From: an uncultured Candidatus Saccharibacteria bacterium
Lineage (GTDB): Bacteria > Patescibacteriota > Minisyncoccia > Phycocordibacterales > UBA2100
Reading direction: 5' to 3'
DNA length: 64,000 bases
NCBI GenBank assembly: GCA_964462785.1
Contig: CAYWZA010000002.1
Span: 1,061-65,060, forward strand
In this document: positions 1 to 64,000 of the stretch, piece by piece
Layout: each line of letters starts with the position of its first letter
How positions within the stretch are numbered: the first letter of the stretch is position 1
The notes under the pieces: model-generated
Seen by the model: only the letters and a program-made list of their open reading frames with translations
Told to the model about the DNA's origin: nothing
Databases searched by the model: none
Program-made: the position numbers and the translations under genes

Positions 1-517
1 AACGACTTCGCAGCGGCGAAGAGAGGAGCGACGGGCGTGTGGTGGCGGCGACCAGCGTGAACGCGGGCAACTCCAGCTGCACTGAGCGCGCCGACGGTCC
101 TTTACCAATAATGATATCCAAAACTCCCGACTCCATGGCGGGGTAGAGCACCTCCTCTATGGTTTTATTGAGCCGGTGGATTTCGTCTATAAAGAACACG
201 TCTCCCGGGGAAAGGTTGGTGAGGATGGAAGCGAGGTCGCCGACACGCTCAATTGCCGGACCGGATGTAGATTTAAGCTGTGCACTAAGCTCCTTTGCCA
301 TCAGATGGGCGAGAGTAGTCTTTCCGAGCCCAGGCGGACCATACAAAAGCACATGCTCAGGCTGTTCTTTGCGTTCTTGTGCGGCGGTAAGCAGCACGCG
401 GAGGTTCTTTTTGATAGTTTCCTGTCCGACATATTCACTCCACACACTTGGTCGGAGTGCTTGATCGAGGGAAGCGAGTGTTTGCGACCCACCCGGCACA
501 TGTTTTTTCGATGACAT
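1..517 (-). CDS. ruvB: Holliday junction branch-migration helicase RuvB, partial (C-terminus runs off the window start)
   Basis: Reverse-strand translation from the ATG at 517 reads [10 protein letters not shown]...[21 protein letters not shown]...FFIDEIHRL. This gives Walker A and Walker B motifs with the typical RuvB N-terminus. It is absent from the ORF track because there is no stop codon inside the window. Confidence 0.85.
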
Positions 518-852
518 AAGGGTATTGACAAAGGGAGTCATGAGTGATATACTCCCTATGGTTATTCTATCACAAACGAAGTTGGTTCAGAGTCAAAAAT
601 CTCTCAACGATCGAGAGTTTTCCCGAGGATGGTGGCGGTACTTCGCCACGGCGGAGCCTTGCGGCCCCTCTCCTTAGGTGTTAGCTCGTCTTTCGATACC
701 TCATTGAAAGCATCGTTGAGAGATTTTTGATCCCGAACATTCAGGCACCACTACATTGAACGGTAGCACCCCGTTTAGAAAAAGAAACTCTTGACTTTTG
801 ATGTGCAACAAAAAAGAACCCTCGCGCAAACGAGGGTTTTGTTGCACTGTAC

Positions 853-2571
853 CTATGACGAGTACATCTTTACGTCGGCGTCCAAGTTTACTGTGCGCTC
901 CACCTCATCAAAAGAAGTAATACCGCGCAACACTTTCACCATGCCGTCTTGTGACATACGGCGGATCTGTTGCCGTTCTGCAGAGCGCCATATCTCACGC
1001 TCGCTCGATGTGGAACGAACAACCTTTTCCAGCTCCTCATCCATAAATATCGCTTCAACAATACCGATGCGTTTCTTGTAACCCATATTTCCGCACTCAG
1101 GGCATCCTTTTGGAAGCCACATCGTCTCCCGATTCTCCGGCATGTCGTCCGGGTGCGGCACGTTTTTCAGTAATTTATCCATAATCTCCTTTGCGCGCCC
1201 TGTGATTGGCACCGCCTCTCTGCAGTGCTCGCACAAAATACGCACGAGACGCTGTGCCATCGCCACGTTTACCGATGAGCCGAGGATTTCCGGTTGAATA
1301 CCCATGTCGATCAAACGGGGGAATGTGCCCGCAGCGTTGTTGGTGTGGAGTGTGGTAAACACCAAGTGACCAGTGAGTGCGGCGTGCACGGCGGTCGATG
1401 CAACTTCAGCATCACGAATTTCGCCCACCATGATGATATCGGGATCTTGGCGCAACGTGCTGCGCAAACCCTGCGCGAACGAGTACGTTTTTGATACCTG
1501 TGTTTGCACAACACCGGGGAGATGATATTCAATCGGGTCTTCAATAGTAACAATCTTCACCCCCGGCTTGTGCACCGCCTTCAAAAACGCATACAGCGTG
1601 GTGGTTTTACCGGATCCAGTGGGACCGGTGTTGAGAATCATGCCATTAGGGCGCTCGATTTCCTTCAAGAAAATATCCATCAGATACTTATCAAAACCCA
1701 AATTATCGAGAGAAAGACCGATCGTCGATGGATCAAGAATACGCATCACGATCGTCTCGGCGTAGTTGCCGGGGAGCACTGACACGCGAATCTCAATTTC
1801 CTTTTGGTTCACCACAATACTAAAACGACCGTCCTGCGCTATGTTTTTGAGATTCAATTTAAGACCAGAAAGGAGTTTGATGCGCGACGACACCAACGCA
1901 TAGGTGGTGTGATCAAAGGTGAGGATCTCACTCAGCACGCCGTCGAGGCGGTAGCGCATACGCACCAACCCTTCTTCGGGCTCGAGGTGCACATCGGACG
2001 CGCGCAGCGAAAGAGCGCCCGCCATGATGATTTCAAGTACGCGCGAAATGCGGTGTGCATCTTTACTACCCACATTCTCTCCGATGTGGCTGCTCACATC
2101 CTGGGTTGTTTTAAGTTCGGAGAGCATTTTCTGAATTGCCTCGTTTGAGATAGTGAGCACACCAGCCTCTGTTTCCGTTGCGAGAGAAAGATCACCATAG
2201 CGATCCCAGGCGTGTTCGAGGGAGGCGCTCGATACCATAAAGCGGCGCACCTGATAGCCAAGGCGTTCAAGATTTTGGACGCTTTGCAGGGAATTAGCGC
2301 GTTCGGGGGCGCGCATAGCGACAAACAGGCGCTTGCCGATCTTGCGAAATGCTGCCACCTCCGCTTCGCGCGCGTCTTTTTCCGGCACCAACTGCAGTGC
2401 GTCGGTGTCTATGGATTTGCTGGTGAGATCGGTGTATTCGACGTTGTATTTTCCCGCGAGTGCCTTTGCGAGCTCCTCTTCCTCGCGTTTGCGGAGCTGC
2501 TCGACGCGCTCGGTACTTTTCTGGTCATGGAACTGCGTAGTCATTGCTGATATTTTAGCACGTGCTATCAC
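853..2571 (-). CDS. pilB: Type IV pilus assembly ATPase, PilB/GspE family
   Basis: The 572-aa ORF carries the Walker A motif GPTGSGKTTTL and the GspE-family motifs IIMVGEIRD and TGHLVFTTLHTN. The true start may be an internal Met (MTTQFHDQ). Confidence 0.85.
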   Translation of the reverse strand: MIARAKISAMTTQFHDQKSTERVEQLRKREEEELAKALAGKYNVEYTDLTSKSIDTDALQLVPEKDAREAEVAAFRKIGKRLFVAMRAPERANSLQSVQNLERLGYQVRRFMVSSASLEHAWDRYGDLSLATETEAGVLTISNEAIQKMLSELKTTQDVSSHIGENVGSKDAHRISRVLEIIMAGALSLRASDVHLEPEEGLVRMRYRLDGVLSEILTFDHTTYALVSSRIKLLSGLKLNLKNIAQDGRFSIVVNQKEIEIRVSVLPGNYAETIVMRILDPSTIGLSLDNLGFDKYLMDIFLKEIERPNGMILNTGPTGSGKTTTLYAFLKAVHKPGVKIVTIEDPIEYHLPGVVQTQVSKTYSFAQGLRSTLRQDPDIIMVGEIRDAEVASTAVHAALTGHLVFTTLHTNNAAGTFPRLIDMGIQPEILGSSVNVAMAQRLVRILCEHCREAVPITGRAKEIMDKLLKNVPHPDDMPENRETMWLPKGCPECGNMGYKKRIGIVEAIFMDEELEKVVRSTSSEREIWRSAERQQIRRMSQDGMVKVLRGITSFDEVERTVNLDADVKMYSS

Positions 2572-2577
2572 TTCTGT

Positions 2578-3009
2578 ATGGAAACCCTACACGGCGTTGA
2601 AGAAATGAACCAACAAGCGGAAAAACTCGTTGCCTCACTACACCCACAAACGCACGGGGCTACAGTGATTACTCTTTCGGGGGATTTGGGAGCGGGGAAA
2701 ACCACGTTTGTGCAAGGGATAGCTCGTGCGCTGGGAATACATGAACCAATCACCAGCCCGACATTTGTCATTATGAAAAAATATCCCATCGATGTACGCG
2801 GATATCACACCCTCGTACACATTGATGCCTACCGACTCAAAAGCGCAGCAGAGTTGACCGTGCTTGGCTGGGGTGATGTGTGTGCAGATGCTGGGTGTAT
2901 TATGTGCGTCGAATGGCCGGAACGGGTGAGGGAAGTACTGCCCGCCAACCACACACCCGTAGTGCTCACTTATATAGACGAACAAACACGCACGGTAGCG
3001 ATTTCTTAA
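2578..3009 (+). CDS. tsaE: tRNA threonylcarbamoyladenosine biosynthesis ATPase TsaE (YjeE)
   Basis: 143 aa with the P-loop LSGDLGAGKTTFVQG and the TsaE-like size and layout. It is divergent from pilB with only a 6-bp gap. Confidence 0.75.
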   Translation: METLHGVEEMNQQAEKLVASLHPQTHGATVITLSGDLGAGKTTFVQGIARALGIHEPITSPTFVIMKKYPIDVRGYHTLVHIDAYRLKSAAELTVLGWGDVCADAGCIMCVEWPERVREVLPANHTPVVLTYIDEQTRTVAIS

Positions 3010-3051
3010 CACACACCCCCAAGAGGGGGGGGAAACAAAACTCATGCAATA

Positions 3052-6000
3052 ATGAGTGCATTAGTATTTTTATATTTGGCACAACATATGTTTAAAAAGT
3101 GGGCGGTGATTGGTGTGGTGCTGGCGTTTCTGGTTCCGCTCGCCACCTCAGCAAGTGTATTGAGTGAAATGCGTGCTCGTTTAGAACAGCAAAGAGCAGC
3201 GCAAGCCGCACAAGCAGTAGGTGGGGTTGGTGGAAACACCAGCACATTCTCCAATTTTCAAAATCCGCAACCCGTTCCTGTCCCTCCTGTAAACCCCAGC
3301 AAACCAAACACCCCCAACACACTTCCTGATGACTACCCCACAGCAGGAGAGGAGAAACCAGCATGTCCAACACTGACCGTACTCCTGAAACGAGGATCAC
3401 GAGACGCAACAAGTAAAAACCAAGTCACCGAGCTCCAGCTGTTCCTCGCGGAGCACTTTGGGCTAAACGAAGAGGATGTGGTGACCGGCTATTTTGGAAA
3501 GACAACCGCAAGCTATGTGGTGAGGTTCCAACAAGAACAAGGCTTGCCCGCATTCGGCATCGCCGGATCGATGACCCGCGCCGCGATTGCGCGTGTGTGT
3601 GGTGGTCAGGCGACACCAACACCATCTGGTGGAGCACACATCACGCTCGTATCTCCTAATGGGGGAGAAACGTATAACATCGGAGACTCGCTCCAGCTTG
3701 TGTGGAGCGGAAAGAATTTTCCTGCGGGCTCGCAGGTGTGCGGTACGCTGACGACAGCCGCAGGCGGCAGCTTCGCATTTCCACCAACTGGCTCTTGCCG
3801 CGATGTGGGAGGTGGATCAGGAGGCAGTACGCACAAAGGCATTCTTGCAGGCACACTTATCCAAAACCCGGGATACAATCTTGCCACCGGAAGATACACA
3901 GCGAAAATCACACTACTCGGACCATCCACCAACCCAGAAAGAGATCGTCCGACACTCGCGGTTGATACCAGCGACACGCCGATTGTTATTGGCGGCGGAC
4001 AAACAACCCCGTCCCCAAACAACACGATCTTCATACCATCCACAACCCTCGGGGTAGCGCCGCTACAAGTAAAATTCCACATACCGAGCTCTGAAGGTAG
4101 TTTTGTCGACTTTGGCGACGGCACGGACAATGTTATCTGCACCGACAAAGCAGGCGAGTCATGTTCGGTCTCTGGAATAACTCACACATACAACAACCCC
4201 GGAGTGTACACAGCGAAGTTGTATCAATCTGTATATCGATGCACGACTGGCGGCGTGGGGAAAGATGGTTTGCCCGACTCAGGCTGTGGCTACCAAAAAA
4301 CAAGTGTCATTCTGTCCACAGCACAGATCACCGTGACATCATCCACCCAAGGGCCCGGCTTGACCGTAAAAGCCACACTTGAAGATCCTACTGGTAATGG
4401 TAAGGAAGCCTTTGCGTTTGGTGATCAGCTGGTAATAAAATGGTCAGTCGATCCGATATCCGACCTCGAATTAGTTGGTTGGAATGGGTATGCTCCGGAT
4501 ACTGGTATTGAATTGCGACCCTACAACAACCCAACAGCTGCAGGGATCCGAATCGCGCGCGTTAAAGAGAGTGGTGTTTTTCCACACACATTTACATGGA
4601 ATGTGGCGAAAGAAGGGCTCTATGGGGATGTAGTTACATCTGGTAAATATTATGTGTATGTAACTGTTGCATCAAAACAACAAGGAGGGTATCGGGTTGG
4701 TGTCGCGGGGGCAGTGTGGCTTGGGGTAATCCCACCCACGCCACCGAGCACCGGCATCACCGTCACGGCACCAAATGGCGGGGAGCGGTGGGAGCAGGGG
4801 GTGATGAATACAGTTACATGGGCTCCATATAGCTACACACCCACAGTGCAAAACCCATCAAGCGATGTGACGGCGTACCTCGAGCGATGGTCGCTTCTGA
4901 GGGGCTATACCACCGTAGGAAAAGTTGAGGCAAGCGGCAAGGCATCGATTCATTGGATAACCGGAGAGCTTGATTCAGCAACTATGGGCGGCAACTTCGT
5001 GCCACCCGGCGAGTACTACATTCGTGTAGTGAACAATGTGACTGGTGCGACAGATCGTAGCGACAAATCTTTCACCATTGCTCCAAAACCAATCGACTTA
5101 AAAATAAACGGATCTGACGGACCGGTGGTCATCAATAGCGCCACTGATCCGGTCACTGTGTCATGGTCGTCCCCGAGCACGAGCGGTGTGCACACCTGCC
5201 AACTCACCAGTGTTGATCAGCTTCCTTGGTCAAATGTAGTTGCAAGTAGTGGATCAATCAGCAGCCGCCTCAGCTTTGGCACAAACACCAGCACAACAGT
5301 ATATATCCAGTGCATCGTCACCAACACATCAGGTATGGGTGCGCAAGTAACTGATTATGTACAAGTGACCGCAGGCACACCGCAAGCCCCCGTACTCCAA
5401 GTAATAAGCCCCAACGGGGGAGAGCAGCTCGTGGTGGACAAACCATTCACACTTAAATTTAAAACTGCAGGTATTAGCCAGATGTCGATTGCGCTCTACA
5501 AAAATGAGCAGTGGATAAAGTGGATTGGAGAAGCGGCTGGCTTTAACGGAACCGAAGGGGAGGTAAATGGGTATCGCCAGTGGGAATTTAATCCGTCCGT
5601 CACGCTCGGTCCCGCCGAAGCTAGCTCGCTGCCCAGTGCTGGAAATGTCTACAAAATATATGTCACCGGTCAAAAGGCAGATGGCACTGGCTACATTGAT
5701 GACAAAAGTGATGCGCCATTTTCGTTTGTTTCCGGAACGCAAAGTTCATGCACACTCGACGGGGTGACTCTTTCGAATGGAGAACAGGCGATGTTTTACT
5801 CACAAAAAACAGTCGCTGTAGGCAAGATGTGCGGTGACTTTGGGCAGGTGCGCACATGCAACAACGGAGTGTTGTCAGGATCGGCAACGTACCAATACGC
5901 AACCTGTACTGAGCAGACAGTGACTGCACGATCACCGTGGGGCAAGAAGCTTGCTGTCGCTGCCGCCGATATCCCCGATGGTCGCTTCCGCCTGCACGTC

Positions 6001-7221
6001 TTCAAGCGCGACACTACGGGCGCACCATCCACCGCACTTCGTTCCCCGATCGTGCTCGATCAGCCGTACTTGACCTACATAAATTTTGAGGGAGGGTATC
6101 AACAGCCGCTCAGCAAACAAATCGGAGGATATTTTGTCGGAAGATTTGCGTACCCAGCAAACCAATCAATTCCTGTTACATTTGATTTCTCGAATCCGCA
6201 ATGGGATATAGCCCGCCTCTATATAGACGGAGTGCTGGCACACACGTATGGCAACAACACCGGATCACCTACATTCACCAAGACATTTACCGGTGGTACA
6301 CACATTATTGAAATCGAATACGATAGCAGGTGGCACGCGGGGACATTCGCGCTTCGCATGGGGCTATTAATCAATCCGGGATACACAACAAGCGCGAATG
6401 TCACTACGGCGCTTAAGGCACTCAAAACGCAATATCCGGATCTAAAAGTTCTCGCCGCTGCGGCATATATCTCTAACGATCAGGTAAACGGAGATATTAC
6501 CGTCAATCTCCCCACGATAAATTCTCCCGCGGTGTTGGTGCTATCTTCATACGATCCGGTGCGCTGGCGATGGGTGCACAATCAGGCGGCGGTTAATCAA
6601 ATAAAAGCGATAGTGGTGCATTCACTTGCAGGAGCGGCTGTACCCGATTTTGTCGGATCAATTCCCACGTACCTAGTACGCGAATACATTTCGCGCGATG
6701 CGGGCAATCAGGGTATTACTGCAAAAATCGGTCTCCCTATTGATTCGTATTCAAGTGAATATTCGGGGTCAACAATTACTCTCCCTGCAATTTTGCCACC
6801 ACCAACGGCGTTACCTGAGATTGTCACATTCACCACTTCGTCAAACTCTATTCCGCTTGGAGGCAGTGTGACGGTAAGTTGGCAAAGTAAAAATGCCGTA
6901 CGATGCGTTTTCTACAGCCCGGCTTCAGTAGAAAGAAACGTTCCAGACGATGTCCCTCTATCAGGATCGAAGACACTTGTTTTCGGACAAACAACATCGG
7001 ATTTTAATCAGGGCAAAGTAGCCTCACTGAATCTTACATGCCTTGGTTCAACATTAAACAGCGCGGGGAATACAGTATCTGCTTCGAAAGATTTAACCAT
7101 CACACTTACAGCACCCACTGCTACAACCACAGCATCCAATACATCACCAAGCTCTCAGTTTGCAAACGTTCTGACACCGTTCTTTTCGGCGATACAGGCG
7201 ATTTTTGGATTCAACCGATAG
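3052..7221 (+). CDS. Large secreted surface protein with a PG_binding_1-like domain, a PKD domain and Ig-like repeats (1389 aa)
   Basis: There is an N-terminal signal/TM segment. The PG-binding-like segment reads TELQLFLAEHFGL...TGYFGKTTASYVVRFQQEQGLPAFGIAG. A PKD-like segment reads FVDFGDGTDNVICTD...THTYNNPGVYTAKL. The rest is long and Thr/Ser/Gly-rich and beta-rich. Confidence 0.7.
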   Translation: MSALVFLYLAQHMFKKWAVIGVVLAFLVPLATSASVLSEMRARLEQQRAAQAAQAVGGVGGNTSTFSNFQNPQPVPVPPVNPSKPNTPNTLPDDYPTAGEEKPACPTLTVLLKRGSRDATSKNQVTELQLFLAEHFGLNEEDVVTGYFGKTTASYVVRFQQEQGLPAFGIAGSMTRAAIARVCGGQATPTPSGGAHITLVSPNGGETYNIGDSLQLVWSGKNFPAGSQVCGTLTTAAGGSFAFPPTGSCRDVGGGSGGSTHKGILAGTLIQNPGYNLATGRYTAKITLLGPSTNPERDRPTLAVDTSDTPIVIGGGQTTPSPNNTIFIPSTTLGVAPLQVKFHIPSSEGSFVDFGDGTDNVICTDKAGESCSVSGITHTYNNPGVYTAKLYQSVYRCTTGGVGKDGLPDSGCGYQKTSVILSTAQITVTSSTQGPGLTVKATLEDPTGNGKEAFAFGDQLVIKWSVDPISDLELVGWNGYAPDTGIELRPYNNPTAAGIRIARVKESGVFPHTFTWNVAKEGLYGDVVTSGKYYVYVTVASKQQGGYRVGVAGAVWLGVIPPTPPSTGITVTAPNGGERWEQGVMNTVTWAPYSYTPTVQNPSSDVTAYLERWSLLRGYTTVGKVEASGKASIHWITGELDSATMGGNFVPPGEYYIRVVNNVTGATDRSDKSFTIAPKPIDLKINGSDGPVVINSATDPVTVSWSSPSTSGVHTCQLTSVDQLPWSNVVASSGSISSRLSFGTNTSTTVYIQCIVTNTSGMGAQVTDYVQVTAGTPQAPVLQVISPNGGEQLVVDKPFTLKFKTAGISQMSIALYKNEQWIKWIGEAAGFNGTEGEVNGYRQWEFNPSVTLGPAEASSLPSAGNVYKIYVTGQKADGTGYIDDKSDAPFSFVSGTQSSCTLDGVTLSNGEQAMFYSQKTVAVGKMCGDFGQVRTCNNGVLSGSATYQYATCTEQTVTARSPWGKKLAVAAADIPDGRFRLHVFKRDTTGAPSTALRSPIVLDQPYLTYINFEGGYQQPLSKQIGGYFVGRFAYPANQSIPVTFDFSNPQWDIARLYIDGVLAHTYGNNTGSPTFTKTFTGGTHIIEIEYDSRWHAGTFALRMGLLINPGYTTSANVTTALKALKTQYPDLKVLAAAAYISNDQVNGDITVNLPTINSPAVLVLSSYDPVRWRWVHNQAAVNQIKAIVVHSLAGAAVPDFVGSIPTYLVREYISRDAGNQGITAKIGLPIDSYSSEYSGSTITLPAILPPPTALPEIVTFTTSSNSIPLGGSVTVSWQSKNAVRCVFYSPASVERNVPDDVPLSGSKTLVFGQTTSDFNQGKVASLNLTCLGSTLNSAGNTVSASKDLTITLTAPTATTTASNTSPSSQFANVLTPFFSAIQAIFGFNR

Positions 7222-7245
7222 GCTTCGCTGTGATACATTAGTGGG

Positions 7246-9639
7246 GTGTCAACAGCAGTAAAAAAGAACAACAGAAAGCGCCTAGTCCTGCTTGATTCGC
7301 ACGCTATCATTCATCGCGCATACCACGCGCTGCCGGATTTCACCTCAAGCAAGGGCGAGCCTACCGGTGGGCTCTATGGGCTCTCCAGTATGCTCCTGAA
7401 GCTCATCGATGAGCTTAAACCAGATTACATCGCGGCATGTTTCGATCTTGCGGGTCCCACACACCGACACGAAGTGTTTGACGGATACAAAGCGGGGCGG
7501 GTGAAGACGGAAGATGCTCTCGTGATGCAAATTGATCGCGCGCGAGATGTGCTCAAAGCGTTTGGTATTCCGCTCTACGAAGCGCAGGGTTTCGAGGCGG
7601 ATGATTGCCTCGGCACTATCGTGGAGCAACTCAAGGATCGTGATGATGTTGAAATTATTATCGCTTCCGGCGATATGGATACACTCCAGCTCGTCGACAA
7701 CGATCGGGTGAAAGTGTTTACGCTGCGCAAAGGGCTTTCCGATACGGTGACGTATGACGAAGATGCAGTGCGTACGCGATTTGGTTTCGGTCCCGAGCTC
7801 ATTCCCGATTACAAAGGGCTGCGTGGTGATCCTTCAGACAACATTCCGGGGATTAAAGGCATCGGAGAGAAAGCGGCAACCGACCTCATCCTCGCGTTTG
7901 GTGGCATGCCCGATATATACGAAACACTCAAAAAGCATCCAGAACAATTTGAAAAGAAAGGCATCAAAGCGCGCGTGATGAAGCTGGTGCAAGAAGGGGA
8001 GGATGACGCGGCGTTTTCCATGATGCTCGCGACCATTCGGCGCGACGCCCCTATTACCTTCACCCTTCCAAAAGAACCGTGGGAAGCGCCGGTAGATGAC
8101 ATGCTCACACTCTTTGATGAGCTTGAGTTTCGCTCGCTTGGCGCGCGGGCACGCGCACTTTTCGGTGGCGAGCAGCCCGCCGAAACGCCGGAGGAAAAAG
8201 AAGATGAGACGCCAATAGACCCCAACACCGCGCGCGAAGCGGCAGTCGCGCTTTGGCTGCTTTCATCAGATATGACCAACCCAACAGTCGAAGACGTATT
8301 GCGTTATACAAAAGAAAGTAGTGTCGAGCGCGCACACGCAGCACTCATGCAGAAACTGAAAGACACCGGTCGCCTGTGGGACGTGTTTGAAAAAATTGAG
8401 CGACCACTCATTTCCATCGTCGAGCGTATGCATACAGATGGCATCGCGCTCGACACCGCGTATCTTAAAAAATTATCGCGCGAGTATCACACTGAATTAA
8501 GTGCACTTGAAAAACGCATCTTTCAACACGCGGGGAAGGAATTCAATATCAACTCTCCCGCACAGCTTTCCGTGGTGTTGTTTACCGACCTCAAACTCAG
8601 TATTCCGCGGCACAAAAAAACAGGCACCGGCAAGCCATCGACGCGCGAATCGGAAATTGAAAAGTTGCGCGACGCACACCCGATCATCAATGACATTCTT
8701 GCGTATCGCGAGCTGCAAAAACTGCTCTCCACCTATATCGACAACATGCCGGAGATGGTGGGGGAGGATGGGCGGCTGCACCCCACCTTTCTCCAAGCCG
8801 GTGCGGCGACGGGGCGCATGGCATCGCAAAACCCCGGGGTGCAAAATATTCCTATTAAAACTGAATATGGCAGGCGGATGCGCAATGCATTTGTTGCAGC
8901 GCGAGGGTATCAACTGATCGCGCTCGACTACTCACAGATCGAGCTTAGGATTGCTGCGGGTCTTTCGGGGGATAAAAAACTTATCGAGGTATTCAAAAAA
9001 GGAGGAGATATTCACACCGCGGTTGCCTCTGAAGTATTTAAAGTACCTGCTGCACAGGTGGATGCGGAGATGCGCCGTCGCGCGAAGGTCATCAATTTCG
9101 GCATCATTTATGGCATGGGGGTGAACGCGTTGCGCGCGAATCTGGGCGATCATGTGTTGCGTGATGAAGCGGCACGATTTTTGCAGGAATATTTCAACAA
9201 TTTCTCCGGTCTCGCGGCATTTCTCGAGAAAACAAAGCGCGATGCCGCGCGCAACGGCTATACGGAGACGCTCTTCGGTCGTCGCCGGTTCTTCTCAGGC
9301 TTCAAATCACCGTTACCACATATCCAAGCGCAGGCGGAGCGCATGGCGGTCAATGCCCCTATACAGGGTACGCAGGCGGATATCACTAAACTCGCCATGA
9401 TTGCCGCCGACGCTTGGATTGAGAAAGAAAAAATGCGCGATTCGGTGCGCCTGCTGCTCCAAATCCACGATGAATTGGTATTTGAAGTGAAAAAAAGTGA
9501 GATAGAACGCGTCGCACGCGAAATGGCACGCATTATGGAGACGGTCGTTGAACCAAAAGAGCTCGGAGGTGTTCCTATTGCAGTGACCGCCTCGGTCGGA
9601 GAAAACTGGGGTGAAATGGAAAAGATCAAAAAAGAATAG
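7246..9639 (+). CDS. polA: DNA polymerase I, short form (5'-3' exonuclease plus polymerase domains; the 3'-5' exonuclease region is reduced)
   Basis: Start codon is GTG. The N-terminus (LVLLDSHAIIHRAYHAL) is a 5'-nuclease domain. The C-terminus carries family A polymerase motifs (RRRAKVINFGIIYGMG and QIHDELVFEV). At 797 aa it is much shorter than the 928-aa E. coli enzyme. Confidence 0.85.
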   Translation: MSTAVKKNNRKRLVLLDSHAIIHRAYHALPDFTSSKGEPTGGLYGLSSMLLKLIDELKPDYIAACFDLAGPTHRHEVFDGYKAGRVKTEDALVMQIDRARDVLKAFGIPLYEAQGFEADDCLGTIVEQLKDRDDVEIIIASGDMDTLQLVDNDRVKVFTLRKGLSDTVTYDEDAVRTRFGFGPELIPDYKGLRGDPSDNIPGIKGIGEKAATDLILAFGGMPDIYETLKKHPEQFEKKGIKARVMKLVQEGEDDAAFSMMLATIRRDAPITFTLPKEPWEAPVDDMLTLFDELEFRSLGARARALFGGEQPAETPEEKEDETPIDPNTAREAAVALWLLSSDMTNPTVEDVLRYTKESSVERAHAALMQKLKDTGRLWDVFEKIERPLISIVERMHTDGIALDTAYLKKLSREYHTELSALEKRIFQHAGKEFNINSPAQLSVVLFTDLKLSIPRHKKTGTGKPSTRESEIEKLRDAHPIINDILAYRELQKLLSTYIDNMPEMVGEDGRLHPTFLQAGAATGRMASQNPGVQNIPIKTEYGRRMRNAFVAARGYQLIALDYSQIELRIAAGLSGDKKLIEVFKKGGDIHTAVASEVFKVPAAQVDAEMRRRAKVINFGIIYGMGVNALRANLGDHVLRDEAARFLQEYFNNFSGLAAFLEKTKRDAARNGYTETLFGRRRFFSGFKSPLPHIQAQAERMAVNAPIQGTQADITKLAMIAADAWIEKEKMRDSVRLLLQIHDELVFEVKKSEIERVAREMARIMETVVEPKELGGVPIAVTASVGENWGEMEKIKKE

Positions 9640-9644
9640 CGAAT

Positions 9645-10295
9645 ATGCTCTATGTATACGGAGGGGATTCGGTGAAATCACGCATCAAAATGCGGTCGAC
9701 GCTCGCCGCGCTCGAGAAGCGCGCGCCGCTCGCGCATCTGCTGCGGATTACTGACGAGGACGTTGCGGCGGTTTCCTATCCCGATTTACTCGCGGCGCAA
9801 GGGCTTTTTTATACGAAGCGCATTGTAGTGTTCGACAACGCGTTCAAAGAAAAAACAGCACAGGAAGTAGCAGTGGATCATCTCAAAGAGATGGCGCAAT
9901 CGGAGCACGTGTTTCTCATTCTTGAAGAAAATCCAAGCGCCACATTCAAAACCCAGCTGCTAAAACACGCGACAAAAGCTTTGATGGGGGAGAGTGATGC
10001 AAAACAAAAAGAGCAGGTGGACTGGAGCGCAACAAACGCGCTTGAGTCGCGGGATAGTGAGCGGCTCTGGAAATCGGTGTGCACGTCGCTGTTAAAAGGT
10101 GCTCCGGCTGAACAGGTGCACGGGCAGCTTTTTTGGAAAGCCAAGCAGCTGCTGCTTGAAAAACGGTTTCGCAATTGGCAGGAGCAGGAGCTTCGCGCAC
10201 TCGTGAGCACGCTCGCCGAGCTTCCCCAGCGCGCACGGCGCAAAAACATGGATATGGAATATGCGCTCGAGCTGTTTGCGTTGGGGGTGATGTAG
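9645..10295 (+). CDS. DNA polymerase III delta subunit-like protein (short HolA-like)
   Basis: The N-terminus LYVYGGDS resembles the HolA start, and the gene sits directly after polA. At 216 aa it is shorter than canonical HolA. The assignment is tentative. Confidence 0.4.
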   Translation: MLYVYGGDSVKSRIKMRSTLAALEKRAPLAHLLRITDEDVAAVSYPDLLAAQGLFYTKRIVVFDNAFKEKTAQEVAVDHLKEMAQSEHVFLILEENPSATFKTQLLKHATKALMGESDAKQKEQVDWSATNALESRDSERLWKSVCTSLLKGAPAEQVHGQLFWKAKQLLLEKRFRNWQEQELRALVSTLAELPQRARRKNMDMEYALELFALGVM

Positions 10296-10298
10296 TCC

Positions 10299-10431
10299 GC
10301 TAGCTCCCTAGCGCAGGTTTTCGCGAGCACGATAGCAGTGGTTGTTTGTATGAACATCACCACTGCGACATTGTTACACGCACGTGTACGCGCTGCGCGA
10401 TGCTCGCTTAAATCTGCGCTAGGGAGCTAGC
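10299..10431. repeat. Hairpin-enclosed intergenic element, copy A: a perfect 18-bp inverted repeat flanking a 97-nt interior with a conserved core
   Basis: The left arm gctagctccctagcgcag (10299-10316) is the exact reverse complement of the right arm 10414-10431. The interior contains atcaccactgcg, then 22 nt, then gcgctgcgcgatgctc. The same spacing is seen at 53049-53175. Confidence 0.7.
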
Positions 10432-10488
10432 CCACGACTATGCACACTATCTGTTTGCGCGGCAACATAAACCACGTAGCATGATGGT

Positions 10489-11940
10489 ATGAATGTCTCT
10501 TTTACGGGCTGGCGAACACAGCTCATTGTAGCCATCTCCTCACTTTTTATTCTATGTATTGTTGGAATGAGCACGCCGGCACATGCGCAGCAGGTGGATG
10601 CTGGGGCTAATGCGCAGTGTCAAGCTTCGTGGACCGGATATTACAGTGCGTGTATGGCGAGGCCGGGTGCAAGTGCTGCCGCATGTCAGCAAGAAGCTAA
10701 CGGGAAAAACCTAGCCACAGCATGCAGTGGAAAGTGTAGCGGTCTATGTAATTTCCCCATGGGAGGCGGAGCAATTGCAAATGTCTGTGGAGGGTTGAAG
10801 TGTGGTGACCAGCCCGAGGGGGCATCCGATGCGGGGGCACAAAAAGCCATGGAAATGGCGAAGCAGCTCATGGACGCCCTTAAAAGCAAATCTGGTGGGG
10901 GAGGGGGTGGCGCAGGAGGTGAAACACCGCCGTTTGAAAATACTCCTCCGCCTCCTCCTGATGCCGCAAACTTCAATACCAATAGCGCAACAAGCACGTT
11001 CGGGAGCATTTTTAATACGGGGACGAATAGCACCGCGAGCTTTACCCAAACCGCCGCGCAGCGTATTACCAACGCGGCTGCGGACATCTTCTCATCCATT
11101 GTGGGTGGTGCAGCCAGCGAGCAAGCGAATAATGCAAACAACACAGACGCGTCCGCCCTCAAAGGTTCACAACCCGTGGTCGGGAGCACGCAAGCAGAAC
11201 GCAACAAAAACAGCAAACGAGATCCAAAGGATGACATCATCACGCGGGGAAAAGATGACGCTGTTGCAATGAATCTCACATCGTTTTTCGATAGATTTTT
11301 CGGTCGGGATGAGCAGATGAATAATGGCGTATCATTTTTCGGGCGCCTGTGCACAGCACGACCATGGCAAGCGTCTCTAGTTGCGCGGGTACTTTCTGAA
11401 AACTTCTTTGATTCATTGTGTGCACGGCAGGGTTTTGCACTCGAGAATGGTCGCTCAGATGTTTTCAATGCACGTTTTGGCAGCGCCCTTGGCGGTGCTG
11501 AGCTTACGTGCCCGCATAAAGCGAAAATTGGAGACACGGTGAACATTGCATGGAACTGTGGCGCAACGCAGAGTGTTGGTCTTGGTTTTGATACGGGCGG
11601 GAGCCCGTCCGGCAGTGTTGCGCTGCAGCCAGAAGACACCGCAGAATACCAATTGCGTTGTGGGAATGGTGGTCGCGCCCGATGTCTCATTGAGATTGAA
11701 CGACCGCGTGCAGAAATTACCGCCTATCCAGCACTGGTGCGCCTTGGTGCGCGCACTGAAATTTTCTGGACGAGTGAGCACGTCGCCTCATGTGTCATCG
11801 AGGGCCCTGGGCTCAAAGAGCTAGGTGTTCGCGGCGCAGCGACTACTCCAGTTATTCTCACCGGCGTTACCTATACTATTGTGTGTCACGATGAGGCAGG
11901 CAGGGAAGCGCGAGACAGTGTGACCGTTGAAGCGAATTAA
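10489..11940 (+). CDS. Secreted paralog-family protein P1 (483 aa): signal peptide, Cys-rich N-terminal module, Gly-rich motif, C-terminal twin beta-domain
   Basis: Signal peptide ends ...TPAHA. The N-terminal motif is CQASWTGYYSAC and the Gly run is GGGGGGAGGETPP. The GRLCTARPW...FFDSLC motif is shared with P2. The C-terminal twin domain aligns with the C-termini of the 476-, 819- and 2785-aa proteins. Confidence 0.7.
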   Translation: MNVSFTGWRTQLIVAISSLFILCIVGMSTPAHAQQVDAGANAQCQASWTGYYSACMARPGASAAACQQEANGKNLATACSGKCSGLCNFPMGGGAIANVCGGLKCGDQPEGASDAGAQKAMEMAKQLMDALKSKSGGGGGGAGGETPPFENTPPPPPDAANFNTNSATSTFGSIFNTGTNSTASFTQTAAQRITNAAADIFSSIVGGAASEQANNANNTDASALKGSQPVVGSTQAERNKNSKRDPKDDIITRGKDDAVAMNLTSFFDRFFGRDEQMNNGVSFFGRLCTARPWQASLVARVLSENFFDSLCARQGFALENGRSDVFNARFGSALGGAELTCPHKAKIGDTVNIAWNCGATQSVGLGFDTGGSPSGSVALQPEDTAEYQLRCGNGGRARCLIEIERPRAEITAYPALVRLGARTEIFWTSEHVASCVIEGPGLKELGVRGAATTPVILTGVTYTIVCHDEAGREARDSVTVEAN

Positions 11941-11948
11941 TAGCCGGT

Positions 11949-13379
11949 ATGTACGCAATGCGAATACCACTCAGCATTCTACTCAGCGTGATTGTTGCGG
12001 GAGCTTTCGCTGTGCATCATGCAGCCGCGCAAGAGACCGCGGGACAGGTGGATAGCTCGAATAAAATTTGCGCCAGCTGGTGGAAGCAGTGTGAGGGGAA
12101 ACCTTGTGCATCAAACCCGCCCGCATGCTCTCAGCAAATAACAGGGGGTTCCGCATCCGGTCATTGCAAAGGACCATTATGCAATGCGGAATCATACACC
12201 GACGCACAAGGTGATACGAAGTCAATCCAAGATGCCATGGGCTTCTTTCAGCAGGCGATGGGCATGATTCAGGGTCTTTTGGGTAAGGGAGGGGGCGCGG
12301 GCGCAGGTGGTGGCGAGGTTCCGCCACCGACGGGCAGCTCAGGATCACTTCCCAACGTGGCTCCTTCACCGGCAGATTTCTTTTCGGGCGCGTCAGGGAG
12401 TGCATCCACTAATCAGAACACTGATACAGAAACGCAAAAAGCCGCTGAAGAACCAAGTGCGACTTTTTTAAACGCAGTCTCCAAAGGATTCAACACTATC
12501 ACTGACAAAATTACTGAAGTGACGGTTGGTATTACCGAAAAGGCGCCTACGAAAACGGATGAAAGTACAAAGACAATAGACGCGACGCGCCCAGACACCG
12601 AGAAAGGCACCGGCACCAGCGCGACGACCCCCAAAAAAGAAAGCAGCGGCGTATCTGGTTTTTATAATGCAAATACATTTGGTCCGAATGCCGATCTTTC
12701 GCTTATCGGTCGTGTGTGCGAGACGCGCCCGTGGGCAGCAGGACTCATCGCACGTTTCGTCGCACCATCATTTTTTGACAGCATGTGTAGCAAAGGGGGA
12801 TACCACGTTGGACCGTATGATCCAGCGACCCAAGTGCCGGTGAATGCCACCGAGATGGTGCAGTCGGCGAGAGAGCGCGCCGCTGCAGAGCAGGCGCTTA
12901 ATGCGCGCGGAGAGATGCAAAAAGGTATTCGCTGCGCACCGGTCATTATCCGCCAAGGGGCGGAGGCGGCGCTGGAATTTTCCTGCGGCACTGGTGAGCG
13001 TTTACTGCGCGCTGTCGGCTTCAGAGCGGGGGTCAACGATAGTAGGGTGATTGTCCGCCCGGAGAAGACCACGGTATATGGCATACAGTGCTCGAATAAT
13101 TTTGAGGCAGCATGTGAAGTGAAGGTTGTGAACCCGCGCGTGGTGGTGTGGTCAGAACCAAAAACAGTTCGCCTCGGGTCGCGCGCGGTCATTCGCTGGA
13201 ATACGCAGGATGTTGAAAAAGGATCATGCACCGTGAAAGGAAATAGCTTCTCGCAAACAGGCGAGCGTGGTGGTGCATCCACCGTCCCCATCACTGGAGC
13301 CACTCCCTTCACTGCAACTTGCACCGCACTCGACGGGCAGCCGATCACCGAAACTCTCACTGTCGATTTGGCGCTATAG
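11949..13379 (+). CDS. Secreted paralog-family protein P2 (476 aa)
   Basis: It has a signal peptide, the motif CASWWKQCEGKPC, the segment MGMIQGLLGKGGGAGAGGG, the GRVCETRPW...FFDSMC motif and a C-terminal twin domain. The architecture is the same as P1. Confidence 0.7.
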   Translation: MYAMRIPLSILLSVIVAGAFAVHHAAAQETAGQVDSSNKICASWWKQCEGKPCASNPPACSQQITGGSASGHCKGPLCNAESYTDAQGDTKSIQDAMGFFQQAMGMIQGLLGKGGGAGAGGGEVPPPTGSSGSLPNVAPSPADFFSGASGSASTNQNTDTETQKAAEEPSATFLNAVSKGFNTITDKITEVTVGITEKAPTKTDESTKTIDATRPDTEKGTGTSATTPKKESSGVSGFYNANTFGPNADLSLIGRVCETRPWAAGLIARFVAPSFFDSMCSKGGYHVGPYDPATQVPVNATEMVQSARERAAAEQALNARGEMQKGIRCAPVIIRQGAEAALEFSCGTGERLLRAVGFRAGVNDSRVIVRPEKTTVYGIQCSNNFEAACEVKVVNPRVVVWSEPKTVRLGSRAVIRWNTQDVEKGSCTVKGNSFSQTGERGGASTVPITGATPFTATCTALDGQPITETLTVDLAL

Positions 13380-13405
13380 AAAATAGTGGTATATTATGGG
13401 CGCAT

Positions 13406-13478
13406 CCGCCCTTAGCTCAGTTGGTAGAGCAGCTCCCTTTTAAGGAGTTGGTCGTTGGTTCGAATCCAACAGGGCGGA
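13406..13478 (+). tRNA. tRNA-Lys (anticodon TTT)
   Basis: A manual cloverleaf fits. The acceptor stem CCGCCCT pairs with AGGGCGG. The D-arm is GCTCAGTTGGTAGAGC, the anticodon loop is CTTTTAA and the T-arm is GTTGGTTCGAATCCAAC. Confidence 0.8.
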
Positions 13479-13486
13479 CATGACAG

Positions 13487-13513
13487 AAAAACCTGCACTG
13501 ATGCAGGTTTTTC
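13487..13513 (+). terminator. Rho-independent terminator after tRNA-Lys
   Basis: The hairpin is aaaacctgca, loop ctga, then tgcaggtttt, followed by a T-run. Confidence 0.7.
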
Positions 13514-13584
13514 GGTACATGTCCGAGCCGCAGCGCGACCAAAGTTTCTTCGAGTGAAGCGAGTTAGAAACTGGGAGTACTCCT

Positions 13585-13705
13585 GTGGTGATGTTTTTGT
13601 TTGCCGGAGCGAAGCGCAGGCAAGGCAAAAACCGCGAGGCGGGTGAGCTGCGAATACTTGCAGCAGCGCAAGACCTTTTGAGCGATTTTGGAGTGCGCCA
13701 GCACG
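13585..13705 (+). repeat. tRNA-linked structured repeat element, copy E1 (degenerate, downstream of tRNA-Lys)
   Basis: The core gatgtttttgtttgccggagcgaagcgcaggcaaggcaaaaaccgcgag is about 94% identical to the core downstream of tRNA-Arg-TCT at 42107. A second hairpin (gcgattttg...caaaatcgc) follows. Confidence 0.6.
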
Positions 13706-13776
13706 AACAAAATCGCCAAAAGGTGTACAGGTCATGTAATGACCGCGACCGAGCGCGCGAGAGTTGTGACAACAAA

Positions 13777-14163
13777 CTATAACGGCAAATCAAACGCAAA
13801 CGCACCCGGACCGGTGATCATGACTGAGAAAGACATTACCAAAAGAAGGAGTGTGGTGCTCAAAGGGAAAGGTCGAGCGGGGCGACCGAGTATGAGCCAT
13901 GCGAGAGTGAGCAGTACACCCAAAAGAGCGCCAAGCTGTGCGTAAGAGCCGAGCATAAGGGAGAGGGCGCATGCGCACTCAAGCAACGCCATGATGTACG
14001 CGAGGGGAGATCGAATACCGCGCGCGTGGATGTATGCCGCGAGTGCAAATACCACCGCCGCTGCAGCGCGGATGATAAGCGCGGAGAGTGGGGTAAGAAA
14101 CAAGAGCTCAGGAAACATGCTCAACATGCACATATCGTAGCATGATGATAAGGTGGGGTGCAT
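13777..14163 (-). CDS. Hypothetical small integral membrane protein (128 aa)
   Basis: The ORF is strongly hydrophobic with several predicted TM segments. No recognisable family was found. It overlaps the start of the next gene by 11 nt. Confidence 0.3.
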   Translation of the reverse strand: MHPTLSSCYDMCMLSMFPELLFLTPLSALIIRAAAAVVFALAAYIHARGIRSPLAYIMALLECACALSLMLGSYAQLGALLGVLLTLAWLILGRPARPFPLSTTLLLLVMSFSVMITGPGAFAFDLPL

Positions 14164-14629
14164 GAGAGATCGGCATACAGTGGTATTGCTTCACAACATT
14201 CGCAGTGCGCACAATGTGGGTTCGATATTTCGCACGAGCGACGCGGCGGGGGTGGAGCGGATAATTCTGAGCGGCTATACACCGCGCCCTGTGGATCGAT
14301 TTGGGCGGGGTCAAAAGGATATTGCGAAAACAGCGCTTGGTGCCGAAAAGAGCGTGCCGTGGGAGTATGTGAAAACACCACAAGAGATCATCAACAAACT
14401 ACATGCGAACGGTTGGAGTATTATCGGCGTTGAACAAGATGCGCGGGCAAAAAACTATCGCGAACCGCTTCCTCTAAAGCGTGTGTTTGTGCTCGGCAAC
14501 GAAGTACGTGGACTCTCGCACACAATGCGTGCGCAGTGCGATATGTTGATTGAAATCCCCATGCGTGGCAAAAAGGAGTCGCTCAATGTGTCTGTCGCTG
14601 CAGGAATCATTCTGTTTGGGTGCAGGTAA
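14153..14629 (+). CDS. SpoU-family RNA 2'-O-methyltransferase (TrmH/TrmL-like)
   Basis: 158 aa with the SPOUT motifs HNVGSIFRTSDAAG, LGNEVRGLS and IPMRG..ESLNVSVAAGIILF. Confidence 0.75.
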   Translation: MGCMRDRHTVVLLHNIRSAHNVGSIFRTSDAAGVERIILSGYTPRPVDRFGRGQKDIAKTALGAEKSVPWEYVKTPQEIINKLHANGWSIIGVEQDARAKNYREPLPLKRVFVLGNEVRGLSHTMRAQCDMLIEIPMRGKKESLNVSVAAGIILFGCR

Positions 14630-14637
14630 CACAGTTT

Positions 14638-15660
14638 CTAATATGTCCACACATCTATGGTGCGACCCTGCGCATCCAAAAGACGTATCACTTCATGATC
14701 GTTGCTCCACAATTCTCCCGCTGCTCCCAAAAAAATACGCCACGTATCTCCGTCGAATGACGGGCGCCATTTGTGGCGGGCGAGGCAGCCGTTATAGGTG
14801 AGGGCATTGCGCATGAATGAGGAACAGGTATCGCTCACAGGTGGCGGCTCGCCAAAAATAAAGCGACAGATAGGCAATGAGCGCGCATATGCAACGCACG
14901 CGGGATCAGCAGTGCGGCTGGTCGCCGGCTCAGTCAAGACCTCATTTTCAGGGCTGGGGCAGCGCTCATCCAAGCTCGGTACGAACGTTTGGAATTGCCC
15001 TAAATAGCCAGTGCACGCATTTTCCTTGAATGATGTCCCCACAGGCGAGCGCCCCGAGACGATGAGCGCCTGATCACCAGCATCGAGCGATATCGCTGCT
15101 GTCTGTGGCACTTCACCCATCACAAAATGGCGCGTGCCACTGGGGATGGTATAGCGCCCGCGCGAATACACGCTCTGCAGCGTCCACCCGGTAATCTGCA
15201 CGGGCGCGGTGTTTTCGCTATCGGCGATGAGCGTTATGTATTCGAGTGAAGGGTCATCTGATGTTGCGCCGGAATATGATTCACCGATGCGCACGAGCCC
15301 GCGATAGGGCGAAGGGCTGCCAAATTGTTTTGCATCCACGATGCGAGCAGAGAGTTCGTCGTATTGTCGCTCGATTGAGAGCAGTTCATCCCTCGGCGAT
15401 TGTTCAAATGAACCCGAATCGCCGATATCATCAAAACTCAATGCCGGGTAATCAGTAGGAATATCAGGTACGGCAGGAAAGGGAAATGGCGCATCGGTTG
15501 TTGATGTGGCATTACGGCTCTCAAAAATGAGTGTAAATGGATTGGTGAAAAATTGTTTGCGTCGTTCAATCTCCTCTCCCGAGTCGTTGAGGCGGAATAT
15601 GAGAATGCCGATTGCGGCGATGATGAGGAAGAGTAATAAAAGGCGCTGAAGCATATCCAC
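14638..15660 (-). CDS. Hypothetical membrane-anchored or secreted protein (340 aa)
   Basis: There is an N-terminal TM helix and several Cys residues. No confident family assignment was possible. Confidence 0.4.
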   Translation of the reverse strand: MDMLQRLLLLFLIIAAIGILIFRLNDSGEEIERRKQFFTNPFTLIFESRNATSTTDAPFPFPAVPDIPTDYPALSFDDIGDSGSFEQSPRDELLSIERQYDELSARIVDAKQFGSPSPYRGLVRIGESYSGATSDDPSLEYITLIADSENTAPVQITGWTLQSVYSRGRYTIPSGTRHFVMGEVPQTAAISLDAGDQALIVSGRSPVGTSFKENACTGYLGQFQTFVPSLDERCPSPENEVLTEPATSRTADPACVAYARSLPICRFIFGEPPPVSDTCSSFMRNALTYNGCLARHKWRPSFDGDTWRIFLGAAGELWSNDHEVIRLLDAQGRTIDVWTY

Positions 15661-15663
15661 TGA

Positions 15664-16923
15664 TTATACCTTCCGCGCAGACATAAGCGCCTTTAATTCC
15701 TCGCGCACCACGACCTCATCGCTCCATGCAGTGTTGCGCCCACCCGCGCCATGAATGGATGGCTCGCTGCCTTTGCCGGTGATGAGCACCGCGTCATTGC
15801 CGAGCGCGCGCGAAAGCGCTTCGCGAATCGCGAGGCGACGATCGAGGATAATAGTGGGCGGCTTTTTCATATCACGCGCGATCATATCCGCGATAGATCG
15901 GGGATCTTCGTCATAGGGGTCCTCGGTGGTGAGAATCACTTCAGCACAGCGCTCATCGGCAATCGCTCCCATCACCGGGCGCTTCCAAAGATCGCGCCCG
16001 CCGCCGGTGCCACCCAATACACAGATGAGGCGCTTACCCTTGTATGCGTCATAGAGTGCAGTGAGTGAATCGGGCGTGTGCGCGTAATCAACAATGACGG
16101 AGAATGGCTGCCCCTCGGTAATCGATTGGGCGCGCCCGCGAATTTCGGTGACGCGCGCAAGCCCGCGTGCGATAACCGGCTCTTGAATATCGAAAGTGCG
16201 CGCGGTGATGGCCGCTGCGAGCGCGTTATAGAGAGAGAATAAGCCGGGGAGTGTTATGCGCATGTCGGTATCACCGAGATGAAATGACCCGCCGGTGTGA
16301 TCTGCATGATAGGGCTCCACTTGCTTGAGTGAAAAAGGAATGCGTTCATCAGCGTCGAGCGCAAGGAAGCGCCCCCCGAGCGCGTCGTCAGCGTTCGCTA
16401 CGATAACGCGGCGCGGCTTTTTCGAGCGGGCGAGCTGCTCGCCGAGCGAGAGTTTTGCGGCGATGTAAGCCTCAAGCGAACCATGCGAATCGATATGCTC
16501 GGGAGCGAGATTGGTAAACACGAGGCAATCCATATGGAGGAAGCGGTGGCGGAATTGTGCGGCACCCTCGGAGGTCATTTCAATGATGGCGACCGTGCAA
16601 TCATGATCAATTGCGCGCGCGAGGAAACGCTGAATGCCGAAGCGCCCGGGCATGCTCATGCGCAATGTATTTGGCTTGGTCTTCTCTCCCGTCTTTATGC
16701 GCAGCGAATTCAGCACTGCCGTTGTGTAGCCCGCTTCTTCAAAAATAGCGTTCAATAATTCGGTCGTGCTCGTTTTTCCTTTTGTGCCAGTAACGCCGAT
16801 GAGCGTAATCCGACGCGACGGCATAAAAAACACAAGCGATGCAAACCACGCCCAGAGAAAGTGATACACGGAAAGCAGTGGAGAGGGGACAGCTTCGCGC
16901 ACTGAAGATTTTACTCCCGCCAT
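15664..16923 (-). CDS. Mur ligase family protein (MurE-like, lacking the usual N-terminal domain; N-terminal TM segment)
   Basis: The ATP-binding loop reads LIGVTGTKGKTSTT. EMTSEG and NLAPEHIDSHGSLEAYIAAK match Mur ligase central-domain motifs. Confidence 0.6.
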   Translation of the reverse strand: MAGVKSSVREAVPSPLLSVYHFLWAWFASLVFFMPSRRITLIGVTGTKGKTSTTELLNAIFEEAGYTTAVLNSLRIKTGEKTKPNTLRMSMPGRFGIQRFLARAIDHDCTVAIIEMTSEGAAQFRHRFLHMDCLVFTNLAPEHIDSHGSLEAYIAAKLSLGEQLARSKKPRRVIVANADDALGGRFLALDADERIPFSLKQVEPYHADHTGGSFHLGDTDMRITLPGLFSLYNALAAAITARTFDIQEPVIARGLARVTEIRGRAQSITEGQPFSVIVDYAHTPDSLTALYDAYKGKRLICVLGGTGGGRDLWKRPVMGAIADERCAEVILTTEDPYDEDPRSIADMIARDMKKPPTIILDRRLAIREALSRALGNDAVLITGKGSEPSIHGAGGRNTAWSDEVVVREELKALMSARKV

Positions 16924-16924
16924 A

Positions 16925-17500
16925 TTATTTTTTCTTGCCCCCTAATGAGCGCAGCGCCGCGGTGAGCCGCGCACCTTCGCCCACGACATCGTCGTCCACC
17001 TGCGCGAGCGCATCGCGCGCCTCTTTGAGCGAGTATCCCAGGCCGCGCAGTGCCTCGAGCGTTCCCTCGTCGCCCTCGTGCCCTGTGGCAATGATGCCCA
17101 ATGATTCGATTTTATCTTTCAACTCAAGGACGATTTTTTCTGCAGTTTTTTTACCGATGCCGGAGACATTCGTGAGGTATGTCGCTTTGCCCGCGCCAAT
17201 CGCTGACGCGAGTGTATCAATGCCCGCTAGTGAGAGAATCGAGAGCGCCGATTTCGGACCAATACCGGAAACACTCAAAAGCAGCTCAAACATCCGGCGC
17301 TCCTGATCCTCCAAAAATCCATACAAATCGAGCGCATCCTCGCGCACGGCGGTATATATATTGAGTGTCGTAGACGCCCCCTCCTTGAGAGTGGCACGTG
17401 TTGCCGGTGTGGCAAAGATGCGATAGCCCACACCCGAGACATCGAGCACCACGTCGTGCTCGCGTATCGCTGCCACAGTGCCCCGAAGCCGTGCAATCAT
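16925..17500 (-). CDS. ruvA: Holliday junction DNA helicase subunit RuvA
   Basis: The N-terminus MIARLRGTV...GVGYRI is typical of RuvA. Helix-hairpin-helix motifs (GIGPKSA and GIGKKTAEKI) and the C-terminal RuvB-interaction domain are present. Confidence 0.85.
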   Translation of the reverse strand: MIARLRGTVAAIREHDVVLDVSGVGYRIFATPATRATLKEGASTTLNIYTAVREDALDLYGFLEDQERRMFELLLSVSGIGPKSALSILSLAGIDTLASAIGAGKATYLTNVSGIGKKTAEKIVLELKDKIESLGIIATGHEGDEGTLEALRGLGYSLKEARDALAQVDDDVVGEGARLTAALRSLGGKKK

Positions 17501-17574
17501 ATACCCATCATAGCAAAGCTCCACAGATCAGACGCATTGCAAAATATCCATATATTGTGTACAGTGCACGAACT

Positions 17575-17829
17575 ATGGCAATCATAAAATCAGCCAAGAA
17601 AGCCCATCGGCAAGCGAAGCGTCGCCGGATATTTAACCTGCGCCGCACACGCGCCATGAAAGACGCCGTTGGCGAATTCAAAAAGACCATTACTGCAAAG
17701 GGGACGCCAAATGTCTCTACGCTCTATCAAACGATAGATAAGGCAGTAAAGCGCGGGGTGATCAAGGCTAATACCGCCGCGCGCATGAAATCAAGATTGA
17801 CGCGGAGGATGTCCACAGGGGCGAAGTAG
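17575..17829 (+). CDS. rpsT: 30S ribosomal protein S20
   Basis: The ORF reads MAIIKSAKKAHRQAKRRRIFNLRRTRAMK..., the canonical S20 N-terminus. It is about 84 aa. Confidence 0.85.
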   Translation: MAIIKSAKKAHRQAKRRRIFNLRRTRAMKDAVGEFKKTITAKGTPNVSTLYQTIDKAVKRGVIKANTAARMKSRLTRRMSTGAK

Positions 17830-17859
17830 GCTTTCTCCAACAACCCCTATACTTACCTT

Positions 17860-18849
17860 ATGCGTAAAGCGCGTAAGTCTGCGAACGTTGAAGTCATCGC
17901 TTTTTCTATTTTTATAGTTGCACTGGTTGGCTATAACATTTTGGGCACATTCTCAATTCTTCCGCAGAGCATGGGGGCGGCAGCAGGATCTTCAAATATA
18001 GATTGTGGCGCATCTTGGAAAGGTTTCTATCAGAAAGCACAGGCTGATTATCCGCCACCCCAAGGGAATGATGCAAAATGGAAACAAGAGGCCGACACAA
18101 AAAATCAGACCCAGCCATGTAGCGAGCCTGGCGGTTCGGGTAAATGCGGATTTGGGATGGCCCCAAACATAACTCCAAATGCGACCGTATGTAGTGCGGA
18201 CAAGGACGATGCTGGTAATAAAGCCACCGATGAGGGGGCAAAACAAGCAATGGATGCTGCTAAAAAGGCAGCAGAAGATCTTGCAAAGAAGGCAGGTGAA
18301 AAAAAGGGAGGAGAGGGGGGAGGTATGCCACAGATGCCACAACCAAAAGAGAAGCCGCCAAAACAACCAGAAGATAATAAGGGATGCCCAGAAGGACAGG
18401 AGAAAACAGCAACCGGCTGCCAAGAGAAGAACCCGGCGGCAAACTTTGGAAGCGGCACGCTCTCAAATTTCCTCGAATCTTTTAAGAAAACTTTCGGGTT
18501 GACTGGCGGAAGTGGCAGTGGTGGCGAGACTCCGGAAGAAGCACTGGCGCGCATCGCTGGGGAGATAGATAAAGATCCAACCGTCCCTGCGCAAAGCAAG
18601 CCCGCCATTCAGGGATACGTAAAAGCATTTATTGACGAACATGGCGCAGCTCCTACAAGCGCGCAGATCAAGCAGGTCGTTGGCATGCCAGTGAATGAAA
18701 TTCCGCAAACCCGCGATGCTCTGCGCGAAGCTGCGCAAGGGCTGAATACTCTCGCACCATCCTCGGGTCTCTTCGGCAGCGGCAATAGCTCACCCGAAGA
18801 AACCAACGTTCTCAATCGAGTATTCAATTGGCTCAAGAATTTGATTTAA
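17860..18849 (+). CDS. Secreted paralog-family protein P3 (329 aa, short form with no C-terminal twin domain)
   Basis: It has an N-terminal TM/signal segment, the motif CGASWKGFY (compare CQASWTGYY in P1) and the Gly run KKGGEGGG. The protein is Lys/Glu/Pro-rich and low-complexity. Confidence 0.6.
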   Translation: MRKARKSANVEVIAFSIFIVALVGYNILGTFSILPQSMGAAAGSSNIDCGASWKGFYQKAQADYPPPQGNDAKWKQEADTKNQTQPCSEPGGSGKCGFGMAPNITPNATVCSADKDDAGNKATDEGAKQAMDAAKKAAEDLAKKAGEKKGGEGGGMPQMPQPKEKPPKQPEDNKGCPEGQEKTATGCQEKNPAANFGSGTLSNFLESFKKTFGLTGGSGSGGETPEEALARIAGEIDKDPTVPAQSKPAIQGYVKAFIDEHGAAPTSAQIKQVVGMPVNEIPQTRDALREAAQGLNTLAPSSGLFGSGNSSPEETNVLNRVFNWLKNLI

Positions 18850-18861
18850 TAGCTCGCTCAA

Positions 18862-18896
18862 AGAGAAAGCCGCCCCCAAGGGGCGGCTTTCTCTTT
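18862..18896 (+). terminator. Rho-independent terminator
   Basis: The hairpin is agagaaagccgcccc, loop caag, then gggcggctttctct, followed by Ts. Confidence 0.75.
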
Positions 18897-18953
18897 GACG
18901 GAGTTTGCGAATTGTTTATGGTCACAACTCGCGCCGGCTTCCGCCGGCTCGTT

Positions 18954-19142
18954 CGTGTCCCCTCGGCCGGAATCGGTCACGAATAAATCGCCTGACGGCG
19001 ATTTTTCGCTACCCCGGCTCGCGGTTTTTGTCTCCCCCTCATTTCATTCGGGGAAACAAAAACATCGCTGCGCCTTTCGATTCCGGACGCACAGTGCTCA
19101 AGCGCTATGCTCCGAGGGGACAGTTTTCGCTTCGCTCACGTG
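18954..19142 (-). repeat. tRNA-linked structured repeat element, copy E2, with a perfect 22-bp duplicate of the tRNA-Arg 3' end at its distal border
   Basis: The 22-mer cgtgtcccctcggccggaatcg occurs at 18954-18975 and again at 19139-19160. The second copy is the 3' end of the minus-strand tRNA plus 4 trailer nt. On the minus strand the interior holds the core gcagcgatgtttttgttt, hairpin 1, aaaaaccgcgagccgggg, hairpin 2 (aaatcgccgtcaggcgattt) and tcgtgacc. Confidence 0.7.
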
Positions 19143-19214
19143 TCCCCTCGGCCGGAATCGAACCGACATTACAACCTCCGCAAGGTCGCGTCCTATCCAT
19201 TGAACGACGAGGGG
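19143..19214 (-). tRNA. tRNA-Arg (predicted anticodon GCG, an unusual isoacceptor)
   Basis: The reverse complement folds as a cloverleaf. The acceptor CCCCTCG pairs with CGAGGGG. The D-arm is GTTCAATGGATAGGAC, the anticodon stem is CGACC/GGTTG, the loop is TTGCGGA and the T-arm is GTCGGTTCGATTCCGGC. Confidence 0.55.
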
Positions 19215-19287
19215 CTATTCGACGACTCTAACACGAAATTGCTTTTACGAAAACAAAATCTTTTGCACACTCGCCGCAGGTGGGTGA

Positions 19288-21747
19288 GTGCGGGCAAGGT
19301 ATAGTAGAGGTATGTATGTCATGAGCAGGGCAGTGGCTGCGTTGTTGGTAATTGCAGGTGCATCTGCGGCAGTGTTTTTCACGATACCTTTTGGAGCGGC
19401 AGCAGCGGAAACGTCCTGCAAAGTCTCTAGCGCTGTCGCGGTGCAGCAAACAAAAGATGCTCAGGGGAATATTGTCTCCACCACCAAAGATCTTGATGTA
19501 AAAGCAACAGAAGATGCGTGCGATGACGGGAAGATATACACCATCGAACCCATCGAACAAACAACGACGTGCGCGTATGCATACAAAATAACAGTAACTG
19601 TAAACCCAGTAACGACAGCAGGCGCTCCACTGCCGCCAGGATATTATCGATACAAAAAACCAGAAGGAACCGATTACATCGCGGTTCCTTGCGTTGCAGG
19701 AAAAGCCGCCATTCCGACGGGGGCAGCGGGGGCTGCGGTAAGAAATGGATTGGGAGATAAAGTTGCGTCGCTCGCGAAAGCGTATGCAGCCAATGATAAG
19801 AACGCTATAAACGCCGCAACGCAAAGCTTGGCGACAGCGGGGCTTAACAAAAATAGCGCGGTCTTAGCGGCTTTTGGCGAGACAAGTAACCAACTCACGG
19901 CAGAAAACAAAGAAAAACTCGCGGGTGCGGATCAGCTCGCTACGCAACTCAGTTTACTTGAGAAGACCGCAGCAGGGGAAACTGCAGGAGTGCAGGCGGC
20001 ACTCGACTCCGTCAAAGATCAGCAATCGGGATTGCGAGAAGTGCTTCAGAGAAAGTTTGCTTTTGATGCTGTCCAAATGTATGAAAAACCAACAGTAACT
20101 TCCGCTGATCCAATAGTTACCGGCACGTTCGTGAACGATGAAAGACAGTGGAAAGAAAGTACGGGATTCAATACTCCAACAGAAAGTAACAAAAACGCGT
20201 ATCAAGAAGCACAAGCCGCCTATGAAAAATGTGCCGCGGGCTTATGGGTTCCTCGAGTAACCTGCAGTGCTGAGCTGGCGGAGCGTGATCGAGCTGCAGA
20301 GCGCGCAGGGTGCACGTGGGGGTTAAAGAACACATGGTCGATAAGTGGTGGGTGGCAGTGTTCAGAAACCAAAACCAGCACAGTGCCTTCCCCCGAGAGA
20401 AAACCACCGGCAGACGTGCCCGATGATCCGGCTCTCGCGCGCGAAAAACGCGCTCTTGAAGCTCAGATTGAGCTGTGCAGGCAATCTGGCTATGGAGCAG
20501 ATCCACTCACTGGGAAATGCACGCACGTTCGAGTGGATTCACAAGAAGAAGCGAACAGATGGGCGGCGGAAGAGGTACGCCGGTCGAGAGATACTCACTG
20601 TGCAATGCTGGAAGCGCAGTGTCAGAATGGCAATCAGCTTTGTCTTAGAGAATACGCAGGAACATGCCAAGGAGGCAATCCATACTCAGGCGTTGGTTCG
20701 GGTGTTGGCTCGGGTGGCGGTGGCGGCGGACTTGGAGGATTAGGAAATTTGTTTGGCGGTCAGCAGAACCCGGGGCAGGGGGGATTATCGCCGGGCGAGC
20801 AGCGAGCGCTTGAGCGCGAGTGTTTTGATTACGGCAATTCGACTGCGTGCAAAGCCCTGCAGCGGAATTGCCAAAGCTCACAGCAGCAGGGAGGTAGCGG
20901 CATCATGCAGATTATTCCCATGATCACTTCGCTCATCGGCGGGCAAAGCGGCGGGCTGGGCGGGCTCAACAAAGAGCAGTGCGCATCGCTCGACAAATCA
21001 ATCAGCAACAGCATGTGCCGCCAATATGCAGGCACGCAATTCCAAAATGGTCGTTGCGAATGCCCTAATGATAAAGAATGGAGCGGGACGGAATGCCGTA
21101 CTAAAAATACCTGCGCGCAATATCCCGGCACCGAGCTAAAGAACGGGCGCTGCGAATGCCCGGCAGATAAGCAGTGGGATGGTGCGCGGTGTGTGGGCAG
21201 CGATGGCAGTACTCAGAACCCAAATGATAATCGCGAGCCTGAGCTTGCATGCTCGCCGCCGATTGCCGACATTGATGAAACGCCGATTGCAATCTCATGG
21301 CAATGTTTTGGCGCTGATGTGTCGAGTGGCGATGGTTTTAATACCGATGGCAAGACATCTGGATCAGCAACCACCAAGCTGAAATCCGCGGATCTGAATG
21401 CGGATGCGACAAACGTCGATCTCACCCTCACCTGCAGCAAGGGAACAACTCAGAAAAAAGCGCTGTGCCCGATCGAGATCAACCGCCCGCTCATCGTGGC
21501 AGTGGTCAATCCGAGTGTTGTTGAAAAACGCGGAGACACAGCAAACATCGGCTGGATTGTGAAAGGTATGAAAGAAGGGAATGAGGTCTGCGAGCTCACG
21601 AGCAACAAACATGCTGACTTTTCGAAAAAGGGACGCAATGGGGTGTTTGCCACACCGCCGATAGAAGAAACGACAACGTTCACCATCAGATGCACGACCC
21701 GCGCTGGAGCGACAAAGAAAGTCGATCTTGAGGTCAGAATCAAATAG
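19288..21747 (+). CDS. Secreted paralog-family protein P4 (819 aa) with EGF-like Cys repeats and a C-terminal twin beta-domain
   Basis: It has a signal peptide and a Gly run (GVGSGVGSGGGGGGLGGLG). A Cys motif NGRCECP.DK.W.G..C is repeated twice. The C-terminal 170 aa align with the C-termini of P1, P2 and P5. Confidence 0.7.
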   Translation: MRARYSRGMYVMSRAVAALLVIAGASAAVFFTIPFGAAAAETSCKVSSAVAVQQTKDAQGNIVSTTKDLDVKATEDACDDGKIYTIEPIEQTTTCAYAYKITVTVNPVTTAGAPLPPGYYRYKKPEGTDYIAVPCVAGKAAIPTGAAGAAVRNGLGDKVASLAKAYAANDKNAINAATQSLATAGLNKNSAVLAAFGETSNQLTAENKEKLAGADQLATQLSLLEKTAAGETAGVQAALDSVKDQQSGLREVLQRKFAFDAVQMYEKPTVTSADPIVTGTFVNDERQWKESTGFNTPTESNKNAYQEAQAAYEKCAAGLWVPRVTCSAELAERDRAAERAGCTWGLKNTWSISGGWQCSETKTSTVPSPERKPPADVPDDPALAREKRALEAQIELCRQSGYGADPLTGKCTHVRVDSQEEANRWAAEEVRRSRDTHCAMLEAQCQNGNQLCLREYAGTCQGGNPYSGVGSGVGSGGGGGGLGGLGNLFGGQQNPGQGGLSPGEQRALERECFDYGNSTACKALQRNCQSSQQQGGSGIMQIIPMITSLIGGQSGGLGGLNKEQCASLDKSISNSMCRQYAGTQFQNGRCECPNDKEWSGTECRTKNTCAQYPGTELKNGRCECPADKQWDGARCVGSDGSTQNPNDNREPELACSPPIADIDETPIAISWQCFGADVSSGDGFNTDGKTSGSATTKLKSADLNADATNVDLTLTCSKGTTQKKALCPIEINRPLIVAVVNPSVVEKRGDTANIGWIVKGMKEGNEVCELTSNKHADFSKKGRNGVFATPPIEETTTFTIRCTTRAGATKKVDLEVRIK

Positions 21748-21768
21748 GAGCATTTCTGCGATACTGAT

Positions 21769-21793
21769 AAAAACCCTTTATACACAGGGTTTT
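21769..21793 (+). terminator. Putative weak terminator after P4
   Basis: The stem aaaccc pairs with gggttt and is followed by a T. Confidence 0.4.
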
Positions 21794-21969
21794 AGAGCTT
21801 GTTGAAAAACCCGGGTTCCCTAGCCGAGCGGTGCGGTTTCCGTCGCGAGACACTTCGGCGGAGGGCGAAATGTGCTGGTGGCACATTGAGACCGAGCCGA
21901 ATGTGTCGCAGCAGGAAACCGTACCGCGCAGGCAGGCAGGGAGGGGTTTTGAGACATGCTCTGGCCCCA

Positions 21970-21998
21970 TTGATTTTTCACGATACTTGGTGTATAAT
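21970..21998 (+). promoter_or_regulatory. Sigma70-type promoter (TTGATT, 17-bp spacer, TATAAT), copy 1 of a duplicated promoter
   Basis: The promoter region gccccattgatttttcacgatacttggtgtataatta shares about 40 bp of identity with 25583-25620 (2 mismatches). Confidence 0.65.
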
Positions 21999-22046
21999 TA
22001 AAACAGGCTGCGAGGGGACGCAGCGAATTTTGGAAAGGGAAAAAAG

Positions 22047-22367
22047 ATGAAAACCTTTGGTTTTATCGCGGCACTTCTGCTCGGGCTGGGCACCGCTCAG
22101 GCTTCCGCTGAAGAATCCACGTTTGCAAATCTGACCGCGGGCGACCGCGTCTTGATCGGCGACTGGATGCCGAAGCAGATCAACGAGGAGGAGCTCAACG
22201 CACTCTGGACTGAGCCTGCTGAGCTGCCAACAGCGAACACGGAAGATGAGGAGAAATCCTCCCTCGACCGATTCGAGTTTTGCGGCGAGGTATGCCGCAC
22301 CGCCTTTGCTGGCGAAGAAAATTCGGCAGCAAAAAAGTTCAGGTTCACACCGGCGTCTGCGCTTTAA
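22047..22367 (+). CDS. Small secreted protein (106 aa, signal peptide MKTFGFIAALLLGLGTAQASA)
   Basis: The signal peptide is clear and the mature protein is acidic with 2 Cys. It sits downstream of duplicated promoter copy 1. Confidence 0.55.
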   Translation: MKTFGFIAALLLGLGTAQASAEESTFANLTAGDRVLIGDWMPKQINEEELNALWTEPAELPTANTEDEEKSSLDRFEFCGEVCRTAFAGEENSAAKKFRFTPASAL

Positions 22368-22535
22368 AACAGCGCAGCACAAAGTCAATCCCCCGAAATC
22401 AGCCAAAATATGGCGGGTTTCGGGGGATTTTTTAATGGCACACACTATCCCCACCTTTCAATTACACAGCGCCGCAGAGAGGCGCATAGTTATTACCAGA
22501 ACAAAGGAAGACAGAAGTATACAGGGAGGACCTTC

Positions 22536-25493
22536 ATGCGCATTGTTATCGCATGCATACTCGCGTTTGTCGTTGGGTCTTCCAGCGCAAACGCAGCGAT
22601 AAGCGAGGATGTACAACAGTTCATTCTCGATCATCTCAAGCTCGCCGTTCCTATTGAGGAGGCGCCGCAACCACCAGTATCGTTACGCGAGAAAGCGAAA
22701 ACGATCGCTGATGATTTGCAAAAAATATTCGAGTGCGAACGTCGTGGGTGTCTTGGGAAAGCCATCACCTATGGCGGAGAAAAGAATTCCATCCCCGAAC
22801 AGTACAAAGAATTGTTTGCACAGAAATTACAGCTCACGCCGCGCGATAAGGGCGGTGCTTCAGAGCCTGACGGTCGTGCCGTCCCCGGCATCATCATTGC
22901 TTTTATTGGCGCCTGTACGTGGGACGCCGCGGATTGTGACGGTGTGTACATAAATTCTGCACACCGCAACAAAAGTGGTGTCGGCAGTCGCCGGCACACG
23001 AATGATTTTGCAACGCGCGCTTTTGATCTGCTTGGATTCAAAGATATTGATCATCAGATCCGCTTCCTTACACGCATGGTGCTGGTGATAGAAGAGATGG
23101 GACTCGAGCCGAATCTTGGTCTCGGTCTTTCCACCGGCGAGGATGAAGAGGGTAGGGCAATTGCATATCAAGTAACACACATCGACGTGAATGGGCATGA
23201 GGTATCGCGCAAGAGTCGCTGCAAAACAATCTGTAGCAAATGCTCGAAAGTAAAGGGTAAGAGAAAATGCACCTGCAAAAGGCAATGCACGTCACGCGAA
23301 GGATCACATACATGGGATTATGGTCCGCGCACGGCACTGCAGATCATGTTGCAGGAAAAAATAGCAGCCGGACGACTTCCTGTGCAGTTTGCAGACAGCG
23401 TGCTCGTCACTCGCACACTCACCAGTAAATCTCTCGAGCATGAAGAGTCGAAAGATGCGCTGGCAGATGCTCAAGCCACGTCGCCGGTTTCAAGCCAAGG
23501 TAAGACACCGGCACAGCTGAAATACAATCTATGGGGCATCGAGTTTAAAAACTGGAGCCCTGGTCTTGATACGGTATATGGTCGGCAACTCTGTAAAAAG
23601 GGTGGACCGGTGCCGAATAAAGAAAACGTATTTTTCTGCGCATTCGATAATCCGATTGATGCGATGACTGCCTATTTTCTGAAAATCGATGCGTATTGTC
23701 GCAGTGGCATTTGTACGCCGCTCACGATAGCACGCGATTGGGTAGGGATGGGCGACATGGATGCCTATGGCAAAAATGCAGCGATCATCATCAAAGTAGG
23801 ACCGACAGAAGATATAGACAATCTGATAAAGCGGGTGCTTTTGATGCAGGCGCAGGCATGTCTTGAGCAAGGTTTCTGCGTATATTCCGAAGGGAAGCCG
23901 AAGGTGGTGGAACATTTGATCACGGCGTTTCCGTTTTCGCGCAACGAAATTTTTGCCGCTATTATTCGCGCACATTCCGAAAAGGTAGCAAATGAGTGGT
24001 TTGCGAGTACGGTGCCGCCGGTTGGGTTATTTGCCCCCGAGGAGCCGACACTTGCACCCATGACCCCGCTTACTTACAACGCACACTATGAGCCCGACGG
24101 GCGTTTAGTGGTTCCAGGAGTGCGCGCAGATTACAGCCTCTATAAACAAGGGGAGGCAAAATCACAGAAAGACACACTGACCATCATTCATGGCGATGTG
24201 TCGTTCAATTGCAAAGAGATTCAATCGCACTATCACGCATGCATCTCTCGTAATGGTGTGTTCAAGCAATTCCGTCCGTTCAGCGCGCGAGCGCCGCACG
24301 CGGCATACATGAACAGCTATACGACAGGTATCGTACTTCCCGGCATCGATAATTTGCCGCCGGCGCACAGTGCACTGCTGCCACCGACATTAGAACAGCT
24401 TGAAACACTCGCTCGGGTTTTGTTTGCGCGCGATGTTGCCGAAGGTCGACGAATTCCTTTTGCACGTCACCCCAATACCGAGCAGGGCAAAGGGCATAAG
24501 TGCTCCTGCGAAGCCGGCACGCCGGAAAGCGACGTATGGCTCGAGCAGCGCATACAGCAGCTGCACACTGAAAACAATACAAACTTAGAACTTCGCAAAG
24601 AAACACTGCTCAACTTGAGGGGTTCTACGGGTGGCATTGTCACCCGCAGCACATCTCAATTGCTGCAAAGCGTGGACGGCGGTGTGTTGGTGACTGATCC
24701 GCGAGGGTTGGTGCCAGGCGCACAGGCATTCTATCCGGCGGAGGAAATATCTCCGCCAGTTCTTGCTACTATTGCAGTGGTAAATGTTGCGCGACCTGCT
24801 TTATACGGGATCGACGCAACACTACTGCGCGATCCGACGTTTCGCTATCTGGTGGTGCATGAGGCGCATAGCACAGCCACAGAGGCGAGTATGCTGCGCG
24901 CGCTCGACACTGGCGTCTATGAACCAAATATTGATTGCGCACGGCTCTTTAGCGGATGCGCCATGTTTGGCTATCATGCGTTTTTGCCAAAGAAAGGCAG
25001 ACGCATACTGTGGATGGCACCTCGCGGCGCACGTGTAAACGGGATGCAACCTCCGGGGAGCATACCGCGCATGAACGGTGTCGCCGAAAACGCAGCGAAC
25101 ACCAATGCGCTTCATGTAGTACGCGAGGGCGATTCGTCAGAGCCGCTTACCGCGACTCAACAAAGCACGCTTAAGGCACTGAGTGAAGCATTTGCAATCG
25201 AGCCGTCGCACATCATTGGGCATGGCGAAGCACAACCAACAGGTGCCGAGGGGAGAGTGGATGGTATTGTTGCCGCGCGCTCCGTGCGCGGCGCCATAGC
25301 ACCCGACGCCGCTCCCTTAAACGCAGAGTCTGCGTTTAAGACATATCTCGCGCATCGTGCCAACATCTTACGCAATGCTCGTACGCCGCCGCTGCAGGAA
25401 AAAGTGCATGCGCTTGCGCGCGCATATAGCGGCACTATCAACGAAGATGCGGCGCTCGATCTGCTCGTCCCCAAACGACAGCCCGAGCACTGA
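22536..25493 (+). CDS. Secreted peptidoglycan hydrolase-like protein (about 985 aa) with a GH73 glucosaminidase-like central region and an Amidase_2 (AmpD/T7-lysozyme-like) C-terminal domain
   Basis: The start follows the RBS agggagg. The signal peptide ends ...SSSANA. The GH73-like motifs are YNLWGIEF and FCAFDNPIDAMTAYFLKI. The Amidase_2-like motifs are YLVVHEAHSTA and SHIIGHGEAQPTGAEGRVDG, matching the I.GH.E..P....DPG pattern. The ORF track extends upstream to 22410. Confidence 0.55.
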   Translation: MRIVIACILAFVVGSSSANAAISEDVQQFILDHLKLAVPIEEAPQPPVSLREKAKTIADDLQKIFECERRGCLGKAITYGGEKNSIPEQYKELFAQKLQLTPRDKGGASEPDGRAVPGIIIAFIGACTWDAADCDGVYINSAHRNKSGVGSRRHTNDFATRAFDLLGFKDIDHQIRFLTRMVLVIEEMGLEPNLGLGLSTGEDEEGRAIAYQVTHIDVNGHEVSRKSRCKTICSKCSKVKGKRKCTCKRQCTSREGSHTWDYGPRTALQIMLQEKIAAGRLPVQFADSVLVTRTLTSKSLEHEESKDALADAQATSPVSSQGKTPAQLKYNLWGIEFKNWSPGLDTVYGRQLCKKGGPVPNKENVFFCAFDNPIDAMTAYFLKIDAYCRSGICTPLTIARDWVGMGDMDAYGKNAAIIIKVGPTEDIDNLIKRVLLMQAQACLEQGFCVYSEGKPKVVEHLITAFPFSRNEIFAAIIRAHSEKVANEWFASTVPPVGLFAPEEPTLAPMTPLTYNAHYEPDGRLVVPGVRADYSLYKQGEAKSQKDTLTIIHGDVSFNCKEIQSHYHACISRNGVFKQFRPFSARAPHAAYMNSYTTGIVLPGIDNLPPAHSALLPPTLEQLETLARVLFARDVAEGRRIPFARHPNTEQGKGHKCSCEAGTPESDVWLEQRIQQLHTENNTNLELRKETLLNLRGSTGGIVTRSTSQLLQSVDGGVLVTDPRGLVPGAQAFYPAEEISPPVLATIAVVNVARPALYGIDATLLRDPTFRYLVVHEAHSTATEASMLRALDTGVYEPNIDCARLFSGCAMFGYHAFLPKKGRRILWMAPRGARVNGMQPPGSIPRMNGVAENAANTNALHVVREGDSSEPLTATQQSTLKALSEAFAIEPSHIIGHGEAQPTGAEGRVDGIVAARSVRGAIAPDAAPLNAESAFKTYLAHRANILRNARTPPLQEKVHALARAYSGTINEDAALDLLVPKRQPEH

Positions 25494-25504
25494 CGACACA
25501 ATAG

Positions 25505-25545
25505 AATGCGCCCTCGCTCCGCGAGGGCGCATTTTCGGTTTTGCC
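25505..25545 (+). terminator. Rho-independent terminator after the hydrolase gene
   Basis: The hairpin is aatgcgccctcgc, loop tccg, then gcgagggcgcatt, followed by ttcggtttt. Confidence 0.75.
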
Positions 25546-25589
25546 ACTAACGCAGAGAATTCCTTTTATCAACAGGGTTTTTAGCCCCA

Positions 25590-25618
25590 TTGATTTTTCA
25601 CGATGTTTGGGGTATAAT
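25590..25618 (+). promoter_or_regulatory. Sigma70-type promoter, copy 2 of the duplicated promoter
   Basis: The promoter region gccccattgatttttcacgatgtttggggtataatta has TTGATT, a 17-bp spacer and TATAAT. Confidence 0.65.
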
Positions 25619-25667
25619 TAACATGGTGCCCTGGAAAGGAATGGGGCGGAAACAGAAGGTAAAACAG

Positions 25668-25982
25668 ATGAGAGCAATGTTGGTAGCCGTCATCACGCTA
25701 TGGAGCACAGCAAGTGCTTATGCGTGGCAGGAGGAAAACCCAGGGAGCAGGGTTGAAATTCGACAGGAAACAGGGGTCTTTTGTGTGGACGAGCAGTCTG
25801 CACAAGAGTATCTCAAACAAAACATGCTCCTGAAATCGGCAGCAATGAGGGACGACCTCCTTGCAACAAAGTGCTGGGTGGACGCTCGCACGGTCGCTGG
25901 TGATTTTTCTTCGGGAGCGCGCATAGTTCAAGTGCTCATTCTCGAAGATGGAAGACAGCTCACACGGTTTCTCGTTTGGTGA
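25668..25982 (+). CDS. Small secreted protein (about 104 aa, signal peptide MRAMLVAVITLWSTASAYA)
   Basis: The ATG at 25668 follows the RBS gaaggt. The track ORF 25590-25982 would begin inside the promoter. The mature protein has 2 Cys. Confidence 0.5.
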   Translation: MRAMLVAVITLWSTASAYAWQEENPGSRVEIRQETGVFCVDEQSAQEYLKQNMLLKSAAMRDDLLATKCWVDARTVAGDFSSGARIVQVLILEDGRQLTRFLVW

Positions 25983-26089
25983 ACTGGTGAGTGAGAAGCG
26001 CTGACCCCGGTCTATGACCGGGGTCTTATGTTTCCACATATGCGCACACAATAAAGCAGAAATGCAGTAAAACATGCCATAATTTCTCC

Positions 26090-29000
26090 ATGGTACGCGT
26101 TTTATGCGGGTTAATCTTTGTATGCACACTCGCATCTTTTGTCCACACAACCTCAGCACAAGCTCAAAGTAAAAATTGTACGCCCGGGGGTACCTGCAGC
26201 ACCGAATTGGAAGGGGATACTACCACCACCGTTAGTGCCGGAGAAGACAAGGGTACCGCCACACAAGATACGCAACAGACAGGAAGCTGCACAAAAGAGC
26301 TGCAAGCGGCAGGAAAATGTAAGCCGGAGTGTCCAAAAGTAAACTATTCGAGTGTAACCGGTGGGATTGTCACCTGCTACAGCGAGGTGAGCGACAGCTG
26401 CTATATGAATGATAACGCCGGCACTGCTGAGTGTTCGAGTGACGAGATGCAAAAAATTATTGACGGGAAAACTCCTCCGCAAACTACCGATTACGTAGGT
26501 ACGCCGGGGTCACAGAGTGGCTCCTCTAGTGGGGTTCAAAGTCCTGAGATCGAAGCACAGAAGGCATTGCGCGACGCGGAATATAAGTTGGCACAGGCAC
26601 AAAAAAATTATGATCAGTGCTGGTGGGGTTGTGCTGATGAAAAAGCGGCGCTTGAGCAAGCTCAACAAACACGCGATGCAGTGCAAGATTCTGCAGATTA
26701 TCTTAACGAAATTGCCAATAAACCACCCGGTACCTACATACCCGAAACCCCATTGAATACAGCGTTGCAAAATAGTTGGGCTAACAATGTATTGCAACAG
26801 CCCGCACCGGCAGTAACAGAGAGTCGCTTGGGCGATTTCGGTAGCGGATTACGCGAAGCGCTCAGTCCTGATTCTTTTTCGAACTCAGCCTTTCGAGATC
26901 AGTGGAACGGGTGGAATCCAAACGTAACACCGAGCGACGGGGCGTTCAATCGTTTTGATTTTGGAAATAATAGCGGATTCAACTCATTTGGGCAGTCGGT
27001 CGGCAGTGATATTTCTGGAGGGCTGAGTGCTGGTCCGAGCTCATTCACTCCTTTTTCTTTTGACAGTGGCTTAACTGGGAGCCCGTACGATGGGTCCGCC
27101 CCGTTCGAGCCATTCGACTATGAAACTTCCCCCATCGGACCGGGTTGGGGGAATGACGACCTCGGAAAACTATCAAATTTCGATTTCTCGAATGCGCCGC
27201 TGCAGCCAAGCACTCTGCAAGATCTATCGAATTTAAATAACGGGTTATTACCCACACTCCCCAGTGTTTCAGATCCACTTGGTGCCCTGAAAAGTTTGGA
27301 TTCGGAGCAACTTCCTACGGTGTCAGATGCTCAATCACCGAATGATTTTCTTGGACTCAAGGCTATCGCAGAGCAACAACCGCCTGAAGGCAGCGGATTG
27401 AGTGCCGAGGATTTCAGCGAGCGCCTCGAAGTGTTTAAAAAAGGATTCGGCAATGTGGTGGACAGCCTCACTGAGGGGGTGCAGGGTATTTTTGCGGGAG
27501 ACATCAGCGCACCTGATTTTTGGGATAAAACACTTAAAAATATCGGCGTTGGTGTCAACGCTGGTTTGGGTGAAGGGGGAGTACGCCTCGGCGGCATCCT
27601 CGACTACTCTCCGCTAAGCGATGGCGGGCTATTGCCTGGTCTGCGGCAGACGGTCAAAGACGTGTTTGGGTGGGGAAGTGATGTCGCGACACCACCCGAG
27701 ATACCATCGGGGATACAAGGCGGCGGAGCGCTGACCGCAGGTGAGTCATATCGGCGAGAGCTCGATGCTGCGAAACAAGCATCCGCAGCTGCGGGCGAGC
27801 GCGCACGGCGAGCAGACGAAAACGCTCGCAGCACGGGATCCTATGATCCAGACAATGCCTTTGAAGTGGAAAGATACAATGCGGCGCAGGCAGAAATAAA
27901 AGCCGCACGTGAGGAGCAAGCAGCTGCGCAAGCGCGGCTTGCGGCAGCACAGGCGGATGTTGATCGTATCCGCGCGCGCGACAACCAAGTCCCCGGGCAG
28001 GGGAGCATTGCGAATACGGGCGTGAATGAAGCTAAGGTGGTGGCAGATTCGGGCGTACGCGATACACAGGGAACAGAAAGTCTTGCGTACCAGCGTGCAG
28101 CAAAAGACTACCAGGCATTATTACCCCTCGCGGCTCCGGTTACCAACGCTCTGCAAGACGCGAATAGCGCCTGGATAAAACGAGCTGAAGAAATAGGGCT
28201 CATTGAAAATATCGGAACAGCTGATAAGCCGCAATATCGAATACGCCCTGAACTCACGGAAACGCAACGGATCAATAAAATGGGAATGCTGCGCGACGAG
28301 ACCGATCGTCTCAATTTGGCAAAAGATCAATACAAGACATATGCAGAGACGCTCAAAGATGCTCGCGACAAAACTCTGTATGCGGCAGGTGCAGATCCGT
28401 TGTTTTCGGACGCCGCGCGGGCAAATGCACTTTTGGGCGATATGCGTCTAAGACCTGAACAAGAAATACCCATTGATGAATATTGGCAAGACAAAAATGG
28501 ACTGGCAATGGGAGTGGGCGCAGCGGGAGCTATGGGAAGATATGTTCTTAGAATGGATCCTTATCAACCAGTCATCAACTCAAATGCGCAAGAAATTGCA
28601 TTTAATGAACTGCAGGCAAAACAAGAAGCACTCATTCAATCATTAGCGGGATGTACCGACTGTCAAAATGTTATTGAAGCGATTGAACGCAACAATGAAC
28701 TTGCAAAACAATTTGAAAGCGGACAGTTTGAGGGAGCGCAAAAAGACTATCTCATAAAACTTTCAGACCAAAACCCTATTCAAAGGGATCTTCCAGTAGG
28801 GGATTTAACCACACAAGAATTAGCTTCGCGGGCAAGCAATGAATGGGGAAGGCTGCTCCGCGGTACGCAAGAATATCTTGGCGCGGAAATGGGTAAGGCG
28901 TGGGAGGAGGGAGAATATGGCAAAGCAACAGCTCTTTTCTTGCTACAAACCCCAGGGCAGATCACACAAGGCTTGCTCGGGGCTGAGTCGCTCCAAGGAC

Positions 29001-32000
29001 TTGGGCAAACACTATATGGTGCTGACACCAGTATTCTCGGGCTGACAATTCCCGGAGGGGAAGCGGGCTATAATATTGTAAGAAATGTCACCGATGCAGG
29101 GACTTTATCTGTAGTTACGGGTGCCTACTTATTTCCAGGACCGGCAGGGTTAGCACTAAGGGGAGCTGATAGCCTTGCCGCCAGCGCGGGGCGCTTTGCG
29201 GGTAACATTGCGGACGTCAGATCCGCCTTGAATGTTGCCGATAGTGGAGCGGGCTTTGGGTATGATTTTTCAGGGCGACCATCGGCGGATGCAATCATTC
29301 GTGATGGGGGCTTAGCAGTGGTACCCGAGAACAACATATCTACTGCGCCCGCGCGTGATGGTGGCTCAAGTCCTCCGCCTCAATTAACCTCGAACGCACC
29401 ATCTCCCACATCACGCTCCGTCACTCAACCCCCTCCATTGCGTAATGAATTCTCACCCACAGGTGGTGCGCGCACCAGTGGCAATGCGGTGCAAGGAGCG
29501 CCCCCCTCCGCCTCATTTATTCCAGGGACTTCGCCGCTCGGCGATCTTGCAGACGCAATGCGTCGAGGATCACCGACACTGATCACCCCGTCTAATTTCG
29601 GTCGGACCGGCGACGACGTTCTCTTCGGTGGTGCGGCGAATGACAATCTAATGGGCTCTACTCCTGCCGGAGGTCCGCCTTTGGAAAATAGGTGGTTTGC
29701 ATTTGCGCGCGCTCCCGAGGATGGAGGGGGAGCGGGGCGTGGAGGCACGATCATACCGTTTACTCCACGAGCGTCCGAGCTCCCAAGTGTCGGCGGTGGG
29801 GACACTATTGTATTTAGAGAAGGTTTTGGCAGTGATGCACCACCAGCTCGCGTGGACGCAGGTGCTATTGATGACGCGACACTGCGTGAGCTCGAAAACA
29901 TTCTCGCGAACGAGCCGGATCAATTTGTGTTTCGTACTGTTGATGATGCCGTCACACCCGATGGCGTGACAGATCTGTTGCAGCGCCGATACGGAGGAGC
30001 ATCTCTAGAGGAAATCGCAAAAGCACGGGAGGCAATACGGCTGAATGAAGCTGCCCGTCGTCTTGATTCTCAAAACACTTCGCAGGCAACCGCGGATGCA
30101 AGCACTTTGCGTGCCCGCGCTGCACAAATCGCAACCGACATCAATGATCCTGCTTTGGGTAGATTGGCTGAATCGTGGGGAGGGGAAAGAGCGCCGAGCG
30201 CAGCAGGTGCTGGCGTTCCAGATAGTGTCGTTGCAGCAGAGGCGGCACAGCCAAAACCCGCTTCTGGAATTTTATCCCCCATTACCAACACTCCATTCGC
30301 AAGAGCGTTGTGCGTTATAGGTGGCTTGTTCTGTGGGTCGCAAGCTGTTCCTGGGCAGTTGGTAAACGATCTCAATCCGTTGGGTATAAGTTCGGCAAAT
30401 GCAAAGCCGGCAGCGCTTCCGGTCCAATTAGTGCATGACGGTGTCTTGGGGGTTGAGACAGGTGCGGCGTCGACATACAACCCGAATGTGGTCGGGTGGA
30501 GAACGGGTGGGGAAAAACTTGCAACAGGCGGAAGATACAATCCCGATGAATTTGAAGCTGCGCTACAGACAGGATTGGCGGAACAGTATCGAATGGGGCA
30601 CAGCAGATACCCCAATGTCGGGTACGCGCTTGTGGAAGCGGAAGGCAGAAAACTTATTGTACGCATTAATGACAACGGTCCATTAGTTCGCAATCGCATC
30701 ATCGATCTCAACGAAGCCTCGATGCGCTATTTAAGTGGTGGTAGATATGGCAACAATTCGGGAGTATTGCAAAATACACGAGTAACTGTTTTGGCAGGAC
30801 AAAACTATACGCCGGGACCGCTTGCGAATGATGCCACTCTTCTCGCTCGGGCTGAAATACCGCCCGCAAGTCCAACAGCACCTCGCATAGAAACAGGATC
30901 ACTGAGCGCCCCTAAGTCAGCGGTGGATTCCGCAGTTGATGAAATTACAAAAAGGGCGGAGCAGGTGGGTGACGCTGTTAGAAAAGCAGGCGATGATCTT
31001 GCGAAAGCACTCGATATACGCCCCGGCACTCCGGAAACTGACTTCATGAAAAACGTGCAAGGGAAATTAGTGGAAACACCACCACCAGCGGCATTGATCA
31101 AAAATTTTGACGTTAACAATCACACTTCCGCAGAAGCAAGAGCGGTCCAGGAGGCGCTTAGAGCCCAGGGGTATGACACAGCTGTTGATGGAGTTATCGG
31201 TCCGCAGACAATACGCGCGCTCGAAAGCGCGAGAGTGGATATTGATGGTGCGTTGCGCAATATTTTCACAGACCAAGCTGACTATCAGCAAGCGCGCAGG
31301 ATATTCCTCGAAAGATTTAAAGGTATGCCCAAAAATTTTGAGCAACCACTGCTCACCATGTTGCGAAAGATGCAAGAGGCTGGTCAGGCGCTGCCCGGCG
31401 ATAATCAGCCGATCGTGCTGGTTAACGTAAGCGGAAGCAGAGAGGGGGTTGCCATTATGTCGCTCACACACAACGACGGGCTCCTTCTTTGGGAGGGAAG
31501 TCCGACACTCAGAGTCGGCGTAGCAGCTAATGGCCCGATTGATTGGGCAAAAGATTTTATTGGCTCGAACAAAACGATAGTGGGCTCAGTAGCAAAAATT
31601 ATTGGTGGGGAACATCGTGGAGACAAGGCTTGGGCAGTGGGCGCGCTTTATCGGGAGTCAATAGATGGGGGATTACAGAACGAGAGAGTCACATGGTATC
31701 ACGGAGTTTCTAATCGCGCCGTTACACCAGGCCAGCGCCCCAACGCAACATCGGGGTGTGTTTCAATGTGTTCTCTAGTGATGCAAAATTTGTATGATCA
31801 AGTGCTGGGAACCCCTGGTGTGGGGGAACCGGGGTGGCAACTCGCAGGTAGAGATGGGGCAGTGCGGGGAGCAAATAAGATTAACGGGGGATATACGTAT
31901 GAATTTTCTGAGCAAGTGACAAACAGCGTTGGTGTTGCAGAAAATAAGGCAATTGCCCAGAAAGAGCCGGTGATGGTTGCTGATGCTGCGCCAGGTGGTG

Positions 32001-34447
32001 GTGCGACTCAGGGTCTTACTCCTGAAACCGCCGAAATCGCTCGGGTGTATGAGATATCCGGAGAGACTGGAACGATACCAAAGGGAGCGATCCTTGAGGT
32101 GAGCCCGGATGGAAAAACATTAACCTATGGCGAGACCGTGTACCAAGCAAAACAGATTTCTGGAGAACCGATTCCGCTAGAACCCGCATCAGCACTTTCA
32201 ATTATAGATTTGAAACCTTTACAAGTGGACTGGCTAGACAGAATACAGATTGAAGGCGTTCCGAAGCTGGGACTAGAACTTCAGGTGTGGCGACCAGATT
32301 TCAACGCCGCGGTTGAAAATGTGATGCGGGGGGTCAATGATGGCATCTCTGAATTCAAACAAATCGTCAGTGGCGTACCCGGCGACATATCAAAATGGGT
32401 TTCTAGAAACAGCTTTAATGTCAGTGTTAGTCTTGAACCGAATCCGGCATGGCTTAAAGCGGTTGGAGATAGTGCTAATACTGCTGCAGAGCGAATAACA
32501 ATAATGTATCGGGACGCATATGCTGCTTTGGACGACTTCCCGTCAGCACCTCCCACGCCAGGTGACCCATTATTCGGTCTATTCGCCTTGGGTAGCACGC
32601 GACGCACATCAAATGCACCATCCCAAACACCAATACCCGAGGGGGTAGACACTCCGCCCGCAGGACTTGGGTTGCAGGCACCACCTTCAAAAATAGCAGG
32701 CACGGGTGATACACAGAAATTTGTACCTACCTCGCGCAACATTAATCCAGCACCGGTACGCGCGATTGATGATATTCCCGCACCGACAGATGGCGTAACT
32801 CCGCCATTGTCACGGACTCAACCTGATGTTACTGAGGGTATGAGTAAATCTGGTCGCACGGGAGGAGCTTCGATCACTGATGACACTGCCACAAACGGGA
32901 CAGTGCCCGCGAAACAAGACACTCCGCCCGCAGGACTTGGGTTGCAGGCACCACCTTCAAAAATAGCAGGCACGGGTGATACACAGAAATTTGTACCTAC
33001 CTCGCGCAACATTAATCCAGCACCGGTACGCGCGATTGATGATATTCCCGCACCGACAGATGGCGTAACTCCGCCATTGTCACGGACTCAACCAGTTGGT
33101 GATTCCGCTGCGAACATGACAGAACTCATGAGCCGAAGCGCACAGCAAAGTGCGCCAGCCACAGCCGCTTCAGTGGGTGCCATGAAGAAAGTTTCAAATA
33201 CAATCCGCGCTTGTGTAAATGGGGGATGGACGACGGCGAAGTGTGCGGGTGTTGCAATAGTCGCAACGTGGGCTGGGACATGCGCACTAACGGGGTACGA
33301 CGGTGTTCCATGCAATTGGCAAGGGACAAGGACAGGCACATGCATATCGGACGGAGGGAGGAAATGTGTTACAGGAGCATCCCCAGGAGCGGATGCAACA
33401 AAAGATGGTACAGAAAAAACACCACCTGCGGATACAGATAAAGACAGAACTGGCGCAGGCGCACCTCCACCAGATGATACAGGCGCAGGGAGGAGACCGC
33501 CTCCAAGTGCCCAGACGCCACCCAATAGTGGCACTGCAGCACCTACACGCACCACACAAGGAGGATCGGGTGGAAGTGGTCTTGGTGGATTGATGGGAAT
33601 GCTCGGGCAATTTATGCAGATGCTTACCGGGCAGGGAGCGCAAGAGCCAGATGCATCACCAACAGGATCGCCTAAGGCACCGACAACAGTGACTCTCTCC
33701 TGCGATCCGTCAATTATTCTCAATCGTGGCACGACAACGATTCGCTGGGCGTGCTCAGGTAATGAGCGCAGTACGGGAGTGAATTTCGATACACGCGGCG
33801 CGCCGTCGGGATCGGTGGAGCGGGGTATTGATACCATCGAGCAGAGCATGCAATTTGGCGTTTCGTGTGGCGGCAGCGCGCCGCGCAGCTGCTCAGTGCG
33901 CGTACTGCACCCGCGCATCACACTCACCGCATCTCCGGGCGAAGTGGAAAGCGGCACGCACGCACGACTCAATTGGGCTGGAGTGGGCGTGCGATCATGC
34001 GGAGTGCTCGCGCCTACCTCAAATGAAATTGCGCGCGGGACGGCGACAGGATTTGTCGACACGCCCGATCTCACACGCTCACAGCGCTTTGCGGTGGTCT
34101 GCTCTACTGATGCAGGCAAGCCTGTGCATGAATTCATTACCGTGCGCGTCGCAGGCGATGACACGGATCCGGAAGTAGTGGAGATTCCTGAAGCGTATAT
34201 GCGCACCACGCCTTCCTCCGCGGCGTCAGCGCTGCCCACCGCAGTGAGCGATCTGCCCTCAGAAGAGGGGAGTAGTTTCTTCGATGGTTCTGCAAATACT
34301 CCATCGCCCAGCGCACCACAAGAGCCGATCACACCGCCCCCCGGCACGTTCACCGCAACTGATGCTCAAGGCAACGCCGTCTTCCTCTGTGATCCTGAAG
34401 CAGGTATTGATACCTATATTTCGTGCATATCCGGAGGAAGGTGGTAG
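26090..34447 (+). CDS. Giant secreted multidomain protein P5 (2785 aa) with coiled-coil regions, a PG_binding_1 domain, a YkuD-like L,D-transpeptidase fold, an RlpA-like double-psi beta-barrel, an internal exact repeat and the family C-terminal twin beta-domain
   Basis: Signal peptide is MVRVLCGLIFVCTLASFVHTTSAQA. The RlpA/DPBB-like segment is TGGRYNPDEFEAA...LIVRINDNGPLVRNRIIDLNEASMRYL. The PG_binding_1 segment is TSAEARAVQEALRAQGYDTAVDGVIGPQTIRALE. The YkuD-like segment is WYHGVSNRAVTPGQRPNATSGCVSMCSLVMQNLYD. The Gly/Met motif is GGSGGSGLGGLMGMLGQFMQMLTGQG. The C-terminal 200 aa align with P1, P2 and P4. Confidence 0.8.
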   Translation: MVRVLCGLIFVCTLASFVHTTSAQAQSKNCTPGGTCSTELEGDTTTTVSAGEDKGTATQDTQQTGSCTKELQAAGKCKPECPKVNYSSVTGGIVTCYSEVSDSCYMNDNAGTAECSSDEMQKIIDGKTPPQTTDYVGTPGSQSGSSSGVQSPEIEAQKALRDAEYKLAQAQKNYDQCWWGCADEKAALEQAQQTRDAVQDSADYLNEIANKPPGTYIPETPLNTALQNSWANNVLQQPAPAVTESRLGDFGSGLREALSPDSFSNSAFRDQWNGWNPNVTPSDGAFNRFDFGNNSGFNSFGQSVGSDISGGLSAGPSSFTPFSFDSGLTGSPYDGSAPFEPFDYETSPIGPGWGNDDLGKLSNFDFSNAPLQPSTLQDLSNLNNGLLPTLPSVSDPLGALKSLDSEQLPTVSDAQSPNDFLGLKAIAEQQPPEGSGLSAEDFSERLEVFKKGFGNVVDSLTEGVQGIFAGDISAPDFWDKTLKNIGVGVNAGLGEGGVRLGGILDYSPLSDGGLLPGLRQTVKDVFGWGSDVATPPEIPSGIQGGGALTAGESYRRELDAAKQASAAAGERARRADENARSTGSYDPDNAFEVERYNAAQAEIKAAREEQAAAQARLAAAQADVDRIRARDNQVPGQGSIANTGVNEAKVVADSGVRDTQGTESLAYQRAAKDYQALLPLAAPVTNALQDANSAWIKRAEEIGLIENIGTADKPQYRIRPELTETQRINKMGMLRDETDRLNLAKDQYKTYAETLKDARDKTLYAAGADPLFSDAARANALLGDMRLRPEQEIPIDEYWQDKNGLAMGVGAAGAMGRYVLRMDPYQPVINSNAQEIAFNELQAKQEALIQSLAGCTDCQNVIEAIERNNELAKQFESGQFEGAQKDYLIKLSDQNPIQRDLPVGDLTTQELASRASNEWGRLLRGTQEYLGAEMGKAWEEGEYGKATALFLLQTPGQITQGLLGAESLQGLGQTLYGADTSILGLTIPGGEAGYNIVRNVTDAGTLSVVTGAYLFPGPAGLALRGADSLAASAGRFAGNIADVRSALNVADSGAGFGYDFSGRPSADAIIRDGGLAVVPENNISTAPARDGGSSPPPQLTSNAPSPTSRSVTQPPPLRNEFSPTGGARTSGNAVQGAPPSASFIPGTSPLGDLADAMRRGSPTLITPSNFGRTGDDVLFGGAANDNLMGSTPAGGPPLENRWFAFARAPEDGGGAGRGGTIIPFTPRASELPSVGGGDTIVFREGFGSDAPPARVDAGAIDDATLRELENILANEPDQFVFRTVDDAVTPDGVTDLLQRRYGGASLEEIAKAREAIRLNEAARRLDSQNTSQATADASTLRARAAQIATDINDPALGRLAESWGGERAPSAAGAGVPDSVVAAEAAQPKPASGILSPITNTPFARALCVIGGLFCGSQAVPGQLVNDLNPLGISSANAKPAALPVQLVHDGVLGVETGAASTYNPNVVGWRTGGEKLATGGRYNPDEFEAALQTGLAEQYRMGHSRYPNVGYALVEAEGRKLIVRINDNGPLVRNRIIDLNEASMRYLSGGRYGNNSGVLQNTRVTVLAGQNYTPGPLANDATLLARAEIPPASPTAPRIETGSLSAPKSAVDSAVDEITKRAEQVGDAVRKAGDDLAKALDIRPGTPETDFMKNVQGKLVETPPPAALIKNFDVNNHTSAEARAVQEALRAQGYDTAVDGVIGPQTIRALESARVDIDGALRNIFTDQADYQQARRIFLERFKGMPKNFEQPLLTMLRKMQEAGQALPGDNQPIVLVNVSGSREGVAIMSLTHNDGLLLWEGSPTLRVGVAANGPIDWAKDFIGSNKTIVGSVAKIIGGEHRGDKAWAVGALYRESIDGGLQNERVTWYHGVSNRAVTPGQRPNATSGCVSMCSLVMQNLYDQVLGTPGVGEPGWQLAGRDGAVRGANKINGGYTYEFSEQVTNSVGVAENKAIAQKEPVMVADAAPGGGATQGLTPETAEIARVYEISGETGTIPKGAILEVSPDGKTLTYGETVYQAKQISGEPIPLEPASALSIIDLKPLQVDWLDRIQIEGVPKLGLELQVWRPDFNAAVENVMRGVNDGISEFKQIVSGVPGDISKWVSRNSFNVSVSLEPNPAWLKAVGDSANTAAERITIMYRDAYAALDDFPSAPPTPGDPLFGLFALGSTRRTSNAPSQTPIPEGVDTPPAGLGLQAPPSKIAGTGDTQKFVPTSRNINPAPVRAIDDIPAPTDGVTPPLSRTQPDVTEGMSKSGRTGGASITDDTATNGTVPAKQDTPPAGLGLQAPPSKIAGTGDTQKFVPTSRNINPAPVRAIDDIPAPTDGVTPPLSRTQPVGDSAANMTELMSRSAQQSAPATAASVGAMKKVSNTIRACVNGGWTTAKCAGVAIVATWAGTCALTGYDGVPCNWQGTRTGTCISDGGRKCVTGASPGADATKDGTEKTPPADTDKDRTGAGAPPPDDTGAGRRPPPSAQTPPNSGTAAPTRTTQGGSGGSGLGGLMGMLGQFMQMLTGQGAQEPDASPTGSPKAPTTVTLSCDPSIILNRGTTTIRWACSGNERSTGVNFDTRGAPSGSVERGIDTIEQSMQFGVSCGGSAPRSCSVRVLHPRITLTASPGEVESGTHARLNWAGVGVRSCGVLAPTSNEIARGTATGFVDTPDLTRSQRFAVVCSTDAGKPVHEFITVRVAGDDTDPEVVEIPEAYMRTTPSSAASALPTAVSDLPSEEGSSFFDGSANTPSPSAPQEPITPPPGTFTATDAQGNAVFLCDPEAGIDTYISCISGGRW
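32648..33093 (+). repeat. Exact 176-bp direct repeat (period 270 bp) inside the giant gene
   Basis: The segment 32648-32823 matches 32918-33093 with no visible mismatch. Each encodes DTPPAGLGLQAPPSKIAGTGDTQKFVPTSRNINPAPVRAIDDIPAPTDGVTPPLSRTQP. The ORF track shows identical antisense ORFs over both copies. Confidence 0.85.
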
Positions 34448-34506
34448 TGGAGTTTGATGAAAATCGCGCACTGCGAGTTGCGAATTGCCCCAAAAAGGCA
34501 ATGAGT

Positions 34507-34547
34507 GCAGAAATCTCGAAGCGACGCAGTCGCTTCGAGATTTCTGC
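34507..34547. terminator. Bidirectional terminator hairpin between convergent genes
   Basis: A 19-bp perfect stem (gcagaaatctcgaagcgac pairing with gtcgcttcgagatttctgc) encloses a 3-nt loop. Confidence 0.7.
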
Positions 34548-34563
34548 CGGGCTCCGCTCAGCT

Positions 34564-35040
34564 TCAAAATCCAAAAAACTCTGCGAGGGTGTATATAAAT
34601 GACTGATGCAATTCTATTTCCGGCACGCGCTCTGCGAGAAATGCGCGCACCATATTCGGATCAACATCAGTAAGGGGAATGATCAGATCGGGATTCATAA
34701 TACGGGGCGTGTCAATTAATAGTGTCGGCTCGTCATCCTCGCTCACCCAGAATGCGCGCATTTCTTCATAGGGGTAGAACGTATCTCCCACAGCAAGCCC
34801 GCGCTCACCGAGCGCGAATTCAACAACGGCGGGCGGGCGCTTTGCCAGCATGCCGAGCGTGACCCCTCCGAGCACGATAAGCAGTGCGAAGAGCACATTA
34901 TTCAGCAGCACCGCAGTCAGTGCGGAGGACATGATGATAATACCGAGCGCCCAGTACCAATCACTGCCGCGCTCTATGTGTTGGTGTTCTTGACCAGACC
35001 ATGTGATCGTTTCGTTCATGGAGTGATGGTATTCCCGCAC
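34564..35040 (-). CDS. Hypothetical membrane protein (158 aa)
   Basis: There are two hydrophobic helices near the N-terminus and no recognisable family. The ORF overlaps the pilin gene's stop by 25 nt, so the true start may be the internal MNETITW. Confidence 0.4.
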   Translation of the reverse strand: MREYHHSMNETITWSGQEHQHIERGSDWYWALGIIIMSSALTAVLLNNVLFALLIVLGGVTLGMLAKRPPAVVEFALGERGLAVGDTFYPYEEMRAFWVSEDDEPTLLIDTPRIMNPDLIIPLTDVDPNMVRAFLAERVPEIELHQSFIYTLAEFFGF

Positions 35041-35432
35041 CCTTCCGAATATCCTTTGATGGTATCCGTCTCAAGACAAAATGAAATAGTAAATGAAGAT
35101 CCGTTTGCGGGTGTTACATACGTATAATCCTGCACGGGGGAAGCCGGATCATGCGGGACGGCATTAATGACTCCGGCATTTTCGAGCACCGTTGAAAGAC
35201 CGTCTTCGCCAGTGATATCAATCGGGGTGGTCGTGATGGGGAAAACACCGCCGCTTGTCACGGCATACGATGCAAGTGATTTTGCAATCGTGTTTACATC
35301 AGATATGCGTCGCGCGTCGCGTCCGCGTTTTTGTACCGCGCCAAAAGATGCCATGGCTACGGCGCTCAAAAGCCCGATGATGGCGATCACCACTAAAAGC
35401 TCAATCATCGTAAATCCACGTCGGGGTTCCAT
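35016..35432 (-). CDS. Type IV pilin / pseudopilin (prepilin with N-terminal methylation motif)
   Basis: The N-terminus MEPRRGFTMIELLVVIAIIGLLSAVA is the class III signal, with Gly-Phe-Thr-Met-Ile-Glu and a hydrophobic helix. A C-terminal Cys pair is present. Confidence 0.8.
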   Translation of the reverse strand: MEPRRGFTMIELLVVIAIIGLLSAVAMASFGAVQKRGRDARRISDVNTIAKSLASYAVTSGGVFPITTTPIDITGEDGLSTVLENAGVINAVPHDPASPVQDYTYVTPANGSSFTISFCLETDTIKGYSEGCGNTITP

Positions 35433-35484
35433 AGTAAATAAATAGGGTAAAAAACGAGCATTCGAATAGTATTTTTATTGTAGT

Positions 35485-36573
35485 ATGATTTACACTACGG
35501 GCAATGGGATCTGGTCGAACAGGTCGCAAAATAGTATGCAAACAACACCAGAACAACCTGAAATAGGGCGCCGCCCACTGGTGGTCACCATCGGCGGGGG
35601 TACTGGTCAATACACCATTCTCACGGGGCTCAAGGAATATCCCATTGATATCGCTGCGATTGTCTCTATGGCAGATGACAGCGGCTCGACGGGTGCTCTG
35701 CGCGATGAATTGGGCGTATTGCCGCCGGGGGATGTGCGGCAGTGCCTTGCGGCGCTCTCAAAGGAAACGCCCACTATGCGGGCGTTATTTTCGTATCGTT
35801 TTTCGGCGGGTTCGGTGAAAGGGCACGCCTTTGGCAATCTGTTTCTTTCAGCGCTTGAGAAGATTACCGGCAGCTTCGCTGCGGCGGTTGCCGAGGCATG
35901 TCGCATTCTCGCCGTGTCTGGTGAAGTGATTCCTGTCACTGAGGGCAATATGCGTCTGCTCATCGAGCTTAAAGATGGCACACAAGTGAGTGGCGAACAT
36001 TTTCTTGATGGTGATGAGCGCGTGCGAACAGTAGGGGTGAAGCGTGTGGCGCTGCAGACTCCTGTCGTGGGGCATTCGCGCGCAGTGGAATGCATTAAAC
36101 ACGCCGATCTCATCGTGATTGGACCAGGAGATTTGTACGGAAGTGTGCTGCCGCCGCTTTTGGTGCCGGAAATTGCGCAGGCGGTGCGCGATACGGCTGC
36201 TCCGCTTATGTATGTGGCGAATCTTACGAACAAGAAAGGGCAGACTGACGGTTTTACGGCGCACGATTATGCACATGTCATTCATGAATATCTTGGCACA
36301 CATTGCATTGATGTATTGCTCTGCAACACGACGCCGCCCGCACCACATTTGCTCGAGCGCTACATCGAGCAAGAAGGAAAAGGCATGATTGTGGAATGTG
36401 TGGAGGGAACAGATGAGCCGTACCGTGTTATTGCCCGTGATTTTATTTCAACCGACAGCCAGATGATCCATCCACACGATGAGCTCGGACACACACGCTC
36501 ATACATCCGTCACGATCCCATCAAGCTCGCCGCCGCTGTCATTGAAGTCCTCTCCCAAACAGCGCGGGTGTAA
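35485..36573 (+). CDS. YvcK/UPF0052 family protein (gluconeogenesis factor, CofD-like)
   Basis: The motifs VTIGGGTGQYTILTGL and LPPGDVRQCLAAL are family hallmarks. The real start may be the internal MQTTPEQ. Confidence 0.7.
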   Translation: MIYTTGNGIWSNRSQNSMQTTPEQPEIGRRPLVVTIGGGTGQYTILTGLKEYPIDIAAIVSMADDSGSTGALRDELGVLPPGDVRQCLAALSKETPTMRALFSYRFSAGSVKGHAFGNLFLSALEKITGSFAAAVAEACRILAVSGEVIPVTEGNMRLLIELKDGTQVSGEHFLDGDERVRTVGVKRVALQTPVVGHSRAVECIKHADLIVIGPGDLYGSVLPPLLVPEIAQAVRDTAAPLMYVANLTNKKGQTDGFTAHDYAHVIHEYLGTHCIDVLLCNTTPPAPHLLERYIEQEGKGMIVECVEGTDEPYRVIARDFISTDSQMIHPHDELGHTRSYIRHDPIKLAAAVIEVLSQTARV

Positions 36574-36642
36574 CGCATGCCTCCAAAAGCTGTCAAAAAG
36601 CAAAAAAGATTGTATAGTGATGAGCGGCAGGGTGTGCAAGAG

Positions 36643-36727
36643 GGAGGGGTGGCAGAGTGGTCTAACGCACCGCACTTGAAATGCGGCGTGGGGCAACCCA
36701 CCGTGAGTTCGAATCTCACCCCCTCCG
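36643..36727 (+). tRNA. tRNA-Ser (anticodon TGA), type II with a long variable arm
   Basis: The acceptor GGAGGGG pairs with CCCCTCC. The anticodon stem-loop is CCGCA CTTGAAA TGCGG. The variable arm is about 16 nt and the T-arm is GTGAGTTCGAATCTCAC. Confidence 0.8.
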
Positions 36728-36790
36728 CAGCTGATCTTTACCCCAAAAAGTGGAGACGGAATACGGGTTTCGGGGGAATTATTAAAAGAA

Positions 36791-37231
36791 ATGTATAAAG
36801 GAATTATGGCATCAATCAATCCGCACATTAATTTCAACGGAAATGCCGAAGAGGCATTCAATTTTTACAAATCAGTATTTGGTGGAGAGTTTACGAAAAT
36901 TATTCGGCTCAAAGATTTGGAAAGTCCCGAATTTCCCGTAGCAGGAAAAGATGAAAATAAGATACTACACATTGCCTTGCCAATAGGGAAAAACTTTTTG
37001 ATAGCGAACGACGTCCCAGAAAGCATGGGGCGAGTAAACGAAGATGAAAACAGATCTAAAATTGCAATCAGTGCGGAAAGCAGGGAAGAAGCAGACTTGT
37101 TATTCAACGGACTTTCAGCAGGCGGGGCTATTGAAATGCCTATTGGAGATAGCCCCTGGGGTTCCTATTTTGGAATGTTTAGGGACAAATATGGAATTGA
37201 GTGGACGGTAGAATTTGTGTCCCAAGGGTAA
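36791..37231 (+). CDS. VOC-family protein (PhnB-like, glyoxalase/bleomycin-resistance fold)
   Basis: INPHINFNGNAEEAFNFYKSVFGGEF and the C-terminal YFGMFRDKYGIEW are typical of PhnB-like proteins. Confidence 0.6.
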   Translation: MYKGIMASINPHINFNGNAEEAFNFYKSVFGGEFTKIIRLKDLESPEFPVAGKDENKILHIALPIGKNFLIANDVPESMGRVNEDENRSKIAISAESREEADLLFNGLSAGGAIEMPIGDSPWGSYFGMFRDKYGIEWTVEFVSQG

Positions 37232-37246
37232 ATCTCGAGAAGAACA

Positions 37247-37720
37247 ATGCTCATGTATATGAAAAATAAACACGAACGGGGATTTGTAAAAATTTTATTG
37301 GCGGTGGTGATGCTGTTTCTGGCGGTGGGGACGATATATTCAATGCGGACGGCAGTGCCGCCTATGGATGAGGCTGCGATTGATGATGCGATGCTGGCGG
37401 AGCGCGCGGGCGTGCGCTTCGCGTGGGTGATTACCGCACTCGAGCCGGATGAGTTTGGCATGCCGAAAGCGCGGATCTCACTTGTTGCAGGCGGCAAGGA
37501 GCACGCACTTGGCGAGTTTGATGGTACGTGTGCGCAGCAAAAAACAGATCTGCTCGAAGGCGAACAGGAAAAAGTTATTTGCTGGTGGGCGGGTGGTGGA
37601 AAAGAAATCGGCGTGTTTGAAGAGGGGGGCGATCTGGTCGTTAAAGTGGGTGATGTGGATGAGGGCGGTGCAGAGACCGGCGGATTCCGCGGCAATTTTA
37701 AGAAGGTTTTGGAGATATAA
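37247..37720 (+). CDS. Hypothetical membrane-anchored protein (157 aa)
   Basis: One N-terminal TM helix is followed by a Gly/Glu-rich C-terminus. Confidence 0.4.
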   Translation: MLMYMKNKHERGFVKILLAVVMLFLAVGTIYSMRTAVPPMDEAAIDDAMLAERAGVRFAWVITALEPDEFGMPKARISLVAGGKEHALGEFDGTCAQQKTDLLEGEQEKVICWWAGGGKEIGVFEEGGDLVVKVGDVDEGGAETGGFRGNFKKVLEI

Positions 37721-37765
37721 TTTTTGCAAGAAACGCCCCGTCGATGATGACGGGGTGTTGTGGTG

Positions 37766-38506
37766 TTACCTTTCTGCGCGCCAGAGCAGAATGGTCGTGT
37801 TGTCGTGGAGAATGCCACGGCGTTGGCGCCACTCAAGGATTGTTTTCGCATGTGTGGCTCCCTGCATGATTTCTGCGATTCCCGTGTGCGTTTCCGTGTC
37901 ATACGGGTCGACATCAATGCCATCCGTTGCCACCACCACCGCGCGCGGAGATTTCAGCGTAAAAATTTCAGGCACATCAGAGATGACCGAACGAAGTTCG
38001 GCATCACCCAGCGCACGCGAAAGTTGAAGCATCGGATTTGAATTCGGCGCACCGATATATCCGCACGAATAAGCAGCACCGCGCTCGATGCATGCATAGC
38101 GTTCTACGATATTGGTGTGCACGTTGTGCTGCGGAGCGATCAACACTGAACCGTTTTCTTTACACACAAGGACCGGTGAATCACCGAGGACCGCCACGGT
38201 CACGGTGTCATTGCTTTCGCACACAAAAGCGGCAGAGAGTGTTGAGCCACATTGATAGTGAGCCGTCTCCTGCGCAATACGCGCAGTAGCTTCAGCAAGT
38301 GCCGTGGCGATGCTTTTTGTAAGGAGTGCGATAAAAAATGTTTGGAAATGCTTCCGGCAATACTCAGATACCGCATCTCCGCCGTGTCCGTCGAAAACGG
38401 CAAGAAGGTACCCTTCGATGTGTGCTGTGCGCACCGGAGTGATACAGTAACGGTCTTCCTGATGGTCGCGCTCACCAAGAGCGCGAATGCTGGTCAAGTG
38501 ACTCAT
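37766..38506 (-). CDS. PP2C-family Ser/Thr protein phosphatase
   Basis: The motif DRYCI..........LLAVFDGHGGD, GSTLSAAFV and the C-terminal VVATDGIDV are PP2C metal-binding motifs. Confidence 0.75.
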   Translation of the reverse strand: MSHLTSIRALGERDHQEDRYCITPVRTAHIEGYLLAVFDGHGGDAVSEYCRKHFQTFFIALLTKSIATALAEATARIAQETAHYQCGSTLSAAFVCESNDTVTVAVLGDSPVLVCKENGSVLIAPQHNVHTNIVERYACIERGAAYSCGYIGAPNSNPMLQLSRALGDAELRSVISDVPEIFTLKSPRAVVVATDGIDVDPYDTETHTGIAEIMQGATHAKTILEWRQRRGILHDNTTILLWRAER

Positions 38507-38587
38507 GCACGGGTCTCCTCATCCTGTGTACTGTTGGTATTTTCGCACGAAAAGCGGAGTGGCGCGCGCGTGTGCTACCATCAGGGG

Positions 38588-39016
38588 GTGAAATACATCG
38601 GCATTGATTATGGAGCAAAAAAGATCGGCATTGCGCTGTCGGATGCCGGTGGCACGATAGCGTTTCCGAGTGATGTGATCCCGAATGACGAACACGCCAT
38701 AGGTGCCATTGTGAGCATCATGCTGCGCGAGGGAGCAGAAGGGATTGTGGTGGGCGATACACGCACCGAGAGCGGAGCGGCAAATGATATAACCGTGGCG
38801 CTTGAAACTTTTATCAGCACTCTTGAGCGCGTTGCGGGAGTTTCTGCCGTGCGGATAGCCGAGGCGGGCACGAGTGGTGCCGCGCGCGCCCCACGCGGGG
38901 AGGGGGAGGCGCGGGGGGTGGTGAGCTCAGCGCGCGCTGCGAGTGATGAGGGGGTGGATGCGCGCGCGGCAGCACTCATTCTGCAGCGCTTTCTCGATGT
39001 GCAGCCGCAAGCATGA
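38588..39016 (+). CDS. ruvX: Holliday junction resolvase-like protein YqgF/RuvX
   Basis: A GTG start follows the RBS aggggg. The N-terminus VKYIGIDYGAKKIGIALSD is the RuvX/RNase H-like motif. The longer track ORF from 38252 is a likely artefact. Confidence 0.7.
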   Translation: MKYIGIDYGAKKIGIALSDAGGTIAFPSDVIPNDEHAIGAIVSIMLREGAEGIVVGDTRTESGAANDITVALETFISTLERVAGVSAVRIAEAGTSGAARAPRGEGEARGVVSSARAASDEGVDARAAALILQRFLDVQPQA

Positions 39017-39028
39017 TAGTGTCTTTGT

Positions 39029-39361
39029 ATGGACCAAATTTCATACGATGATTTCGCCAAACTCGACATTCGCATCGGGCGGGTTGTTGCCGCTGAGCGC
39101 GTACCGGAAACCGACAAGCTCATCAAATGCACTGTTGATTTCGGTGAGTTGGGCACACGAACGATTGTTTCGGGCATCGCTCTCTATCGCGCGCCGGAGG
39201 ATATTGTCGGCAAAACATTACCATACATCGTGAATCTCGCGCCGCGCATGCTCAAGGGTATTGAAAGCCAGGGTATGTTATTGGCACTTTCGTTTGGGGA
39301 GGATGGATTTTCATTACTGGTGCCGGACGCCGATGTGCCAGCGGGATCCAGGATTAAGTAA
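39029..39361 (+). CDS. tRNA-binding protein (CsaA/Trbp111-like OB-fold domain)
   Basis: FAKLDIRIGRVVAAERVPETDKL...VDFGELGTRTIVSGI is an EMAP/MetRS C-terminal-like tRNA-binding domain. Confidence 0.65.
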   Translation: MDQISYDDFAKLDIRIGRVVAAERVPETDKLIKCTVDFGELGTRTIVSGIALYRAPEDIVGKTLPYIVNLAPRMLKGIESQGMLLALSFGEDGFSLLVPDADVPAGSRIK

Positions 39362-39366
39362 ATTGA

Positions 39367-40542
39367 ATGACAGTGGATTATGCCGCATATCCGGCATATT
39401 TTGCCTATATAATTGTATGTATGAACGACTTCTCGTGTCGCTGTGAACTGCCGCCACTCAAATCGCGCGGTTTCCTCGACCGGTGGTTTCCACTTCCCAA
39501 CGTGCTGTTTCCCCGCGCAGCGGGGGTGGATATATCTGACAGCTCAGTCAAATGGCTTTCGCTGGAACAAACCCCGCGAGGCTTTCATGTGCGCGCATTC
39601 ACTCAGGTAGCTCTTGAACCGGGGATTGTGGTAGAGGGCATTGTGCGCGATGAGGAAAAACTGGCGCAAGCCATACGCACACTACACGCGCAAGCGCGGA
39701 CGGGGTCATATGTACATGCGGCACTTCCCGAAGAAACCGGCTTTGTATTTACGATGCACGTTGTTGGTCTCGGCAGCAGAGAACAAGTATTGCGCATGAT
39801 CGAATTTGAGATTGAAGATCACGTGCCATTGCCGATTGATAGCATTGTCTACGATTACGATGTCATCAGCCTGCATTCGGGCGATGAGGGGGCTGAAATT
39901 AGCGTGACCGCGTTTCCGAAGTCGATCGTCGAAAGTTATGTTCAGGCGTTCGATCGCGCGGGAATGAAGCTCCTTTCGCTTGAATCTGAGGCAAGCTCAA
40001 TCGTGCGCTCGGTGTTGCCCGCGCACAGCAAGGATGTTGTCCTCATCGCAGACTTTGGACGCGCCCGCACGGGCATCATTATCGTGAACCGCGGTGTCCC
40101 CATTTTCACCTCAACCGTGAGTGTGGGGGGAGATGCCATGACGAAAGTCATCATGGAAACCATGTCGGTTGATGCCGATAAAGCGGAAGAGTTTAAGAAT
40201 GAACATGGTATTGCGCGCGATGGAGACAAGCGCGTTGTCGAGGCGATTGCTGGCACTGCCGGTGCGCTTGCTGATGAAATTGCGAGACACTTTTCATATT
40301 GGGACACGCGGCGCGATGAGCATGGTCGGCGGGTGACGCCAGTTGCGCGCGTGATTTTAACCGGCGGGAGTTCGAATCTAAAAGGACTCGATGAGTATGT
40401 TGCGGGCAGAGTGCGCGCGCCGGCAGGGCATGCACACGTATGGCAGAACGTGTGCTCATTTGATGAATACATTCCGCCGATTGATTCGCATCATGCTCTC
40501 GGGCTTTCAACGGGCATCGGGCTTGCTCTGCGCGGTATCTGA
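39367..40542 (+). CDS. pilM: Type IV pilus assembly protein PilM (actin-like ATPase fold)
   Basis: GVDISDSSVKWLSLE near the N-terminus, GGDAMTKVIM and VILTGGSSNLKGL match PilM/FtsA-like motifs. The gene is followed directly by pilN- and pilO-like genes. Confidence 0.75.
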   Translation: MTVDYAAYPAYFAYIIVCMNDFSCRCELPPLKSRGFLDRWFPLPNVLFPRAAGVDISDSSVKWLSLEQTPRGFHVRAFTQVALEPGIVVEGIVRDEEKLAQAIRTLHAQARTGSYVHAALPEETGFVFTMHVVGLGSREQVLRMIEFEIEDHVPLPIDSIVYDYDVISLHSGDEGAEISVTAFPKSIVESYVQAFDRAGMKLLSLESEASSIVRSVLPAHSKDVVLIADFGRARTGIIIVNRGVPIFTSTVSVGGDAMTKVIMETMSVDADKAEEFKNEHGIARDGDKRVVEAIAGTAGALADEIARHFSYWDTRRDEHGRRVTPVARVILTGGSSNLKGLDEYVAGRVRAPAGHAHVWQNVCSFDEYIPPIDSHHALGLSTGIGLALRGI

Positions 40543-40547
40543 AATAT

Positions 40548-41075
40548 ATGGCAAATCTTCTCACGCATAGCAGCACTCATGGTTACGGCAGTATCGGTCG
40601 GGTGCTTTTGGTCGGCAGTATTGCCGTGATATGTATGGCAGGGAGTATTACACTCGCGCTGCTCCCCACATATTTTGAAATGCGCGCTGAGCGCACAGCG
40701 CGCGAGTCGGTGCTCGGCGCACTGAATGTTAGTGATGCTGACAGCGCGCGCAGCGAACGCGAGAAATTGAGCAGCACGAAAAAACGCTCGACCGCATTAC
40801 TTGAGGTAGGCACAAAGCAACAGGTGAGCGACGCCATACTGCTTGCTGTTTCGGAGAAGCCAAAGGGGGTTACGATTCGGTCGTTTGTGTATGACCGGAA
40901 AGGGACAAAGCCGACATTGGTAGTCTCAGGCAAAGCCTCTGATGGAGCACTGTTTAAAACGTACACCGATATTTTGAAATCAAAAGCGCTGTACGAAAAA
41001 GTGTCTGTCCCGCTTGCGGCACTGGCAAATCTTGAGGGAGGAGACTTCGCTATCACCATGACCGGCGCTTTTTAA
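40548..41075 (+). CDS. PilN-like type IV pilus inner-membrane component
   Basis: 175 aa with one N-terminal TM helix and a coiled-coil. It immediately follows pilM. Confidence 0.5.
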   Translation: MANLLTHSSTHGYGSIGRVLLVGSIAVICMAGSITLALLPTYFEMRAERTARESVLGALNVSDADSARSEREKLSSTKKRSTALLEVGTKQQVSDAILLAVSEKPKGVTIRSFVYDRKGTKPTLVVSGKASDGALFKTYTDILKSKALYEKVSVPLAALANLEGGDFAITMTGAF

Positions 41076-41082
41076 ATCAACT

Positions 41083-41607
41083 ATGCACTATTCGAAATTT
41101 CTTACGTTTATATGCTGCATCGCGGCGTGTGCGGCACTCGGGGGATTAGGGTGGATAGTGCTCACTGTGCGCGCCGATATGGCTGCGCTCGCCGATCTCG
41201 AATTTGCCTACAGTGAGGCGCAGCAAAAATATAGCTATTCGGCTTCCATAAAATCGCTACTCCGCGATATTGCGGGAGAGCGCGAGCAACTATACATGCT
41301 TACCCAGCATCTCGATCCGGTTAAGGTGATTCATGATATTGAAAGTGCAGCACAGGCGGCGAAAATAAAAATGACGGTGCAAGCGGTAAAAGTGGGCAGT
41401 GCGCCGGCGAGTGATCCCACCCTCGAGCCGTTTATTGTTTCTCTGGAGGCGACGGGCACCTTTGAGCAATTACAGCATTTCATCACTTTGATTGAGTTAT
41501 TGCCGTTTCCATCGCGCGTTGAGCAGATTCGTCTTGAGAGGCGTGAAAAAAATTGGCATCTCGAAGCGGTGATTCATGTATACGCAGAGCAGGCGAATGA
41601 TCTATGA
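41083..41607 (+). CDS. PilO-like type IV pilus inner-membrane component
   Basis: 174 aa with an N-terminal TM helix and a coiled-coil. It follows the pilN-like gene. Confidence 0.5.
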   Translation: MHYSKFLTFICCIAACAALGGLGWIVLTVRADMAALADLEFAYSEAQQKYSYSASIKSLLRDIAGEREQLYMLTQHLDPVKVIHDIESAAQAAKIKMTVQAVKVGSAPASDPTLEPFIVSLEATGTFEQLQHFITLIELLPFPSRVEQIRLERREKNWHLEAVIHVYAEQANDL

Positions 41608-41933
41608 AAATTGCTACACACATAAAGACAGCACGCTTCGAGTGGCATACACGGCATGATCCCGGGTGTTTCAGGGCGCTCGCGGTGCGTTTTTGGAAAA
41701 TAGTACTCGTGGCGTGTATGTCAGTTGCAGCACTTTCGCTTGGTTTTGTTGCATGGAGCATGCTCGGGTCGGTCGCGGGCATAGAGGCGCCGACGCCGCG
41801 CGTCGGTAAGGATTCCACAGAGGCGCTCTCGCGCGAGCAAATTAGATCCACGCTCGAGCTCTATGAGAAACGCGCGGTAGATTTTGAGGCAAAGAAAAGT
41901 GCAGCGCAAAAAATCCCTGACCCATCGCTGTAA
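41604..41933 (+). CDS. Hypothetical small membrane protein (109 aa), possibly PilP-like
   Basis: It has one TM helix and a 4-nt overlap with the preceding gene, which suggests operon membership. Confidence 0.35.
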   Translation: MKIATHIKTARFEWHTRHDPGCFRALAVRFWKIVLVACMSVAALSLGFVAWSMLGSVAGIEAPTPRVGKDSTEALSREQIRSTLELYEKRAVDFEAKKSAAQKIPDPSL

Positions 41934-41969
41934 TGTGTGCGTAGAAATGTGTCGAGTCGCGTGATATTC

Positions 41970-42041
41970 TGCGTACATTGCCCTCGTAGTTTAATGGATA
42001 AAACTCCGGACTTCTAAGCCGGCTATCGAGGTTCGATTCCT
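41970..42041 (+). tRNA. tRNA-Arg (anticodon TCT)
   Basis: The acceptor GCCCTCG pairs with CGAGGGC. The D-arm is GTTTAATGGATAAAAC, the anticodon loop is CTTCTAA and the T-arm is CGAGGTTCGATTCCTCG. Confidence 0.75.
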
Positions 42042-42095
42042 CGCGAGGGCACACAAGCACAAAACCTGCCCTGCGGCAGGTTTTGTGCTTGTGTG
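42042..42095 (+). terminator. Strong hairpin terminator after tRNA-Arg-TCT
   Basis: The stem is cacaagcacaaaacctgcc, the loop is ctgc and the return strand is ggcaggttttgtgcttgtg. Confidence 0.7.
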
Positions 42096-42285
42096 CCGGG
42101 CGCAGCGATGTTTTTGTTTGCCGACGCGAAGCGAGGCAAGGCAAAAACCGCGAGCCGGGGTCGCGAGATTTTTCCGTCAGGAAAAATACTCGTGACCACA
42201 AAAAGCGCTTAGTGACCGTCAGGTTGATTCCTACCGAGGGCACACACAAACATCCCGCCTGCGCGTGATGTTTGTGTGTGCCAGC
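42096..42285 (+). repeat. tRNA-linked structured repeat element, copy E3, with a degenerate duplicate of the tRNA-Arg-TCT 3' end and a terminal hairpin
   Basis: The core gcagcgatgtttttgtttgccgacgcgaagcgaggcaaggcaaaaaccgcgagccggggtcgcga is followed by hairpin 2 (gatttttcc, gtca, ggaaaaatac), then tcgtgacc, then ggttgattcctaccgagggcaca at 42222-42244. The matching tRNA 3' end is ggttcgattcctcgcgagggcaca. The perfect inverted repeat cacacacaaacatc...gatgtttgtgtgtg closes the element. Confidence 0.7.
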
Positions 42286-42313
42286 AGGAATGAGCTACTC
42301 GCCTATAGGCGGA

Positions 42314-43819
42314 TCATCCTTTCGAGGTCGATGTCAAGAAACCGCTTCCAACCAAATTGAAAGACGCGTCGTATATGAGAATGTGGTAGTACCCTTCAGA
42401 AAGTCCACCGAATAAAGTTGACCAATTTCCTCCCGAAATAGAAGCGGAATTCGATACTGCAAGATAGCCGCTTCCACCCTTCACAATGTTTCCAACAGAG
42501 CTCCAATCCTTACCGCCTGCGTATTTTATCTCAACGAGAGCCACTGTAAGTGGTCCGCTTACAGATGCCGTGCCAGAGAGCGTGAAGGAGTTGCCAGGCG
42601 CAACGTTTACTGCCGCCATGTACGCTGCGGCGTTTGAGCCAGAATTGATCTGTACTCCTGTCCCATTAAATACATGGGTCGGGTTTGTAACGTAGACTGT
42701 CACTGTTTTTTCTGCCGAAGGTCCATCCTTACCGGTTCCCGGATCATTGGTGCAACCCAATTTATAGGATGTCGTTTGGGAAGGCGAGACAGTCTTTGAA
42801 CCGTTCATTGAAACAATTTCTGTCCACGGCTCGTACAATGAACCGCTCTGTACGAAGCACCGATTTGCATTACTGGAGCTCCACGAGAGTGTTGCAACCT
42901 GTCCTACTAAGATCGTGCTCGGGGATGCTTGGAAAGTTGTGGTGGGTGTTGGCGGTGGGACATATGCATTCGCGACAGTAACAGTTACTTGTCGAATGGC
43001 ATATGCTCCCCCTATGCCCGTATGCGGCGCACAGCGTAATTCGTAGGTCGCGTTTTGAGTGAGGGGGCCGATGACCACCGATGTGACACCGGTTGAGTAA
43101 TTTATCGTTGCTTTACTTAGGTCCACATCCGGAGCCCCCGTAGAGATGGAGCTGATCCCGCATGCTCCAGTATTTGAGGCAGACCATGAGAGCGTGACTG
43201 AGTCCCCGGAAGAAACGCTCGCAGGAGAAGCGTAAAATGTTGTGATTGTAGGACTAGATGAATTTGCTGCGGGCTGAGGTTGTACGCTAGGAGTTGGAGG
43301 GACTACTGTCTGTGCACTGCCACCACACGCCATCGCTGCGCGGGTTTTTGGTCCGGCGTATCCATATCCGGTCGTATCAGCATCTCCAGAGGAAACAACA
43401 CCGCGTGCTGCTTGCCAACGCTGCAGGGCGCGCTCGGTCGCCGGCCCAAAGTATCCCGTAATGCGACCTTCGGGATAAATTGATGAGTTTTGGGCAAGAA
43501 ATTTTTGGAGTTTGGTCACTTCTCCATTCGTCTGCGCATCTGCACGATCGAGATACAAATCAAAGGAAAGAGATATGCAAGATGACGCTGAAGTAGAAGT
43601 TCCTCCGGCACTGGATGAACTTGAGCCGGTAGGGGCGTGTCCACGCAATGATGCTCCCACATTTTGTACTGTAGCGGCATCAGCACCAAATGAAGCCACG
43701 AGGGAAATGATGGCTTGTATCTGACTTTCGGAAAGTGCAGCCTGCGCTGATGCGGGCACAGTTACAAATCCTGATATAAAAAGAGATAGAGCGACGAACG
43801 AGGAAAGCACGAAACGCAT
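42314..43819 (-). CDS. Secreted protein with a PG_binding_1-like domain and Ig-like beta repeats (501 aa), paralogous to the N-terminal part of the 1389-aa protein
   Basis: It has a signal peptide. The segment TKLQKFLAQNSSIYPEGRITGYFGPATERALQRWQAARGVVSSGD aligns with the matching segment of the 3052-7221 protein. The remainder is Ser/Thr/Gly-rich. Confidence 0.65.
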   Translation of the reverse strand: MRFVLSSFVALSLFISGFVTVPASAQAALSESQIQAIISLVASFGADAATVQNVGASLRGHAPTGSSSSSAGGTSTSASSCISLSFDLYLDRADAQTNGEVTKLQKFLAQNSSIYPEGRITGYFGPATERALQRWQAARGVVSSGDADTTGYGYAGPKTRAAMACGGSAQTVVPPTPSVQPQPAANSSSPTITTFYASPASVSSGDSVTLSWSASNTGACGISSISTGAPDVDLSKATINYSTGVTSVVIGPLTQNATYELRCAPHTGIGGAYAIRQVTVTVANAYVPPPTPTTTFQASPSTILVGQVATLSWSSSNANRCFVQSGSLYEPWTEIVSMNGSKTVSPSQTTSYKLGCTNDPGTGKDGPSAEKTVTVYVTNPTHVFNGTGVQINSGSNAAAYMAAVNVAPGNSFTLSGTASVSGPLTVALVEIKYAGGKDWSSVGNIVKGGSGYLAVSNSASISGGNWSTLFGGLSEGYYHILIYDASFNLVGSGFLTSTSKG

Positions 43820-43948
43820 AATAATTAAAGTTATACATTAGCCCAAAATAATAAAACGTACGCTCATAGTAGCATGTGCGGTGAGTTATCGGGGGGGGTG
43901 GGGATTGCCGGCATTTCTGCACAAAACAACGGTCGGGCAATCCTATTT

Positions 43949-44125
43949 GGCGCGCGCTAAGGGACTCGGTCACGGATAATTTTTGTTGCACAAAATTTCC
44001 GCGACCCAGCCTCGGCGTTCCCACTTCGCTCCGCTGCGGGGGACCCTGCGCCTCCGGCTTTCTCGTCCCGTATCACCGCACAAAATAAAATCGCCGAATG
44101 CTGGCGCATCCGGCTTCTTATTTTG
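43949..44125 (-). repeat. tRNA-linked structured repeat element, copy E4 (diverged), with a partial duplicate of the tRNA-Val 3' end
   Basis: Read on the minus strand, hairpin 2 is aattttgt, gcaa, caaaaatt, followed by atccgtgacc, then cgagtcccttagcgc (plus 43953-43968). This matches the tRNA-Val T-arm and acceptor 3' strand for 15 nt. Confidence 0.6.
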
Positions 44126-44198
44126 TGGGCGCTAAGGGACTCGAACCCCTGACCTTCTCAGTGTAAATGAGTTGCTCTACCAACTGAGCTAAGCGCCC
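44126..44198 (-). tRNA. tRNA-Val (anticodon TAC)
   Basis: The reverse complement reads GGGCGCTTAGCTCAGTTGGTAGAGCAACTCATTTACACTGAGAAGGTCAGGGGTTCGAGTCCCTTAGCGCCCA and fits a cloverleaf. There is one A-A mismatch in the anticodon stem. Confidence 0.7.
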
Positions 44199-44220
44199 GT
44201 CTCGCGAGTATACTATATCG

Positions 44221-44493
44221 ATGCAAGAAATTCACTGCATCGTAAAGGGTAGGGTACAGATGGTTATGTACCGCGATTTTGTGAAGCGCGGGGCGCGGGC
44301 GCTGGAGATTGTGGGTTGGGTGAAGAATCTTTCTGATGGAACGGTGGAGGTAGTGGCGCAGGGAGAGAAAACGCAGCTTGAGATGCTCATCGAACGATTG
44401 AAAAGAGGATCGATTCTATCGCACGTGGACGACGTGCATGCAGAATGGCGCCCGTCGAGCGAACACTTTGACTCATTTGAGATAGTACTCTAG
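44221..44493 (+). CDS. acyP: Acylphosphatase
   Basis: 90 aa. VKGRVQMVMYRDFV and GWVKNLSDGTVEV are the acylphosphatase signatures. Confidence 0.75.
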   Translation: MQEIHCIVKGRVQMVMYRDFVKRGARALEIVGWVKNLSDGTVEVVAQGEKTQLEMLIERLKRGSILSHVDDVHAEWRPSSEHFDSFEIVL

Positions 44494-44502
44494 TGTCCCT
44501 CT

Positions 44503-45174
44503 ATGATTACAAAACCGCCGCAATGCATAGGCATCATTCTTGATGGCAATCGCCGATGGGCGAAAGGAAAAGGGCTGCCGAGTTTGGAAGGGCATCGGCA
44601 GGGCGCGGAGCGACTGCGTGACACCGCGCGTTTAGTGCGCGATCGCGGCATCAGGCATCTCGCGGTGTATGCATTTTCGACGGAAAATTGGAATCGCGAT
44701 GAAAAGGAGGTGTCCTATTTGATGGGACTGTTCCGTGACATTGTAGAAACGCATTTTGCGGAACTTGCGAAAGAGGGAATACGTATTCGCTTTGTCGGGC
44801 AGCGTGACCGGTTCGCATCCGATATGCAGGAGCTCATGGCGCGTGTTGAAAAAGATAGCGAGAGCAACGAATCACTCACGCTATGGGTGTGTTTCTCGTA
44901 CGGCGGGCGGGCGGAAATTGCTGCCGCGGCGCAGACGATCTCCGGAGATATTACAGAGGAGTCGATCGCTACCCATCTGTGGACCGCGGGCATGCCCGAT
45001 CCCGATATTGTCATCCGCACCGGCGGTGAAAAACGGCTCTCGGGGTTTCTCACCTGGCAATCTATATATAGTGAGCTGTTCTTTGTGGATGAATATTGGC
45101 CCGATTTTAGCGAGGCGATACTCGATTCCATACTTTCTGAATATGCGCAACGTGAAAGACGTCATGGTAAATAA
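44503..45174 (+). CDS. uppS: Undecaprenyl diphosphate synthase (isoprenyl transferase)
   Basis: IGIILDGNRRWAKGKGLP and ENWNR and the RTGGEKRLSGFLTWQ motifs are UppS hallmarks. Confidence 0.85.
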   Translation: MITKPPQCIGIILDGNRRWAKGKGLPSLEGHRQGAERLRDTARLVRDRGIRHLAVYAFSTENWNRDEKEVSYLMGLFRDIVETHFAELAKEGIRIRFVGQRDRFASDMQELMARVEKDSESNESLTLWVCFSYGGRAEIAAAAQTISGDITEESIATHLWTAGMPDPDIVIRTGGEKRLSGFLTWQSIYSELFFVDEYWPDFSEAILDSILSEYAQRERRHGK

Positions 45175-45916
45175 CACACCAGCAATTCTTTACGAAGACG
45201 ACAGCGTCCTCGTCATCAATAAGCCTGCGGGGCTCATCGTGCATTCCGATGGGCGCACCGAGGAACCATCGGTTGCCGAGTGGATACTCGCACACTATCC
45301 GGCGCTCAAAGACGTCGGCGAGCCGTGGACTTCGCCACAGGGAGAGATCATTCCGCGCCCAGGTATTGTGCACCGCCTCGATCGCACCACTTCGGGTGTG
45401 ATGATTATCGCGAAAACGCAGGAAGCGCATGCGTTTTTAAAAAAACAATTTCACGAACGGACGACAGAAAAAATATATGATGCGATCGTCTACGGGCATC
45501 CGAAAGCGGATGGGGGAGTGATTGAGATGGAGATCGGTCGCACCAAGACAGATCCGCCGCGCTGGTCGGCGATGCGCGGGAAAAAAGGAAAGCTGCGCGC
45601 GGCAATTACCGAGTGGCGCGTCATCACGCGCGGCACGGATCCTGAAACAGGAGAAAGCATCACTCACCTTGAAGCCAGTCCTAAAACAGGTCGCACCCAT
45701 CAAATCCGCGTGCACCTCAAAGCGATTCATCACCCCATCGTGTGCGATCATATCTATGCTGAGGGGAGACCCTGCTTCCTCGGGTTCACACGTCCTGCGC
45801 TCCATGCGCGTTCGCTTTCAATCACGCTTCCTTCAGGCGAACGGCATACCTTTGTCACTGAAATACCCGAGGAGTTTGAACGCATACAAAAAACCGTCCC
45901 CGGAGGGACGGTCTAG
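45164..45916 (+). CDS. RluA-family pseudouridine synthase
   Basis: HRLDRTTSGVMIIAK carries the catalytic Asp motif. ILYEDDSVLVINKPAGL is also present. The start is placed at MVNNTPAIL or at the ATG at 45143. The longer upstream frame overlaps uppS and is unlikely to be real. Confidence 0.7.
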   Translation: MVNNTPAILYEDDSVLVINKPAGLIVHSDGRTEEPSVAEWILAHYPALKDVGEPWTSPQGEIIPRPGIVHRLDRTTSGVMIIAKTQEAHAFLKKQFHERTTEKIYDAIVYGHPKADGGVIEMEIGRTKTDPPRWSAMRGKKGKLRAAITEWRVITRGTDPETGESITHLEASPKTGRTHQIRVHLKAIHHPIVCDHIYAEGRPCFLGFTRPALHARSLSITLPSGERHTFVTEIPEEFERIQKTVPGGTV

Positions 45917-45917
45917 G

Positions 45918-47021
45918 TCATGCCATGCGGGCGAGTTGTGAATTGGTGTATGTGGGATCGTCGGTGACTTCCCGAACAATGGGGATGAAGTCAGGTAAGA
46001 TGAGTGTGTCTTGCAGGTCAGTCAACTCCGCTTCAAGCAAGACGAGCCCTCCGCGCGGCTCCACAAAGACATCGAGCTCAAAGTACTGATTTTCCCACAC
46101 AAAAGCATAGCGCTTTTTTTCGATTGCGTACTTATGCAGATTTCGCTCACGAATGTACGACAAGTACTCGTGCTTGGAGATGGTGCGCTCCTCTTCGGTA
46201 CGAATACCCATACGAACGAAACGTTTTGTCGTGTGCGTGTATGTTATATGTCCTTCATGTGTGGTTGCGCGGACTCGAGATTCGGCGCCATCTGGCTTCA
46301 CGGCGAGATACGTTTGCGTAATGTGTAAGCACACCGAAGGGACAGGAAGTGATTCGAAGCGTGATGAGTCCACCAAAAATTTTCGTTCTATCTCCAGTGG
46401 CTCAGGTATACCGAGCGCGTGGGCGACACATTTTTTGACGCGCGAAAGCTTCTCCTCAAAATTCGCACAGCGTTCATTGCCGATGACCTGTAGATGAGGG
46501 TGGCCGAGCCATGCATGAAGCGTGCGCTCGTCTGCCGCGATAGCTTCCTCAGGTGTTTCCAGACGCGCTGCATTATTTGCGAGTGTGTAATGCTCAGGGG
46601 CGCCGATCGCGGACGTGCGCAAATGAATTACCGACTTATAGGATTGCATCATGGAGGATTCACTCCAGCCAAACTCTTTCAGAAGCTCAACGAATTCGTT
46701 CGGCTTAGTGTATGCCTTCGCGTCAAGCCGACCTCGATCGCATATCACGACCACCCTGCGTTCTCTTGGAAAGGAAAGAGCGATCTCATGGACATGTTTC
46801 TCGAGCTGTGCTTGCAGTGACAACACCGCGCGCTGGAAGTCTTTTGAGCGTACACCTTTATCTCTTGGGCTGAATCCGTTTTGCATGAGGAGTGTCGCTG
46901 TCTCAGGGATGGTGAGTGGGGTGTATCCACGCTCAACGAGCCACTGCGTTACGTGTGAAAGTGCAGTCGTTTTACCTGCGCACGGACCGCCGGTCAATAC
47001 AATAGTGGGGATGGCATGCAT
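45918..47021 (-). CDS. P-loop ATPase (AAA_28/NadR-like kinase fold) fused to a C-terminal CYTH domain
   Basis: The N-terminus reads IVLTGGPCAGKTTAL. The C-terminus EIERKFLV...Y.....E.R....Y.E..FE.D.F fits the EXEXK CYTH signature (CyaB/ThTPase family). Confidence 0.6.
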   Translation of the reverse strand: MHAIPTIVLTGGPCAGKTTALSHVTQWLVERGYTPLTIPETATLLMQNGFSPRDKGVRSKDFQRAVLSLQAQLEKHVHEIALSFPRERRVVVICDRGRLDAKAYTKPNEFVELLKEFGWSESSMMQSYKSVIHLRTSAIGAPEHYTLANNAARLETPEEAIAADERTLHAWLGHPHLQVIGNERCANFEEKLSRVKKCVAHALGIPEPLEIERKFLVDSSRFESLPVPSVCLHITQTYLAVKPDGAESRVRATTHEGHITYTHTTKRFVRMGIRTEEERTISKHEYLSYIRERNLHKYAIEKKRYAFVWENQYFELDVFVEPRGGLVLLEAELTDLQDTLILPDFIPIVREVTDDPTYTNSQLARMA

Positions 47022-47131
47022 AGCTTTCTCCTATGATCTGCACAAAGTATCTCTGTGTAGCGCCATGGGCACAAGTCAAGACGAGTTGCGTCTTTTTACA
47101 CACTCTGGTACAGTGCGACAACAACAAATAT

Positions 47132-47581
47132 ATGAAAGGAGTCGTTATTTCGCCAGTAAACATGAAAAACCGAGCCGAGCTCGGTATTCGTGCCGGAGAC
47201 ATGGTGCGCGTATCTCAGAAAATTCAAGAAAAGGGTAAGACCCGCCTGCAGGCATTTGAGGGATTGGTGCTCTCGGTGAAGCATGGCACGGAAGCAGGCG
47301 CCACATTCACAGTGCGCAAGGTGGCAAGCGGGGTGGGCGTCGAGCGCACGTTCCCGCTATATTCGCCGATGATCGATGCGATTGAAATCACGCGCCGCTC
47401 AAAAGTCCGCCGCGCAAAGCTCTATCACGTCCGCGAGCAGGTCGCCCGCGAAGCAAAGCGCACGCTCCGCCGTATGAGCATGGCCAGCATCTCAACTTCA
47501 AATGACGCGGGCGAGGTAGCAGCAGAAGCAGCGCCAGCCGGCGAAGATGTGGCAATTGGTACAGAAGAAAAAAAGGAGTAA
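47132..47581 (+). CDS. rplS: 50S ribosomal protein L19
   Basis: GDMVRVSQKIQEKGKTRLQAFEGLVL matches the L19 core. There is a Lys/Glu-rich C-terminal tail. Confidence 0.8.
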   Translation: MKGVVISPVNMKNRAELGIRAGDMVRVSQKIQEKGKTRLQAFEGLVLSVKHGTEAGATFTVRKVASGVGVERTFPLYSPMIDAIEITRRSKVRRAKLYHVREQVAREAKRTLRRMSMASISTSNDAGEVAAEAAPAGEDVAIGTEEKKE

Positions 47582-47617
47582 TAAAAGCTTCGGACATTTC
47601 AATTTTTTTACCCACAA

Positions 47618-48319
47618 TTGGTAGACGCTATTACCTTGAGGATATGCTACCATGTAGCGATGGGGAAGAGGGGACCAAAGCCGAAAGGCAAAGTAAAAAT
47701 TCGATGGTCGGCTGATTTTGCATACGCAATAGGGCTACTGGTGGCAGATGGGTGTTTATCTCCGAGTGGGAGGCATATCATTCTAGTTTCGAAAGACGAG
47801 GAGCAGCTACATAATTTTAAAAAAGCTTTGGCAATAGATGCACATATAACAAACTCATACCCACTCGCGACCAAAATACGTCGGATCCAGTTTGGGGATG
47901 TTCTGTTCTACCAGTTTTTACTAAGTATTGGGCTCATACCAAACAAATCGAAGGTTATCGGAAAGATACAGATTCCCAAAAAATACTTTTTCGATTTTCT
48001 TCGAGGATCCTTTGATGGTGATGGTTCTAGTTATTCATATTTTGACCCACGGTGGCAATCAAGTTTTATGTTTTACACCTGTTTTGTTTCTGCAAGCAAG
48101 ACGCATTTAGATTGGTTGCAGGAGGAAATCTTCAGCAGACTTGGAGTTAGTGGTCACATCACTCACACAAAAAGTAATACCTTCCACCAGTTAAAATATG
48201 CAAAAAAAGACTCACTTAAAGTATTGAGGAAAATGTACCACTCAAATAAAGTCACATGCCTTTCTCGCAAACGATTGAAAATTGATAAGATGTTAGATAT
48301 AGTTGGTGAACGTCTGTAG
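47618..48319 (+). CDS. LAGLIDADG-family homing endonuclease (double-motif, free-standing)
   Basis: Two LAGLIDADG-like motifs are present: AIGLLVADGCLS and FLRGSFDGDGSS. Local GC is lower than the surroundings. Confidence 0.7.
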   Translation: MVDAITLRICYHVAMGKRGPKPKGKVKIRWSADFAYAIGLLVADGCLSPSGRHIILVSKDEEQLHNFKKALAIDAHITNSYPLATKIRRIQFGDVLFYQFLLSIGLIPNKSKVIGKIQIPKKYFFDFLRGSFDGDGSSYSYFDPRWQSSFMFYTCFVSASKTHLDWLQEEIFSRLGVSGHITHTKSNTFHQLKYAKKDSLKVLRKMYHSNKVTCLSRKRLKIDKMLDIVGERL

Positions 48320-48343
48320 CATTGGAAGCTATCGACAAAGAAA

Positions 48344-48429
48344 GCCCGGGTGGCGAAACTGGCTAGACGTACCACCTTGAGGTGGTGGCGCCCGTTAAGG
48401 GCATGGAGGTTCGAGTCCTCTCCCGGGCA
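48344..48429 (+). tRNA. tRNA-Leu (anticodon GAG), type II
   Basis: The acceptor GCCCGGG pairs with CCCGGGC. The anticodon stem-loop is CCACC TTGAGGT GGTGG. There is a long variable arm, and the T-arm is GGAGGTTCGAGTCCTCT. Confidence 0.75.
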
Positions 48430-48483
48430 CAAAAAACAAAGACGTGGAATGCGAAGCATTCCACGTCTTTGTTTTTTGTGCCC
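48430..48483 (+). terminator. Hairpin terminator after tRNA-Leu
   Basis: The stem caaaaaacaaagacgtggaatgc has loop gaag and return strand gcattccacgtctttgttttttg. Confidence 0.7.
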
Positions 48484-48528
48484 TGTATATATATGTGATA
48501 AAATAATCGCATTAATATTTATTTACAT

Positions 48529-48813
48529 ATGTTAGAAAAACCAAGTCAAGGAGTTGTCGCCAACGAGCCAGTTCCAGGACAAGAGAAATTTAACAGCATC
48601 GAAGGGAGCATGCTGGAGCAGGATATTTATACGAAAACATTGCAGTCAATCAAGGATTTGACCAGTGTAAGCCGGCAACTCGAAATGGAAATTGATAAGA
48701 GTAATAATCGTAATCAAACGATCACTTCTGATGAAGTGAATAGGCTCAAGGAATATAAAAGACGAGTACTCGGTTTTTATCTGGATCTACTAAAGGCAGA
48801 GGGTCATTACTGA
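48529..48813 (+). CDS. Hypothetical coiled-coil protein (94 aa), AT-rich
   Basis: The ORF lies in a low-GC islet next to the homing endonuclease and tRNA-Leu. No family was recognised. Confidence 0.35.
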   Translation: MLEKPSQGVVANEPVPGQEKFNSIEGSMLEQDIYTKTLQSIKDLTSVSRQLEMEIDKSNNRNQTITSDEVNRLKEYKRRVLGFYLDLLKAEGHY

Positions 48814-48839
48814 TATAAAAACCCCGCACGTATGCGGGG

Positions 48840-49487
48840 TTAATGGTGGTGCTCATGCGGCGTCTTTCCAAACACCTTTTTGAGCAGCGAAAGAACATAG
48901 AGGAACAGCAAGCCGACGATGATGCACGAAACAACTGTGTCCCATAGCGAGTTTCCGGTGCTTGCGACCAAGATGCCGCCGCTCACAACTGCAATGCTCG
49001 ACGCAAGATCGGCAACAGCATGTCCGCGCGCACCTTGTGCAGTGAGGTCGGTAAGTTCACCGAGCAGCCATAACTGCAGCACATTACCAAAGCAGCCGAT
49101 ACTTGCAGTGACCATAAGCGGCAGCGATGCCACTTGCGGCGGGTTGAGTGCGCGCTCGTATGCTTCGATAGCAATCCAAACGGTCGCTAGCGTAATGAGT
49201 ATCATCTGGATCACAAAACCGCCCTTTTCCACGCGATGATGTTCCTGCGCGGGTCGATAATGTGCATGGATGCTAATACTGAGTGCAAACGCAAATCCTA
49301 CAGCATCACCAATCACATGACCGGTGTCACCCAAGAGCGCAAGGCTGTTTGAATGATGCCAGCCAAATGTCTGCACGACGGCAATGATAATCGCGATGAG
49401 CAGTGCGAGGGTATATGTGTTTGGTTTGCACCAGCACGGCCCTGCGCGCGAGCAGTATGAGAAGTGGTAGTTTCCATGTTCATGCAC
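48840..49487 (-). CDS. Cation diffusion facilitator (CDF) family transporter, membrane domain only
   Basis: The motif HSNSLALLGDTGHVIGD is on TM2, with six predicted TM helices and His-rich termini. At 215 aa it lacks the usual cytoplasmic C-terminal domain. Confidence 0.6.
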   Translation of the reverse strand: MHEHGNYHFSYCSRAGPCWCKPNTYTLALLIAIIIAVVQTFGWHHSNSLALLGDTGHVIGDAVGFAFALSISIHAHYRPAQEHHRVEKGGFVIQMILITLATVWIAIEAYERALNPPQVASLPLMVTASIGCFGNVLQLWLLGELTDLTAQGARGHAVADLASSIAVVSGGILVASTGNSLWDTVVSCIIVGLLFLYVLSLLKKVFGKTPHEHHH

Positions 49488-49556
49488 GGTTCATACTCCT
49501 GTTATCCACCTTCACTCAAGCACGGAAGGCGTATCGCAACAAGATATAATAATCAC

Positions 49557-50111
49557 ATGGCGCTGTTTACGCGGAAGGGTGATGGCGGTACGACCGGATT
49601 ATTTGGCTGCAATCAGAAGATGTCGAAAAGCTCGGCGATTGCCGAGGCGCTTGGCTCGCTCGATGAATGTAATTCATTTCTGGGATTGTGTAAGGCTCGT
49701 GCAAAGCAAGAATCATTCACGAGAGGGGAACGGGCAGTCGCTGATATCGTGCATGATGTGCAAAATCATCTCTTCACGTTGCAGGCTGAAGTCGCCGGTG
49801 CTGATAAACACATTCCAACGGAAAGTGTCATTGCAGTGGAAGAGATGATCAATGCGATAGAAAAAGAATTGCCGCCGATCAAGAGTTTTTTAATTTCAGG
49901 AGCGACAGAGCTTTCAGCGTGGTTTGATGTCGCGCGCACGCTCGCACGCCGCGCCGAGCGCCGCGTTGTCGCAGTACACGAAGAAGGGAAGCGGCCAATT
50001 AATGAGCACACGCGCAGCTACCTCAATCGTCTTTCATCGCTCCTCTACGCGCTCGCGCGCTTGGCGAATCAGCGTGCAGGCATCTCGGAAACGTCGCCAG
50101 AGTATAAGTAG
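49557..50111 (+). CDS. ATP:cob(I)alamin adenosyltransferase, PduO type
   Basis: MALFTRKGDGGTTGLFGCNQKMSKSSAIAEALGSLDECNSFLGL matches the PduO-type N-terminus. Confidence 0.75.
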   Translation: MALFTRKGDGGTTGLFGCNQKMSKSSAIAEALGSLDECNSFLGLCKARAKQESFTRGERAVADIVHDVQNHLFTLQAEVAGADKHIPTESVIAVEEMINAIEKELPPIKSFLISGATELSAWFDVARTLARRAERRVVAVHEEGKRPINEHTRSYLNRLSSLLYALARLANQRAGISETSPEYK

Positions 50112-50164
50112 CCTCGCCAAAGCGCCATAATCTGGTATAACATCAAGGTTGTAAGAGACCGTAT

Positions 50165-50237
50165 GGTGCCTATGGTGTAGCGGTTAACACTGGAGCTTGT
50201 GGAGCTCTCAACTCGGGTTCGAGTCCCGATAGGCACC
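50165..50237 (+). tRNA. tRNA-His (anticodon GTG) with the extra 5' G(-1)
   Basis: G(-1) precedes GTGCCTA, which pairs with TAGGCAC. The anticodon stem-loop is GGAGC TTGTGGA GCTCT. The T-arm is CGGGTTCGAGTCCCG. Confidence 0.75.
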
Positions 50238-50303
50238 CAAAATCAAGAAGCCCGAAGCGATAGCTTTGTTATCCACGTCGCATCAGAAAACGATCTTGCA
50301 AGG

Positions 50304-50714
50304 ATGTATACTAGTATGTATATGGACACATCCGTATACATTGCGCAACTAGTTGGTCCGGTGTTGCTCACGGTGGGTATTGCCATGTTTATTCGCCCAC
50401 AGGCAGTTCCGAATATGATTCAGACACTTGTCGCGGGACAAGGGGAGTTGCTCACATTTTTCCTTGGCATGTGCGCGATGCTCGCGGGTATTGCGATTGT
50501 GCTTTCGCACAATATATGGGAGGCGAGCTGGCGGGGAATTATAACCATCTTGGGATGGGGGATGATCATTAAAGGCATTGTTCGCATTCTGGTTCCCGAG
50601 TGGGCGCTGCGCACAAGTGGCATGGTCTCGAGCAACACGTTCATCATGAAGTGCACTGCGTTCGTGCTCTTTTTGATCGGGCTCTATCTCTCATATCGCG
50701 GTTTTGTGGTGTAA
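50304..50714 (+). CDS. Hypothetical small integral membrane protein (about 136 aa)
   Basis: Four predicted TM helices. The start is the MYTSMYMD Met downstream of tRNA-His. The track ORF from 50199 overlaps the tRNA. Confidence 0.4.
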   Translation: MYTSMYMDTSVYIAQLVGPVLLTVGIAMFIRPQAVPNMIQTLVAGQGELLTFFLGMCAMLAGIAIVLSHNIWEASWRGIITILGWGMIIKGIVRILVPEWALRTSGMVSSNTFIMKCTAFVLFLIGLYLSYRGFVV

Positions 50715-50770
50715 GAAAGTGAGGATGCCCACGTCTTTATTCATACGCATTTAATAATTAGTTTTTCAGT

Positions 50771-51598
50771 ATGGACATACAAAAACACGAACTGCATCTC
50801 GTTCCGCCGGACATGATCATGAAAGCTGCTACTATTGCGCTCGCAGCGCTTGCTATTTGGGGGGCGGCGAGTGCATTCAAGACGTTTAAGGAATTTAAAT
50901 TTGTCGGCTCGGGAACCACCGCCACTAACACCATCACCGTCTCGGGCGAGGGAGAGGTGTTTGCGGTGCCGGATCTCGCGACATTTTCAGTGACAGTCAC
51001 TGAAGAGGCGAAAGAGGTGAAAGACGCACAGAAGGTGGCGACGAAGAAAATCAACGACATCATTGCGTATCTCAAAGCACAAGGTATCGAAGAGAAAGAC
51101 ATAAAGACCACCTCATACAATGTGTATCCAAAATACGAATGGGTTGAGACGCAGGTAGAATGCATCCGCTATCCATGTCCGCCACATGGCGAACAGCAAA
51201 TGACTGGGTTTGAAGTCTCGCAATCAGTGGAGGTGAAAGTGCGCGATACAGAAAAAGCGGGCGATATCCTCTCGGGGGTGGGCAATCTTGGAGTAAACAC
51301 CGTGAGTGGTCTATCGTTCACCATCGATGAAGAAGATAAACTTAACGCTGAGGCGCGTGCGGAAGCAATTGATGATGCGCGCGGCAAGGCAGAAGAGCTT
51401 GCGGCGCAACTCGGTGTTTCGCTCGTGCGAATCGTTGGCTTCAACGAAAACGGGGGTGGATATCCTATGTACGCCAAGCGCGAAATGGCAGTAATGGCTA
51501 TGGATGCGGGTGGGTTTGGGGGCGCCCCTGCTCCAGAGCTGCCGGTAGGAGAAAACAAAATTGTCTCAAACGTGAGCGTTACCTACGAAATTCGGTAA
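50771..51598 (+). CDS. SIMPL-domain protein (DUF541, 26-kDa periplasmic immunogenic protein family)
   Basis: There is an N-terminal TM helix. ITVSGEGEVFAVPDLATFSVTV and the C-terminal VSNVSVTYEI fit the SIMPL domain pattern. Confidence 0.65.
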   Translation: MDIQKHELHLVPPDMIMKAATIALAALAIWGAASAFKTFKEFKFVGSGTTATNTITVSGEGEVFAVPDLATFSVTVTEEAKEVKDAQKVATKKINDIIAYLKAQGIEEKDIKTTSYNVYPKYEWVETQVECIRYPCPPHGEQQMTGFEVSQSVEVKVRDTEKAGDILSGVGNLGVNTVSGLSFTIDEEDKLNAEARAEAIDDARGKAEELAAQLGVSLVRIVGFNENGGGYPMYAKREMAVMAMDAGGFGGAPAPELPVGENKIVSNVSVTYEIR

Positions 51599-51624
51599 AA
51601 CCCTTAAAAGGTGGCATGAAACAA

Positions 51625-51652
51625 GCACGCCGCCCCTTCGGGGCGGCGTGCT
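51625..51652 (+). terminator. Rho-independent terminator overlapping the -35 box of the secE promoter
   Basis: The stem gcacgccgcccc, loop ttcg and return strand ggggcggcgtgc are followed by ttgact. Confidence 0.7.
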
Positions 51653-51679
51653 TGACTTTGAGTGCTGTGGGAGTATAAT
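51652..51679 (+). promoter_or_regulatory. Sigma70 promoter for secE-nusG-rplK (TTGACT, 16-bp spacer, TATAAT)
   Basis: The promoter reads cttgactttgagtgctgtgggagtataatt. Confidence 0.65.
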
Positions 51680-51740
51680 TACCTTTACGTGAGCGCCCGA
51701 AAGGGCGTTTTAAAATGGGGAAATATAGAAATAATTTTTT

Positions 51741-52061
51741 ATGTCATTCAATCAATACCTTAAAGACACGCGTGTTGAGCTCAAACACGTCGCATGGCCG
51801 ACGCAGCTGCAAACGCTTGTATACACGACGCTCGTGATTGGTATTTCAATTGCCATCGGGCTCTACATCGGCTTTTTCGACTTCTTCTTCACACGCGGGC
51901 TGGAAGAGTTCCTTCACCGCATGGGTGCCACCACTGCACCGATTGAGATCAATCAGCAGCCGGTTGATACAAACACCCCCGTGAATTTTGATGTGCTCCC
52001 TGGTGGTGCAAAAGACAGCGTGGCACCGATTACCAACGAAGCGGCTCCAAAGGCAAACTAA
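51741..52061 (+). CDS. secE: Preprotein translocase subunit SecE
   Basis: A single C-terminal TM helix (LVYTTLVIGISIAIGLYIGFFDFFF) sits upstream of nusG with a 2-nt gap, in the conserved secE-nusG-rplK order. Confidence 0.75.
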   Translation: MSFNQYLKDTRVELKHVAWPTQLQTLVYTTLVIGISIAIGLYIGFFDFFFTRGLEEFLHRMGATTAPIEINQQPVDTNTPVNFDVLPGGAKDSVAPITNEAAPKAN

Positions 52062-52063
52062 GT

Positions 52064-52609
52064 ATGGCAAAACAAGTACACAGTGCGCAGCGCGGATGGT
52101 ATGCGGTGCATACGTATTCAGGCTACGAAGACGCCGTGGCGCGCAATTTGCGCCAGCGTGTTGATTCGTTCGGCATGAAAGAGAAAATTTTTGACGTGGT
52201 TGTTCCCGCAGAGAAGAAAATTAAAGTAAAGGGCGGACGCAAGACGGAGGTGCGTGAAAAAATCCTCTCCGGGTATGTGCTTGTTGATATGATTCCAACT
52301 GACGATGCGTGGAGCGTGGTGCGCAACACACCGCAGGTAACGGGTTTTGTGGGCACGGCAAATCAGGCTGTGCCGCTTACAAAAGCTGAGGTGGATGGCA
52401 TCTTCTCGCAAATGAATGAAGGTGAGCCGAAACATACTATCGACCTCTCGACTGACGATGCCGTGCTCATCATCGACGGTCCGTTCAAGGATCTCGAGGG
52501 CAAGGTGGGGGAAATTGACGAAGCGCGTGGAAAGGTTAAAGTCATGGTGCCGATGTTTGGTCGCGAAACGCCGGTGGAGCTTGAGGCGGATCAGGTGCAG
52601 AGAATATAA
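52064..52609 (+). CDS. nusG: Transcription termination/antitermination factor NusG
   Basis: [14 protein letters not shown] marks the NGN domain. The C-terminal KOW region reads [24 protein letters not shown]. Confidence 0.85.
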
Positions 52610-52620
52610 TCAAAAAATCT

Positions 52621-53043
52621 ATGGCAAAGAAAATAACAAAAATGGTGAAGATACAGCTGCCGGCAGGGAAGGCAACTCCTGCGCCGCCCGTGGGTACGGC
52701 GCTTGGTCCGACCGGTATCAATATCGGTGAATTTGTGAACCAATTTAACACCAAGACCCGCGATCAGATGGGTTCTATTATTCCTGCAATCATCACGATT
52801 TTCGAAGATCGAAGCTTCACGTTTATCATGAAGAAGCCGCCAGCTTCCCAGCTGTTGCTCAAAGCAGCCGGCAAGGAAAAGGGCTCGGGCAAGGTACCGA
52901 CGGAGAAGGCGGGGAAAATCACCAAAGCTCAGCTCGCAGAAATTGCGGCGCACAAAATGGAAGATTTGAATGCAAACTCACAAGCCGCAGCCGAGCGCAT
53001 CATTGCAGGGACAGCGCGGAGTATGGGGATCGATGTGGCATAA
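52621..53043 (+). CDS. rplK: 50S ribosomal protein L11
   Basis: [35 protein letters not shown] is the canonical L11 N-terminus. Confidence 0.9.
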
Positions 53044-53048
53044 GCGGC

Positions 53049-53175
53049 GCGGGCAAGTTTGAGGTCTTCGCTCGCACCACACTCGGGGTAGCTTAAACGT
53101 ATATCACCACTGCGCTGTTTCAGCACGCATGATAGCGCGCTGCGCGATGCTCTCGAAGACCTCAAACTTGCCCGC
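53049..53175. repeat. Hairpin-enclosed intergenic element, copy B: a perfect 22-bp inverted repeat flanking an 83-nt interior with the conserved core
   Basis: gcgggcaagtttgaggtcttcg (53049-53070) is the exact reverse complement of 53154-53175. The interior contains atcaccactgcg, then 22 nt, then gcgctgcgcgatgctc, as in 10299-10431. Confidence 0.7.
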
Positions 53176-53261
53176 ACTCCCGTCAAAACGATTCGACCTC
53201 GCTGCGTAGCGAATTTTTTGTTTTCATGAGAATATGCTCCAAGAAAAAAGGAGCGAAGGCA

Positions 53262-54158
53262 ATGAAGCAGTATCTCGATTTGCTACGACATGTGCGCACG
53301 AATGGCGTGCGCAAGGAAGATCGCACTGGCACCGGGACGCTTTCGGTGTTTGGGTACCAGATGCGTTTTGATCTCAATGAAGGATTTCCGCTGGTCACCA
53401 CCAAACGCGTGAACATGAAAGCAGTTATTCACGAGCTTTTGTGGTTCTTGAAGGGCGATACCAACATCAAATATCTCAACGACAAGGGTGTTCGTATTTG
53501 GGATGAATGGGCGGACGAACAGGGTCGGCTAGGACCGGTGTATGGCAAGCAGTGGCGGTCATGGTCATCATTTGAGTATGAAGGCGGATATTCTGTCGGA
53601 TATGAATGGATCGATAAGGAATATCACGAGAAAACGATCGATCAGATTACGAACGTGATCAATAGCATCAATAAAAAGCCACACTCACGTCGCCATATTG
53701 TGACTGCCTGGAATCCGGCAGACTTGCCCGACGAATCAATTGATCCGCAAGCGAATGTTAGACGCGGCAAAATGGCACTCGCGCCATGTCACTGCCTCTT
53801 CCAATTCTACGTGGTGGACGGTAAGTTGAGTTGCCAGCTCTATCAGCGTTCGGCGGACGTGTTCCTCGGCGTACCGTTCAATATTGCGAGCTACGCACTG
53901 CTCACCATGATGATCGCCGATCTGTGCAAGTTGCAATTGGGCGAATTCATTCACACGTTTGGTGATGTACATCTGTATCTCAATCATCTCGATCAGGCGG
54001 ATACACAGCTTGCGCGAGCTCCGCGCTCGCTACCGCGGATGTTGATCAATAGTGATACCAACGAAGATGTCTACGATATCGATGTTTTTGTGTTCGAAGA
54101 CTTTAAGTTGGTCGACTATAATCCTCTCCCCGCAATTCAAGCACTCATTTCGAAATAG
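53262..54158 (+). CDS. thyA: Thymidylate synthase ThyA (with an internal insertion relative to the 264-aa form)
   Basis: [38 protein letters not shown] is the N-terminus. The catalytic region is [12 protein letters not shown] and the C-terminus is [15 protein letters not shown]. Confidence 0.85.
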
Positions 54159-54229
54159 GTATATCAAGGTCCAAACCTTGCTATGTAAAAAGACCGGAGC
54201 ATTGCTCCGGTCTTTCATTGTTTCTAACA

Positions 54230-54730
54230 TCAAAAATGTCGTACCCACATTTCGCATGCGGTGTCGTGTTCATCGCCGGCGAAGCGCTTGCGTTCTGGCG
54301 TACTCTCGAGGCACCAATCGTGGTCGAGCTCGGGGAAGAACGTGTCTCCTTCGGGCTCTGCATAGACGCGCGTAATGACTGCGCGGTAGGCATAGGGCAT
54401 GGCTTCTTTGTAGAGCCAACCACCTCCCGCTACAATGAGATCCATTGATAAGCGCGGCATCACCATCGCTTCTTTCAGTGAATGTGCGACGCGTGCGTTG
54501 GGAATGGTGAGTTCGGTGTTGCGTGAAATGACGATGACATCACGCCCGGGCAGCTTTTTAGGCGGTAAACTTTCATACGTGTAGCGTCCCATCGCAACCG
54601 TACGCTGCATCGTGAGATTGCGAAAGCGCCGCAGGTCATGGGGTAAATGCCAGGGTAACGCTCTGTCGCATCCAATCACGCCGTTTTGCGCCACTGCTGC
54701 AAGCAGCAAGCATCGCTTTCCACTCCACAT
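54230..54730 (-). CDS. folA: Dihydrofolate reductase
   Basis: LLAAVAQNGVIGCDRALPWHLPHDLRRFRNLT followed by VAMGRYTYESL is the DHFR fold. The gene is convergent with thyA. Confidence 0.8.
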   Translation of the reverse strand: MWSGKRCLLLAAVAQNGVIGCDRALPWHLPHDLRRFRNLTMQRTVAMGRYTYESLPPKKLPGRDVIVISRNTELTIPNARVAHSLKEAMVMPRLSMDLIVAGGGWLYKEAMPYAYRAVITRVYAEPEGDTFFPELDHDWCLESTPERKRFAGDEHDTACEMWVRHF

Positions 54731-54816
54731 GTGTATTCACACCCTCTTTGTATACTGATTCAAGTCTTGCAAGACTATAGACTGCAAGATTGCGAGACAC
54801 AAGGTGAGACAGTTTC

Positions 54817-55503
54817 TTAACGCTTTTGTTTATTACGCTCGTGGTCGAGGTAGAGCCGCGGCAGCATGTCCGTGGGCTTCCAGTGTTTTTTTAGATCAGT
54901 AATATGTTTCGCGCTCTGATATTTTCCGTTTGCAGCGTAATCTTTTTTGAGGATCTCACCGGTTTCAAAGAATACTATTTGTGCAATGCGTGACCCCACG
55001 ACAAGCGGCACATGGTAATGCGTCGAATGATTGGTGATCTCCATGGTCCAGCGATTGACGTATCCCACGTCGCCCCAGCCGGCGCATTTACACACAGCGA
55101 TAAAGCTGCGCCCTAAAGATGAGCGCGCCTTCATCATTGTCGTGATATGGTTGCGCCCGCCGATGAATTCGTTGGTGTGAGCAAGAATGGTTTCACCCGG
55201 GCCAATCATGATAACGCGATCGTTTGGGCGGATGTTTGCAATGTTTTTGTGATACGGCTTAAAAATCTCTTGTGCGGTTTTTGCTCGCTCAGCTTTCGTG
55301 CCCCAGACACGCTCCATGTGTTCGCGATCATAAATATTGTACACATTCTCTAACAACGCAGGCGCTTTCTCTCGAAAGTAATACTCACCGAGGGTTACAT
55401 CATGGCTTGAGGTGGATAAATTCTTACGGACAAACGGCTCGATGACAACATCTCCCGTTTTCATCGCTGTCAGAATTCGTTTGTCGCTTAGTGCCATATT
55501 CAT
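54817..55503 (-). CDS. dCTP deaminase family protein (dUTPase superfamily)
   Basis: IMIGPGETILAHTNEFIG and CAGWGDVGYVNRWTMEITN resemble the Dcd trimeric dUTPase-fold motifs. Confidence 0.55.
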   Translation of the reverse strand: MNMALSDKRILTAMKTGDVVIEPFVRKNLSTSSHDVTLGEYYFREKAPALLENVYNIYDREHMERVWGTKAERAKTAQEIFKPYHKNIANIRPNDRVIMIGPGETILAHTNEFIGGRNHITTMMKARSSLGRSFIAVCKCAGWGDVGYVNRWTMEITNHSTHYHVPLVVGSRIAQIVFFETGEILKKDYAANGKYQSAKHITDLKKHWKPTDMLPRLYLDHERNKQKR

Positions 55504-56204
55504 GCTTGCTCAAATGCGTACTCTTCGAATACTAGGGATTGTGATGGATTTTTTGCAATGCGCAATGTTTCAAGTACGCCAGGCATGATCGGCTGGCGCA
55601 TGAGCTCTTTTTCAGAAAGCCAGCGCATGGAACCAATAGAGGATTCCGGCAGCAAATCTCCGCGCAGCTTGGTGCCGACAAACACGTGGAATAGCGTGTG
55701 AGCAATGACCTCATGCGCAGCATCGGTAACCAAAAGATACATGATACCTTTCTGTTTGAGCTGTGCAGTGAGTCCTGTTTTTTCCTGCAACTCCCGCTCG
55801 ACAGCATCGGTGATTTTTTCTCCCAGATGCACTTTTCCGAATGGAAAGCCATCCATATTGAGGAATGGCTGCTTTTTGCGCGTGTAGACGAGGTATTCGT
55901 TCTTTGTGTTTTTGCACACGATGAGTGTGGCGATGCGCGGCTGCATGCGGATAGAGAAATGCTCGAATGTCACCTGCGTTGCATGGTGGAGACCTTTGGT
56001 GGTGAGTGCGTAGCCGGCTCCTTTGCGGCATACGTATCCACGGCGTATGAGTGTTTTAAGATGGTAGCTAAACTGATTGCCTTCAATGTGTGGTGGCTTT
56101 ATCTGCGCGTAGCGTGCCACTTTATTCTCCGAGAGCTTCTTCAAAATATGCTTCTGAATAATGTGCATCTCCATCCCGTTAGAAATAGGACGCGTACGCC
56201 GCAT
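55500..56204 (-). CDS. NUDIX hydrolase with an N-terminal winged-helix domain
   Basis: The Nudix box is GKVHLGEKITDAVERELQEKTGL (GX5EX7REUXEEXGU). An N-terminal HTH-like segment is present. Confidence 0.65.
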   Translation of the reverse strand: MRRTRPISNGMEMHIIQKHILKKLSENKVARYAQIKPPHIEGNQFSYHLKTLIRRGYVCRKGAGYALTTKGLHHATQVTFEHFSIRMQPRIATLIVCKNTKNEYLVYTRKKQPFLNMDGFPFGKVHLGEKITDAVERELQEKTGLTAQLKQKGIMYLLVTDAAHEVIAHTLFHVFVGTKLRGDLLPESSIGSMRWLSEKELMRQPIMPGVLETLRIAKNPSQSLVFEEYAFEQA

Positions 56205-56411
56205 GGCTTGCGCCTACTCGGTTAATTCTTTTAACAATGACCGATGCATCCGTATAGTAGCTGAGTCGGCGTCCGCGATTTCTAACGGGATCCATACGTA
56301 CGGTGAGCATATACCACACCCGATCAAGACTTGAGTCAAGTTGTTTTGAGTCAATTGAGACTGAGGCAATACAACTTGTCTTACGCGCGTTGCGCGTGCG
56401 GGGGACACTAC

Positions 56412-56819
56412 ATGCAGGCATCAAAGGAGGATGTTATGCGCGATGTTGCAGGTTTGCTGGTGCAGAAGCGGGAAGACGTACTACGGACGTTGTTGGTCTT
56501 TAAGAAAGGATACTGGTTTTTCCCCAGTGGAAAGCGCGAGGAAGGAGAGAGTTTACATGAAACGCTTGCGCGGGAAGTGTATGAAGAGCTCGGACTCACG
56601 ATCGGGTGCATGCCGCCACGCGTGCATGTTGGGGAATTTCCGGCTATTGGTGGCACTGTGTATCGATTTCATACGTTCGTATGCAGGGCTGAACATCTCG
56701 TGGGCACGCCGCAGCTGCGTATCGGAGATAGTGTGAAAGATTGGGTGTGGGTGGATATGCCACTTGAGCTCAACCTAACGACTCACGCGCGGTTCATTAT
56801 TGATAGATTCGGGGTTTAA
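56412..56819 (+). CDS. NUDIX hydrolase (MutT-like)
   Basis: The Nudix box is SGKREEGESLHETLAREVYEELGL. Confidence 0.65.
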   Translation: MQASKEDVMRDVAGLLVQKREDVLRTLLVFKKGYWFFPSGKREEGESLHETLAREVYEELGLTIGCMPPRVHVGEFPAIGGTVYRFHTFVCRAEHLVGTPQLRIGDSVKDWVWVDMPLELNLTTHARFIIDRFGV

Positions 56820-56871
56820 TAGTGCGGGCGCTTCGCGCCCGCTTTTCATGCAGTAATATTTTTAGTAAGGT

Positions 56872-57531
56872 ATGACACAGTCTAAAAAGAGTAAGGAGCA
56901 GAAGATGCAAAGAGGAAAATTTATCGTCATTGATGGCGGTGAGGGGACGGGGACTACGACGATTTCCATGTACCTTGCCTCAGTGTTTGGCGACAACGCC
57001 ATTCGCACGCGTGAGCCGGGCGGCTCGCCGTATGCGGAAAAGATTCGAGAATTAATTTTAAGTGATTCGGCAAAAGAAACTGATGCTGAAACTCAATTCG
57101 CTTTGTTCTGGGCGGCTCGCCGCGATCATATGCGCTCGGTCATCATTCCTTCACTGGACGCCGGAAAACACGTCTTCTGCGATCGATTTGATTCATCCAC
57201 GTGGGCGTATCAGATTTGCGGTAAAGAAAATCCTCAACTGGTGAATCTCTTTTGGACGATGCGCGAACACTACATAGGTGGCTACGCGCCGGATTTGTAC
57301 ATGCTTCTCGATATTGAGCCGGAGCTTGGTATTGCGCGTGCAAAGGGGCGTGGCGGCCTACCAAATCATTTTGATCTGGCGCACATCGATTTCCACAAAC
57401 GAGTGCGTAAGGGATTCCGCGATTTCTGTGGCTATTACAAGTATGCGATCATCGACGCGAGTGCTCCGCTTGCAGAAGTAAAGTTGGAGGCGCTTCGCAT
57501 TGTGCAAGACATGATTGGTGGAGGTAGTTGA
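56872..57531 (+). CDS. tmk: Thymidylate kinase
   Basis: The P-loop is FIVIDGGEGTGTTT. The DRF motif is CDRFDSSTWAYQ. Confidence 0.8.
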   Translation: MTQSKKSKEQKMQRGKFIVIDGGEGTGTTTISMYLASVFGDNAIRTREPGGSPYAEKIRELILSDSAKETDAETQFALFWAARRDHMRSVIIPSLDAGKHVFCDRFDSSTWAYQICGKENPQLVNLFWTMREHYIGGYAPDLYMLLDIEPELGIARAKGRGGLPNHFDLAHIDFHKRVRKGFRDFCGYYKYAIIDASAPLAEVKLEALRIVQDMIGGGS

Positions 57532-57706
57532 ATGTGCCGCCGCAGCTTTAGCTGCGGCGGTTTTTAAGAGTCTGTCTGAAGTCTCGTGGTACCCATTCCT
57601 GAACATGCGGGTTTTTGAGCGAAAAACGAGTCGGAGCACGAAGTGCAGCTTAAGCTGCATTGAGTGCGAGACGAAGTTTTGCAGCCAAAAACATAGCGTG
57701 TTCAGA

Positions 57707-59410
57707 ATGGGGGAAGACTTTAGACAGGCTCTAGCGTACTATGGGGAAATGGACGTCGCAGCAAACATACTCGATGCGCTAAAAAAATCGCTGGTCAGTG
57801 CGGGGGTGGAGCATCCCGATCCCAAGATTGAGTTTCCGGCAGAGTTTGTGCATGGCGATTTTGCGACGAACGCGGGGCTGGTGTATGGCAAACAGCTCGG
57901 GAAAAACCCGAAAATGTTTGCGGATGAAATTGTTGCGGCACTTGGCGAGATAGAGGGGGTTTCAAAAATAGAGGTAGCGGGTCCGGGTTTCATTAATTTC
58001 CACCTTGTGCCAGAGTATTTCTCCACTTTGCCGGTCTATATATCGCCACGTGAATGGGGGAAAGGTAGTGCACGGAGCGAGCAGGTGGTTGTCGAATACA
58101 CTGACCCCAACCCATTCAAAGCATTCCACATCGGGCATTTGATGAGCAATACGATTGGCGAATCGCTTGCGCGGCTTATAGAAAATACCGGAGCGAAAGT
58201 TGTGCGCGCAAACTATCAGGGCGACCTCGGTGTGCACGTGGCATCTGCGATATGGGGCATGCGCATGCTTGGCTTGGACCCCAAAAGCGCGGATGATTTC
58301 GGGCGCGCGTATGCCGCAGGCGCGACCGCATATAAGGAGGATGAGGCCGCAAAGAAAGAAATAGACGAGATCAACAAAAAACTCTACGACCGCTCCGATC
58401 TCGAACTCGGCGCTATATATGATACAGGGCGTACAGCATCACTCGATGCATTTGAGCGTATCTACGCGATGCTCGGCACGAAATTTGACCGTTACTTTTT
58501 TGAAAGCGAAACAGGATCGGTTGGAAAGGAAATAGTAACTGCTCATCCGGATATTTTTCCCGAATCAGACGGCGCGCGTGTGTTTAAAGGAGAGGAATAC
58601 GGATTGCACACGCGGGTGTTCATCAATGCACAGGGACTCCCGACGTACGAGGCAAAAGAATTGGGTCTTGAGACGATGAAAGCAAAAGAATATCCTGATG
58701 CCACGCAATTCATCGTGGTGACCGGCAACGAAATCATCGACTATTTTAAAGTCATTAGAAAAGTGTTGGAGCTTATCGAGCCCAAGACCGCCGCGCGTCT
58801 CATACATGTGCCGCATGGCATGATGCGTCTTCCTTCGGGGAAAATGAGCTCGCGTACGGGGAATGTCATCACCGGCGAATCATTGCTACATGATTTGGAG
58901 GAAGCGGCTCGCGAACGCGCGCGTGAAAGTCGCGCTGATGATATTGATACACTCGCGCGAGTGATTGCTGTTGGCGCGATCAAATATCAAATTCTACGGC
59001 AGGCAGTGAGCAGAGATATTGTGTTTGATGAGGCACAGGCACTGTCCCTCGAGGGTAACTCGGGACCATATATTCAATACGCACACGCGCGCGCATGTGC
59101 ATTGCTTGCAAGGGGAAGAGAGGCGGGGGTGTCACCAGCGGCACGAGTGGGGGAGCAGGTGAGCATCGTTGAACGGCTCATCGCGCGCTTTCCACATATT
59201 GCCGCACGCGCAGCATCAGAGCTCGCACCGCAACATATCGCCACATTTCTCATTGAGCTATCGAGCGCATTCAATGCATGGTATGCGCAAGAACAGATTC
59301 TCGACGGCACTGATAATGCCCCGCGCAAGCTCGCTATCGTTGCTGCCGTCGCCACAACACTCAAAAATGGACTGCATCTCCTCGGTATTGAAGCGCCAGA
59401 GAAAATGTAA
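57707..59410 (+). CDS. argS: Arginine--tRNA ligase
   Basis: The HIGH motif is FHIGHLMSN. The KMSK-like motif is KMSSRTG. The C-terminal DALR anticodon-binding domain is present. The start is uncertain because the track ORF begins at 57515 and overlaps tmk. Confidence 0.8.
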   Translation: MGEDFRQALAYYGEMDVAANILDALKKSLVSAGVEHPDPKIEFPAEFVHGDFATNAGLVYGKQLGKNPKMFADEIVAALGEIEGVSKIEVAGPGFINFHLVPEYFSTLPVYISPREWGKGSARSEQVVVEYTDPNPFKAFHIGHLMSNTIGESLARLIENTGAKVVRANYQGDLGVHVASAIWGMRMLGLDPKSADDFGRAYAAGATAYKEDEAAKKEIDEINKKLYDRSDLELGAIYDTGRTASLDAFERIYAMLGTKFDRYFFESETGSVGKEIVTAHPDIFPESDGARVFKGEEYGLHTRVFINAQGLPTYEAKELGLETMKAKEYPDATQFIVVTGNEIIDYFKVIRKVLELIEPKTAARLIHVPHGMMRLPSGKMSSRTGNVITGESLLHDLEEAARERARESRADDIDTLARVIAVGAIKYQILRQAVSRDIVFDEAQALSLEGNSGPYIQYAHARACALLARGREAGVSPAARVGEQVSIVERLIARFPHIAARAASELAPQHIATFLIELSSAFNAWYAQEQILDGTDNAPRKLAIVAAVATTLKNGLHLLGIEAPEKM

Positions 59411-59590
59411 AATTGGCTCAGTAGAGCCGTGTTATCCACAGCACTTGCGCTTTTCTGCAGGGATGATACAATATACACAGAGGTGAAGCAGGAGAAATGA
59501 CTCGAACTGCATGACTCACGCGGAAACGCGGTGGGTAATGGACTTCGGAGATACTCGGCTTTCATCAATGGGAAAAAGAAGGAGAGAACC

Positions 59591-59824
59591 ATGGAGCTCG
59601 TAGCATGCGCCCCGCGGGGTGATTTGGAGAAGACTCAGCAGGCGCGCAACGTGTTGCGCCAGCGTGTTGAGGGAGGACACTTTCCTTTTGTGTTGTACGT
59701 CGAAAGAGAGTGTTTCGTTATAAAAGACGCTTCCACATGGGAGCAATTCCGCAACCAGATTGCTCCCAAAATTGCAGGCGTCGAGTCTGCGTGGGCAGTC
59801 AAAAATTTGCAAGTTGCTGCATAA
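59591..59824 (+). CDS. Hypothetical small protein (about 77 aa)
   Basis: The ORF follows the RBS aaggagag and has no recognisable family. Confidence 0.3.
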   Translation: MELVACAPRGDLEKTQQARNVLRQRVEGGHFPFVLYVERECFVIKDASTWEQFRNQIAPKIAGVESAWAVKNLQVAA

Positions 59825-59906
59825 GCACTCGCAGCCCGCATCACACATTCGTGATGCGGGCGCTTTTTTTTGGCAGAAAAACTGCTGAGATGGTACGATA
59901 GAACGC

Positions 59907-62900
59907 ATGCAGGACTCCAACGTTAAAAAGAGCCAGACCGCTCAGCGGGAAGAGGCGACACTGGCGTTTTGGAAGGAACAAGACATTTTCAAAAAAACCC
60001 TCGCCCGTAAGGCGCCCAAAGGGGATTTTGTATTTTACGAGGGTCCTCCCACGGCAAACGGTCACCCTGCCATTCACCACCTCGAAGCGCGCGCGTTCAA
60101 GGATTTGATACCGCGCTATAAGGCAATGCAGGGGTATCGCGTGCGGCGCAAAGCGGGCTGGGACACCCATGGATTGCCCGTCGAGCTTGAGGTGGAGAAA
60201 GAATTGGGGCTCAAAAACAAGAAAGAGGTTGAGGGCTACGGCATCGAAAAGTTTAACCAGAAATGTAAAGAGAGTGTCCTGCGCTACATTGACGAATGGA
60301 AAGAATTTACCGATCGCATCGGTTTTTGGGTGGATCATGACGAGACGTACTTCACGTTTGCGAACGACTATATCGAATCGGTATGGAACATTCTGAAAAC
60401 CGTTGATGAGAAAGAACTCCTCTACAAAGACTATCGCGTCGTGCCCTGGTGTACGCGCTGCGGTACGCCTCTCTCATCGCACGAAGTTGCCGATGGATAC
60501 AAAGACGTCACCGACACATCTATCTATGTGCTGTTTAAATTGGCAGATCGAGATGAATATATCGCTGCGTGGACGACAACGCCATGGACGCTGCCAGGGA
60601 ATGTCGCGCTCGCGATCAATGAAGATCTCACCTATGGATTGGTTGCCATAAACGGAAAACGCGTATGGATGGCGAAAGATCGTGCACAGGCGCTGTTCCC
60701 TGATGCTTCAGTGGAGCAAACCAAGCAGGGGAAAGAGTTGTTGCAGCTCTCATACGAACCACTGTTCCCATACCTGCGCGATAGTGCGCCTGAAAGCCAG
60801 CGGGAATCATTTGAGCATGCATACAAAATTTTCTCCGCCGCGTTTGTGGGAGCGGAAGATGGCACCGGTGTTGTGCACATAGCGCCCATGTATGGTGCAG
60901 ACGACTTTGAGCTCGGCACAAAACACAAGCTTCCAAAACATCACGTGGTGAATGAAGAAGGGAAGTTTATCGATGCCGCAGGTCCGCTTGCGGGCATGTA
61001 TGTGAAAAAGGCAGACAAAGAAATCATCACGCTGCTCGGGGAAAAAGTGTTGCGCATCGAAGAGGTCGTGCACTCGTATCCGCATTGCTGGCGCTGTAAG
61101 AGCCCGCTCATCTACTATGCGCGCGATTCGTGGTACATCCGCATGTCGGAAGTGCGCAGCAAGCTTGTCTCGGAGAACAAAAAAATCCACTGGGAGCCGT
61201 CGCACATTCGCGATGGCAGATTTGGCGAATGGCTCAAGGAGGTGAAGGACTGGGCGATCAGCCGCAATCGTTTCTGGGGGACGCCGCTTCCTATATGGCG
61301 ATCAGAAAGCGGCAAGACGCTCGTCGTCGGGTCGCTCGACGAATTGAAAAAGCTTTCCAAAAAGTCGGGCAACTCATATTTCATGATGCGGCACGGTGAA
61401 TCCGAAGGTAACGTAACGCGCACTATCAACTCAGACCCGCATAAGCAGGTACCGCTTACCCAAAAGGGCAGAGAGCAAGTAGAAGAAGCTGCGAAGCAGA
61501 TGCAGCGCCCCGACTACATCTATGTGTCACCGCTTACGCGGGCACAACAAACTGCGCAGATTGTCGCGCAGGCATTCGGCATACCGGATGACCGCGTGAT
61601 TACCGATGCTCGTCTGCAAGAAATCGGCGTCGGTGTGTATGAGGGGCGATCACTCGATGAATACAATGCCGAGTTTCCAAATACGATGGAAGAATTTACG
61701 CGCAAGCCCGAAGGTGGAGAGAATTGGATGGATGTAAAGCGCCGCGCAGGTAATTTTCTGTATGATATTGAAACAAAACATCAGAACAGCACCATCCTGC
61801 TGATTTCACACGGCGATACGACGTGGCTCATGCAGGCTGCAGCATGCGGCGCCGACAAAACAGAAACACTTGCCACGGTGGGTGAAATGAAAAACGCGGA
61901 AGTGCGCGCGCTCGATTTCACACCACTCCCCGTGAATGGCGACTACGAGCTTGATGTGCACCGACCATACATAGATACGATTACGTTGGAGCACGATGGG
62001 GAAACATACGTACGCGTGCCGGAAGTGTTGGATGTGTGGTTTGACTCCGGGGCGATGCCGTTTGCGCAGGATCACTATCCGTTTGAGAACAAAAAGTGGA
62101 TTGACGGCGCGGGGTATCCGGCGGATTTCATATCCGAAGCGATTGATCAAACACGCGGGTGGTTTTACACACTGCACGCGATTGGCGTTTTGATGGGGCG
62201 CGGCGCAGCATACAAGAATGTGATTTGTTTGGGGCATTTGCTCGATGACAAAGGAAAGAAGATGTCCAAATCGCAGGGAAATGTCATCAATCCATGGAAC
62301 GTGCTGCCGAAATATGGCGCGGATGCGCTGCGGTATTGGATGTATGCGGTGAATGAGGCGGGAGCGTCAAAAAATTTCGACGAACGCACCGTCGAGGAGA
62401 TCGTAAAAAAGCACATGGGGCGGCTGCTCAACGTCCTTTCATTCTATGAATTGTACAAACAGGATGTTGTGCACACAGCGTCGCGCAAGAGCGCGCATGT
62501 GCTGGACCGCTGGATCATTGCGCGTATCGATACGCTTACGCACGACATGACTGAGCATCTCGATGCATATGAAATTGACCGCGCGGTGCGTCCTATTGCA
62601 GATTTTATCGATGATCTTTCCACATGGTACTTGCGCCGCTCACGCGATCGCATCAAAGGGGACAACGAGAAGGATAAGAAGCACGCGCTGGCGACACTGC
62701 GCTATGTACTGCTCGAGCTTTCTATATTGATCGCTCCGGCAATGCCGTTTCTTGCTGAGCATATGTATCAAGCGGTAGGCGGCAAGAAAGAGAGCGTACA
62801 CCTCGATAGCTGGCCGAAAGCAGTGGCGCTTAAAAAAGCGGAGCGTGATGTGCTCGACATGATGCAGAAAGCGCGCGATGTGGTCTCTCTCGGGCTTGAA

Positions 62901-63320
62901 GCGCGCGCCGCAGCGCAGATTAAGGTGCGCCAGCCGCTCCAGAGCGCAACGCTCAAAGATGATTTTGATGCGGAGGTACGCGCGACTATTCGGGATGAAC
63001 TTAATGTGAAAGAGATACGCGCAGACAAAGAACAGGATGCGCCAATTGTATTTGATCTGGTGATTACCGATGCGCTGAAGCGGGAGGGGGAGCTGCGTGA
63101 TATTTTGCGCGCCGTGCAGGAGTTGCGAAAAAAGAAAGGGCTGCAGCCGGGAGAGCCCACCATACTTATTGTCGGCACAGGAGTTGAGGGGCGCACGCGC
63201 ATTGAGGAGTGGAAAGAAGTCATTATGAAAGCTGCGGCGATCGAACACATCGAATATGATGCCAATAGCGGTGACCCGCTCGAGTTTGATGACTACGAAG
63301 TGAGGATGGCGCTAAAATAG
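59907..63320 (+). CDS. ileS: Isoleucine--tRNA ligase (type 2) with an inserted histidine-phosphatase (PGAM-like) domain
   Basis: The N-terminus GPPTANGHPAIHH...WDTHGLPVELEVEK matches the Thermus-type IleS, and KMSKS is present. The segment NSYFMMRHGESEGN....LLISHGDTT (about nt 61370-61950) has the RHG and H motifs of histidine phosphatases. It lies where the related IleS has only a short zinc-finger segment. Confidence 0.8.
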   Translation: MQDSNVKKSQTAQREEATLAFWKEQDIFKKTLARKAPKGDFVFYEGPPTANGHPAIHHLEARAFKDLIPRYKAMQGYRVRRKAGWDTHGLPVELEVEKELGLKNKKEVEGYGIEKFNQKCKESVLRYIDEWKEFTDRIGFWVDHDETYFTFANDYIESVWNILKTVDEKELLYKDYRVVPWCTRCGTPLSSHEVADGYKDVTDTSIYVLFKLADRDEYIAAWTTTPWTLPGNVALAINEDLTYGLVAINGKRVWMAKDRAQALFPDASVEQTKQGKELLQLSYEPLFPYLRDSAPESQRESFEHAYKIFSAAFVGAEDGTGVVHIAPMYGADDFELGTKHKLPKHHVVNEEGKFIDAAGPLAGMYVKKADKEIITLLGEKVLRIEEVVHSYPHCWRCKSPLIYYARDSWYIRMSEVRSKLVSENKKIHWEPSHIRDGRFGEWLKEVKDWAISRNRFWGTPLPIWRSESGKTLVVGSLDELKKLSKKSGNSYFMMRHGESEGNVTRTINSDPHKQVPLTQKGREQVEEAAKQMQRPDYIYVSPLTRAQQTAQIVAQAFGIPDDRVITDARLQEIGVGVYEGRSLDEYNAEFPNTMEEFTRKPEGGENWMDVKRRAGNFLYDIETKHQNSTILLISHGDTTWLMQAAACGADKTETLATVGEMKNAEVRALDFTPLPVNGDYELDVHRPYIDTITLEHDGETYVRVPEVLDVWFDSGAMPFAQDHYPFENKKWIDGAGYPADFISEAIDQTRGWFYTLHAIGVLMGRGAAYKNVICLGHLLDDKGKKMSKSQGNVINPWNVLPKYGADALRYWMYAVNEAGASKNFDERTVEEIVKKHMGRLLNVLSFYELYKQDVVHTASRKSAHVLDRWIIARIDTLTHDMTEHLDAYEIDRAVRPIADFIDDLSTWYLRRSRDRIKGDNEKDKKHALATLRYVLLELSILIAPAMPFLAEHMYQAVGGKKESVHLDSWPKAVALKKAERDVLDMMQKARDVVSLGLEARAAAQIKVRQPLQSATLKDDFDAEVRATIRDELNVKEIRADKEQDAPIVFDLVITDALKREGELRDILRAVQELRKKKGLQPGEPTILIVGTGVEGRTRIEEWKEVIMKAAAIEHIEYDANSGDPLEFDDYEVRMALK

Positions 63321-63344
63321 CTCACCCGGTAGTAGAAATTCAGC

Positions 63345-63614
63345 TTGATTATGTTCTACACTTACGTACTCGAGGGCAACAAACAAAAGGACCTTTACAT
63401 CGGGTTCACGCACGATTTGCGCAAACGTATTTCAGAACATAATCAGGGTCTTACCAAAACCACCAAAGGTGACACATGGCGATGTATTTACTACGAAGCA
63501 TGTCGTGAGGAAAAAGATGCTCGTCGCAGAGAACGTTATTTTAAAACCAGCCAAGGTCGGCGGCTTTTGAAACGTAGATTACAAGACTATTTCAGAGTGC
63601 GACGAGCAAGCTGA
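63345..63614 (+). CDS. GIY-YIG nuclease family small protein
   Basis: YTYVLEGNKQKDLYIGFTHDLRKRISEHNQG is the GIY-YIG motif. The protein is 89 aa. Confidence 0.65.
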   Translation: MIMFYTYVLEGNKQKDLYIGFTHDLRKRISEHNQGLTKTTKGDTWRCIYYEACREEKDARRRERYFKTSQGRRLLKRRLQDYFRVRRAS

Positions 63615-63621
63615 ATTCTCA

Positions 63622-64000
63622 CTACCGGGGCATGTACGAAAAGTACACCACAGACGCAGTGATACTTACTGAGCGTGAGCAAGGCGAGCGCGACAAGGTG
63701 TTTGCGCTCTACACGCATGATTTTGGATTGGTGTATGCGCGAGCGAGCGCAGTGCGCACCATGAGCTCGCGCATGCGCTCGGCGCTTACGTTGTTTGCCC
63801 CCGTCTCGGTTTCATTAGTGCGCGGCACCCGCGGCTGGCGTGTCACGGGTGCGCGACCAGCTTTATATACGAAACTGGTTCCGGAAGGGGCGCATACGTT
63901 TGCGCGCATTGCGCGGCTCTGCCTGCGCCTCGTGCGGGGCGAGGAACGAAATGAATATTTATTCAATACACTGCGGGGTGCTCGTGAGGCGTGTGCGGAG
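63622..64000 (+). CDS. recO: DNA repair protein RecO, partial (N-terminal, runs off the window end)
   Basis: MYEKYTTDAVILTEREQGERDKVFALYTHDFGLVYARASAVR resembles the RecO N-terminal OB-fold start. There is no stop codon in the window. Confidence 0.5.

What the first reader, a model, noticed from the sequence alone, without database searches (positions are those of the whole stretch)
10299..10431. Hairpin-enclosed intergenic element sharing a conserved about 50-nt core with a second copy at 53049-53175
Two intergenic loci, one between the holA-like gene and P1 and the other between rplK and thyA, each consist of a perfect long inverted repeat (18 bp and 22 bp, with unrelated sequences). Each encloses about 85-97 nt containing ATCACCACTGCG, then 22 nt, then GCGCTGCGCGATGCTC at identical spacing. 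The outer stems differ completely in sequence but are both perfect, consistent with compensatory evolution. The conserved core could be a protein-binding site, a small RNA or the relic of a MITE-like repeat. In copy A the interior also forms nested stems (gcgagca/tgctcgc and gcagtggt/accactgc).
Basis: seen in the sequence. Interest (0 to 1): 0.65.

Follow-up and report, generated by a model that had tools for sequence, protein, structure and literature searches.

The report
Nested hairpin repeat in Kaiserbacteria genome
Two spots just after stop codons in a tiny groundwater bacterium (Candidatus Kaiserbacteria) carry the same roughly 100-base non-coding sequence, each wrapped in a different long perfect hairpin; it is most likely a small selfish or mobile palindromic repeat nested inside other such repeats, which is of moderate interest.

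Summary
Perfect inverted repeats lie at 10299-10431 (18 bp) and 53049-53175 (22 bp). Both enclose ATCACCACTGCG-N22-GCGCTGCGCGATGCTC (0 of 100 shuffles). Homology covers about 100 nt (65/97 identical), including a short terminal inverted repeat of its own.

The source is a Candidatus Kaiserbacteria (CPR) MAG. There is no Rfam match, no ORF and no further copy in the window, in about 125 kb of relatives, or in three public collections.

Orthologous sites decide the interpretation. The site after the holA-like gene is empty in two relatives and holds an unrelated 73-nt hairpin in a third. The site after rplK holds unrelated hairpin elements of 126-127 nt in two relatives and only a terminator in three. 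Other hairpin families in this clade keep their arms across genomes at non-orthologous sites, and one carries another hairpin element in its loop.

So the stems did not co-evolve by compensatory change. The best reading is a roughly 100-nt inner repeat nested in two unrelated palindromic insertion modules, co-transcribed in 3' UTRs. It is not an L11/L1 leader. The mobilising mechanism and any function remain inferred. It is a new variant of the REP/BOX/RPE/MITE kind, supported by only two copies.

The parts
10299..10316 (+). Copy A, outer hairpin, left arm (GCTAGCTCCCTAGCGCAG). It starts 3 nt after the TAG stop codon of ORF 9645-10295.
   Evidence: It is a perfect complement of 10414-10431.
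10315..10413 (+). Copy A, inner element of about 99 nt that is homologous to copy B. It has a degenerate terminal inverted repeat (AGGTTTTCG / CTTAAATCT, 6 of 9).
   Evidence: 65/97 identical, ungapped. nhmmer E = 1.8e-29.
10356..10367 (+). Copy A, conserved block 1 (ATCACCACTGCG).
10389..10405 (+). Copy A, conserved block 2 (CGCGCTGCGCGATGCTC). It contains the palindrome CGCGC-T-GCGCG.
10414..10431 (+). Copy A, outer hairpin, right arm (CTGCGCTAGGGAGCTAGC).
10439..10491 (+). Conserved block upstream of the next gene (TATGCACAC...GTTTGCG...ATAAA..CGTAGCATGA..ATG). It is present in all four genomes compared, whether or not a hairpin module is present, and it marks the right-hand edge of the insertion site.
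53049..53070 (+). Copy B, outer hairpin, left arm (GCGGGCAAGTTTGAGGTCTTCG). It starts 5 nt after the TAA stop codon of rplK (52621-53043). Its inner 9 nt are also the left terminal repeat of the inner element.
53062..53162 (+). Copy B, inner element of about 101 nt that is homologous to copy A. It has a perfect 9-bp terminal inverted repeat (AGGTCTTCG / CGAAGACCT).
   Evidence: nhmmer E = 2.2e-29.
53103..53114 (+). Copy B, conserved block 1 (ATCACCACTGCG).
53136..53152 (+). Copy B, conserved block 2 (CGCGCTGCGCGATGCTC).
53154..53175 (+). Copy B, outer hairpin, right arm (CGAAGACCTCAAACTTGCCCGC).
53199..53222 (+). Small intrinsic-terminator-like hairpin (TCGCT-GCGT-AGCGA) followed by a T-run, downstream of copy B. 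It is conserved in relative L040 with a compensatory change (TCGCC/GGCGA). It places copy B inside the rplK 3' UTR.

Best explanation
Copies A and B are two members of a small non-coding repeat about 100 nt long. Its ends are AGGTyTTCGC..GCAC and GATGCTC.C..A.A.CT, with a 9-bp terminal inverted repeat that is perfect in B. Each copy sits at the centre or loop of a different, unrelated palindromic hairpin module.

The outer hairpins are themselves lineage-specific insertions placed 3-5 nt after a stop codon. They belong to a wider population of REP/BOX/RPE-like hairpin elements that are gained, lost, replaced and nested in Candidatus Kaiserbacteria genomes.

Both composites lie on the coding strand of the upstream gene. 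B lies before the real terminator of rplK. They should therefore be co-transcribed as very stable 3'-UTR hairpins.

**Shown:**
- the homology between A and B;
- non-coding status;
- insertion/deletion polymorphism at both sites;
- unrelated arms;
- arm-conserving hairpin families at non-orthologous sites;
- one clear case of nesting in a relative.

**Inferred:**
- that the inner element entered pre-existing hairpin loops, rather than the arms being added around it;
- the mobilising enzyme, which is unknown;
- any RNA-level consequence, such as a 3' exonuclease barrier, an RNase III substrate, or a terminator/insulator role at site A.
For: 1. **Homology.** The composite motif matches only twice, with 0 of 100 shuffles matching. 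The local alignment has z = 21, identity is 65/97 without gaps, and conserved ends give a 9-bp terminal inverted repeat.

2. **Non-coding, not a known RNA.** Every frame has a stop codon in at least one copy, and mismatches show no marked codon periodicity (7/11/14, not tested statistically). There is no Rfam family match.

3. **Site A is polymorphic.**
   - It is empty in L044 and L046, where the stop codon is followed directly by the conserved TATGCACAC... block.
   - In L042 it holds an unrelated 73-nt hairpin with perfect 23-bp arms.

4. **Site B is polymorphic.**
   - L040 carries an unrelated 127-nt hairpin element. Its flanks still align with the window at about 75-80%.
   - L035 carries an unrelated 126-nt element.
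   - L025, L029 and L045 have ordinary terminators only.

5. **Hairpin families spread between genomes and sites.**
   - The CGCTTC|GCCGCCACAyCCTTT... family occurs at site A in L042 and after the SpoU gene in L046.
   - That SpoU site has no module in the window or in L042.

6. **Nesting precedent.** ATACCATCTCCAATTA-type arms (imperfect left arm in L046) enclose 14 nt in L046. In L035 they enclose 126 nt, and that interior is itself a hairpin element with 16-bp arms.

7. **Position.** Seven of nine intergenic modules begin between -1 and 11 nt after a stop codon (gene tables; sequences).

8. **Stability.** Fold energies are -63 to -81 kcal/mol with z from -6.2 to -9.9. A separate terminator lies after B.
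Against: - Only two copies are known. None was found in the rest of the window, or in about 125 kb from eight related genomes (about 220 kb fetched including redundant assemblies), by nhmmer or covariance model. Exact-pattern scans of genome, metagenome and viral collections also found none.
- No stand-alone copy of the outer arms of A or B, and no inner element outside a hairpin, has been seen. The direction of events is therefore inferred by analogy.
- There is no target-site duplication.
- No transposase, integrase or reverse transcriptase was found among the 30 window ORFs scanned.
- The conservation pattern is two perfect internal blocks (12 and 17 nt) amid segments close to random. That looks more like selection on a sequence-specific function than like neutral decay of a transposon.
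Confidence: 0.5

Rival explanations
1. A and B are paralogous cis-acting RNA elements in 3' UTRs. A long closing helix presents a multiloop whose conserved blocks (AUCACCACUGCG, CACGCA, CGCGCUGCGCGAUGCUC) are bound by one RNA-binding protein or RNase, or act as the seed of a 3'-UTR-derived sRNA. The closing helix need only pair, so its sequence is free to vary.
For: - Two blocks are perfectly conserved at fixed spacing amid saturated sequence.
- Both copies have the same orientation as the upstream gene, and B lies upstream of the terminator.
- The folds are very stable.
- The clade has at least one conserved RNA-like element enclosed by a long stem (window 585-738 and L046 583-727, with 3 compensatory pairs).
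Against: - Positional orthologues in close relatives lack the core entirely, or the site is empty.
- The interior helices are not conserved between A and B. H1 and P2 of A are largely broken in B.
- The two strands give conflicting support: B folds better on the minus strand (-75.3 against -63.1).
- There is no G-U pair in the 40 arm base pairs.
- Two sequences give no usable covariation in the interior.
Confidence: 0.25
2. It is a DNA-level site: a cruciform-prone palindrome presenting a conserved core to a DNA-binding or recombination protein. Candidates include a structure-specific recombinase acting on an attC-like site, a nucleoid or partition protein, or a nicking enzyme.
For: - The arms are perfectly Watson-Crick complementary, so they pair on both strands.
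- Block 2 contains the 11-bp palindrome CGCGC-T-GCGCG (direct reading of the sequence).
- Hairpin modules behave like cassettes that are gained and lost.
Against: - There are no attC R''/R' boxes (RYYYAAC...GTTRRRY) at the ends.
- No integrase or recombinase was found among the ORFs scanned.
- Only two sites are known.
- Nothing ties the core to any known operator, dif or parS consensus (recalled from memory, not formally tested).
Confidence: 0.1
3. They are independent small-RNA genes with their own promoter and terminator, on either strand.
For: - A weak sigma-70-like match lies on the minus strand inside B (53156-53129, 9/12).
- The minus strand of B folds well.
Against: - Neither strand of copy A has a promoter-like or terminator-like site.
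- The single promoter-like match in B is at the level expected from shuffles.
- The hairpins are not followed by a T-run.
- The loci are absent from relatives.
Confidence: 0.07
4. It is a chance resemblance or an assembly artefact.
For: Only two copies are known, and the genome is GC-rich, which favours GC-rich k-mer matches (searches show such chance hits elsewhere).
Against: - 0 of 100 shuffles matched, and z = 21.
- The sequence is identical in an NCBI MAG and in an independent Logan assembly.
- The elements lie in the interior of contigs.
Confidence: 0.02

Closest known systems
Pneumococcal BOX / RUP / SPRITE and enterobacterial REP/BIME small interspersed repeats (listed in PMC3184786)
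   Same: - Short (about 35-150 nt), non-coding, hairpin-forming and intergenic.
- Often sit at gene 3' ends and are co-transcribed.
- Present or absent between strains.
- Modular or mosaic: BOX has conserved ends with a variable middle, and BIMEs are mosaics of REPs.
- REP-containing BIMEs can affect mRNA stability (PMC3184786).
   Different: - Those families have tens to hundreds of copies that share their pairing arms. Here only two copies are known, and they share the interior but not the long arms.
- There is no GTAG/RAYT signature.
- The arms are perfect and unusually long (18-22 bp).
Rickettsia palindromic elements (RPE, about 105-146 bp; PMC3184786, table)
   Same: Similar size (127-133 nt), whole-element hairpin architecture, and a small reduced genome of a host-dependent bacterium.
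   Different: RPE copies are alignable over their whole length and often lie in-frame inside genes. A and B share only the inner 100 nt and lie just outside genes.
MITEs (for example Correia/CREE and other prokaryotic MITEs; reviewed in PMC10969869)
   Same: The inner element is about 100 nt and non-coding, has a short terminal inverted repeat, and shows insertion polymorphism at orthologous sites.
   Different: There is no target-site duplication, no cognate IS or transposase has been seen, and the copy number is 2 in the data reachable.
Insertion of mobile DNA into palindromic repeats (IS1397/ISKpn1 into REPs; IS621 next to REPs; PMC3184786)
   Same: This is a precedent for an element that targets palindromic repeat units, which is the event proposed for the inner element and seen as nesting in L035 against L046.
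   Different: Those are full insertion sequences encoding transposases, not 100-nt non-coding elements.
Repetitive hairpin-forming elements of sponge mitochondrial genomes (PMC2800124, title and abstract)
   Same: Hairpin-forming repeats that invade the intergenic regions of compact genomes repeatedly.
   Different: The host is organellar, the families are unrelated, and no conserved-core-with-variable-arm architecture is reported in the abstract.

Membership tests
MITE | Several copies alignable over their full length, including the terminal inverted repeats | tested here: inconclusive
   Two copies share the inner 97-101 nt and a 9-bp terminal repeat (perfect in B, 6/9 in A). The 13-16 bp outer parts of the long arms are unrelated.
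MITE | Target-site duplication flanking the element | tested here: not met
   The flanks are GC|..|GC in A and TG|..|CA in B at the inner boundary, and TCC|..|CCA and GGC|..|ACT at the outer boundary. There is no consistent direct repeat.
MITE | A cognate autonomous IS or transposase with matching ends | tested here: inconclusive
   Pfam found none among the 30 window ORFs scanned. The rest of the genome could not be reached.
MITE | Presence/absence polymorphism at orthologous sites | tested here: met
   Site A is empty in L044 and L046. Site B has only a terminator in L025, L029 and L045.
REP/BIME (RAYT-associated) | Imperfect palindrome of about 20-40 nt with a conserved 5' GTAG, in high copy number, plus a RAYT (Y1 transposase) gene | tested here: not met
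   The elements are 127-133 nt with perfect 18-22 bp arms and share no GTAG head. Two copies are known, and no Y1 transposase was found among the ORFs scanned.
Integron attC site | R''(RYYYAAC) and R'(GTTRRRY) boxes at the hairpin base, with a cassette/IntI context | tested here: not met
   The ends are GCTAGC...GCTAGC and GCGGGC...GCCCGC. The upstream genes are core genes (rplK; the polA operon), and no integrase was seen.
Intrinsic (Rho-independent) terminator | GC-rich stem with a short loop, followed directly by a U-tract | tested here: not met
   The scan found no terminator-like site at A. At B the only such site is a separate 5-bp hairpin with a T-run at 53199-53222. The loops are 83-97 nt.
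Ribosomal-protein leader (L11/L1 operon) or other Rfam cis-regulatory RNA | A match to the family covariance model, plus the regulated gene downstream | tested here: not met
   There is no Rfam hit at gathering score. The only match below E = 1 at either locus is a sub-threshold miRNA-precursor (generic hairpin) match to copy A (29.6 bits against a gathering score of 110). rplA is not downstream of rplK in this clade.
Retron ncRNA (msr-msd with a1/a2 repeats) | Flanking inverted repeats plus an adjacent reverse-transcriptase gene | tested here: not met
   The neighbours are the holA-like gene and P1, and rplK and thyA. No reverse-transcriptase domain was found.
Structured RNA family with a covarying closing stem | Homologues in related genomes that keep the core while the stem covaries | tested here: not met
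   Positional orthologues lack the core. nhmmer and covariance-model searches of the relatives returned only noise-level hits. With only two sequences, interior covariation cannot be tested.

The most novel reading that the evidence does not exclude
Candidatus Kaiserbacteria (CPR) genomes may host a previously undescribed system of structure-targeting hairpin elements. These would insert within a few nucleotides of stop codons and into the apical loops of one another, without a target-site duplication and without any recognisable transposase. On this reading the A/B core, with its two invariant blocks, would be the recognition module of the mobilising enzyme or of an RNA-binding factor that has been co-opted for 3'-UTR control.
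Probability: 0.15. Interest if true: 0.65.

Novelty: new variant of a known kind. Interest (0 to 1): 0.35.

Why it matters
CPR/Patescibacteria genomes are tiny and usually described as poor in repeats and mobile DNA. I found no paper describing small palindromic repeats in them (the full-text library searched is limited).

If the picture holds genome-wide, these organisms carry a fast-turnover layer of nested hairpin elements right behind stop codons. That would affect several things:
- mRNA 3'-end structure;
- terminator annotation and MAG assembly;
- the question of how such elements move in genomes that lack obvious transposases.

As it stands, the specific finding is a two-copy, strain-specific repeat of unknown function.

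Tried and rejected
**Searches for more copies**
- Exact-pattern scans with CACCACTGCG-N(18-26)-GCTGCGCGATGC over genome contigs gave 13 hits, metagenome contigs 9 hits and viral contigs 0 hits. All hits are single chance matches inside unrelated contigs from other taxa, with no similarity to A or B outside the pattern, and they score at noise level against the A+B profile. The source genome itself is not in the species-representative set.
- An nhmmer profile built from A and B found only A and B in the window. It found nothing convincing in the loci from eight related genomes.
- A covariance model (R1) gave the same result. Its single 23-bit partial hit at window 15766-15826 overlaps the Mur-ligase ORF (15664-16923, which lies on the minus strand) and matches neither block. 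I judged it chance.
- blastn in 'distant' mode found no match for copy A in phages or for copy B in plasmids.

**Other tests**
- Rfam gave nothing at gathering score or with the permissive E-value setting.
- The coding hypothesis (a small peptide or a gene fragment) is rejected.
- I first thought the element had inserted into an ordinary terminator hairpin. That is weakened. This genome's terminators are A-tract/GC-core/T-tract hairpins with 3-4 nt loops, the A/B arms have no T-run, and B has its own separate terminator downstream.
- I considered distant homology between A and the modules in L040 and L039 through the shared 9-mer TTTCGCGAG, where 3 of its 5 occurrences fall inside modules. Pairwise z-scores are <= 3.4, so this stays unproven.
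- Two literature searches for CPR/Patescibacteria palindromic repeats found nothing specific.

**Limit reached.** I could not reach the rest of the source genome.

Full report
**1. Observation**

Both loci are as described.
- Copy A has perfect 18-nt arms at 10299-10316 and 10414-10431 around 97 nt.
- Copy B has perfect 22-nt arms at 53049-53070 and 53154-53175 around 83 nt.
- The composite motif ATCACCACTGCG-N22-GCGCTGCGCGATGCTC occurs at 10356-10405 and 53103-53152 and nowhere else in the window, even with 3 mismatches allowed. None of 100 dinucleotide shuffles produced a match (single blocks).

- It runs without gaps over 10315-10413 against 53062-53162, with 65/97 identical.
- It includes a conserved left end (AGGTyTTCGC..GCAC), a conserved CACGCA, and a right end that forms a 9-bp terminal inverted repeat with the left end. 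That repeat is perfect in B (AGGTCTTCG/CGAAGACCT) and 6/9 in A.
- Outside this segment, the outer 16 bp of A's arms and the outer 13 bp of B's arms are unrelated.

Both strands of both copies fold far better than shuffles (-63 to -81 kcal/mol, z from -6.2 to -9.9).

**2. Context**

The window comes from a Candidatus Kaiserbacteria (Parcubacteria/CPR) genome.
- The flanking proteins are found, residue for residue, in MAG GCA_016181805.1 and in Logan assemblies.
- The closest homologues that carry a taxon name are called Kaiserbacteria, Parcubacteria or Patescibacteria by their sources.
- GC content is about 52%, and GC skew is positive across nearly the whole window.

Copy A begins 3 nt after the stop codon of a 216-aa ORF. 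That ORF has only a sub-threshold match to the C-terminus of holA, and it follows polA.

Copy B begins 5 nt after the stop codon of rplK, in the order secE-nusG-rplK. It is followed by thyA, with folA and dcd next on the opposite strand. rplA is not there, in this genome or in its relatives, so this is not an L11/L1 leader.

A small terminator-like hairpin with a T-run lies downstream of B at 53199-53222. It is conserved in a relative with a compensatory change. B is therefore inside the rplK 3' UTR.

No promoter-like or terminator-like site flanks A.

**3. What it is not**

- **Not a known RNA family.** There is no Rfam family at gathering score. At permissive E-values the one notable match is a sub-threshold miRNA-precursor hit, which means a generic hairpin.
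- **Not coding.** Every frame contains a stop codon in at least one copy, and mismatches show no marked codon periodicity.
- **No mobilising enzyme seen.** No transposase, integrase or reverse transcriptase was found among the 30 window ORFs scanned.
- **No further copies in reach.**
  - None in the window (nhmmer; covariance model).
  - None in about 125 kb from eight related genomes.
  - None among phages or plasmids.
  - Exact-pattern scans of the genome, metagenome and viral collections returned only chance hits in unrelated contigs from other taxa.

**4. Comparative evidence (the decisive part)**

*Site A.*
- Two relatives, L044 and L046, have upstream proteins 71% and 61% identical to the window's. 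In both, the stop codon is followed almost directly by the conserved block TATGCACAC...GTTTGCG...ATAAA..CGTAGCATGA..ATG that precedes the next gene.
- The whole 133-nt hairpin is therefore an indel.
- A third relative, L042 (MAG GCA_016204805.1), has at the same place an unrelated 73-nt hairpin with perfect 23-bp arms and a 27-nt loop.

*Site B.*
- The closest relative, L040 (NusG 93% identical), has flanks that align with the window at about 75-80%. Between them sits an unrelated hairpin-enclosed element, also 127 nt long.
- L035 has another unrelated element of 126 nt.
- L025, L029 and L045 have only ordinary terminators.

The A-B pair is the only significantly similar pair among 11 such modules (z = 21, all others <= 3.4).

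*Hairpin modules form families that keep their arms across genomes at non-orthologous sites.*
- CGCTTC|GCCGCCACAyCCTTT...AAGGrTGTGGCGGC|TnCGCTC occurs at site A in L042 and after the SpoU gene in L046. That SpoU site is unoccupied in the window and in L042.
- The ATACCATCTCCAATTA-type arms (the left arm has two mismatches in L046) enclose 14 nt in L046. In L035 they enclose 126 nt, and that interior is itself a hairpin element with 16-bp arms.
- Seven of nine intergenic modules start between -1 and 11 nt after a stop codon.

**5. Interpretation**

- The arms of A and B have different origins.
- Arms in this clade are not intrinsically fast-evolving.
- The 40 arm base pairs contain no G-U, which is unlike RNA stems drifting by compensation (inference).

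The most economical model has three parts.
1. Kaiserbacteria carry REP/BOX/RPE-like palindromic insertion modules that land just behind stop codons.
2. These modules can carry further elements in their loops.
3. A and B are two copies of one inner element of about 100 nt, sitting in two unrelated outer modules.

By position, both should be transcribed with the upstream gene as extremely stable 3'-UTR hairpins. Plausible consequences are protection against 3' exonucleases, RNase III cleavage, or, at site A, termination or insulation ahead of the next gene's conserved upstream block. None of these could be tested here.

The main weakness of this model is the conservation pattern. Two invariant internal blocks stand amid near-random sequence, which looks like selection for a sequence-specific partner. 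For that reason I give a cis-acting RNA or protein-binding role substantial weight: 0.25 for the RNA reading and 0.10 for the DNA reading.

**6. Comparison with known systems**

It works like small interspersed palindromic repeats: REP/BIME, pneumococcal BOX/RUP/SPRITE, Rickettsia RPE and MITEs (catalogued in PMC3184786 and PMC10969869). The nesting recalls IS1397 inserting into REPs (PMC3184786).

It fails formal membership of several families.
- **MITE:** no target-site duplication, no cognate IS seen, arms not shared.
- **REP/RAYT:** wrong size, no GTAG, no Y1 transposase gene seen.
- **attC:** no R boxes.
- **Intrinsic terminator:** no U-tract, and the loop is very large.
- **Rfam families:** no match.

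What is unusual is the shared core with unrelated, perfect, long arms, the location in a CPR genome, and the very tight spacing from the stop codon.

**7. Verdict**

This is a real, non-coding, two-copy repeat. It is most likely a nested palindromic insertion element, a new variant of a known kind. The mobilising mechanism and the function are unknown. Interest is 0.35. Scanning the complete genome, and mapping metagenomic and metatranscriptomic reads from the source samples, would settle the matter quickly.

Noticed in passing
window 585-738 (and L046 583-727): A 154-nt structured element with a closing stem of 19-27 bp. It lies between a small ORF and the 3' end of the pilB/T2SS-ATPase-like gene (853-2571, minus strand). 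A relative conserves it at the same locus at about 85% identity, arms included, with 3 compensatory pairs on the + strand. It has no Rfam match. It is a candidate conserved ncRNA and behaves differently from A and B.
   Followed up: partly
L042 2411-2483; L046 9998-10068 and about 876: A hairpin family with conserved arms and flanks (CGCTTC|GCCGCCACAyCCTTT...GGCGGC|TnCGCTC). It occurs at different gene ends in two Kaiserbacteria genomes. A third, single-arm occurrence lies next to a terminator in L046.
   Followed up: partly
L035 13299-13456 against L046 10082-10137: The same hairpin-arm family (right arm identical over 18 nt; the left arm has two mismatches in L046) encloses 14 nt in one genome. 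In the other it encloses a 126-nt interior that is itself a hairpin element (16-bp arms ATACATTCTTGAATTT). This is a clear case of nested hairpin elements.
   Followed up: yes
window 56173-56291; L039 7420-7555; L035 6189-6350; L029 4059-4200: Further singleton intergenic hairpin-enclosed modules, with arms of 14-23 nt (L029's are imperfect, 91% complementary) and spacers of 91-126 nt. No significant sequence similarity among those compared. The one in L039 ends 1 nt before the start of a PIF1-helicase gene.
   Followed up: partly
window 47618-48483: A free-standing ORF with a LAGLIDADG_3 domain (47618-48319) lies after rplS. It is followed by a tRNA-Leu(gag) at 48344-48430 that ARAGORN calls but Rfam did not report at gathering score. 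That tRNA overlaps a perfect 28-bp hairpin at 48425-48483.
   Followed up: no
window 59907-63320: The isoleucyl-tRNA-synthetase-like protein (1137 aa) carries a histidine-phosphatase (His_Phos_1) domain inserted at residues 492-672.
   Followed up: no
L035 1523-1897: An intergenic array of alternating inverted copies of TTCAAGTCCTCTCCTGC, which resembles a tRNA T-arm and acceptor end, with spacings of 55 and 94 nt.
   Followed up: no
window 52621-55503 and relatives: In this Kaiserbacteria clade rplK is followed by nucleotide-metabolism genes rather than by rplA. These are thyA or thyX (Thy1), folA, and dcd/dCMP deaminase, and the set varies from genome to genome.
   Followed up: no
window 26090-34447: A 2785-aa ORF. 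By coordinate arithmetic, the contig break of MAG GCA_016181805.1, between contigs 11 and 12, falls inside it at about window 32745-32995.
   Followed up: no
window 50472-50485: The 14-mer TGCGCGATGCTCGC, which is part of conserved block 2 as it reads in copy A, recurs inside a 130-aa ORF. This is probably chance.
   Followed up: no

What the first reader, a model, noticed from the sequence alone, without database searches (positions are those of the whole stretch)
10489..34447. Accessory-like block of paralogous secreted proteins sharing a C-terminal twin beta-domain, including a 2785-aa giant with several peptidoglycan-related domains
Five signal-peptide proteins share recurring modules. They are P1 (483 aa), P2 (476), P3 (329), P4 (819) and P5 (2785). 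The first module is a Cys-rich N-terminal segment with C[QA]ASW. The second is a Gly/Met-rich motif resembling M..M..L.G.GGG.GGG. The third is a roughly 170-aa C-terminal tandem pair of beta-domains (pattern C.P....G....I.W.C.......G..F.T.G..SGS.......T..Y.L.C, twice) found in P1, P2, P4 and P5. P5 additionally combines a PG_binding_1 domain, a YkuD-like L,D-transpeptidase motif (HG...SGCVSM..NLYD) and an RlpA-like double-psi beta-barrel. All three act on or bind murein. An episymbiotic or small-genome bacterium with type IV pili nearby could plausibly use these proteins to remodel or breach a host cell wall. They could also serve as pilus- or surface-associated adhesins. The C-terminal twin domain may be a family-specific anchoring or export module not described in domain databases.
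Basis: partly seen in the sequence, partly recalled or inferred. Interest (0 to 1): 0.85.

Follow-up and report, generated by a model that had tools for sequence, protein, structure and literature searches.

The report
Modular secreted cell-wall proteins of a Parcubacterium
A groundwater Parcubacteria (CPR) genome encodes a set of secreted proteins built from shuffled modules, including a pair of immunoglobulin-like domains and cell-wall-cutting domains; the set is real and mostly unnamed, but it is an expected kind of CPR envelope toolkit rather than a new type of system.

Summary
The ORFs, N-terminal signal sequences and shared twin domain are real. An AlphaFold model of P2 gives the twin at pLDDT about 97. 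It is a tandem immunoglobulin-like β-sandwich. The unit has no Pfam model but is very common: 7653 representative clusters, with up to 30 copies per protein, also outside CPR.

The ordered two-domain cassette recurs at or near the C-terminus of unrelated Patescibacteria secreted proteins. These include small RlpA-like proteins that are 55–65% identical to P5's DPBB domain.

In P5, the RlpA-like DPBB and the PG-binding domain are supported. The YkuD assignment fails every profile, homology and fold test, and only a short motif remains.

The region is not one accessory block. P1/P2 and P4 sit among housekeeping genes and keep their positions in related genomes. Only Px (Amidase_2) plus P5, about 12.7 kb, is missing from four syntenic relatives.

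In relatives the same chromosomal slot holds DPBB+twin, VanY and M15 peptidase genes.

Best reading: a clade-specific cell-wall remodelling and envelope toolkit, with P5 as a giant lineage-specific variant. An attack on a host wall is possible but untested.

The parts
10489..11940 (+). P1 (483 aa). Signal peptide, Cys-rich N-domain ending in an amphipathic helix plus poly-Gly, a disordered linker, the helical 'RPW' module, and the ig1-ig2 twin (nt 11497-11931).
   Evidence: GenBank calls a shorter 393-aa form, but the family alignment supports the long form with a signal peptide.
11949..13379 (+). P2 (476 aa), a tandem paralogue of P1 with the same architecture. The twin lies at nt 12921-13373.
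   Evidence: AF2 model pLDDT: N-domain about 90, RPW 85-90, twin about 97, linker below 50.
17860..18849 (+). P3 (329 aa). It has a P1-like N-domain with the CGASW motif and no twin. It ends in a short amphipathic segment.
   Evidence: BLASTP to P1, E 2e-9. Orthologue in L008 (383 aa, E 2e-13). A protein with P3-like organisation (read by eye from the printed sequence, no BLAST or HMM hit) occupies the same slot in L093.
19312..21747 (+). P4 (811 aa from the ATG at 19312; the ORF opens at GTG 19288). Signal peptide, a long Cys-rich region with Gly-rich stretches and two EGF-like Cys repeats, and a C-terminal ig1-ig2 twin (nt 21241-21738).
   Evidence: P4-like genes with the twin lie at the syntenic position in L015, L016, L020, L032, L040, L044 and L063.
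22536..25493 (+). Px (985 aa from M43; the ORF opens at 22410). A secreted protein with one Amidase_2 (N-acetylmuramoyl-L-alanine amidase) domain at aa 597-683 of the long form.
   Evidence: Amidase_2 scores 36.9 bits against a cutoff of 26. PHROG amidase match. A hairpin at 22387-22429 covers the upstream ATG. Absent from syntenic relatives.
26090..34447 (+). P5 (2785 aa), a giant secreted protein with a single N-terminal hydrophobic segment. About 1400 aa at the N-terminus have no family match. Then come the DPBB, PG-binding, orphan β-rich region, a duplicated 90-aa segment, a Cys-rich region, the twin, and a 97-aa tail.
   Evidence: Absent from syntenic relatives within the 10-kb flanks.
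30461..30733 (+). P5 RlpA-like double-psi β-barrel (aa 1458-1548).
   Evidence: DPBB_1 scores 32.5 bits against 28.8. PA4485 matches at E 3.5e-4. It is 55-65% identical to CPR RlpA-like proteins. It keeps the subfamily's invariant INDNGPL and IDLNE.SM.Y positions.
31130..31237 (+). P5 peptidoglycan-binding domain (aa 1681-1716).
   Evidence: PG_binding_3 scores 27.5 bits against 24.6, and PG_binding_1 E 0.013. It matches the PG-binding parts of NCBIfam muramidase models and PHROG endolysins.
31700..31768 (+). P5 YkuD-like motif HGVSNRAVTPGQRPNATSGCVSM (aa 1871-1893), inside an orphan β-rich region (about aa 1770-1940).
   Evidence: The motif occurs in 1 of 20000 shuffles. There is no Pfam, NCBIfam, PDB or homologue support. 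hhalign probability is 3%. AF2 pLDDT is about 30.
32647..33098 (+). Two 182-nt direct repeats (32647-32828 and 32917-33098, 99-100% identical, 270 nt apart). They duplicate a 90-aa Pro-rich segment of P5.
   Evidence: By my conversion of the contig range given, GenBank contig JACOYQ010000011.1 ends at about window 32745, inside the first copy.
33689..34153 (+). P5 ig1-ig2 twin (aa 2534-2688), followed by a 97-aa tail holding two Cys.
   Evidence: Twin HMM E 1e-26. Alignments.
34507..34547 (.). Perfect 19-bp inverted repeat 60 nt after the P5 stop. It is probably a bidirectional terminator between the convergent genes.
42314..43819 (-). A secreted protein outside the block (501 aa) with PG_binding_1 and two to three Ig-like units of the same family.
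   Evidence: PG_binding_1 E 2.8e-9. Twin HMM E 9.5e-10. Sequence.

Best explanation
These genes encode the Sec-secreted, disulfide-rich envelope and cell-wall-remodelling toolkit of one Parcubacteria clade near Ca. Kaiserbacteria.

The proteins are assembled from a small set of shuffled modules:
- a Cys-rich N-domain that ends in an amphipathic helix followed by poly-Gly;
- a long disordered Ser/Thr/Gly/Pro linker;
- a small helical 'RPW' module;
- an ordered pair of Ig-like β-sandwiches (ig1-ig2).

In this genome and its relatives these modules are combined with peptidoglycan-cleaving heads: the RlpA-like DPBB lytic transglycosylase, VanY/M15 peptidases and Amidase_2.

P1/P2 are a conserved tandem pair without a recognisable catalytic domain, so they are probably structural or scaffolding surface proteins.

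Px+P5 is a lineage-specific insertion. It pairs an amidase, which would strip stem peptides, with a giant protein carrying a PG-binding domain and an RlpA-like DPBB, which would cut the resulting denuded glycan.

The Ig-like twin is a non-catalytic spacer, retention or binding module. It is not an export signal.

Shown: the modules, the folds, the domain identities, the synteny and the insertion.
Inferred: the enzymatic activities, the amidase-to-DPBB order of action, and the surface location.
For: Modules and fold:
- Self-BLAST and HMMs show the shared modules.
- The AF2 model of P2, built on 39 homologues, is confident for all three folded modules.

Family:
- 44 of the best 150 representative clusters have the RPW+twin architecture. 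The seven whose source names were looked up are all unnamed or 'hypothetical protein', from Parcubacteria or Patescibacteria where an organism is given.

Synteny:
- The order PolA-holA-P1like-P2like-SpoU-LTD-Mur-RuvA-S20-(P3)-P4like recurs across the related loci, each of which covers part of it. Shown directly: L002 carries it from PolA to RuvA and L008 from P1-like to P4-like, while L009, L010 and L011 cover only the PolA/holA-P1like-P2like end (L010 on to the Mur ligase). Coordinate-level hits place ten RuvA-anchored metagenome loci in the same arrangement.

Link to PG hydrolysis:
- CPR RlpA-like proteins P0152, P0156 and P0157 end in the same ig1-ig2 twin.
- The RPW module ends a Peptidase_M15_3 protein in L010.
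- In L093 the slot between holA and SpoU holds, in order, a protein of P3-like organisation (by eye), a twin-only protein, DPBB+twin, VanY, and a Cys-rich protein with Ig units and the twin.
- In this window PG_binding domains co-occur with Ig units in P5 and in ORF 42314-43819.
- Px (Amidase_2) lies directly upstream of P5.
- RlpA's DPBB is the catalytic lytic-transglycosylase domain. It needs amidase-denuded glycan, and amidases and RlpA are proposed to work in tandem (PMC6895207).
Against: - No activity, localisation or expression data exist.
- P1-P4 have no catalytic domain and no solved relative by sequence, so their role is inferred from gene context only.
- About 1400 aa of P5 and its aa 1770-1940 region match nothing.
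- The Ig unit also forms long arrays in adhesin-like giants of other phyla. This fits an adhesive role directed at another cell equally well.
- Conserved synteny does not separate self-wall functions from host-wall functions in an obligate symbiont.
- The Gly/Met motif and the Cys-rich segments of P4 and P5 are not demonstrably homologous to those of P1 and P2.
Confidence: 0.5

Rival explanations
1. Host-directed weapon and adhesin set. Px and P5 are deployed against the peptidoglycan of a host bacterium to open it for nutrient or DNA uptake. The Ig-containing proteins P1-P4 mediate attachment to the host, possibly together with type IV pili.
For: - The organism is a Patescibacterium. Cultivated members are episymbionts.
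- Secreted PG hydrolases and giant surface proteins have been proposed to act on hosts in Vampirococcus (PMC8080830).
- Giant, rapidly evolving exoproteins are reported in P. danicum (PMC11809585).
- Px+P5 is lineage-specific, as expected for host-range determinants.
- Ig-like repeats build adhesins and the GhpA grappling hook.
- Pilus genes flank the region, and P4-like genes abut pilin-like genes in relatives.
Against: - P1/P2 and P4 are conserved at fixed positions among housekeeping and Mur-ligase genes.
- The small DPBB+twin homologues sit in core contexts. One lies after SecY in the ribosomal operon (L092) and one in the PolA-SpoU slot (L093). This looks like housekeeping autolysins.
- No toxin, immunity or secretion-system genes are adjacent.
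- P4 and the pilin-like genes are convergent, so they are not co-transcribed.
Confidence: 0.3
2. The ig1-ig2 twin, or the RPW module, is a dedicated cell-envelope targeting module that tethers diverse cargo to the wall or S-layer. It would be a functional analogue of SPOR, LysM or SLH. The set of proteins would then be defined by shared anchoring rather than by shared enzymology.
For: - The ordered cassette lies at the extreme C-terminus of P1/P2-family proteins, P4, and the RlpA-like P0152, P0156 and P0157. There it occupies the position that SPOR holds in proteobacterial RlpA (PMC6895207).
- The RPW module ends an M15 peptidase.
- There is no LPXTG-like hydrophobic tail or other anchor.
Against: - In P5 and in L020, L032, L040 and L044 the twin is followed by 97-146 further residues.
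- The L002 group has only one Ig domain.
- The unit occurs 5-30 times in tandem in giant proteins, which is typical of spacers.
- P5 and ORF 42314-43819 already have a bona fide PG-binding domain.
Confidence: 0.15
3. P5 is partly an assembly or annotation artefact, for example a chimeric ORF created by misjoining at the internal repeat.
For: P5 holds a 99-100% identical 182-nt direct repeat. By my conversion of the contig range, the GenBank contig of the same genome breaks inside it.
Against: - The frame stays open for 8.4 kb across the repeat, and the composition matches the flanks.
- Contigs of three length classes carry identical P4 (10-20, 20-50 and 50-200 kb), the longest on record being 65365 bp.
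- The parts on either side of the repeat (DPBB and PG-binding upstream, twin downstream) form a combination also seen in small homologues.
Confidence: 0.05

Closest known systems
RlpA (rare lipoprotein A) lytic transglycosylases, e.g. P. aeruginosa RlpA and PA4485 (Pfam DPBB_1)
   Same: P5 aa 1458-1548 is a DPBB_1 domain. It is 55-65% identical to CPR RlpA-like proteins and keeps their invariant residues. It sits next to an amidase gene, which matches the amidase-then-RlpA logic described for denuded glycan (PMC6895207).
   Different: It has no lipobox and no SPOR domain. The domain is embedded in a 2785-aa protein along with a PG_binding domain and an Ig-like twin. CPR homologues carry the twin where RlpA carries SPOR. 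Activity has not been tested.
Giant lineage-specific surface proteins of CPR bacteria (Vampirococcus lugosii, Patescibacterium danicum)
   Same: It is very large, carries a single N-terminal hydrophobic segment (a probable Sec signal), has no full-length homologues, is modular, includes adhesion-type β-domains, and lies near type IV pilus genes.
   Different: Those proteins are described with WD40, PKD, FhaB or DUF11-type domains. P5 combines PG-binding and DPBB catalytic-type domains with the cysteine-bridged Ig twin.
Modular Gram-positive autolysins and phage endolysins (catalytic head plus wall-binding module)
   Same: The head-plus-binding-module logic is the same. PG_binding and Amidase_2 domains match endolysin profiles.
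   Different: There is no phage context. The genes are chromosomal and syntenic, and the shared non-catalytic module is an Ig-like pair whose binding specificity is unknown.
Bacterial Ig-like repeat adhesins (invasin, SiiE, Lap, GhpA grappling hook)
   Same: The β-sandwich fold and the tandem arrangement are the same. The unit family forms arrays of up to 30 copies in giant proteins.
   Different: There is no Pfam Big or PKD membership. Here the unit occurs as a fixed ordered pair with conserved Cys pairs, mostly at the C-terminus of otherwise unrelated proteins.
PG_binding_1-YkuD L,D-transpeptidases
   Same: A PG-binding domain is followed about 150 aa later by a β-rich region holding H-G-x17-S-G-C-V-x-M...LYD, which resembles the Ldt active-site motif.
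   Different: There is no profile, homologue or fold support. Membership is not established.

Membership tests
DPBB_1 / RlpA-like lytic transglycosylase | Significant match to the DPBB_1 profile | tested here: met
   32.5 bits against a gathering score of 28.8 for the excised segment, and 27.8 bits in the whole protein. PDB PA4485 matches at E 3.5e-4.
DPBB_1 / RlpA-like lytic transglycosylase | Conserved core residues of the (CPR) RlpA-like subfamily | tested here: met
   Among the 12 aligned sequences, P5 keeps all 43 invariant columns, including INDNGPL and IDLNE.SM.Y. Identity to relatives is 55-65%.
DPBB_1 / RlpA-like lytic transglycosylase | Canonical RlpA architecture (lipoprotein plus C-terminal SPOR) | tested here: not met
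   No SPOR hit in Pfam. The signal peptide has an SPase-I-type AQA site.
DPBB_1 / RlpA-like lytic transglycosylase | Lytic transglycosylase activity on denuded glycan | not testable with these tools
   This needs a biochemical assay.
YkuD L,D-transpeptidase (PF03734) | Match to a YkuD profile or to solved L,D-transpeptidases | tested here: not met
   No Pfam hit at E up to 1. No NCBIfam hit. No Ldt among PDB phmmer hits at E up to 10. hhalign against verified YkuD, LdtMt2, 8da2 and 4lzh sequences gives probability 3% over 21 columns.
YkuD L,D-transpeptidase (PF03734) | Active-site motif H-x(n)-[ST]-x-G-C-[IVL]-x-[MLIV] | tested here: met
   One occurrence at aa 1871-1893. It appears in 1 of 20000 shuffles. 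The pattern was chosen after reading the sequence.
YkuD L,D-transpeptidase (PF03734) | YkuD β-sandwich fold | tested here: inconclusive
   The single-sequence AF2 model has pLDDT about 30 over this region. No homologues are available for an alignment.
PG_binding_1 / PG_binding_3 | Profile match | tested here: met
   PG_binding_3 scores 27.5 bits against 24.6, and PG_binding_1 E 0.013. NCBIfam and PHROG matches cover the same residues.
Ig-like β-sandwich (fold level) | Two seven-to-eight-stranded β-sandwiches that superpose on Ig-type domains | tested here: met
Named bacterial Ig families in Pfam (Big_x, PKD, CARDB etc.) | Profile match above threshold | tested here: not met
   No hits in P1, P2 or P4 at E up to 0.1. 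There are none above threshold over the repeats of the multi-copy relatives either.
C-terminal sorting or anchor signals (LPXTG/sortase, C-terminal TM, T9SS-type CTD) | A terminal hydrophobic tail or motif, and a strictly terminal position | tested here: not met
   No hydrophobic segment exists apart from the N-terminal one. The proteins end inside the last β-strand. The twin is followed by 97-146 residues in P5 and in four relatives.
Amidase_2 (Px) | Profile match | tested here: met
   36.9 bits against 26, and 26.9 bits for the excised segment. The apparent second amidase-like region and the M15-like N-terminus of Px are seen only by eye and have no profile support.
Genomic island / mobile element | Absence from syntenic relatives, together with mobility genes, flanking repeats or deviant composition | tested here: inconclusive
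   Px+P5 is absent from L015, L016, L020 and L063, where the P4-like gene abuts the homologues of 34564-35432. However, there are no integrase or phage genes, no repeats within either flank (repeats shared between the two flanks were not tested), and GC of 0.51-0.54 like the surroundings. P1/P2 and P4 are syntenic.

The most novel reading that the evidence does not exclude
The ordered, cysteine-bridged ig1-ig2 cassette, possibly together with the RPW helical module, is a Patescibacteria-specific envelope-targeting device. It takes the place that SPOR, LysM or SLH hold in other bacteria, and it tethers a whole suite of wall hydrolases and scaffold proteins. Within that suite, the lineage-specific pair Px+P5 is a giant, wall-anchored amidase and lytic-transglycosylase machine, possibly with a cryptic Cys-based L,D-transpeptidase-like domain. 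The episymbiont would use it to open the host's peptidoglycan at the contact site.
Probability: 0.15. Interest if true: 0.65.

Novelty: new variant of a known kind. Interest (0 to 1): 0.36.

Why it matters
Patescibacteria make up a large share of bacterial diversity, yet almost nothing is known about how they build, remodel and use their envelope. This locus gives three things that can be tested:

1. A conserved, unnamed two-gene family (P1/P2-like) with a confidently modelled three-module architecture. It could be added to domain databases.
2. A recurrent Ig-like cassette that occupies the position of SPOR in CPR RlpA-like enzymes.
3. A clear example of how a giant orphan surface protein (P5) is assembled from the clade's own module pool and inserted at a defined chromosomal site.

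None of this changes a paradigm. Modular wall hydrolases, Ig-like surface repeats and giant orphan proteins in CPR are all known themes.

Tried and rejected
1. The k-mer-limited homologue search with the twin alignment found only 3 proteins. This was misleading, because the exhaustive profile search found 7653 clusters.
2. The search for related loci with the twin alignment failed because no stretch was conserved enough. PolA and RuvA were used as synteny anchors instead.
3. Tests of the YkuD assignment:
   - Pfam on excised pieces, NCBIfam and PDB phmmer;
   - a homologue search of aa 1735-1935 (none) and a metagenome scan (none);
   - tblastn against plasmids (only chance hits);
   - single-sequence AF2 (pLDDT about 30, unusable, so no fold search was run on it);
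   - hhalign against a small alignment of PDB-verified L,D-transpeptidase sequences, which gave probability 3%.
4. The afdb50 fold library was unavailable.
5. A prophage or island origin for Px+P5 was rejected. PHROGs matched only the amidase and PG-binding parts, and neither flank contains repeats.
6. A profile of the P1/P2 family against PDB sequences found nothing significant. The folds of the N-domain and the RPW module remain unassigned, because the Ig hits dominate both fold searches.
7. An M15-like N-terminus and a second amidase-like domain in Px, seen by eye, got no profile or BLAST support. They are not claimed.
8. Homology of the Gly/Met motif in P4 and P5 to that of P1 and P2 is not significant.
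9. A type IV secretion context was considered after reading PMC12102498. No T4SS genes are in the window.
Full report
**What is there.** The window is a core chromosomal segment of a Patescibacteria (Parcubacteria) genome. Its PolA is 55-58% identical to two full-length relatives, an unnamed MAG and a Ca. Kaiserbacteria MAG, and 75% to a short fragment from Patescibacteria group bacterium UBA2105. Identical proteins occur in GCA_016181805.1, 'Parcubacteria group bacterium' HYT30. Each has one N-terminal hydrophobic segment and no other. This is Px, 22410/22536-25493, and it carries an Amidase_2 domain scoring 36.9 bits against a cutoff of 26. The region is not a contiguous block. tRNA-Lys, a SpoU methylase, an LTD-domain protein, a Mur ligase, RuvA, S20 and tRNA-Arg lie between P2 and P4. 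GC content is uniform at 0.51-0.54.

**The shared modules.** Self-BLAST links the C-terminal 150-170 aa of P1, P2, P4 and P5, with E from 1e-4 to 1e-22. It also links the N-terminal halves of P1 and P3, with E 2e-9. An exhaustive profile search with the RPW+twin alignment found 7653 representative clusters at E up to 1e-3, and 2977 at E up to 1e-10. Two classes dominate the best 150:
- 44 proteins, mostly of about 430-570 aa, have one full-length match. They are the P1/P2 family. The seven whose names were looked up are unnamed or annotated 'hypothetical protein', from Parcubacteria or Patescibacteria where an organism is given.
- 101 large proteins carry 3 to more than 30 tandem copies of the single unit. 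Some of these come from outside CPR, for example a Pseudomonadota 'choice-of-anchor U' protein and a JGI 'trimeric autotransporter adhesin'.

Pfam has no model that hits the unit.

**Architecture and fold.** A 39-sequence alignment of the P1/P2 family defines this order of parts:
1. signal peptide;
3. a low-complexity linker of about 130 aa;
4. a helical module with the invariant signature C..RPW...FFD.LC, called 'RPW' here;
5. two β-domains, ig1 and ig2.

**The twin as a cassette.** The ordered ig1-ig2 pair is still a recognisable, mobile cassette within Patescibacteria:
- It ends P1/P2-family proteins and P4.
- It ends small RlpA-like DPBB proteins of CPR. P0152, P0156 and P0157 score 22-58 bits for ig1 and 42-54 bits for ig2, and their twin finishes at the last residue.
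- Twins from these different families are about equally similar to one another. This points to module shuffling and not to one duplication lineage.

The cassette is not strictly terminal. P5 has a 97-aa tail after it. The P4-like proteins of L020, L032, L040 and L044 carry an extra β-domain of about 140 aa after it. The L002 group of P1/P2-likes has only ig2. These facts argue against a terminal sorting signal. A retention or binding role remains possible.

**P5 domains.**
- DPBB is supported. It scores 32.5 bits against 28.8 when excised. PA4485 matches at E 3.5e-4. It is 55-65% identical to CPR RlpA-like proteins, and it keeps all of that subfamily's invariant columns.
- PG-binding is supported.
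- YkuD is not supported:
  - no Pfam, NCBIfam or PDB hit;
  - no homologues of aa 1735-1935;
  - only chance hits in tblastn against plasmids;
  - AF2 pLDDT of about 30;
  - hhalign against PDB-verified L,D-transpeptidase sequences aligns only SGCVSM...LYDQV, at probability 3%.

The motif H[GS]-x12-20-[ST]xGC[IVL]x[MLIV] is nevertheless rare by chance, at 1 of 20000 shuffles. It also follows a PG-binding domain, which from my own knowledge is a common partner of YkuD domains. A very divergent YkuD-like domain therefore remains possible, and I put it at about one in three. The first roughly 1400 aa of P5 match no family.

P5 also holds two 99-100% identical 182-nt direct repeats. By my conversion of the contig range given, the GenBank contig of this genome ends inside the first copy.

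**Synteny and age.**
- The order PolA-holA-[P1-like][P2-like]-SpoU-LTD-Mur-RuvA recurs in the related loci, each covering part of it: L002 and L008 show most of it, and L009, L010 and L011 the PolA/holA-P1like-P2like end. Coordinate-level hits place ten RuvA-anchored metagenome loci in the same arrangement.
- More distant relatives with the same backbone (L045, L048, L057) have no room between holA and SpoU. P1/P2 are therefore a clade-specific but vertically inherited acquisition.
- P4-like genes with the twin lie about 3 kb beyond RuvA in seven loci.
- P3 has an orthologue in L008 and a fragment in L012.
- In L015, L016, L020 and L063 the P4-like gene is followed directly by the homologues of window 34564-35432, which encode a 158-aa protein and a pilin-like protein. 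After those come RuvX and PilM. The roughly 12.7 kb holding Px, a 130-aa ORF and P5 is therefore a lineage-specific insertion.
- The insertion has no integrase or phage genes, neither flank contains repeats, and its composition does not deviate.

**Link to cell-wall hydrolysis.** In L093 the holA-SpoU slot holds five genes in this order:
1. a protein with the N-domain/Gly-Met organisation of P3, judged by eye from its sequence;
2. a twin-only protein;
3. DPBB+twin;
4. a VanY peptidase;
5. a Cys-rich protein with Ig units and the twin.

In L010 a Peptidase_M15_3 protein ends in the RPW module. In the window, PG_binding_1 co-occurs with Ig units in ORF 42314-43819, and Px lies directly upstream of P5. 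RlpA's DPBB is the catalytic lytic-transglycosylase domain. It requires glycan strands denuded by amidases, with which it is proposed to work in tandem (PMC6895207).

**Interpretation.** The most economical reading is a clade-specific envelope and cell-wall-remodelling toolkit built from shuffled modules. P5 is a giant lineage-specific elaboration paired with an amidase (confidence 0.5). A host-directed role is plausible for Px+P5 in particular (0.3). Giant orphan surface proteins and secreted PG hydrolases are already proposed to mediate host interaction in CPR (PMC8080830; PMC11809585). However, the small DPBB+twin homologues sit in housekeeping contexts, and nothing here separates a self target from a host target.

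**Verdict.**
- Two of the three murein-related assignments hold.
- The twin is absent from Pfam, but it is a generic and very widespread Ig-like unit.
- The 'accessory block' is really a set of conserved syntenic genes plus one lineage-specific insertion.

Novelty is a new variant of known kinds: modular wall hydrolases, Ig-repeat surface proteins, and giant CPR orphans. Interest is moderate to low (0.36).

Noticed in passing
window 59907-63320 (+): The isoleucyl-tRNA synthetase (1137 aa) has a complete histidine-phosphatase domain (His_Phos_1, E 1.2e-37) at aa 492-672, which splits the class-I catalytic domain match. This is an unusual fusion or insertion.
   Followed up: no
window 32647-32828 and 32917-33098: P5 contains a 182-nt direct repeat that is 99-100% identical. 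By my conversion of the contig range, GenBank contig JACOYQ010000011.1 of the same genome ends at about window 32745, inside the first copy. The repeat probably broke that assembly.
   Followed up: partly
window 3052-7221 (+): A 1389-aa ORF with PG_binding_1 (E 3.8e-9) and a weak PKD match lies between TsaE and PolA. In L093, TsaE is followed directly by PolA. This is therefore probably another lineage-specific insertion of a large wall-associated protein.
   Followed up: partly
window 42314-43819 (-): A 501-aa secreted protein combines PG_binding_1 with two to three Ig units of the same family as the twin. It lies outside the reported block.
   Followed up: partly
window 14638-15660 (-) and homologues in L002, L008, L010, L093: A Cys-rich lamin-tail-domain (LTD) protein with an N-terminal TM segment is conserved next to the Mur ligase across all the relatives examined. 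Its function is unknown.
   Followed up: no
window 47618-48319 (+): A free-standing LAGLIDADG-type ORF (E 4.7e-7) lies immediately after ribosomal protein L19.
   Followed up: no
window 22387-22429 and 34507-34547: A 19-bp hairpin, 89% complementary, covers the first ATG of the Px ORF. The true start is therefore probably M43 at 22536 (MRIVIAC...). A perfect 19-bp hairpin follows the P5 stop between the convergent genes.
   Followed up: partly
window 10489 vs 10759 (P1 start): GenBank annotates P1 as a 393-aa protein that starts at Met91 and lacks the signal peptide and half of the N-domain. Another source and the family alignment support the 483-aa form.
   Followed up: yes
L002 14361-15692 (+): The Kaiserbacteria relative has an extra 443-aa ORF between the LTD gene and the Mur ligase. 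This ORF is absent from the window.
   Followed up: no
L020 6253-8625, L040 1786-4254, L044 1941-6104, L032 6788-9613: P4-like proteins of these relatives share a further conserved C-terminal domain of about 140 aa after the twin, with the signature TI.W...GSA.SLWLV...Y.W..PA.GS.C...LYTP.NA. It is absent from the window's P4 and P5.
   Followed up: no

Follow-up and report, generated by a model that had tools for sequence, protein, structure and literature searches.

A structured repeat downstream of a tRNA-Lys gene, very probably a degenerate member of a likely mobile, tRNA-linked family

The repeat copy downstream of tRNA-Lys

Downstream of a tRNA-Lys gene and in the same orientation lies E1, a copy of a structured repeat that occurs at least four times in the window, i.e. 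the whole stretch of 64,000 nucleotides that was analysed (E1, E2, E3 and one copy after tRNA-Val). E1 and E3 are of the 3'-end type, with a junction at about tRNA position 72/73 and a complement to the tRNA of 5-7 nt at the foot of a terminator hairpin, and E2 is of the T-loop type (junction 56|57). The features of the E1 region are as follows.

13368-13397: promoter-like site of tRNA-Lys (promoter scan)
13406..13479, plus strand: tRNA-Lys (anticodon ttt), the putative target gene of E1 (ARAGORN; Rfam tRNA, 73.5 bits)
13475..13525, plus strand: long hairpin after tRNA-Lys (sequence and MFE fold; a layout common to other 3'-end-type copies)
13526..13534, plus strand: linker AGCCGCAGC (P1 covariation in the family; fold of E1)
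13535..13589, plus strand: additional 55-nt segment separating the linker from hairpin 1 (73 aligned copies compared; fold)
13590..13638, plus strand: hairpin 1 (the core), GATGTTTTTGTTTG..GCGAAGC..CAAGGCAAAAACCGCGAG, intact (identity to E3)
13639..13744, plus strand: region replacing the canonical hairpin 2 (covariance-model alignment; fold)
13755..13776, plus strand: remnant GCGCGAGAGTTGTGACAACAAA (sequence; conserved ORF end)
13585-13782 (plus), 13440-13805 (minus) and 13412-13735 (minus): ORFs over E1

With regard to the hairpin after the tRNA, its 5' foot consists of the last tRNA-Lys bases (CGGAC plus A), its 3' foot is the complement a' (TGTCCG, 13520-13525), and its apex is terminator-like (CCTGCA-CTGA-TGCAGG-TTTTT). 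In the linker, GCC (13527-13529) is the 5' strand of a helix, P1, and pairs with GGC at 13638-13640. The 55-nt insert is missing from the other copies, the linker abutting GATG in 73 aligned copies; it folds into small hairpins of its own (AGTTTCT...AGAAACT; GGAGTACTCC) and has no second copy in the window. The core match (13589-13639, 51 nt) has one exact copy in the window and gave 0 chance matches in 100 shuffles. Compared with E3 (42107-42159), the E1 core is 92.6% identical over 54 nt with one gap, and the likeness of about 94% given in the earlier note was reproduced over 13590-13638, where 46 of 49 positions are identical. The enlargement of hairpin 2 that was described there is also evident: about 100 nt with three hairpins (13647-13664, 13674-13723 and 13730-13744) stand in place of a hairpin 2 of about 40 nt, and the last of the three (GGTCAT..ATGACC) is similar to the foot that an ordinary hairpin 2 has (GGTCGC..GTGACC). 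The remnant GCGCGAGAGTTGTGACAACAAA directly adjoins the stop codon of a convergent ORF (13777-14163) and is similar to GCGCGAGTTGTGACCATAAACAAT in a decayed second unit after E2.

That E1 is inserted DNA, as had been proposed, is supported by the insertion polymorphism seen among relatives. Three syntenic loci of about 50% protein identity keep the order 476-aa gene, tRNA-Lys-ttt, 117-aa gene, SpoU, Mur ligase, and carry only a terminator-like hairpin after tRNA-Lys. The intergenic gap at tRNA-Lys is about 160 nt in the relatives, and the distance from tRNA-Lys to the next gene is 44 nt in one locus (L118) versus 297 nt at E1. Since the downstream ORF ends at a conserved ...FAFDLPL in both the window and the relatives, 13480-13776 represents extra DNA. 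Close relatives of the E1/E3 core were also sought in metagenomes, which gave one locus (L121), without a tRNA-Lys copy.

Although ORFs of 65-121 aa overlap the region, the chance that 13500-13800 is protein-coding, or that the similarity to E3 is accidental, is practically nil: the region has no Pfam match and is missing from the syntenic relatives, and the shuffles produced no core match. A conserved protein in 13500-13800 was looked for in these relatives and by Pfam, with none found; the coding reading was dropped, and the earlier view that these ORFs, which it described as mirroring those called over E3, reflect repeat DNA rather than genes holds.

The earlier note had found no convincing duplicate of the tRNA-Lys 3' end, and the alignment bears this out. 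The best local alignment of 13450-13490 to 13640-13830 scored 14.0, the shuffle mean being 13.9, while the same test gave 44 for E2 (22/22) and 37 for E3 (25/27). A match to the tRNA-Lys trailer at 13818-13829 was dropped, as it has a chance-level score and lies inside the conserved ORF. It should be underlined that intact 3'-end-type copies repeat only a few bases (ACA...), and that the long copy at E3 lies behind what is probably the leftover of an older hairpin 2, so the missing long repeat is weaker evidence of decay at E1 than had been assumed.

A covariance model of the scaffold scored E3 at 96.4 bits and E2 at 89.6 bits, whereas E1 reached 41.6 bits because its hairpin-2 part misfits the model, and E1 is therefore degenerate or remodelled. 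E1 keeps the hairpin with a', P1 and hairpin 1, has gained the 55-nt insert, and is without the canonical hairpin 2 and the flanking repeat. The earlier description of E1 as decayed thus stands as far as the low score, the insert, the non-canonical hairpin 2 and the lack of a flanking repeat are concerned, but 'remodelled' may be a better word than 'eroded' because the fold is still strongly structured (z = -8.2). Judged by this predicted fold, E1 could even be a working variant and not a dead one. We nevertheless regard E1 as very likely a degenerate member of the family, and it is probably immobile; taken by itself it is a modest result, a worn copy.

Copies elsewhere in the window and in other genomes

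The other copies in the window are laid out as follows.

18956..19214, minus strand: E2, a complete T-loop-type copy (alignment, model, fold and 3'-end test)
19214-19142, minus strand: tRNA-Arg-gcg, the putative target of E2
19123-19112, 19111-19087 and 19086-19076, minus strand: arm segments of E2, i.e. a2', hairpin X and a1'
19075-19067, 19066-19018 and 19014-18975, minus strand: scaffold of E2, i.e. linker, hairpin 1 and hairpin 2
18974-18956, minus strand: displaced tRNA 3' end of E2 (19/19, or 22/22 with flanks)
18858..18943, minus strand: presumed decayed second unit after E2 (sequence resemblance and position)
41980..42197, plus strand: E3, a 3'-end-type copy (model)
41980-42052, plus strand: tRNA-Arg-tct, the putative target of E3
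42048-42097, plus strand: hairpin of E3, with a' TGTGCC at 42092-42097
42098-42106, 42107-42154 and 42155-42197, plus strand: scaffold of E3, i.e. linker, hairpin 1 and hairpin 2
42198..42290, plus strand: segment after E3 (sequence; 3'-end test)
43941..44198, minus strand: fourth copy, after tRNA-Val-tac at 44198-44125 (repeat comparison; model 35.9 bits, E = 1e-6)
44063-43968, minus strand: scaffold of the fourth copy, followed by a displaced tRNA 3' end within 43967-43941

The core repeat of E2 spans 19074-19006 on the minus strand, and the MFE fold of this copy (-95.8 kcal/mol) shows the predicted junction architecture. The model match to the second unit behind it (18943-18858) has 10.6 bits and E = 0.82, which alone is no better than chance. 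The segment after E3 contains, in order, a hairpin-2-like 3' end (..TAGTGACC), a displaced tRNA-Arg 3' end (42226-42244, 25/27 with flanks) and a second hairpin with TGTGCC; judging from its sequence, the hairpin-2-like end ..TAGTGACC is probably the leftover of an older T-loop-type unit. The fourth copy has the a1' segment GGGACGAGAA, the linker AGCCGGAG, a different hairpin 1 and a canonical hairpin 2.

Scanning species-representative genomes with the exact core pattern revealed at least 124 further copies in at least 117 loci of Elusimicrobia and Patescibacteria genomes, with near-identical cores in these two distant phyla. Among the at least 124 matches listed, 111 lie no more than 600 nt downstream of a tRNA gene on their own strand (91 of them no more than 140 nt; median 91), 8 more lie too near the locus edge for a tRNA call, and the tRNAs span 30 anticodon classes. 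The usual distance is 55-140 nt, with the tRNA upstream on the same strand. In 41 of 88 loci the core is followed by a displaced tRNA 3' end (match of at least 15/19) that begins 36-52 nt further on, mostly at offset 42-43. The repeat most commonly measures 17-24 nt and ends at the tRNA 3' end, the trailers of the two copies being different, and its full range is 17 to 84 nt. The scaffold comprises about 100 nt and a tandem unit about 165-200 nt; L117 has an array of three units that repeat every 201 nt, and arrays also occur in L007, L039, L060, L090 and L121. The conserved element carries no ORF.

Rfam 15 was queried with the window and separately with E1, E2 and a canonical copy, using both gathering and permissive thresholds. 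It returned only tRNA; all else, ribozymes, tmRNA, Y-like RNAs, HEARO and ROOL/GOLLD included, stayed far below threshold. The core pattern had no match in viral contigs, nor did the E3 scaffold in phage and plasmid collections; no free or circular form was seen, and the literature searched contained no description of the element. One cultured strain whose genome is complete, Parelusimicrobium proximum Dip518 (L091 and L109), also has the family, which opens the matter to direct testing. We consider the family likely to be a mobile, tRNA-specific insertion element. Should this hold, many tRNA genes of Elusimicrobia and Patescibacteria bear a tiny passenger that is missing from the libraries and literature searched; it would be the smallest known tRNA-gene-specific insertion element, and one that may insert by target pairing. 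Its copies yield spurious ORF calls and tRNA 3' fragments, which in metagenome-assembled genomes can pass for island boundaries.

The complementary arm and the fold of the scaffold

A T-loop-type unit runs in the order tRNA(1-56), new copy of tRNA 57-76, trailer/terminator, a2', X, a1', linker, hairpin 1 and hairpin 2, after which come the old tRNA 57-76 and its native trailer. Ahead of the scaffold, a2' and a1' together make up the reverse complement of the tRNA from T54 to its 3' end (plus 0-3 bases), and in silico a:a' rebuilds the tRNA 54-76 duplex. Pairing of a1' with T54-G64 is conserved at 94-100% at most positions and at 80% at position 64; a1' follows the variable bases 59, 60, 63 and 64, and G.A and A.G mismatches at 57/58 recur in about a third of the copies. 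For a2', the agreement is 6.1 of 8 positions with its own acceptor strand versus 4.4 of 8 with other tRNAs. At 72 positions (23 loci) the intact tRNA and the displaced copy differ within 57-64, and here a1' complements the intact tRNA 65 times and the displaced copy 0 times; the arm therefore looks selected, like a guide or fold-back arm. T-loop-type copies are flanked on the left by TTC, and 3'-end-type copies by CGG, GGC or TCC.

Several other readings of these segments were rejected. A 3-bp GAA target duplication is ruled out by tRNAs with a TTCAA loop (L005). The tRNA 3' end as a primer-binding site does not fit a complement that runs into the trailer and not CCA (e.g. L015) and is broken by X, and a closed tRNA-like RNA built with the displaced 3' end is disfavoured as a1' never follows that copy. 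A TnpB/Cas12-like arrangement (scaffold, 3' guide and TTC adjacent motif) was discarded on the grounds that the intact tRNA stays a target and the 3'-end type is without a fixed motif.

The scaffold, here called S, is a three-way junction of P1, hairpin 1 and hairpin 2, and 22 of its 36 predicted pairs show compensatory changes. In P1, linker position -7 and post-core position +2 are 100% paired with five pair types, and -8 and +3 are 96% paired. Variants of hairpin 1 hold their shape and covary at the base (GCG/CGC, GCC/GGC, GTC/GAC); two U-G pairs in this hairpin occur in 68 of 68 aligned copies, in a stretch fixed by the search pattern, so its apparent invariance is partly built in. GNRA-type loops and the wobble pairs of the other stems fit the tRNA-sense strand only. 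Towards its two ends, and on one strand only, the unit has the conserved hairpins X and 2, which are unlike in sequence (loops CTGC and GTCA); pairing between loops (CTGC with GCAG or GTCAG) was set aside, no covariation being visible by eye. The GCGAAGC mini-hairpin is not significantly enriched (26 versus 17.8 +/- 4.3).

Strong covariation and GNRA-type loops would also suit an ordinary non-mobile structured RNA gene or cis-element tied to tRNA genes (for processing, termination or as a tRNA mimic), of which E1 would be a divergent working variant. Such an RNA would account for S always having the orientation of the tRNA, for the strong fold of E1 and for an a1' that stays complementary to the intact tRNA, perhaps a sign that it interacts with the tRNA transcript. 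It is, however, an unlikely explanation. The element is present or absent between syntenic relatives and sits on only some tRNAs of a genome, tandem arrays, decayed copies and nested remnants are common, and the near-identical cores are shared by distant phyla. Moreover, the displaced tRNA 3' end decays, so that a closed tRNA-like RNA including it is not conserved, and no Rfam family matches. An intrinsic terminator usually stands between tRNA and scaffold, which argues against abundant co-transcription, and a conserved promoter was not found.

The modules X, hairpin-1 apex and hairpin 2 are shuffled between copies, as gene conversion would do. This raises the alternative that copies spread by homologous recombination only, after DNA uptake, with the tRNA (1-56) and the repeated 3' end as arms and a structure that serves another purpose or none. 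The hosts bear genes for type IV pili and competence-like genes, the repeat mostly coincides with the tRNA 3' end, the trailers being different, and a repeat length of 17-84 nt means that recombination within homology fits as well as a special mechanism does. The conserved scaffold, its covariation and the selected arm are left unaccounted for, as is the origin of new tRNA specificities, and we rate recombination alone as less likely still than a non-mobile RNA.

Proposed insertion mechanism and comparison with known systems

About 34 window ORFs, mostly at 1-44 kb, were scanned, and no integrase, transposase or reverse transcriptase was among them; clustering of 604 ORFs from 8-kb loci yielded an abundant pilin-like family as the only recurrent neighbour. 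Integrase-like ORFs adjoin S arrays in 3 of the 117 listed loci (L006, L022 and L116). They were rejected as helpers since they are part of ordinary islands, which join at about 62-64 with 12-15-nt repeats and not at 56|57. These ORFs, and the classical signature of a direct repeat of the tRNA 3' end with a regenerated intact tRNA and an element-borne trailer, could suggest that the copies are leftovers or miniatures of tRNA islands which, in the manner of cis-mobilisable elements (CIMEs), are moved by a tyrosine integrase on double-stranded att sites, S being the att-arm region. This is about as improbable as a non-mobile RNA: besides the mismatch in junction and the rarity of such loci, one-strand compensatory changes with G-U pairs are unexpected for protein-binding duplex DNA, two junctions (56|57 and about 72|73) and 30 tRNA classes misfit one sequence-specific integrase, and the scanned part of the window revealed no integrase.

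The data show the anatomy and structure of the element, its association with tRNAs, the insertion polymorphism and the conservation of the complementary arm. As no helper enzyme was found, the mechanism of the mobile element favoured here, with its single-strand form, its pairing-defined targeting and its helper enzyme, can only be inferred. The S unit would insert into the 3' part of a tRNA gene in the tRNA orientation. A single-stranded form (ssDNA or, less likely, RNA) would fold into the junction of P1, hairpin 1 and hairpin 2, and the complementary arm would pair with the tRNA-sense strand across the insertion point, thereby setting the site. An enzyme supplied in trans would then carry out strand transfer on the tRNA-sense strand and place the element. 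By carrying or regenerating the tRNA 3' end, the element would leave the tRNA gene intact; the old 3' end would be shifted downstream, where it decays. We propose this pairing-defined single-strand mechanism tentatively, as somewhat short of an even chance; counting against it, it gives no account of how three target-derived segments come to match 30 tRNA classes. The explanation as a whole, combining a degenerate E1, a mobile family and pairing-defined insertion, is one towards which we lean.

A bolder and rather doubtful extension is that scaffold and bipartite arm form a natural re-targetable guide module of about 130 nt, whose pairing with the sense strand of the tRNA gene would place the insertion. 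Either a strand-transfer enzyme or the folded nucleic acid itself would insert the DNA, at a site 3 nt (T-loop type) or 1-3 nt (3'-end type) from the scaffold-proximal end of the duplex. If true, this would be pairing-programmed insertion unrelated to CRISPR-associated transposons, IS110 bridge RNAs and group II introns.

Like tRNA islands and CIMEs, the S unit sits in the 3' part of tRNA genes, keeps the gene intact by a replacement 3' end, and accretes in tandem; it has a direct repeat that begins in the T-loop region and extends as far as the tRNA 3' end. This repeat is present in the family, at E2 and at E3, and absent at E1. Unlike those islands, the S unit is about 165-200 nt long, has no cargo and no linked integrase (no ORF fits it), and combines a conserved single-strand structure showing covariation with an internal reverse complement of its target; a single scaffold is used with 30 tRNA classes and at two junction positions. 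S also differs from classical MITEs, which have terminal inverted repeats of their own and a short target-site duplication of fixed length: its only inverted segments, a' and the tRNA end, are both target-derived, and its repeat varies from 17 to 84 nt.

IS200/IS605 elements, their protein-less derivatives (PATEs) and REP elements with RAYT transposases are strand-specific and built of hairpins, and their non-autonomous copies are moved in trans; at IS608-type sites, cleavage and target are recognised by pairing with a short internal guide beside a hairpin. S may resemble IS200/IS605 in its strand-specific hairpin build and, as judged from the IS608 work, in a putative pairing guide. In IS200/IS605, however, the guide is 4 nt long and the target is a fixed tetra- or pentanucleotide that is neither carried nor duplicated, whereas the complement in S has 11 + 8 nt and is tRNA-specific, the flank varies, and the tRNA 3' end is repeated.

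In the bridge (seek) RNA of IS110/IS1111 and in H/ACA pockets, as in S, two guide segments flank a hairpin (a2'-X-a1') and form a three-way junction with a continuous target. S differs from bridge RNAs by having neither an adjacent DEDD recombinase gene nor a donor-binding loop, and by a2' and a1' both being the reverse complement of the tRNA-sense strand, i.e. with both halves on one strand. H/ACA ribonucleoproteins, unlike S, are archaeal and eukaryotic and act on RNA.

Integron attC sites and CTX-phi attP(+), the latter with XerCD, differ from S in that the S site mimics the end of a tRNA gene, with a conserved three-way junction flanking it, and in that the duplex to one side of the exchange point is only 3 bp long. 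A likeness may lie in the folding of a single strand, by which two inverted segments would restore a duplex resembling the chromosomal site, with non-canonical pairs beside the exchange point; arrays form as well. An exchange of one strand, as in these systems, would yield exactly the product that is observed here.

E1 and the other copies in the window

E1, the element copy downstream of tRNA-Lys-ttt, had been regarded in the earlier note as a probable decayed insertion. The window belongs to a metagenome-assembled genome of the Parcubacteria group. In three loci of relatives (about 50% protein identity) the gene order is the same as at the E1 locus, and tRNA-Lys-ttt is followed by a terminator-like hairpin only; tRNA-Lys lies 44 nt from the next gene in the comparison locus L118 versus 297 nt in the window. 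Because the relatives lack it and the end residues of the convergent ORF 13777-14163 are conserved, as in its homologues, the extra DNA is 13480-13776, in which no Pfam match was found. E1 is an insertion.

Features of the E1 locus, and the E2 core
13406-13479: tRNA-Lys-ttt, the target gene upstream of E1
13475-13525: hairpin with the tRNA end and its complement a' (TGTCCG)
13526-13534: linker, its GCC still able to pair with GGC at 13638-13640
13535-13589: 55-nt insert, seen in no other copy
13590-13638: E1 core, 49 nt, GATGTTTTTGTTTGCC..GGCAAGGCAAAAACCGCGAG, downstream of tRNA-Lys-ttt; hairpin 1, intact
13639-13744: three hairpins replacing hairpin 2
13755-13776: remnant similar to the putative decayed unit after E2
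19066-19018, minus strand: E2 core (third copy), after tRNA-Arg-gcg

The E1 core is unique in the window at up to three mismatches (chance expectation, 0 matches) and matches the core of E3 (42107-42154, after tRNA-Arg-tct) at 46 of 49 positions, in agreement with the identity of about 94% noted earlier. The second hairpin, previously described as enlarged, is indeed abnormal, with three hairpins where hairpin 2 is expected. Nor is there a duplicate of the tRNA-Lys 3' end: the local alignment score was 14.0 versus a shuffle mean of 13.9, while the same test gave 22/22 for E2 and 25/27 for E3. The extra DNA, the non-canonical hairpin 2 and the missing tRNA 3' repeat bear out the reading of E1 as a decayed insertion: the copy is degenerate. 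Folding of the entire stretch is far stronger than that of its shuffles (z = -8.2); it has therefore been remodelled through added hairpins, not merely eroded. A promoter scan gave a promoter-like site upstream of tRNA-Lys and none within E1.

The conserved part of 73 copies was made into a covariance model, R1. An unfiltered run of R1 across the entire window gave four clear matches: E3 (96.4 bits), E2 (89.6), E1 (41.6) and a copy after tRNA-Val (35.9). The last, with a different first hairpin, was also seen when the trailers of all seven window tRNAs were read. A fifth match directly after E2 (E = 0.82) is alone no better than chance; from its position and sequence we would read it as a decayed unit.

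Other repeats were observed in the window. A 38-nt repeat (21964-22001 and 25584-25621, 92% identical), located close to where two large ORFs begin, contains a promoter-like TTGATT-N18-TATAAT, and the 2785-aa ORF 26090-34447 includes two 182-nt direct repeats (32647-33098, 99% identical) whose starts are 270 nt apart. Trailer hairpins with no scaffold after them follow tRNA-Leu-gag (48344-48500) and, in the relative L120, tRNA-Lys (4411-4470). Each ends by complementing the final 6-9 bases of its tRNA (GTGCCC; GCTTGTCCG). They are either what a lost element left behind or the way native terminators are built in these genomes.

A family of elements after tRNA genes

The interesting part is the family behind E1 rather than E1 itself. 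Scanning one genome per species, we found the core in at least 117 loci. Most hosts among the matches listed are Elusimicrobia from gut and rumen, with the cultured Parelusimicrobium proximum among them; the others are Saccharibacteria, Adlerbacteria, Lloydbacteria and further Patescibacteria. Two copies (L091 and L109) lie in the complete genome of P. proximum Dip518 (NZ_CP015019.1), which opens the family to experimental study. When metagenomes were scanned for cores closely related to that of E1 and E3, a single locus was obtained, a tandem array of the 3'-end type after tRNA-Arg-cct. A same-strand tRNA gene was present within 600 nt upstream for 111 of 124 core matches listed and within 140 nt for 91 of them (median 91); 8 further listed matches lay too close to a locus edge for the tRNA link to be judged. 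At least 30 anticodon classes are covered among the matches listed.

The usual unit of Elusimicrobia, also seen in E2, is here called the T-loop type.

Order of the T-loop-type unit
1: tRNA to C56
2: tRNA 57-76, working copy (the intact tRNA)
3: trailer, frequently an intrinsic terminator
4: a2', complementary to the acceptor 3' strand
5: hairpin X, conserved top AA-CTGC-TT
6: a1', complementary to T54-G64
7: linker
8: hairpin 1
9: hairpin 2, loop GTCA
10: second copy of tRNA 57-76, then the native trailer

E1, E3 and several further copies from Patescibacteria are of the 3'-end type: here the junction falls at about position 72/73, the complement is 5-7 nt closing a terminator-like hairpin, and the repeat is ACA plus a few bases only.

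Scaffold and complementary arm

RNAalifold predicted X, hairpin 1 and hairpin 2 from 68 copies, with double changes in 22 of 36 pairs. The linker also forms a 3-bp helix, P1, with the bases directly after CGCGA: linker -7 and post-core +2 are paired in 100% of copies (five pair types), and -8 and +3 in 96%. It follows that P1, hairpin 1 and hairpin 2 meet in a three-way junction, which is the scaffold. That hairpin 1 does not vary in sequence across the copy set is in part an artefact, produced by the search pattern; R1 also recovers copies in which the first hairpin is different (GATGTACGAGTTT..GGCGAGTACCGCGAG, or shorter) and its base pairs covary. GNRA-type loops and wobble pairs are consistent with the tRNA-sense strand only, and the fold of E2 (-95.8 kcal/mol) has exactly the shape expected.

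For the arm a1', the pairing frequency is 94-100% over T54-C56 and positions 59-63, and 80% for position 64; the arm tracks the variable tRNA bases 59, 60, 63 and 64. Directly after the junction, at 57/58, G.A and A.G mismatches recur. Pairing of a2' is specific but looser (6.1/8 for its own tRNA versus 4.4/8 for others). In 23 loci the working and displaced tRNA copies differ within 57-64. Of the differing positions, a1' is complementary to the working copy at 65, to the displaced copy at 0 and to neither at 7; therefore the displaced copy decays while the arm is kept. These comparisons indicate that the complementary arm is selected. A closed tRNA-like RNA using the displaced copy is argued against by the same 0 positions. 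The sequences instead argue that the arm needs to pair with intact tRNA sequence, either by folding back on its own left end or by acting as a guide.

Two variant arrangements were seen. In L068, L093 and L099 another small element, bounded by terminal inverted repeats (CAGGGTTGGCAAGG ... CCTTGCCAACCCT), sits inside the a1'/linker part, just upstream of the core, and puts about 270-350 nt between X and scaffold. In L026 (about 3940-4100, minus strand) a short variant of the scaffold and then an anticodon-arm-like CTCATTTGCACAAATGAGG come after the 5' part of a pseudo-tRNA-Ala; here a scaffold may have joined a tRNA at a third position.

Mobility and relation to known systems

Four lines of evidence speak for mobility, the first being presence and absence at the tRNA-Lys locus between syntenic relatives. 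Second, tandem arrays occur in L117 (three units, 201-nt period), L007, L039, L060, L090 and L121; third, decayed and nested remnants were seen in L013 and behind both E2 and E3. Fourth, the direct repeats are mostly the tRNA 3' end alone (17-24 nt) and the trailers of the two copies differ; therefore the element itself supplies the tRNA end and the terminator. Some repeats are longer, at 41-84 nt, and in two loci these stop exactly at the 3' end of X. The simplest model giving the observed product, we infer, is that the element folds in single-stranded form, its arm would pair across the insertion point with the tRNA-sense strand, and strand exchange on that strand would insert the unit, whose own tRNA end would complete the gene and displace the old one. 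X and hairpin variants common to different tRNAs could reflect gene conversion rather than frequent retargeting.

The unit contains no ORF, no mobile-element enzyme was present among the window ORFs scanned, and no enzyme for the element was found in the unit, the neighbour genes or these ORFs. Tyrosine-recombinase-like ORFs, judged from sequence motifs, occur in L006 (311-1306), L022 (1525-2670) and L116 (1560-2717), directly upstream of a 12-15-nt tRNA 3' fragment and then an array; their junction is at about position 62-64, and they look like ordinary islands on the same tRNA genes with another crossover point. In L013 (1706-5300) two tRNA-Val-gac scaffold copies lie 3.3 kb apart; between them are a 391-aa kinase-type ORF and two lipoprotein-like ORFs (judged by eye), which may be trapped cargo, and no recombinase is evident.

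The only recurrent gene family near copies is pilin-like, and such genes are the commonest neighbours of Elusimicrobia copies. The window itself has type IV pilus genes at 853-2571, 35016-35432 and 39367-40542 (secretion ATPase, prepilin-type protein, PilM). A relevance to DNA uptake may exist; probably this is coincidence.

The element, here termed S-element, had no match among Rfam families or in the phage, plasmid and viral collections searched, and no description was found in the literature searched. It behaves like tRNA-integrating elements but parts from them in the integrase test. In IS200/IS605 a guide pairs with the cleavage site, which the mechanism modelled here would resemble; the derivatives of these elements follow a similar logic, from which the S-element departs in the test for a fixed motif and no duplication. 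attC and CTX-phi are folded att sites, and the proposed mechanism would be similar. With bridge RNAs the S-element shares a guide-hairpin-guide layout, but it pairs with one strand only. That the S-element represents a new type of pairing-programmed insertion system seems to us rather unlikely; we file it as a small non-autonomous tRNA-gene insertion element.
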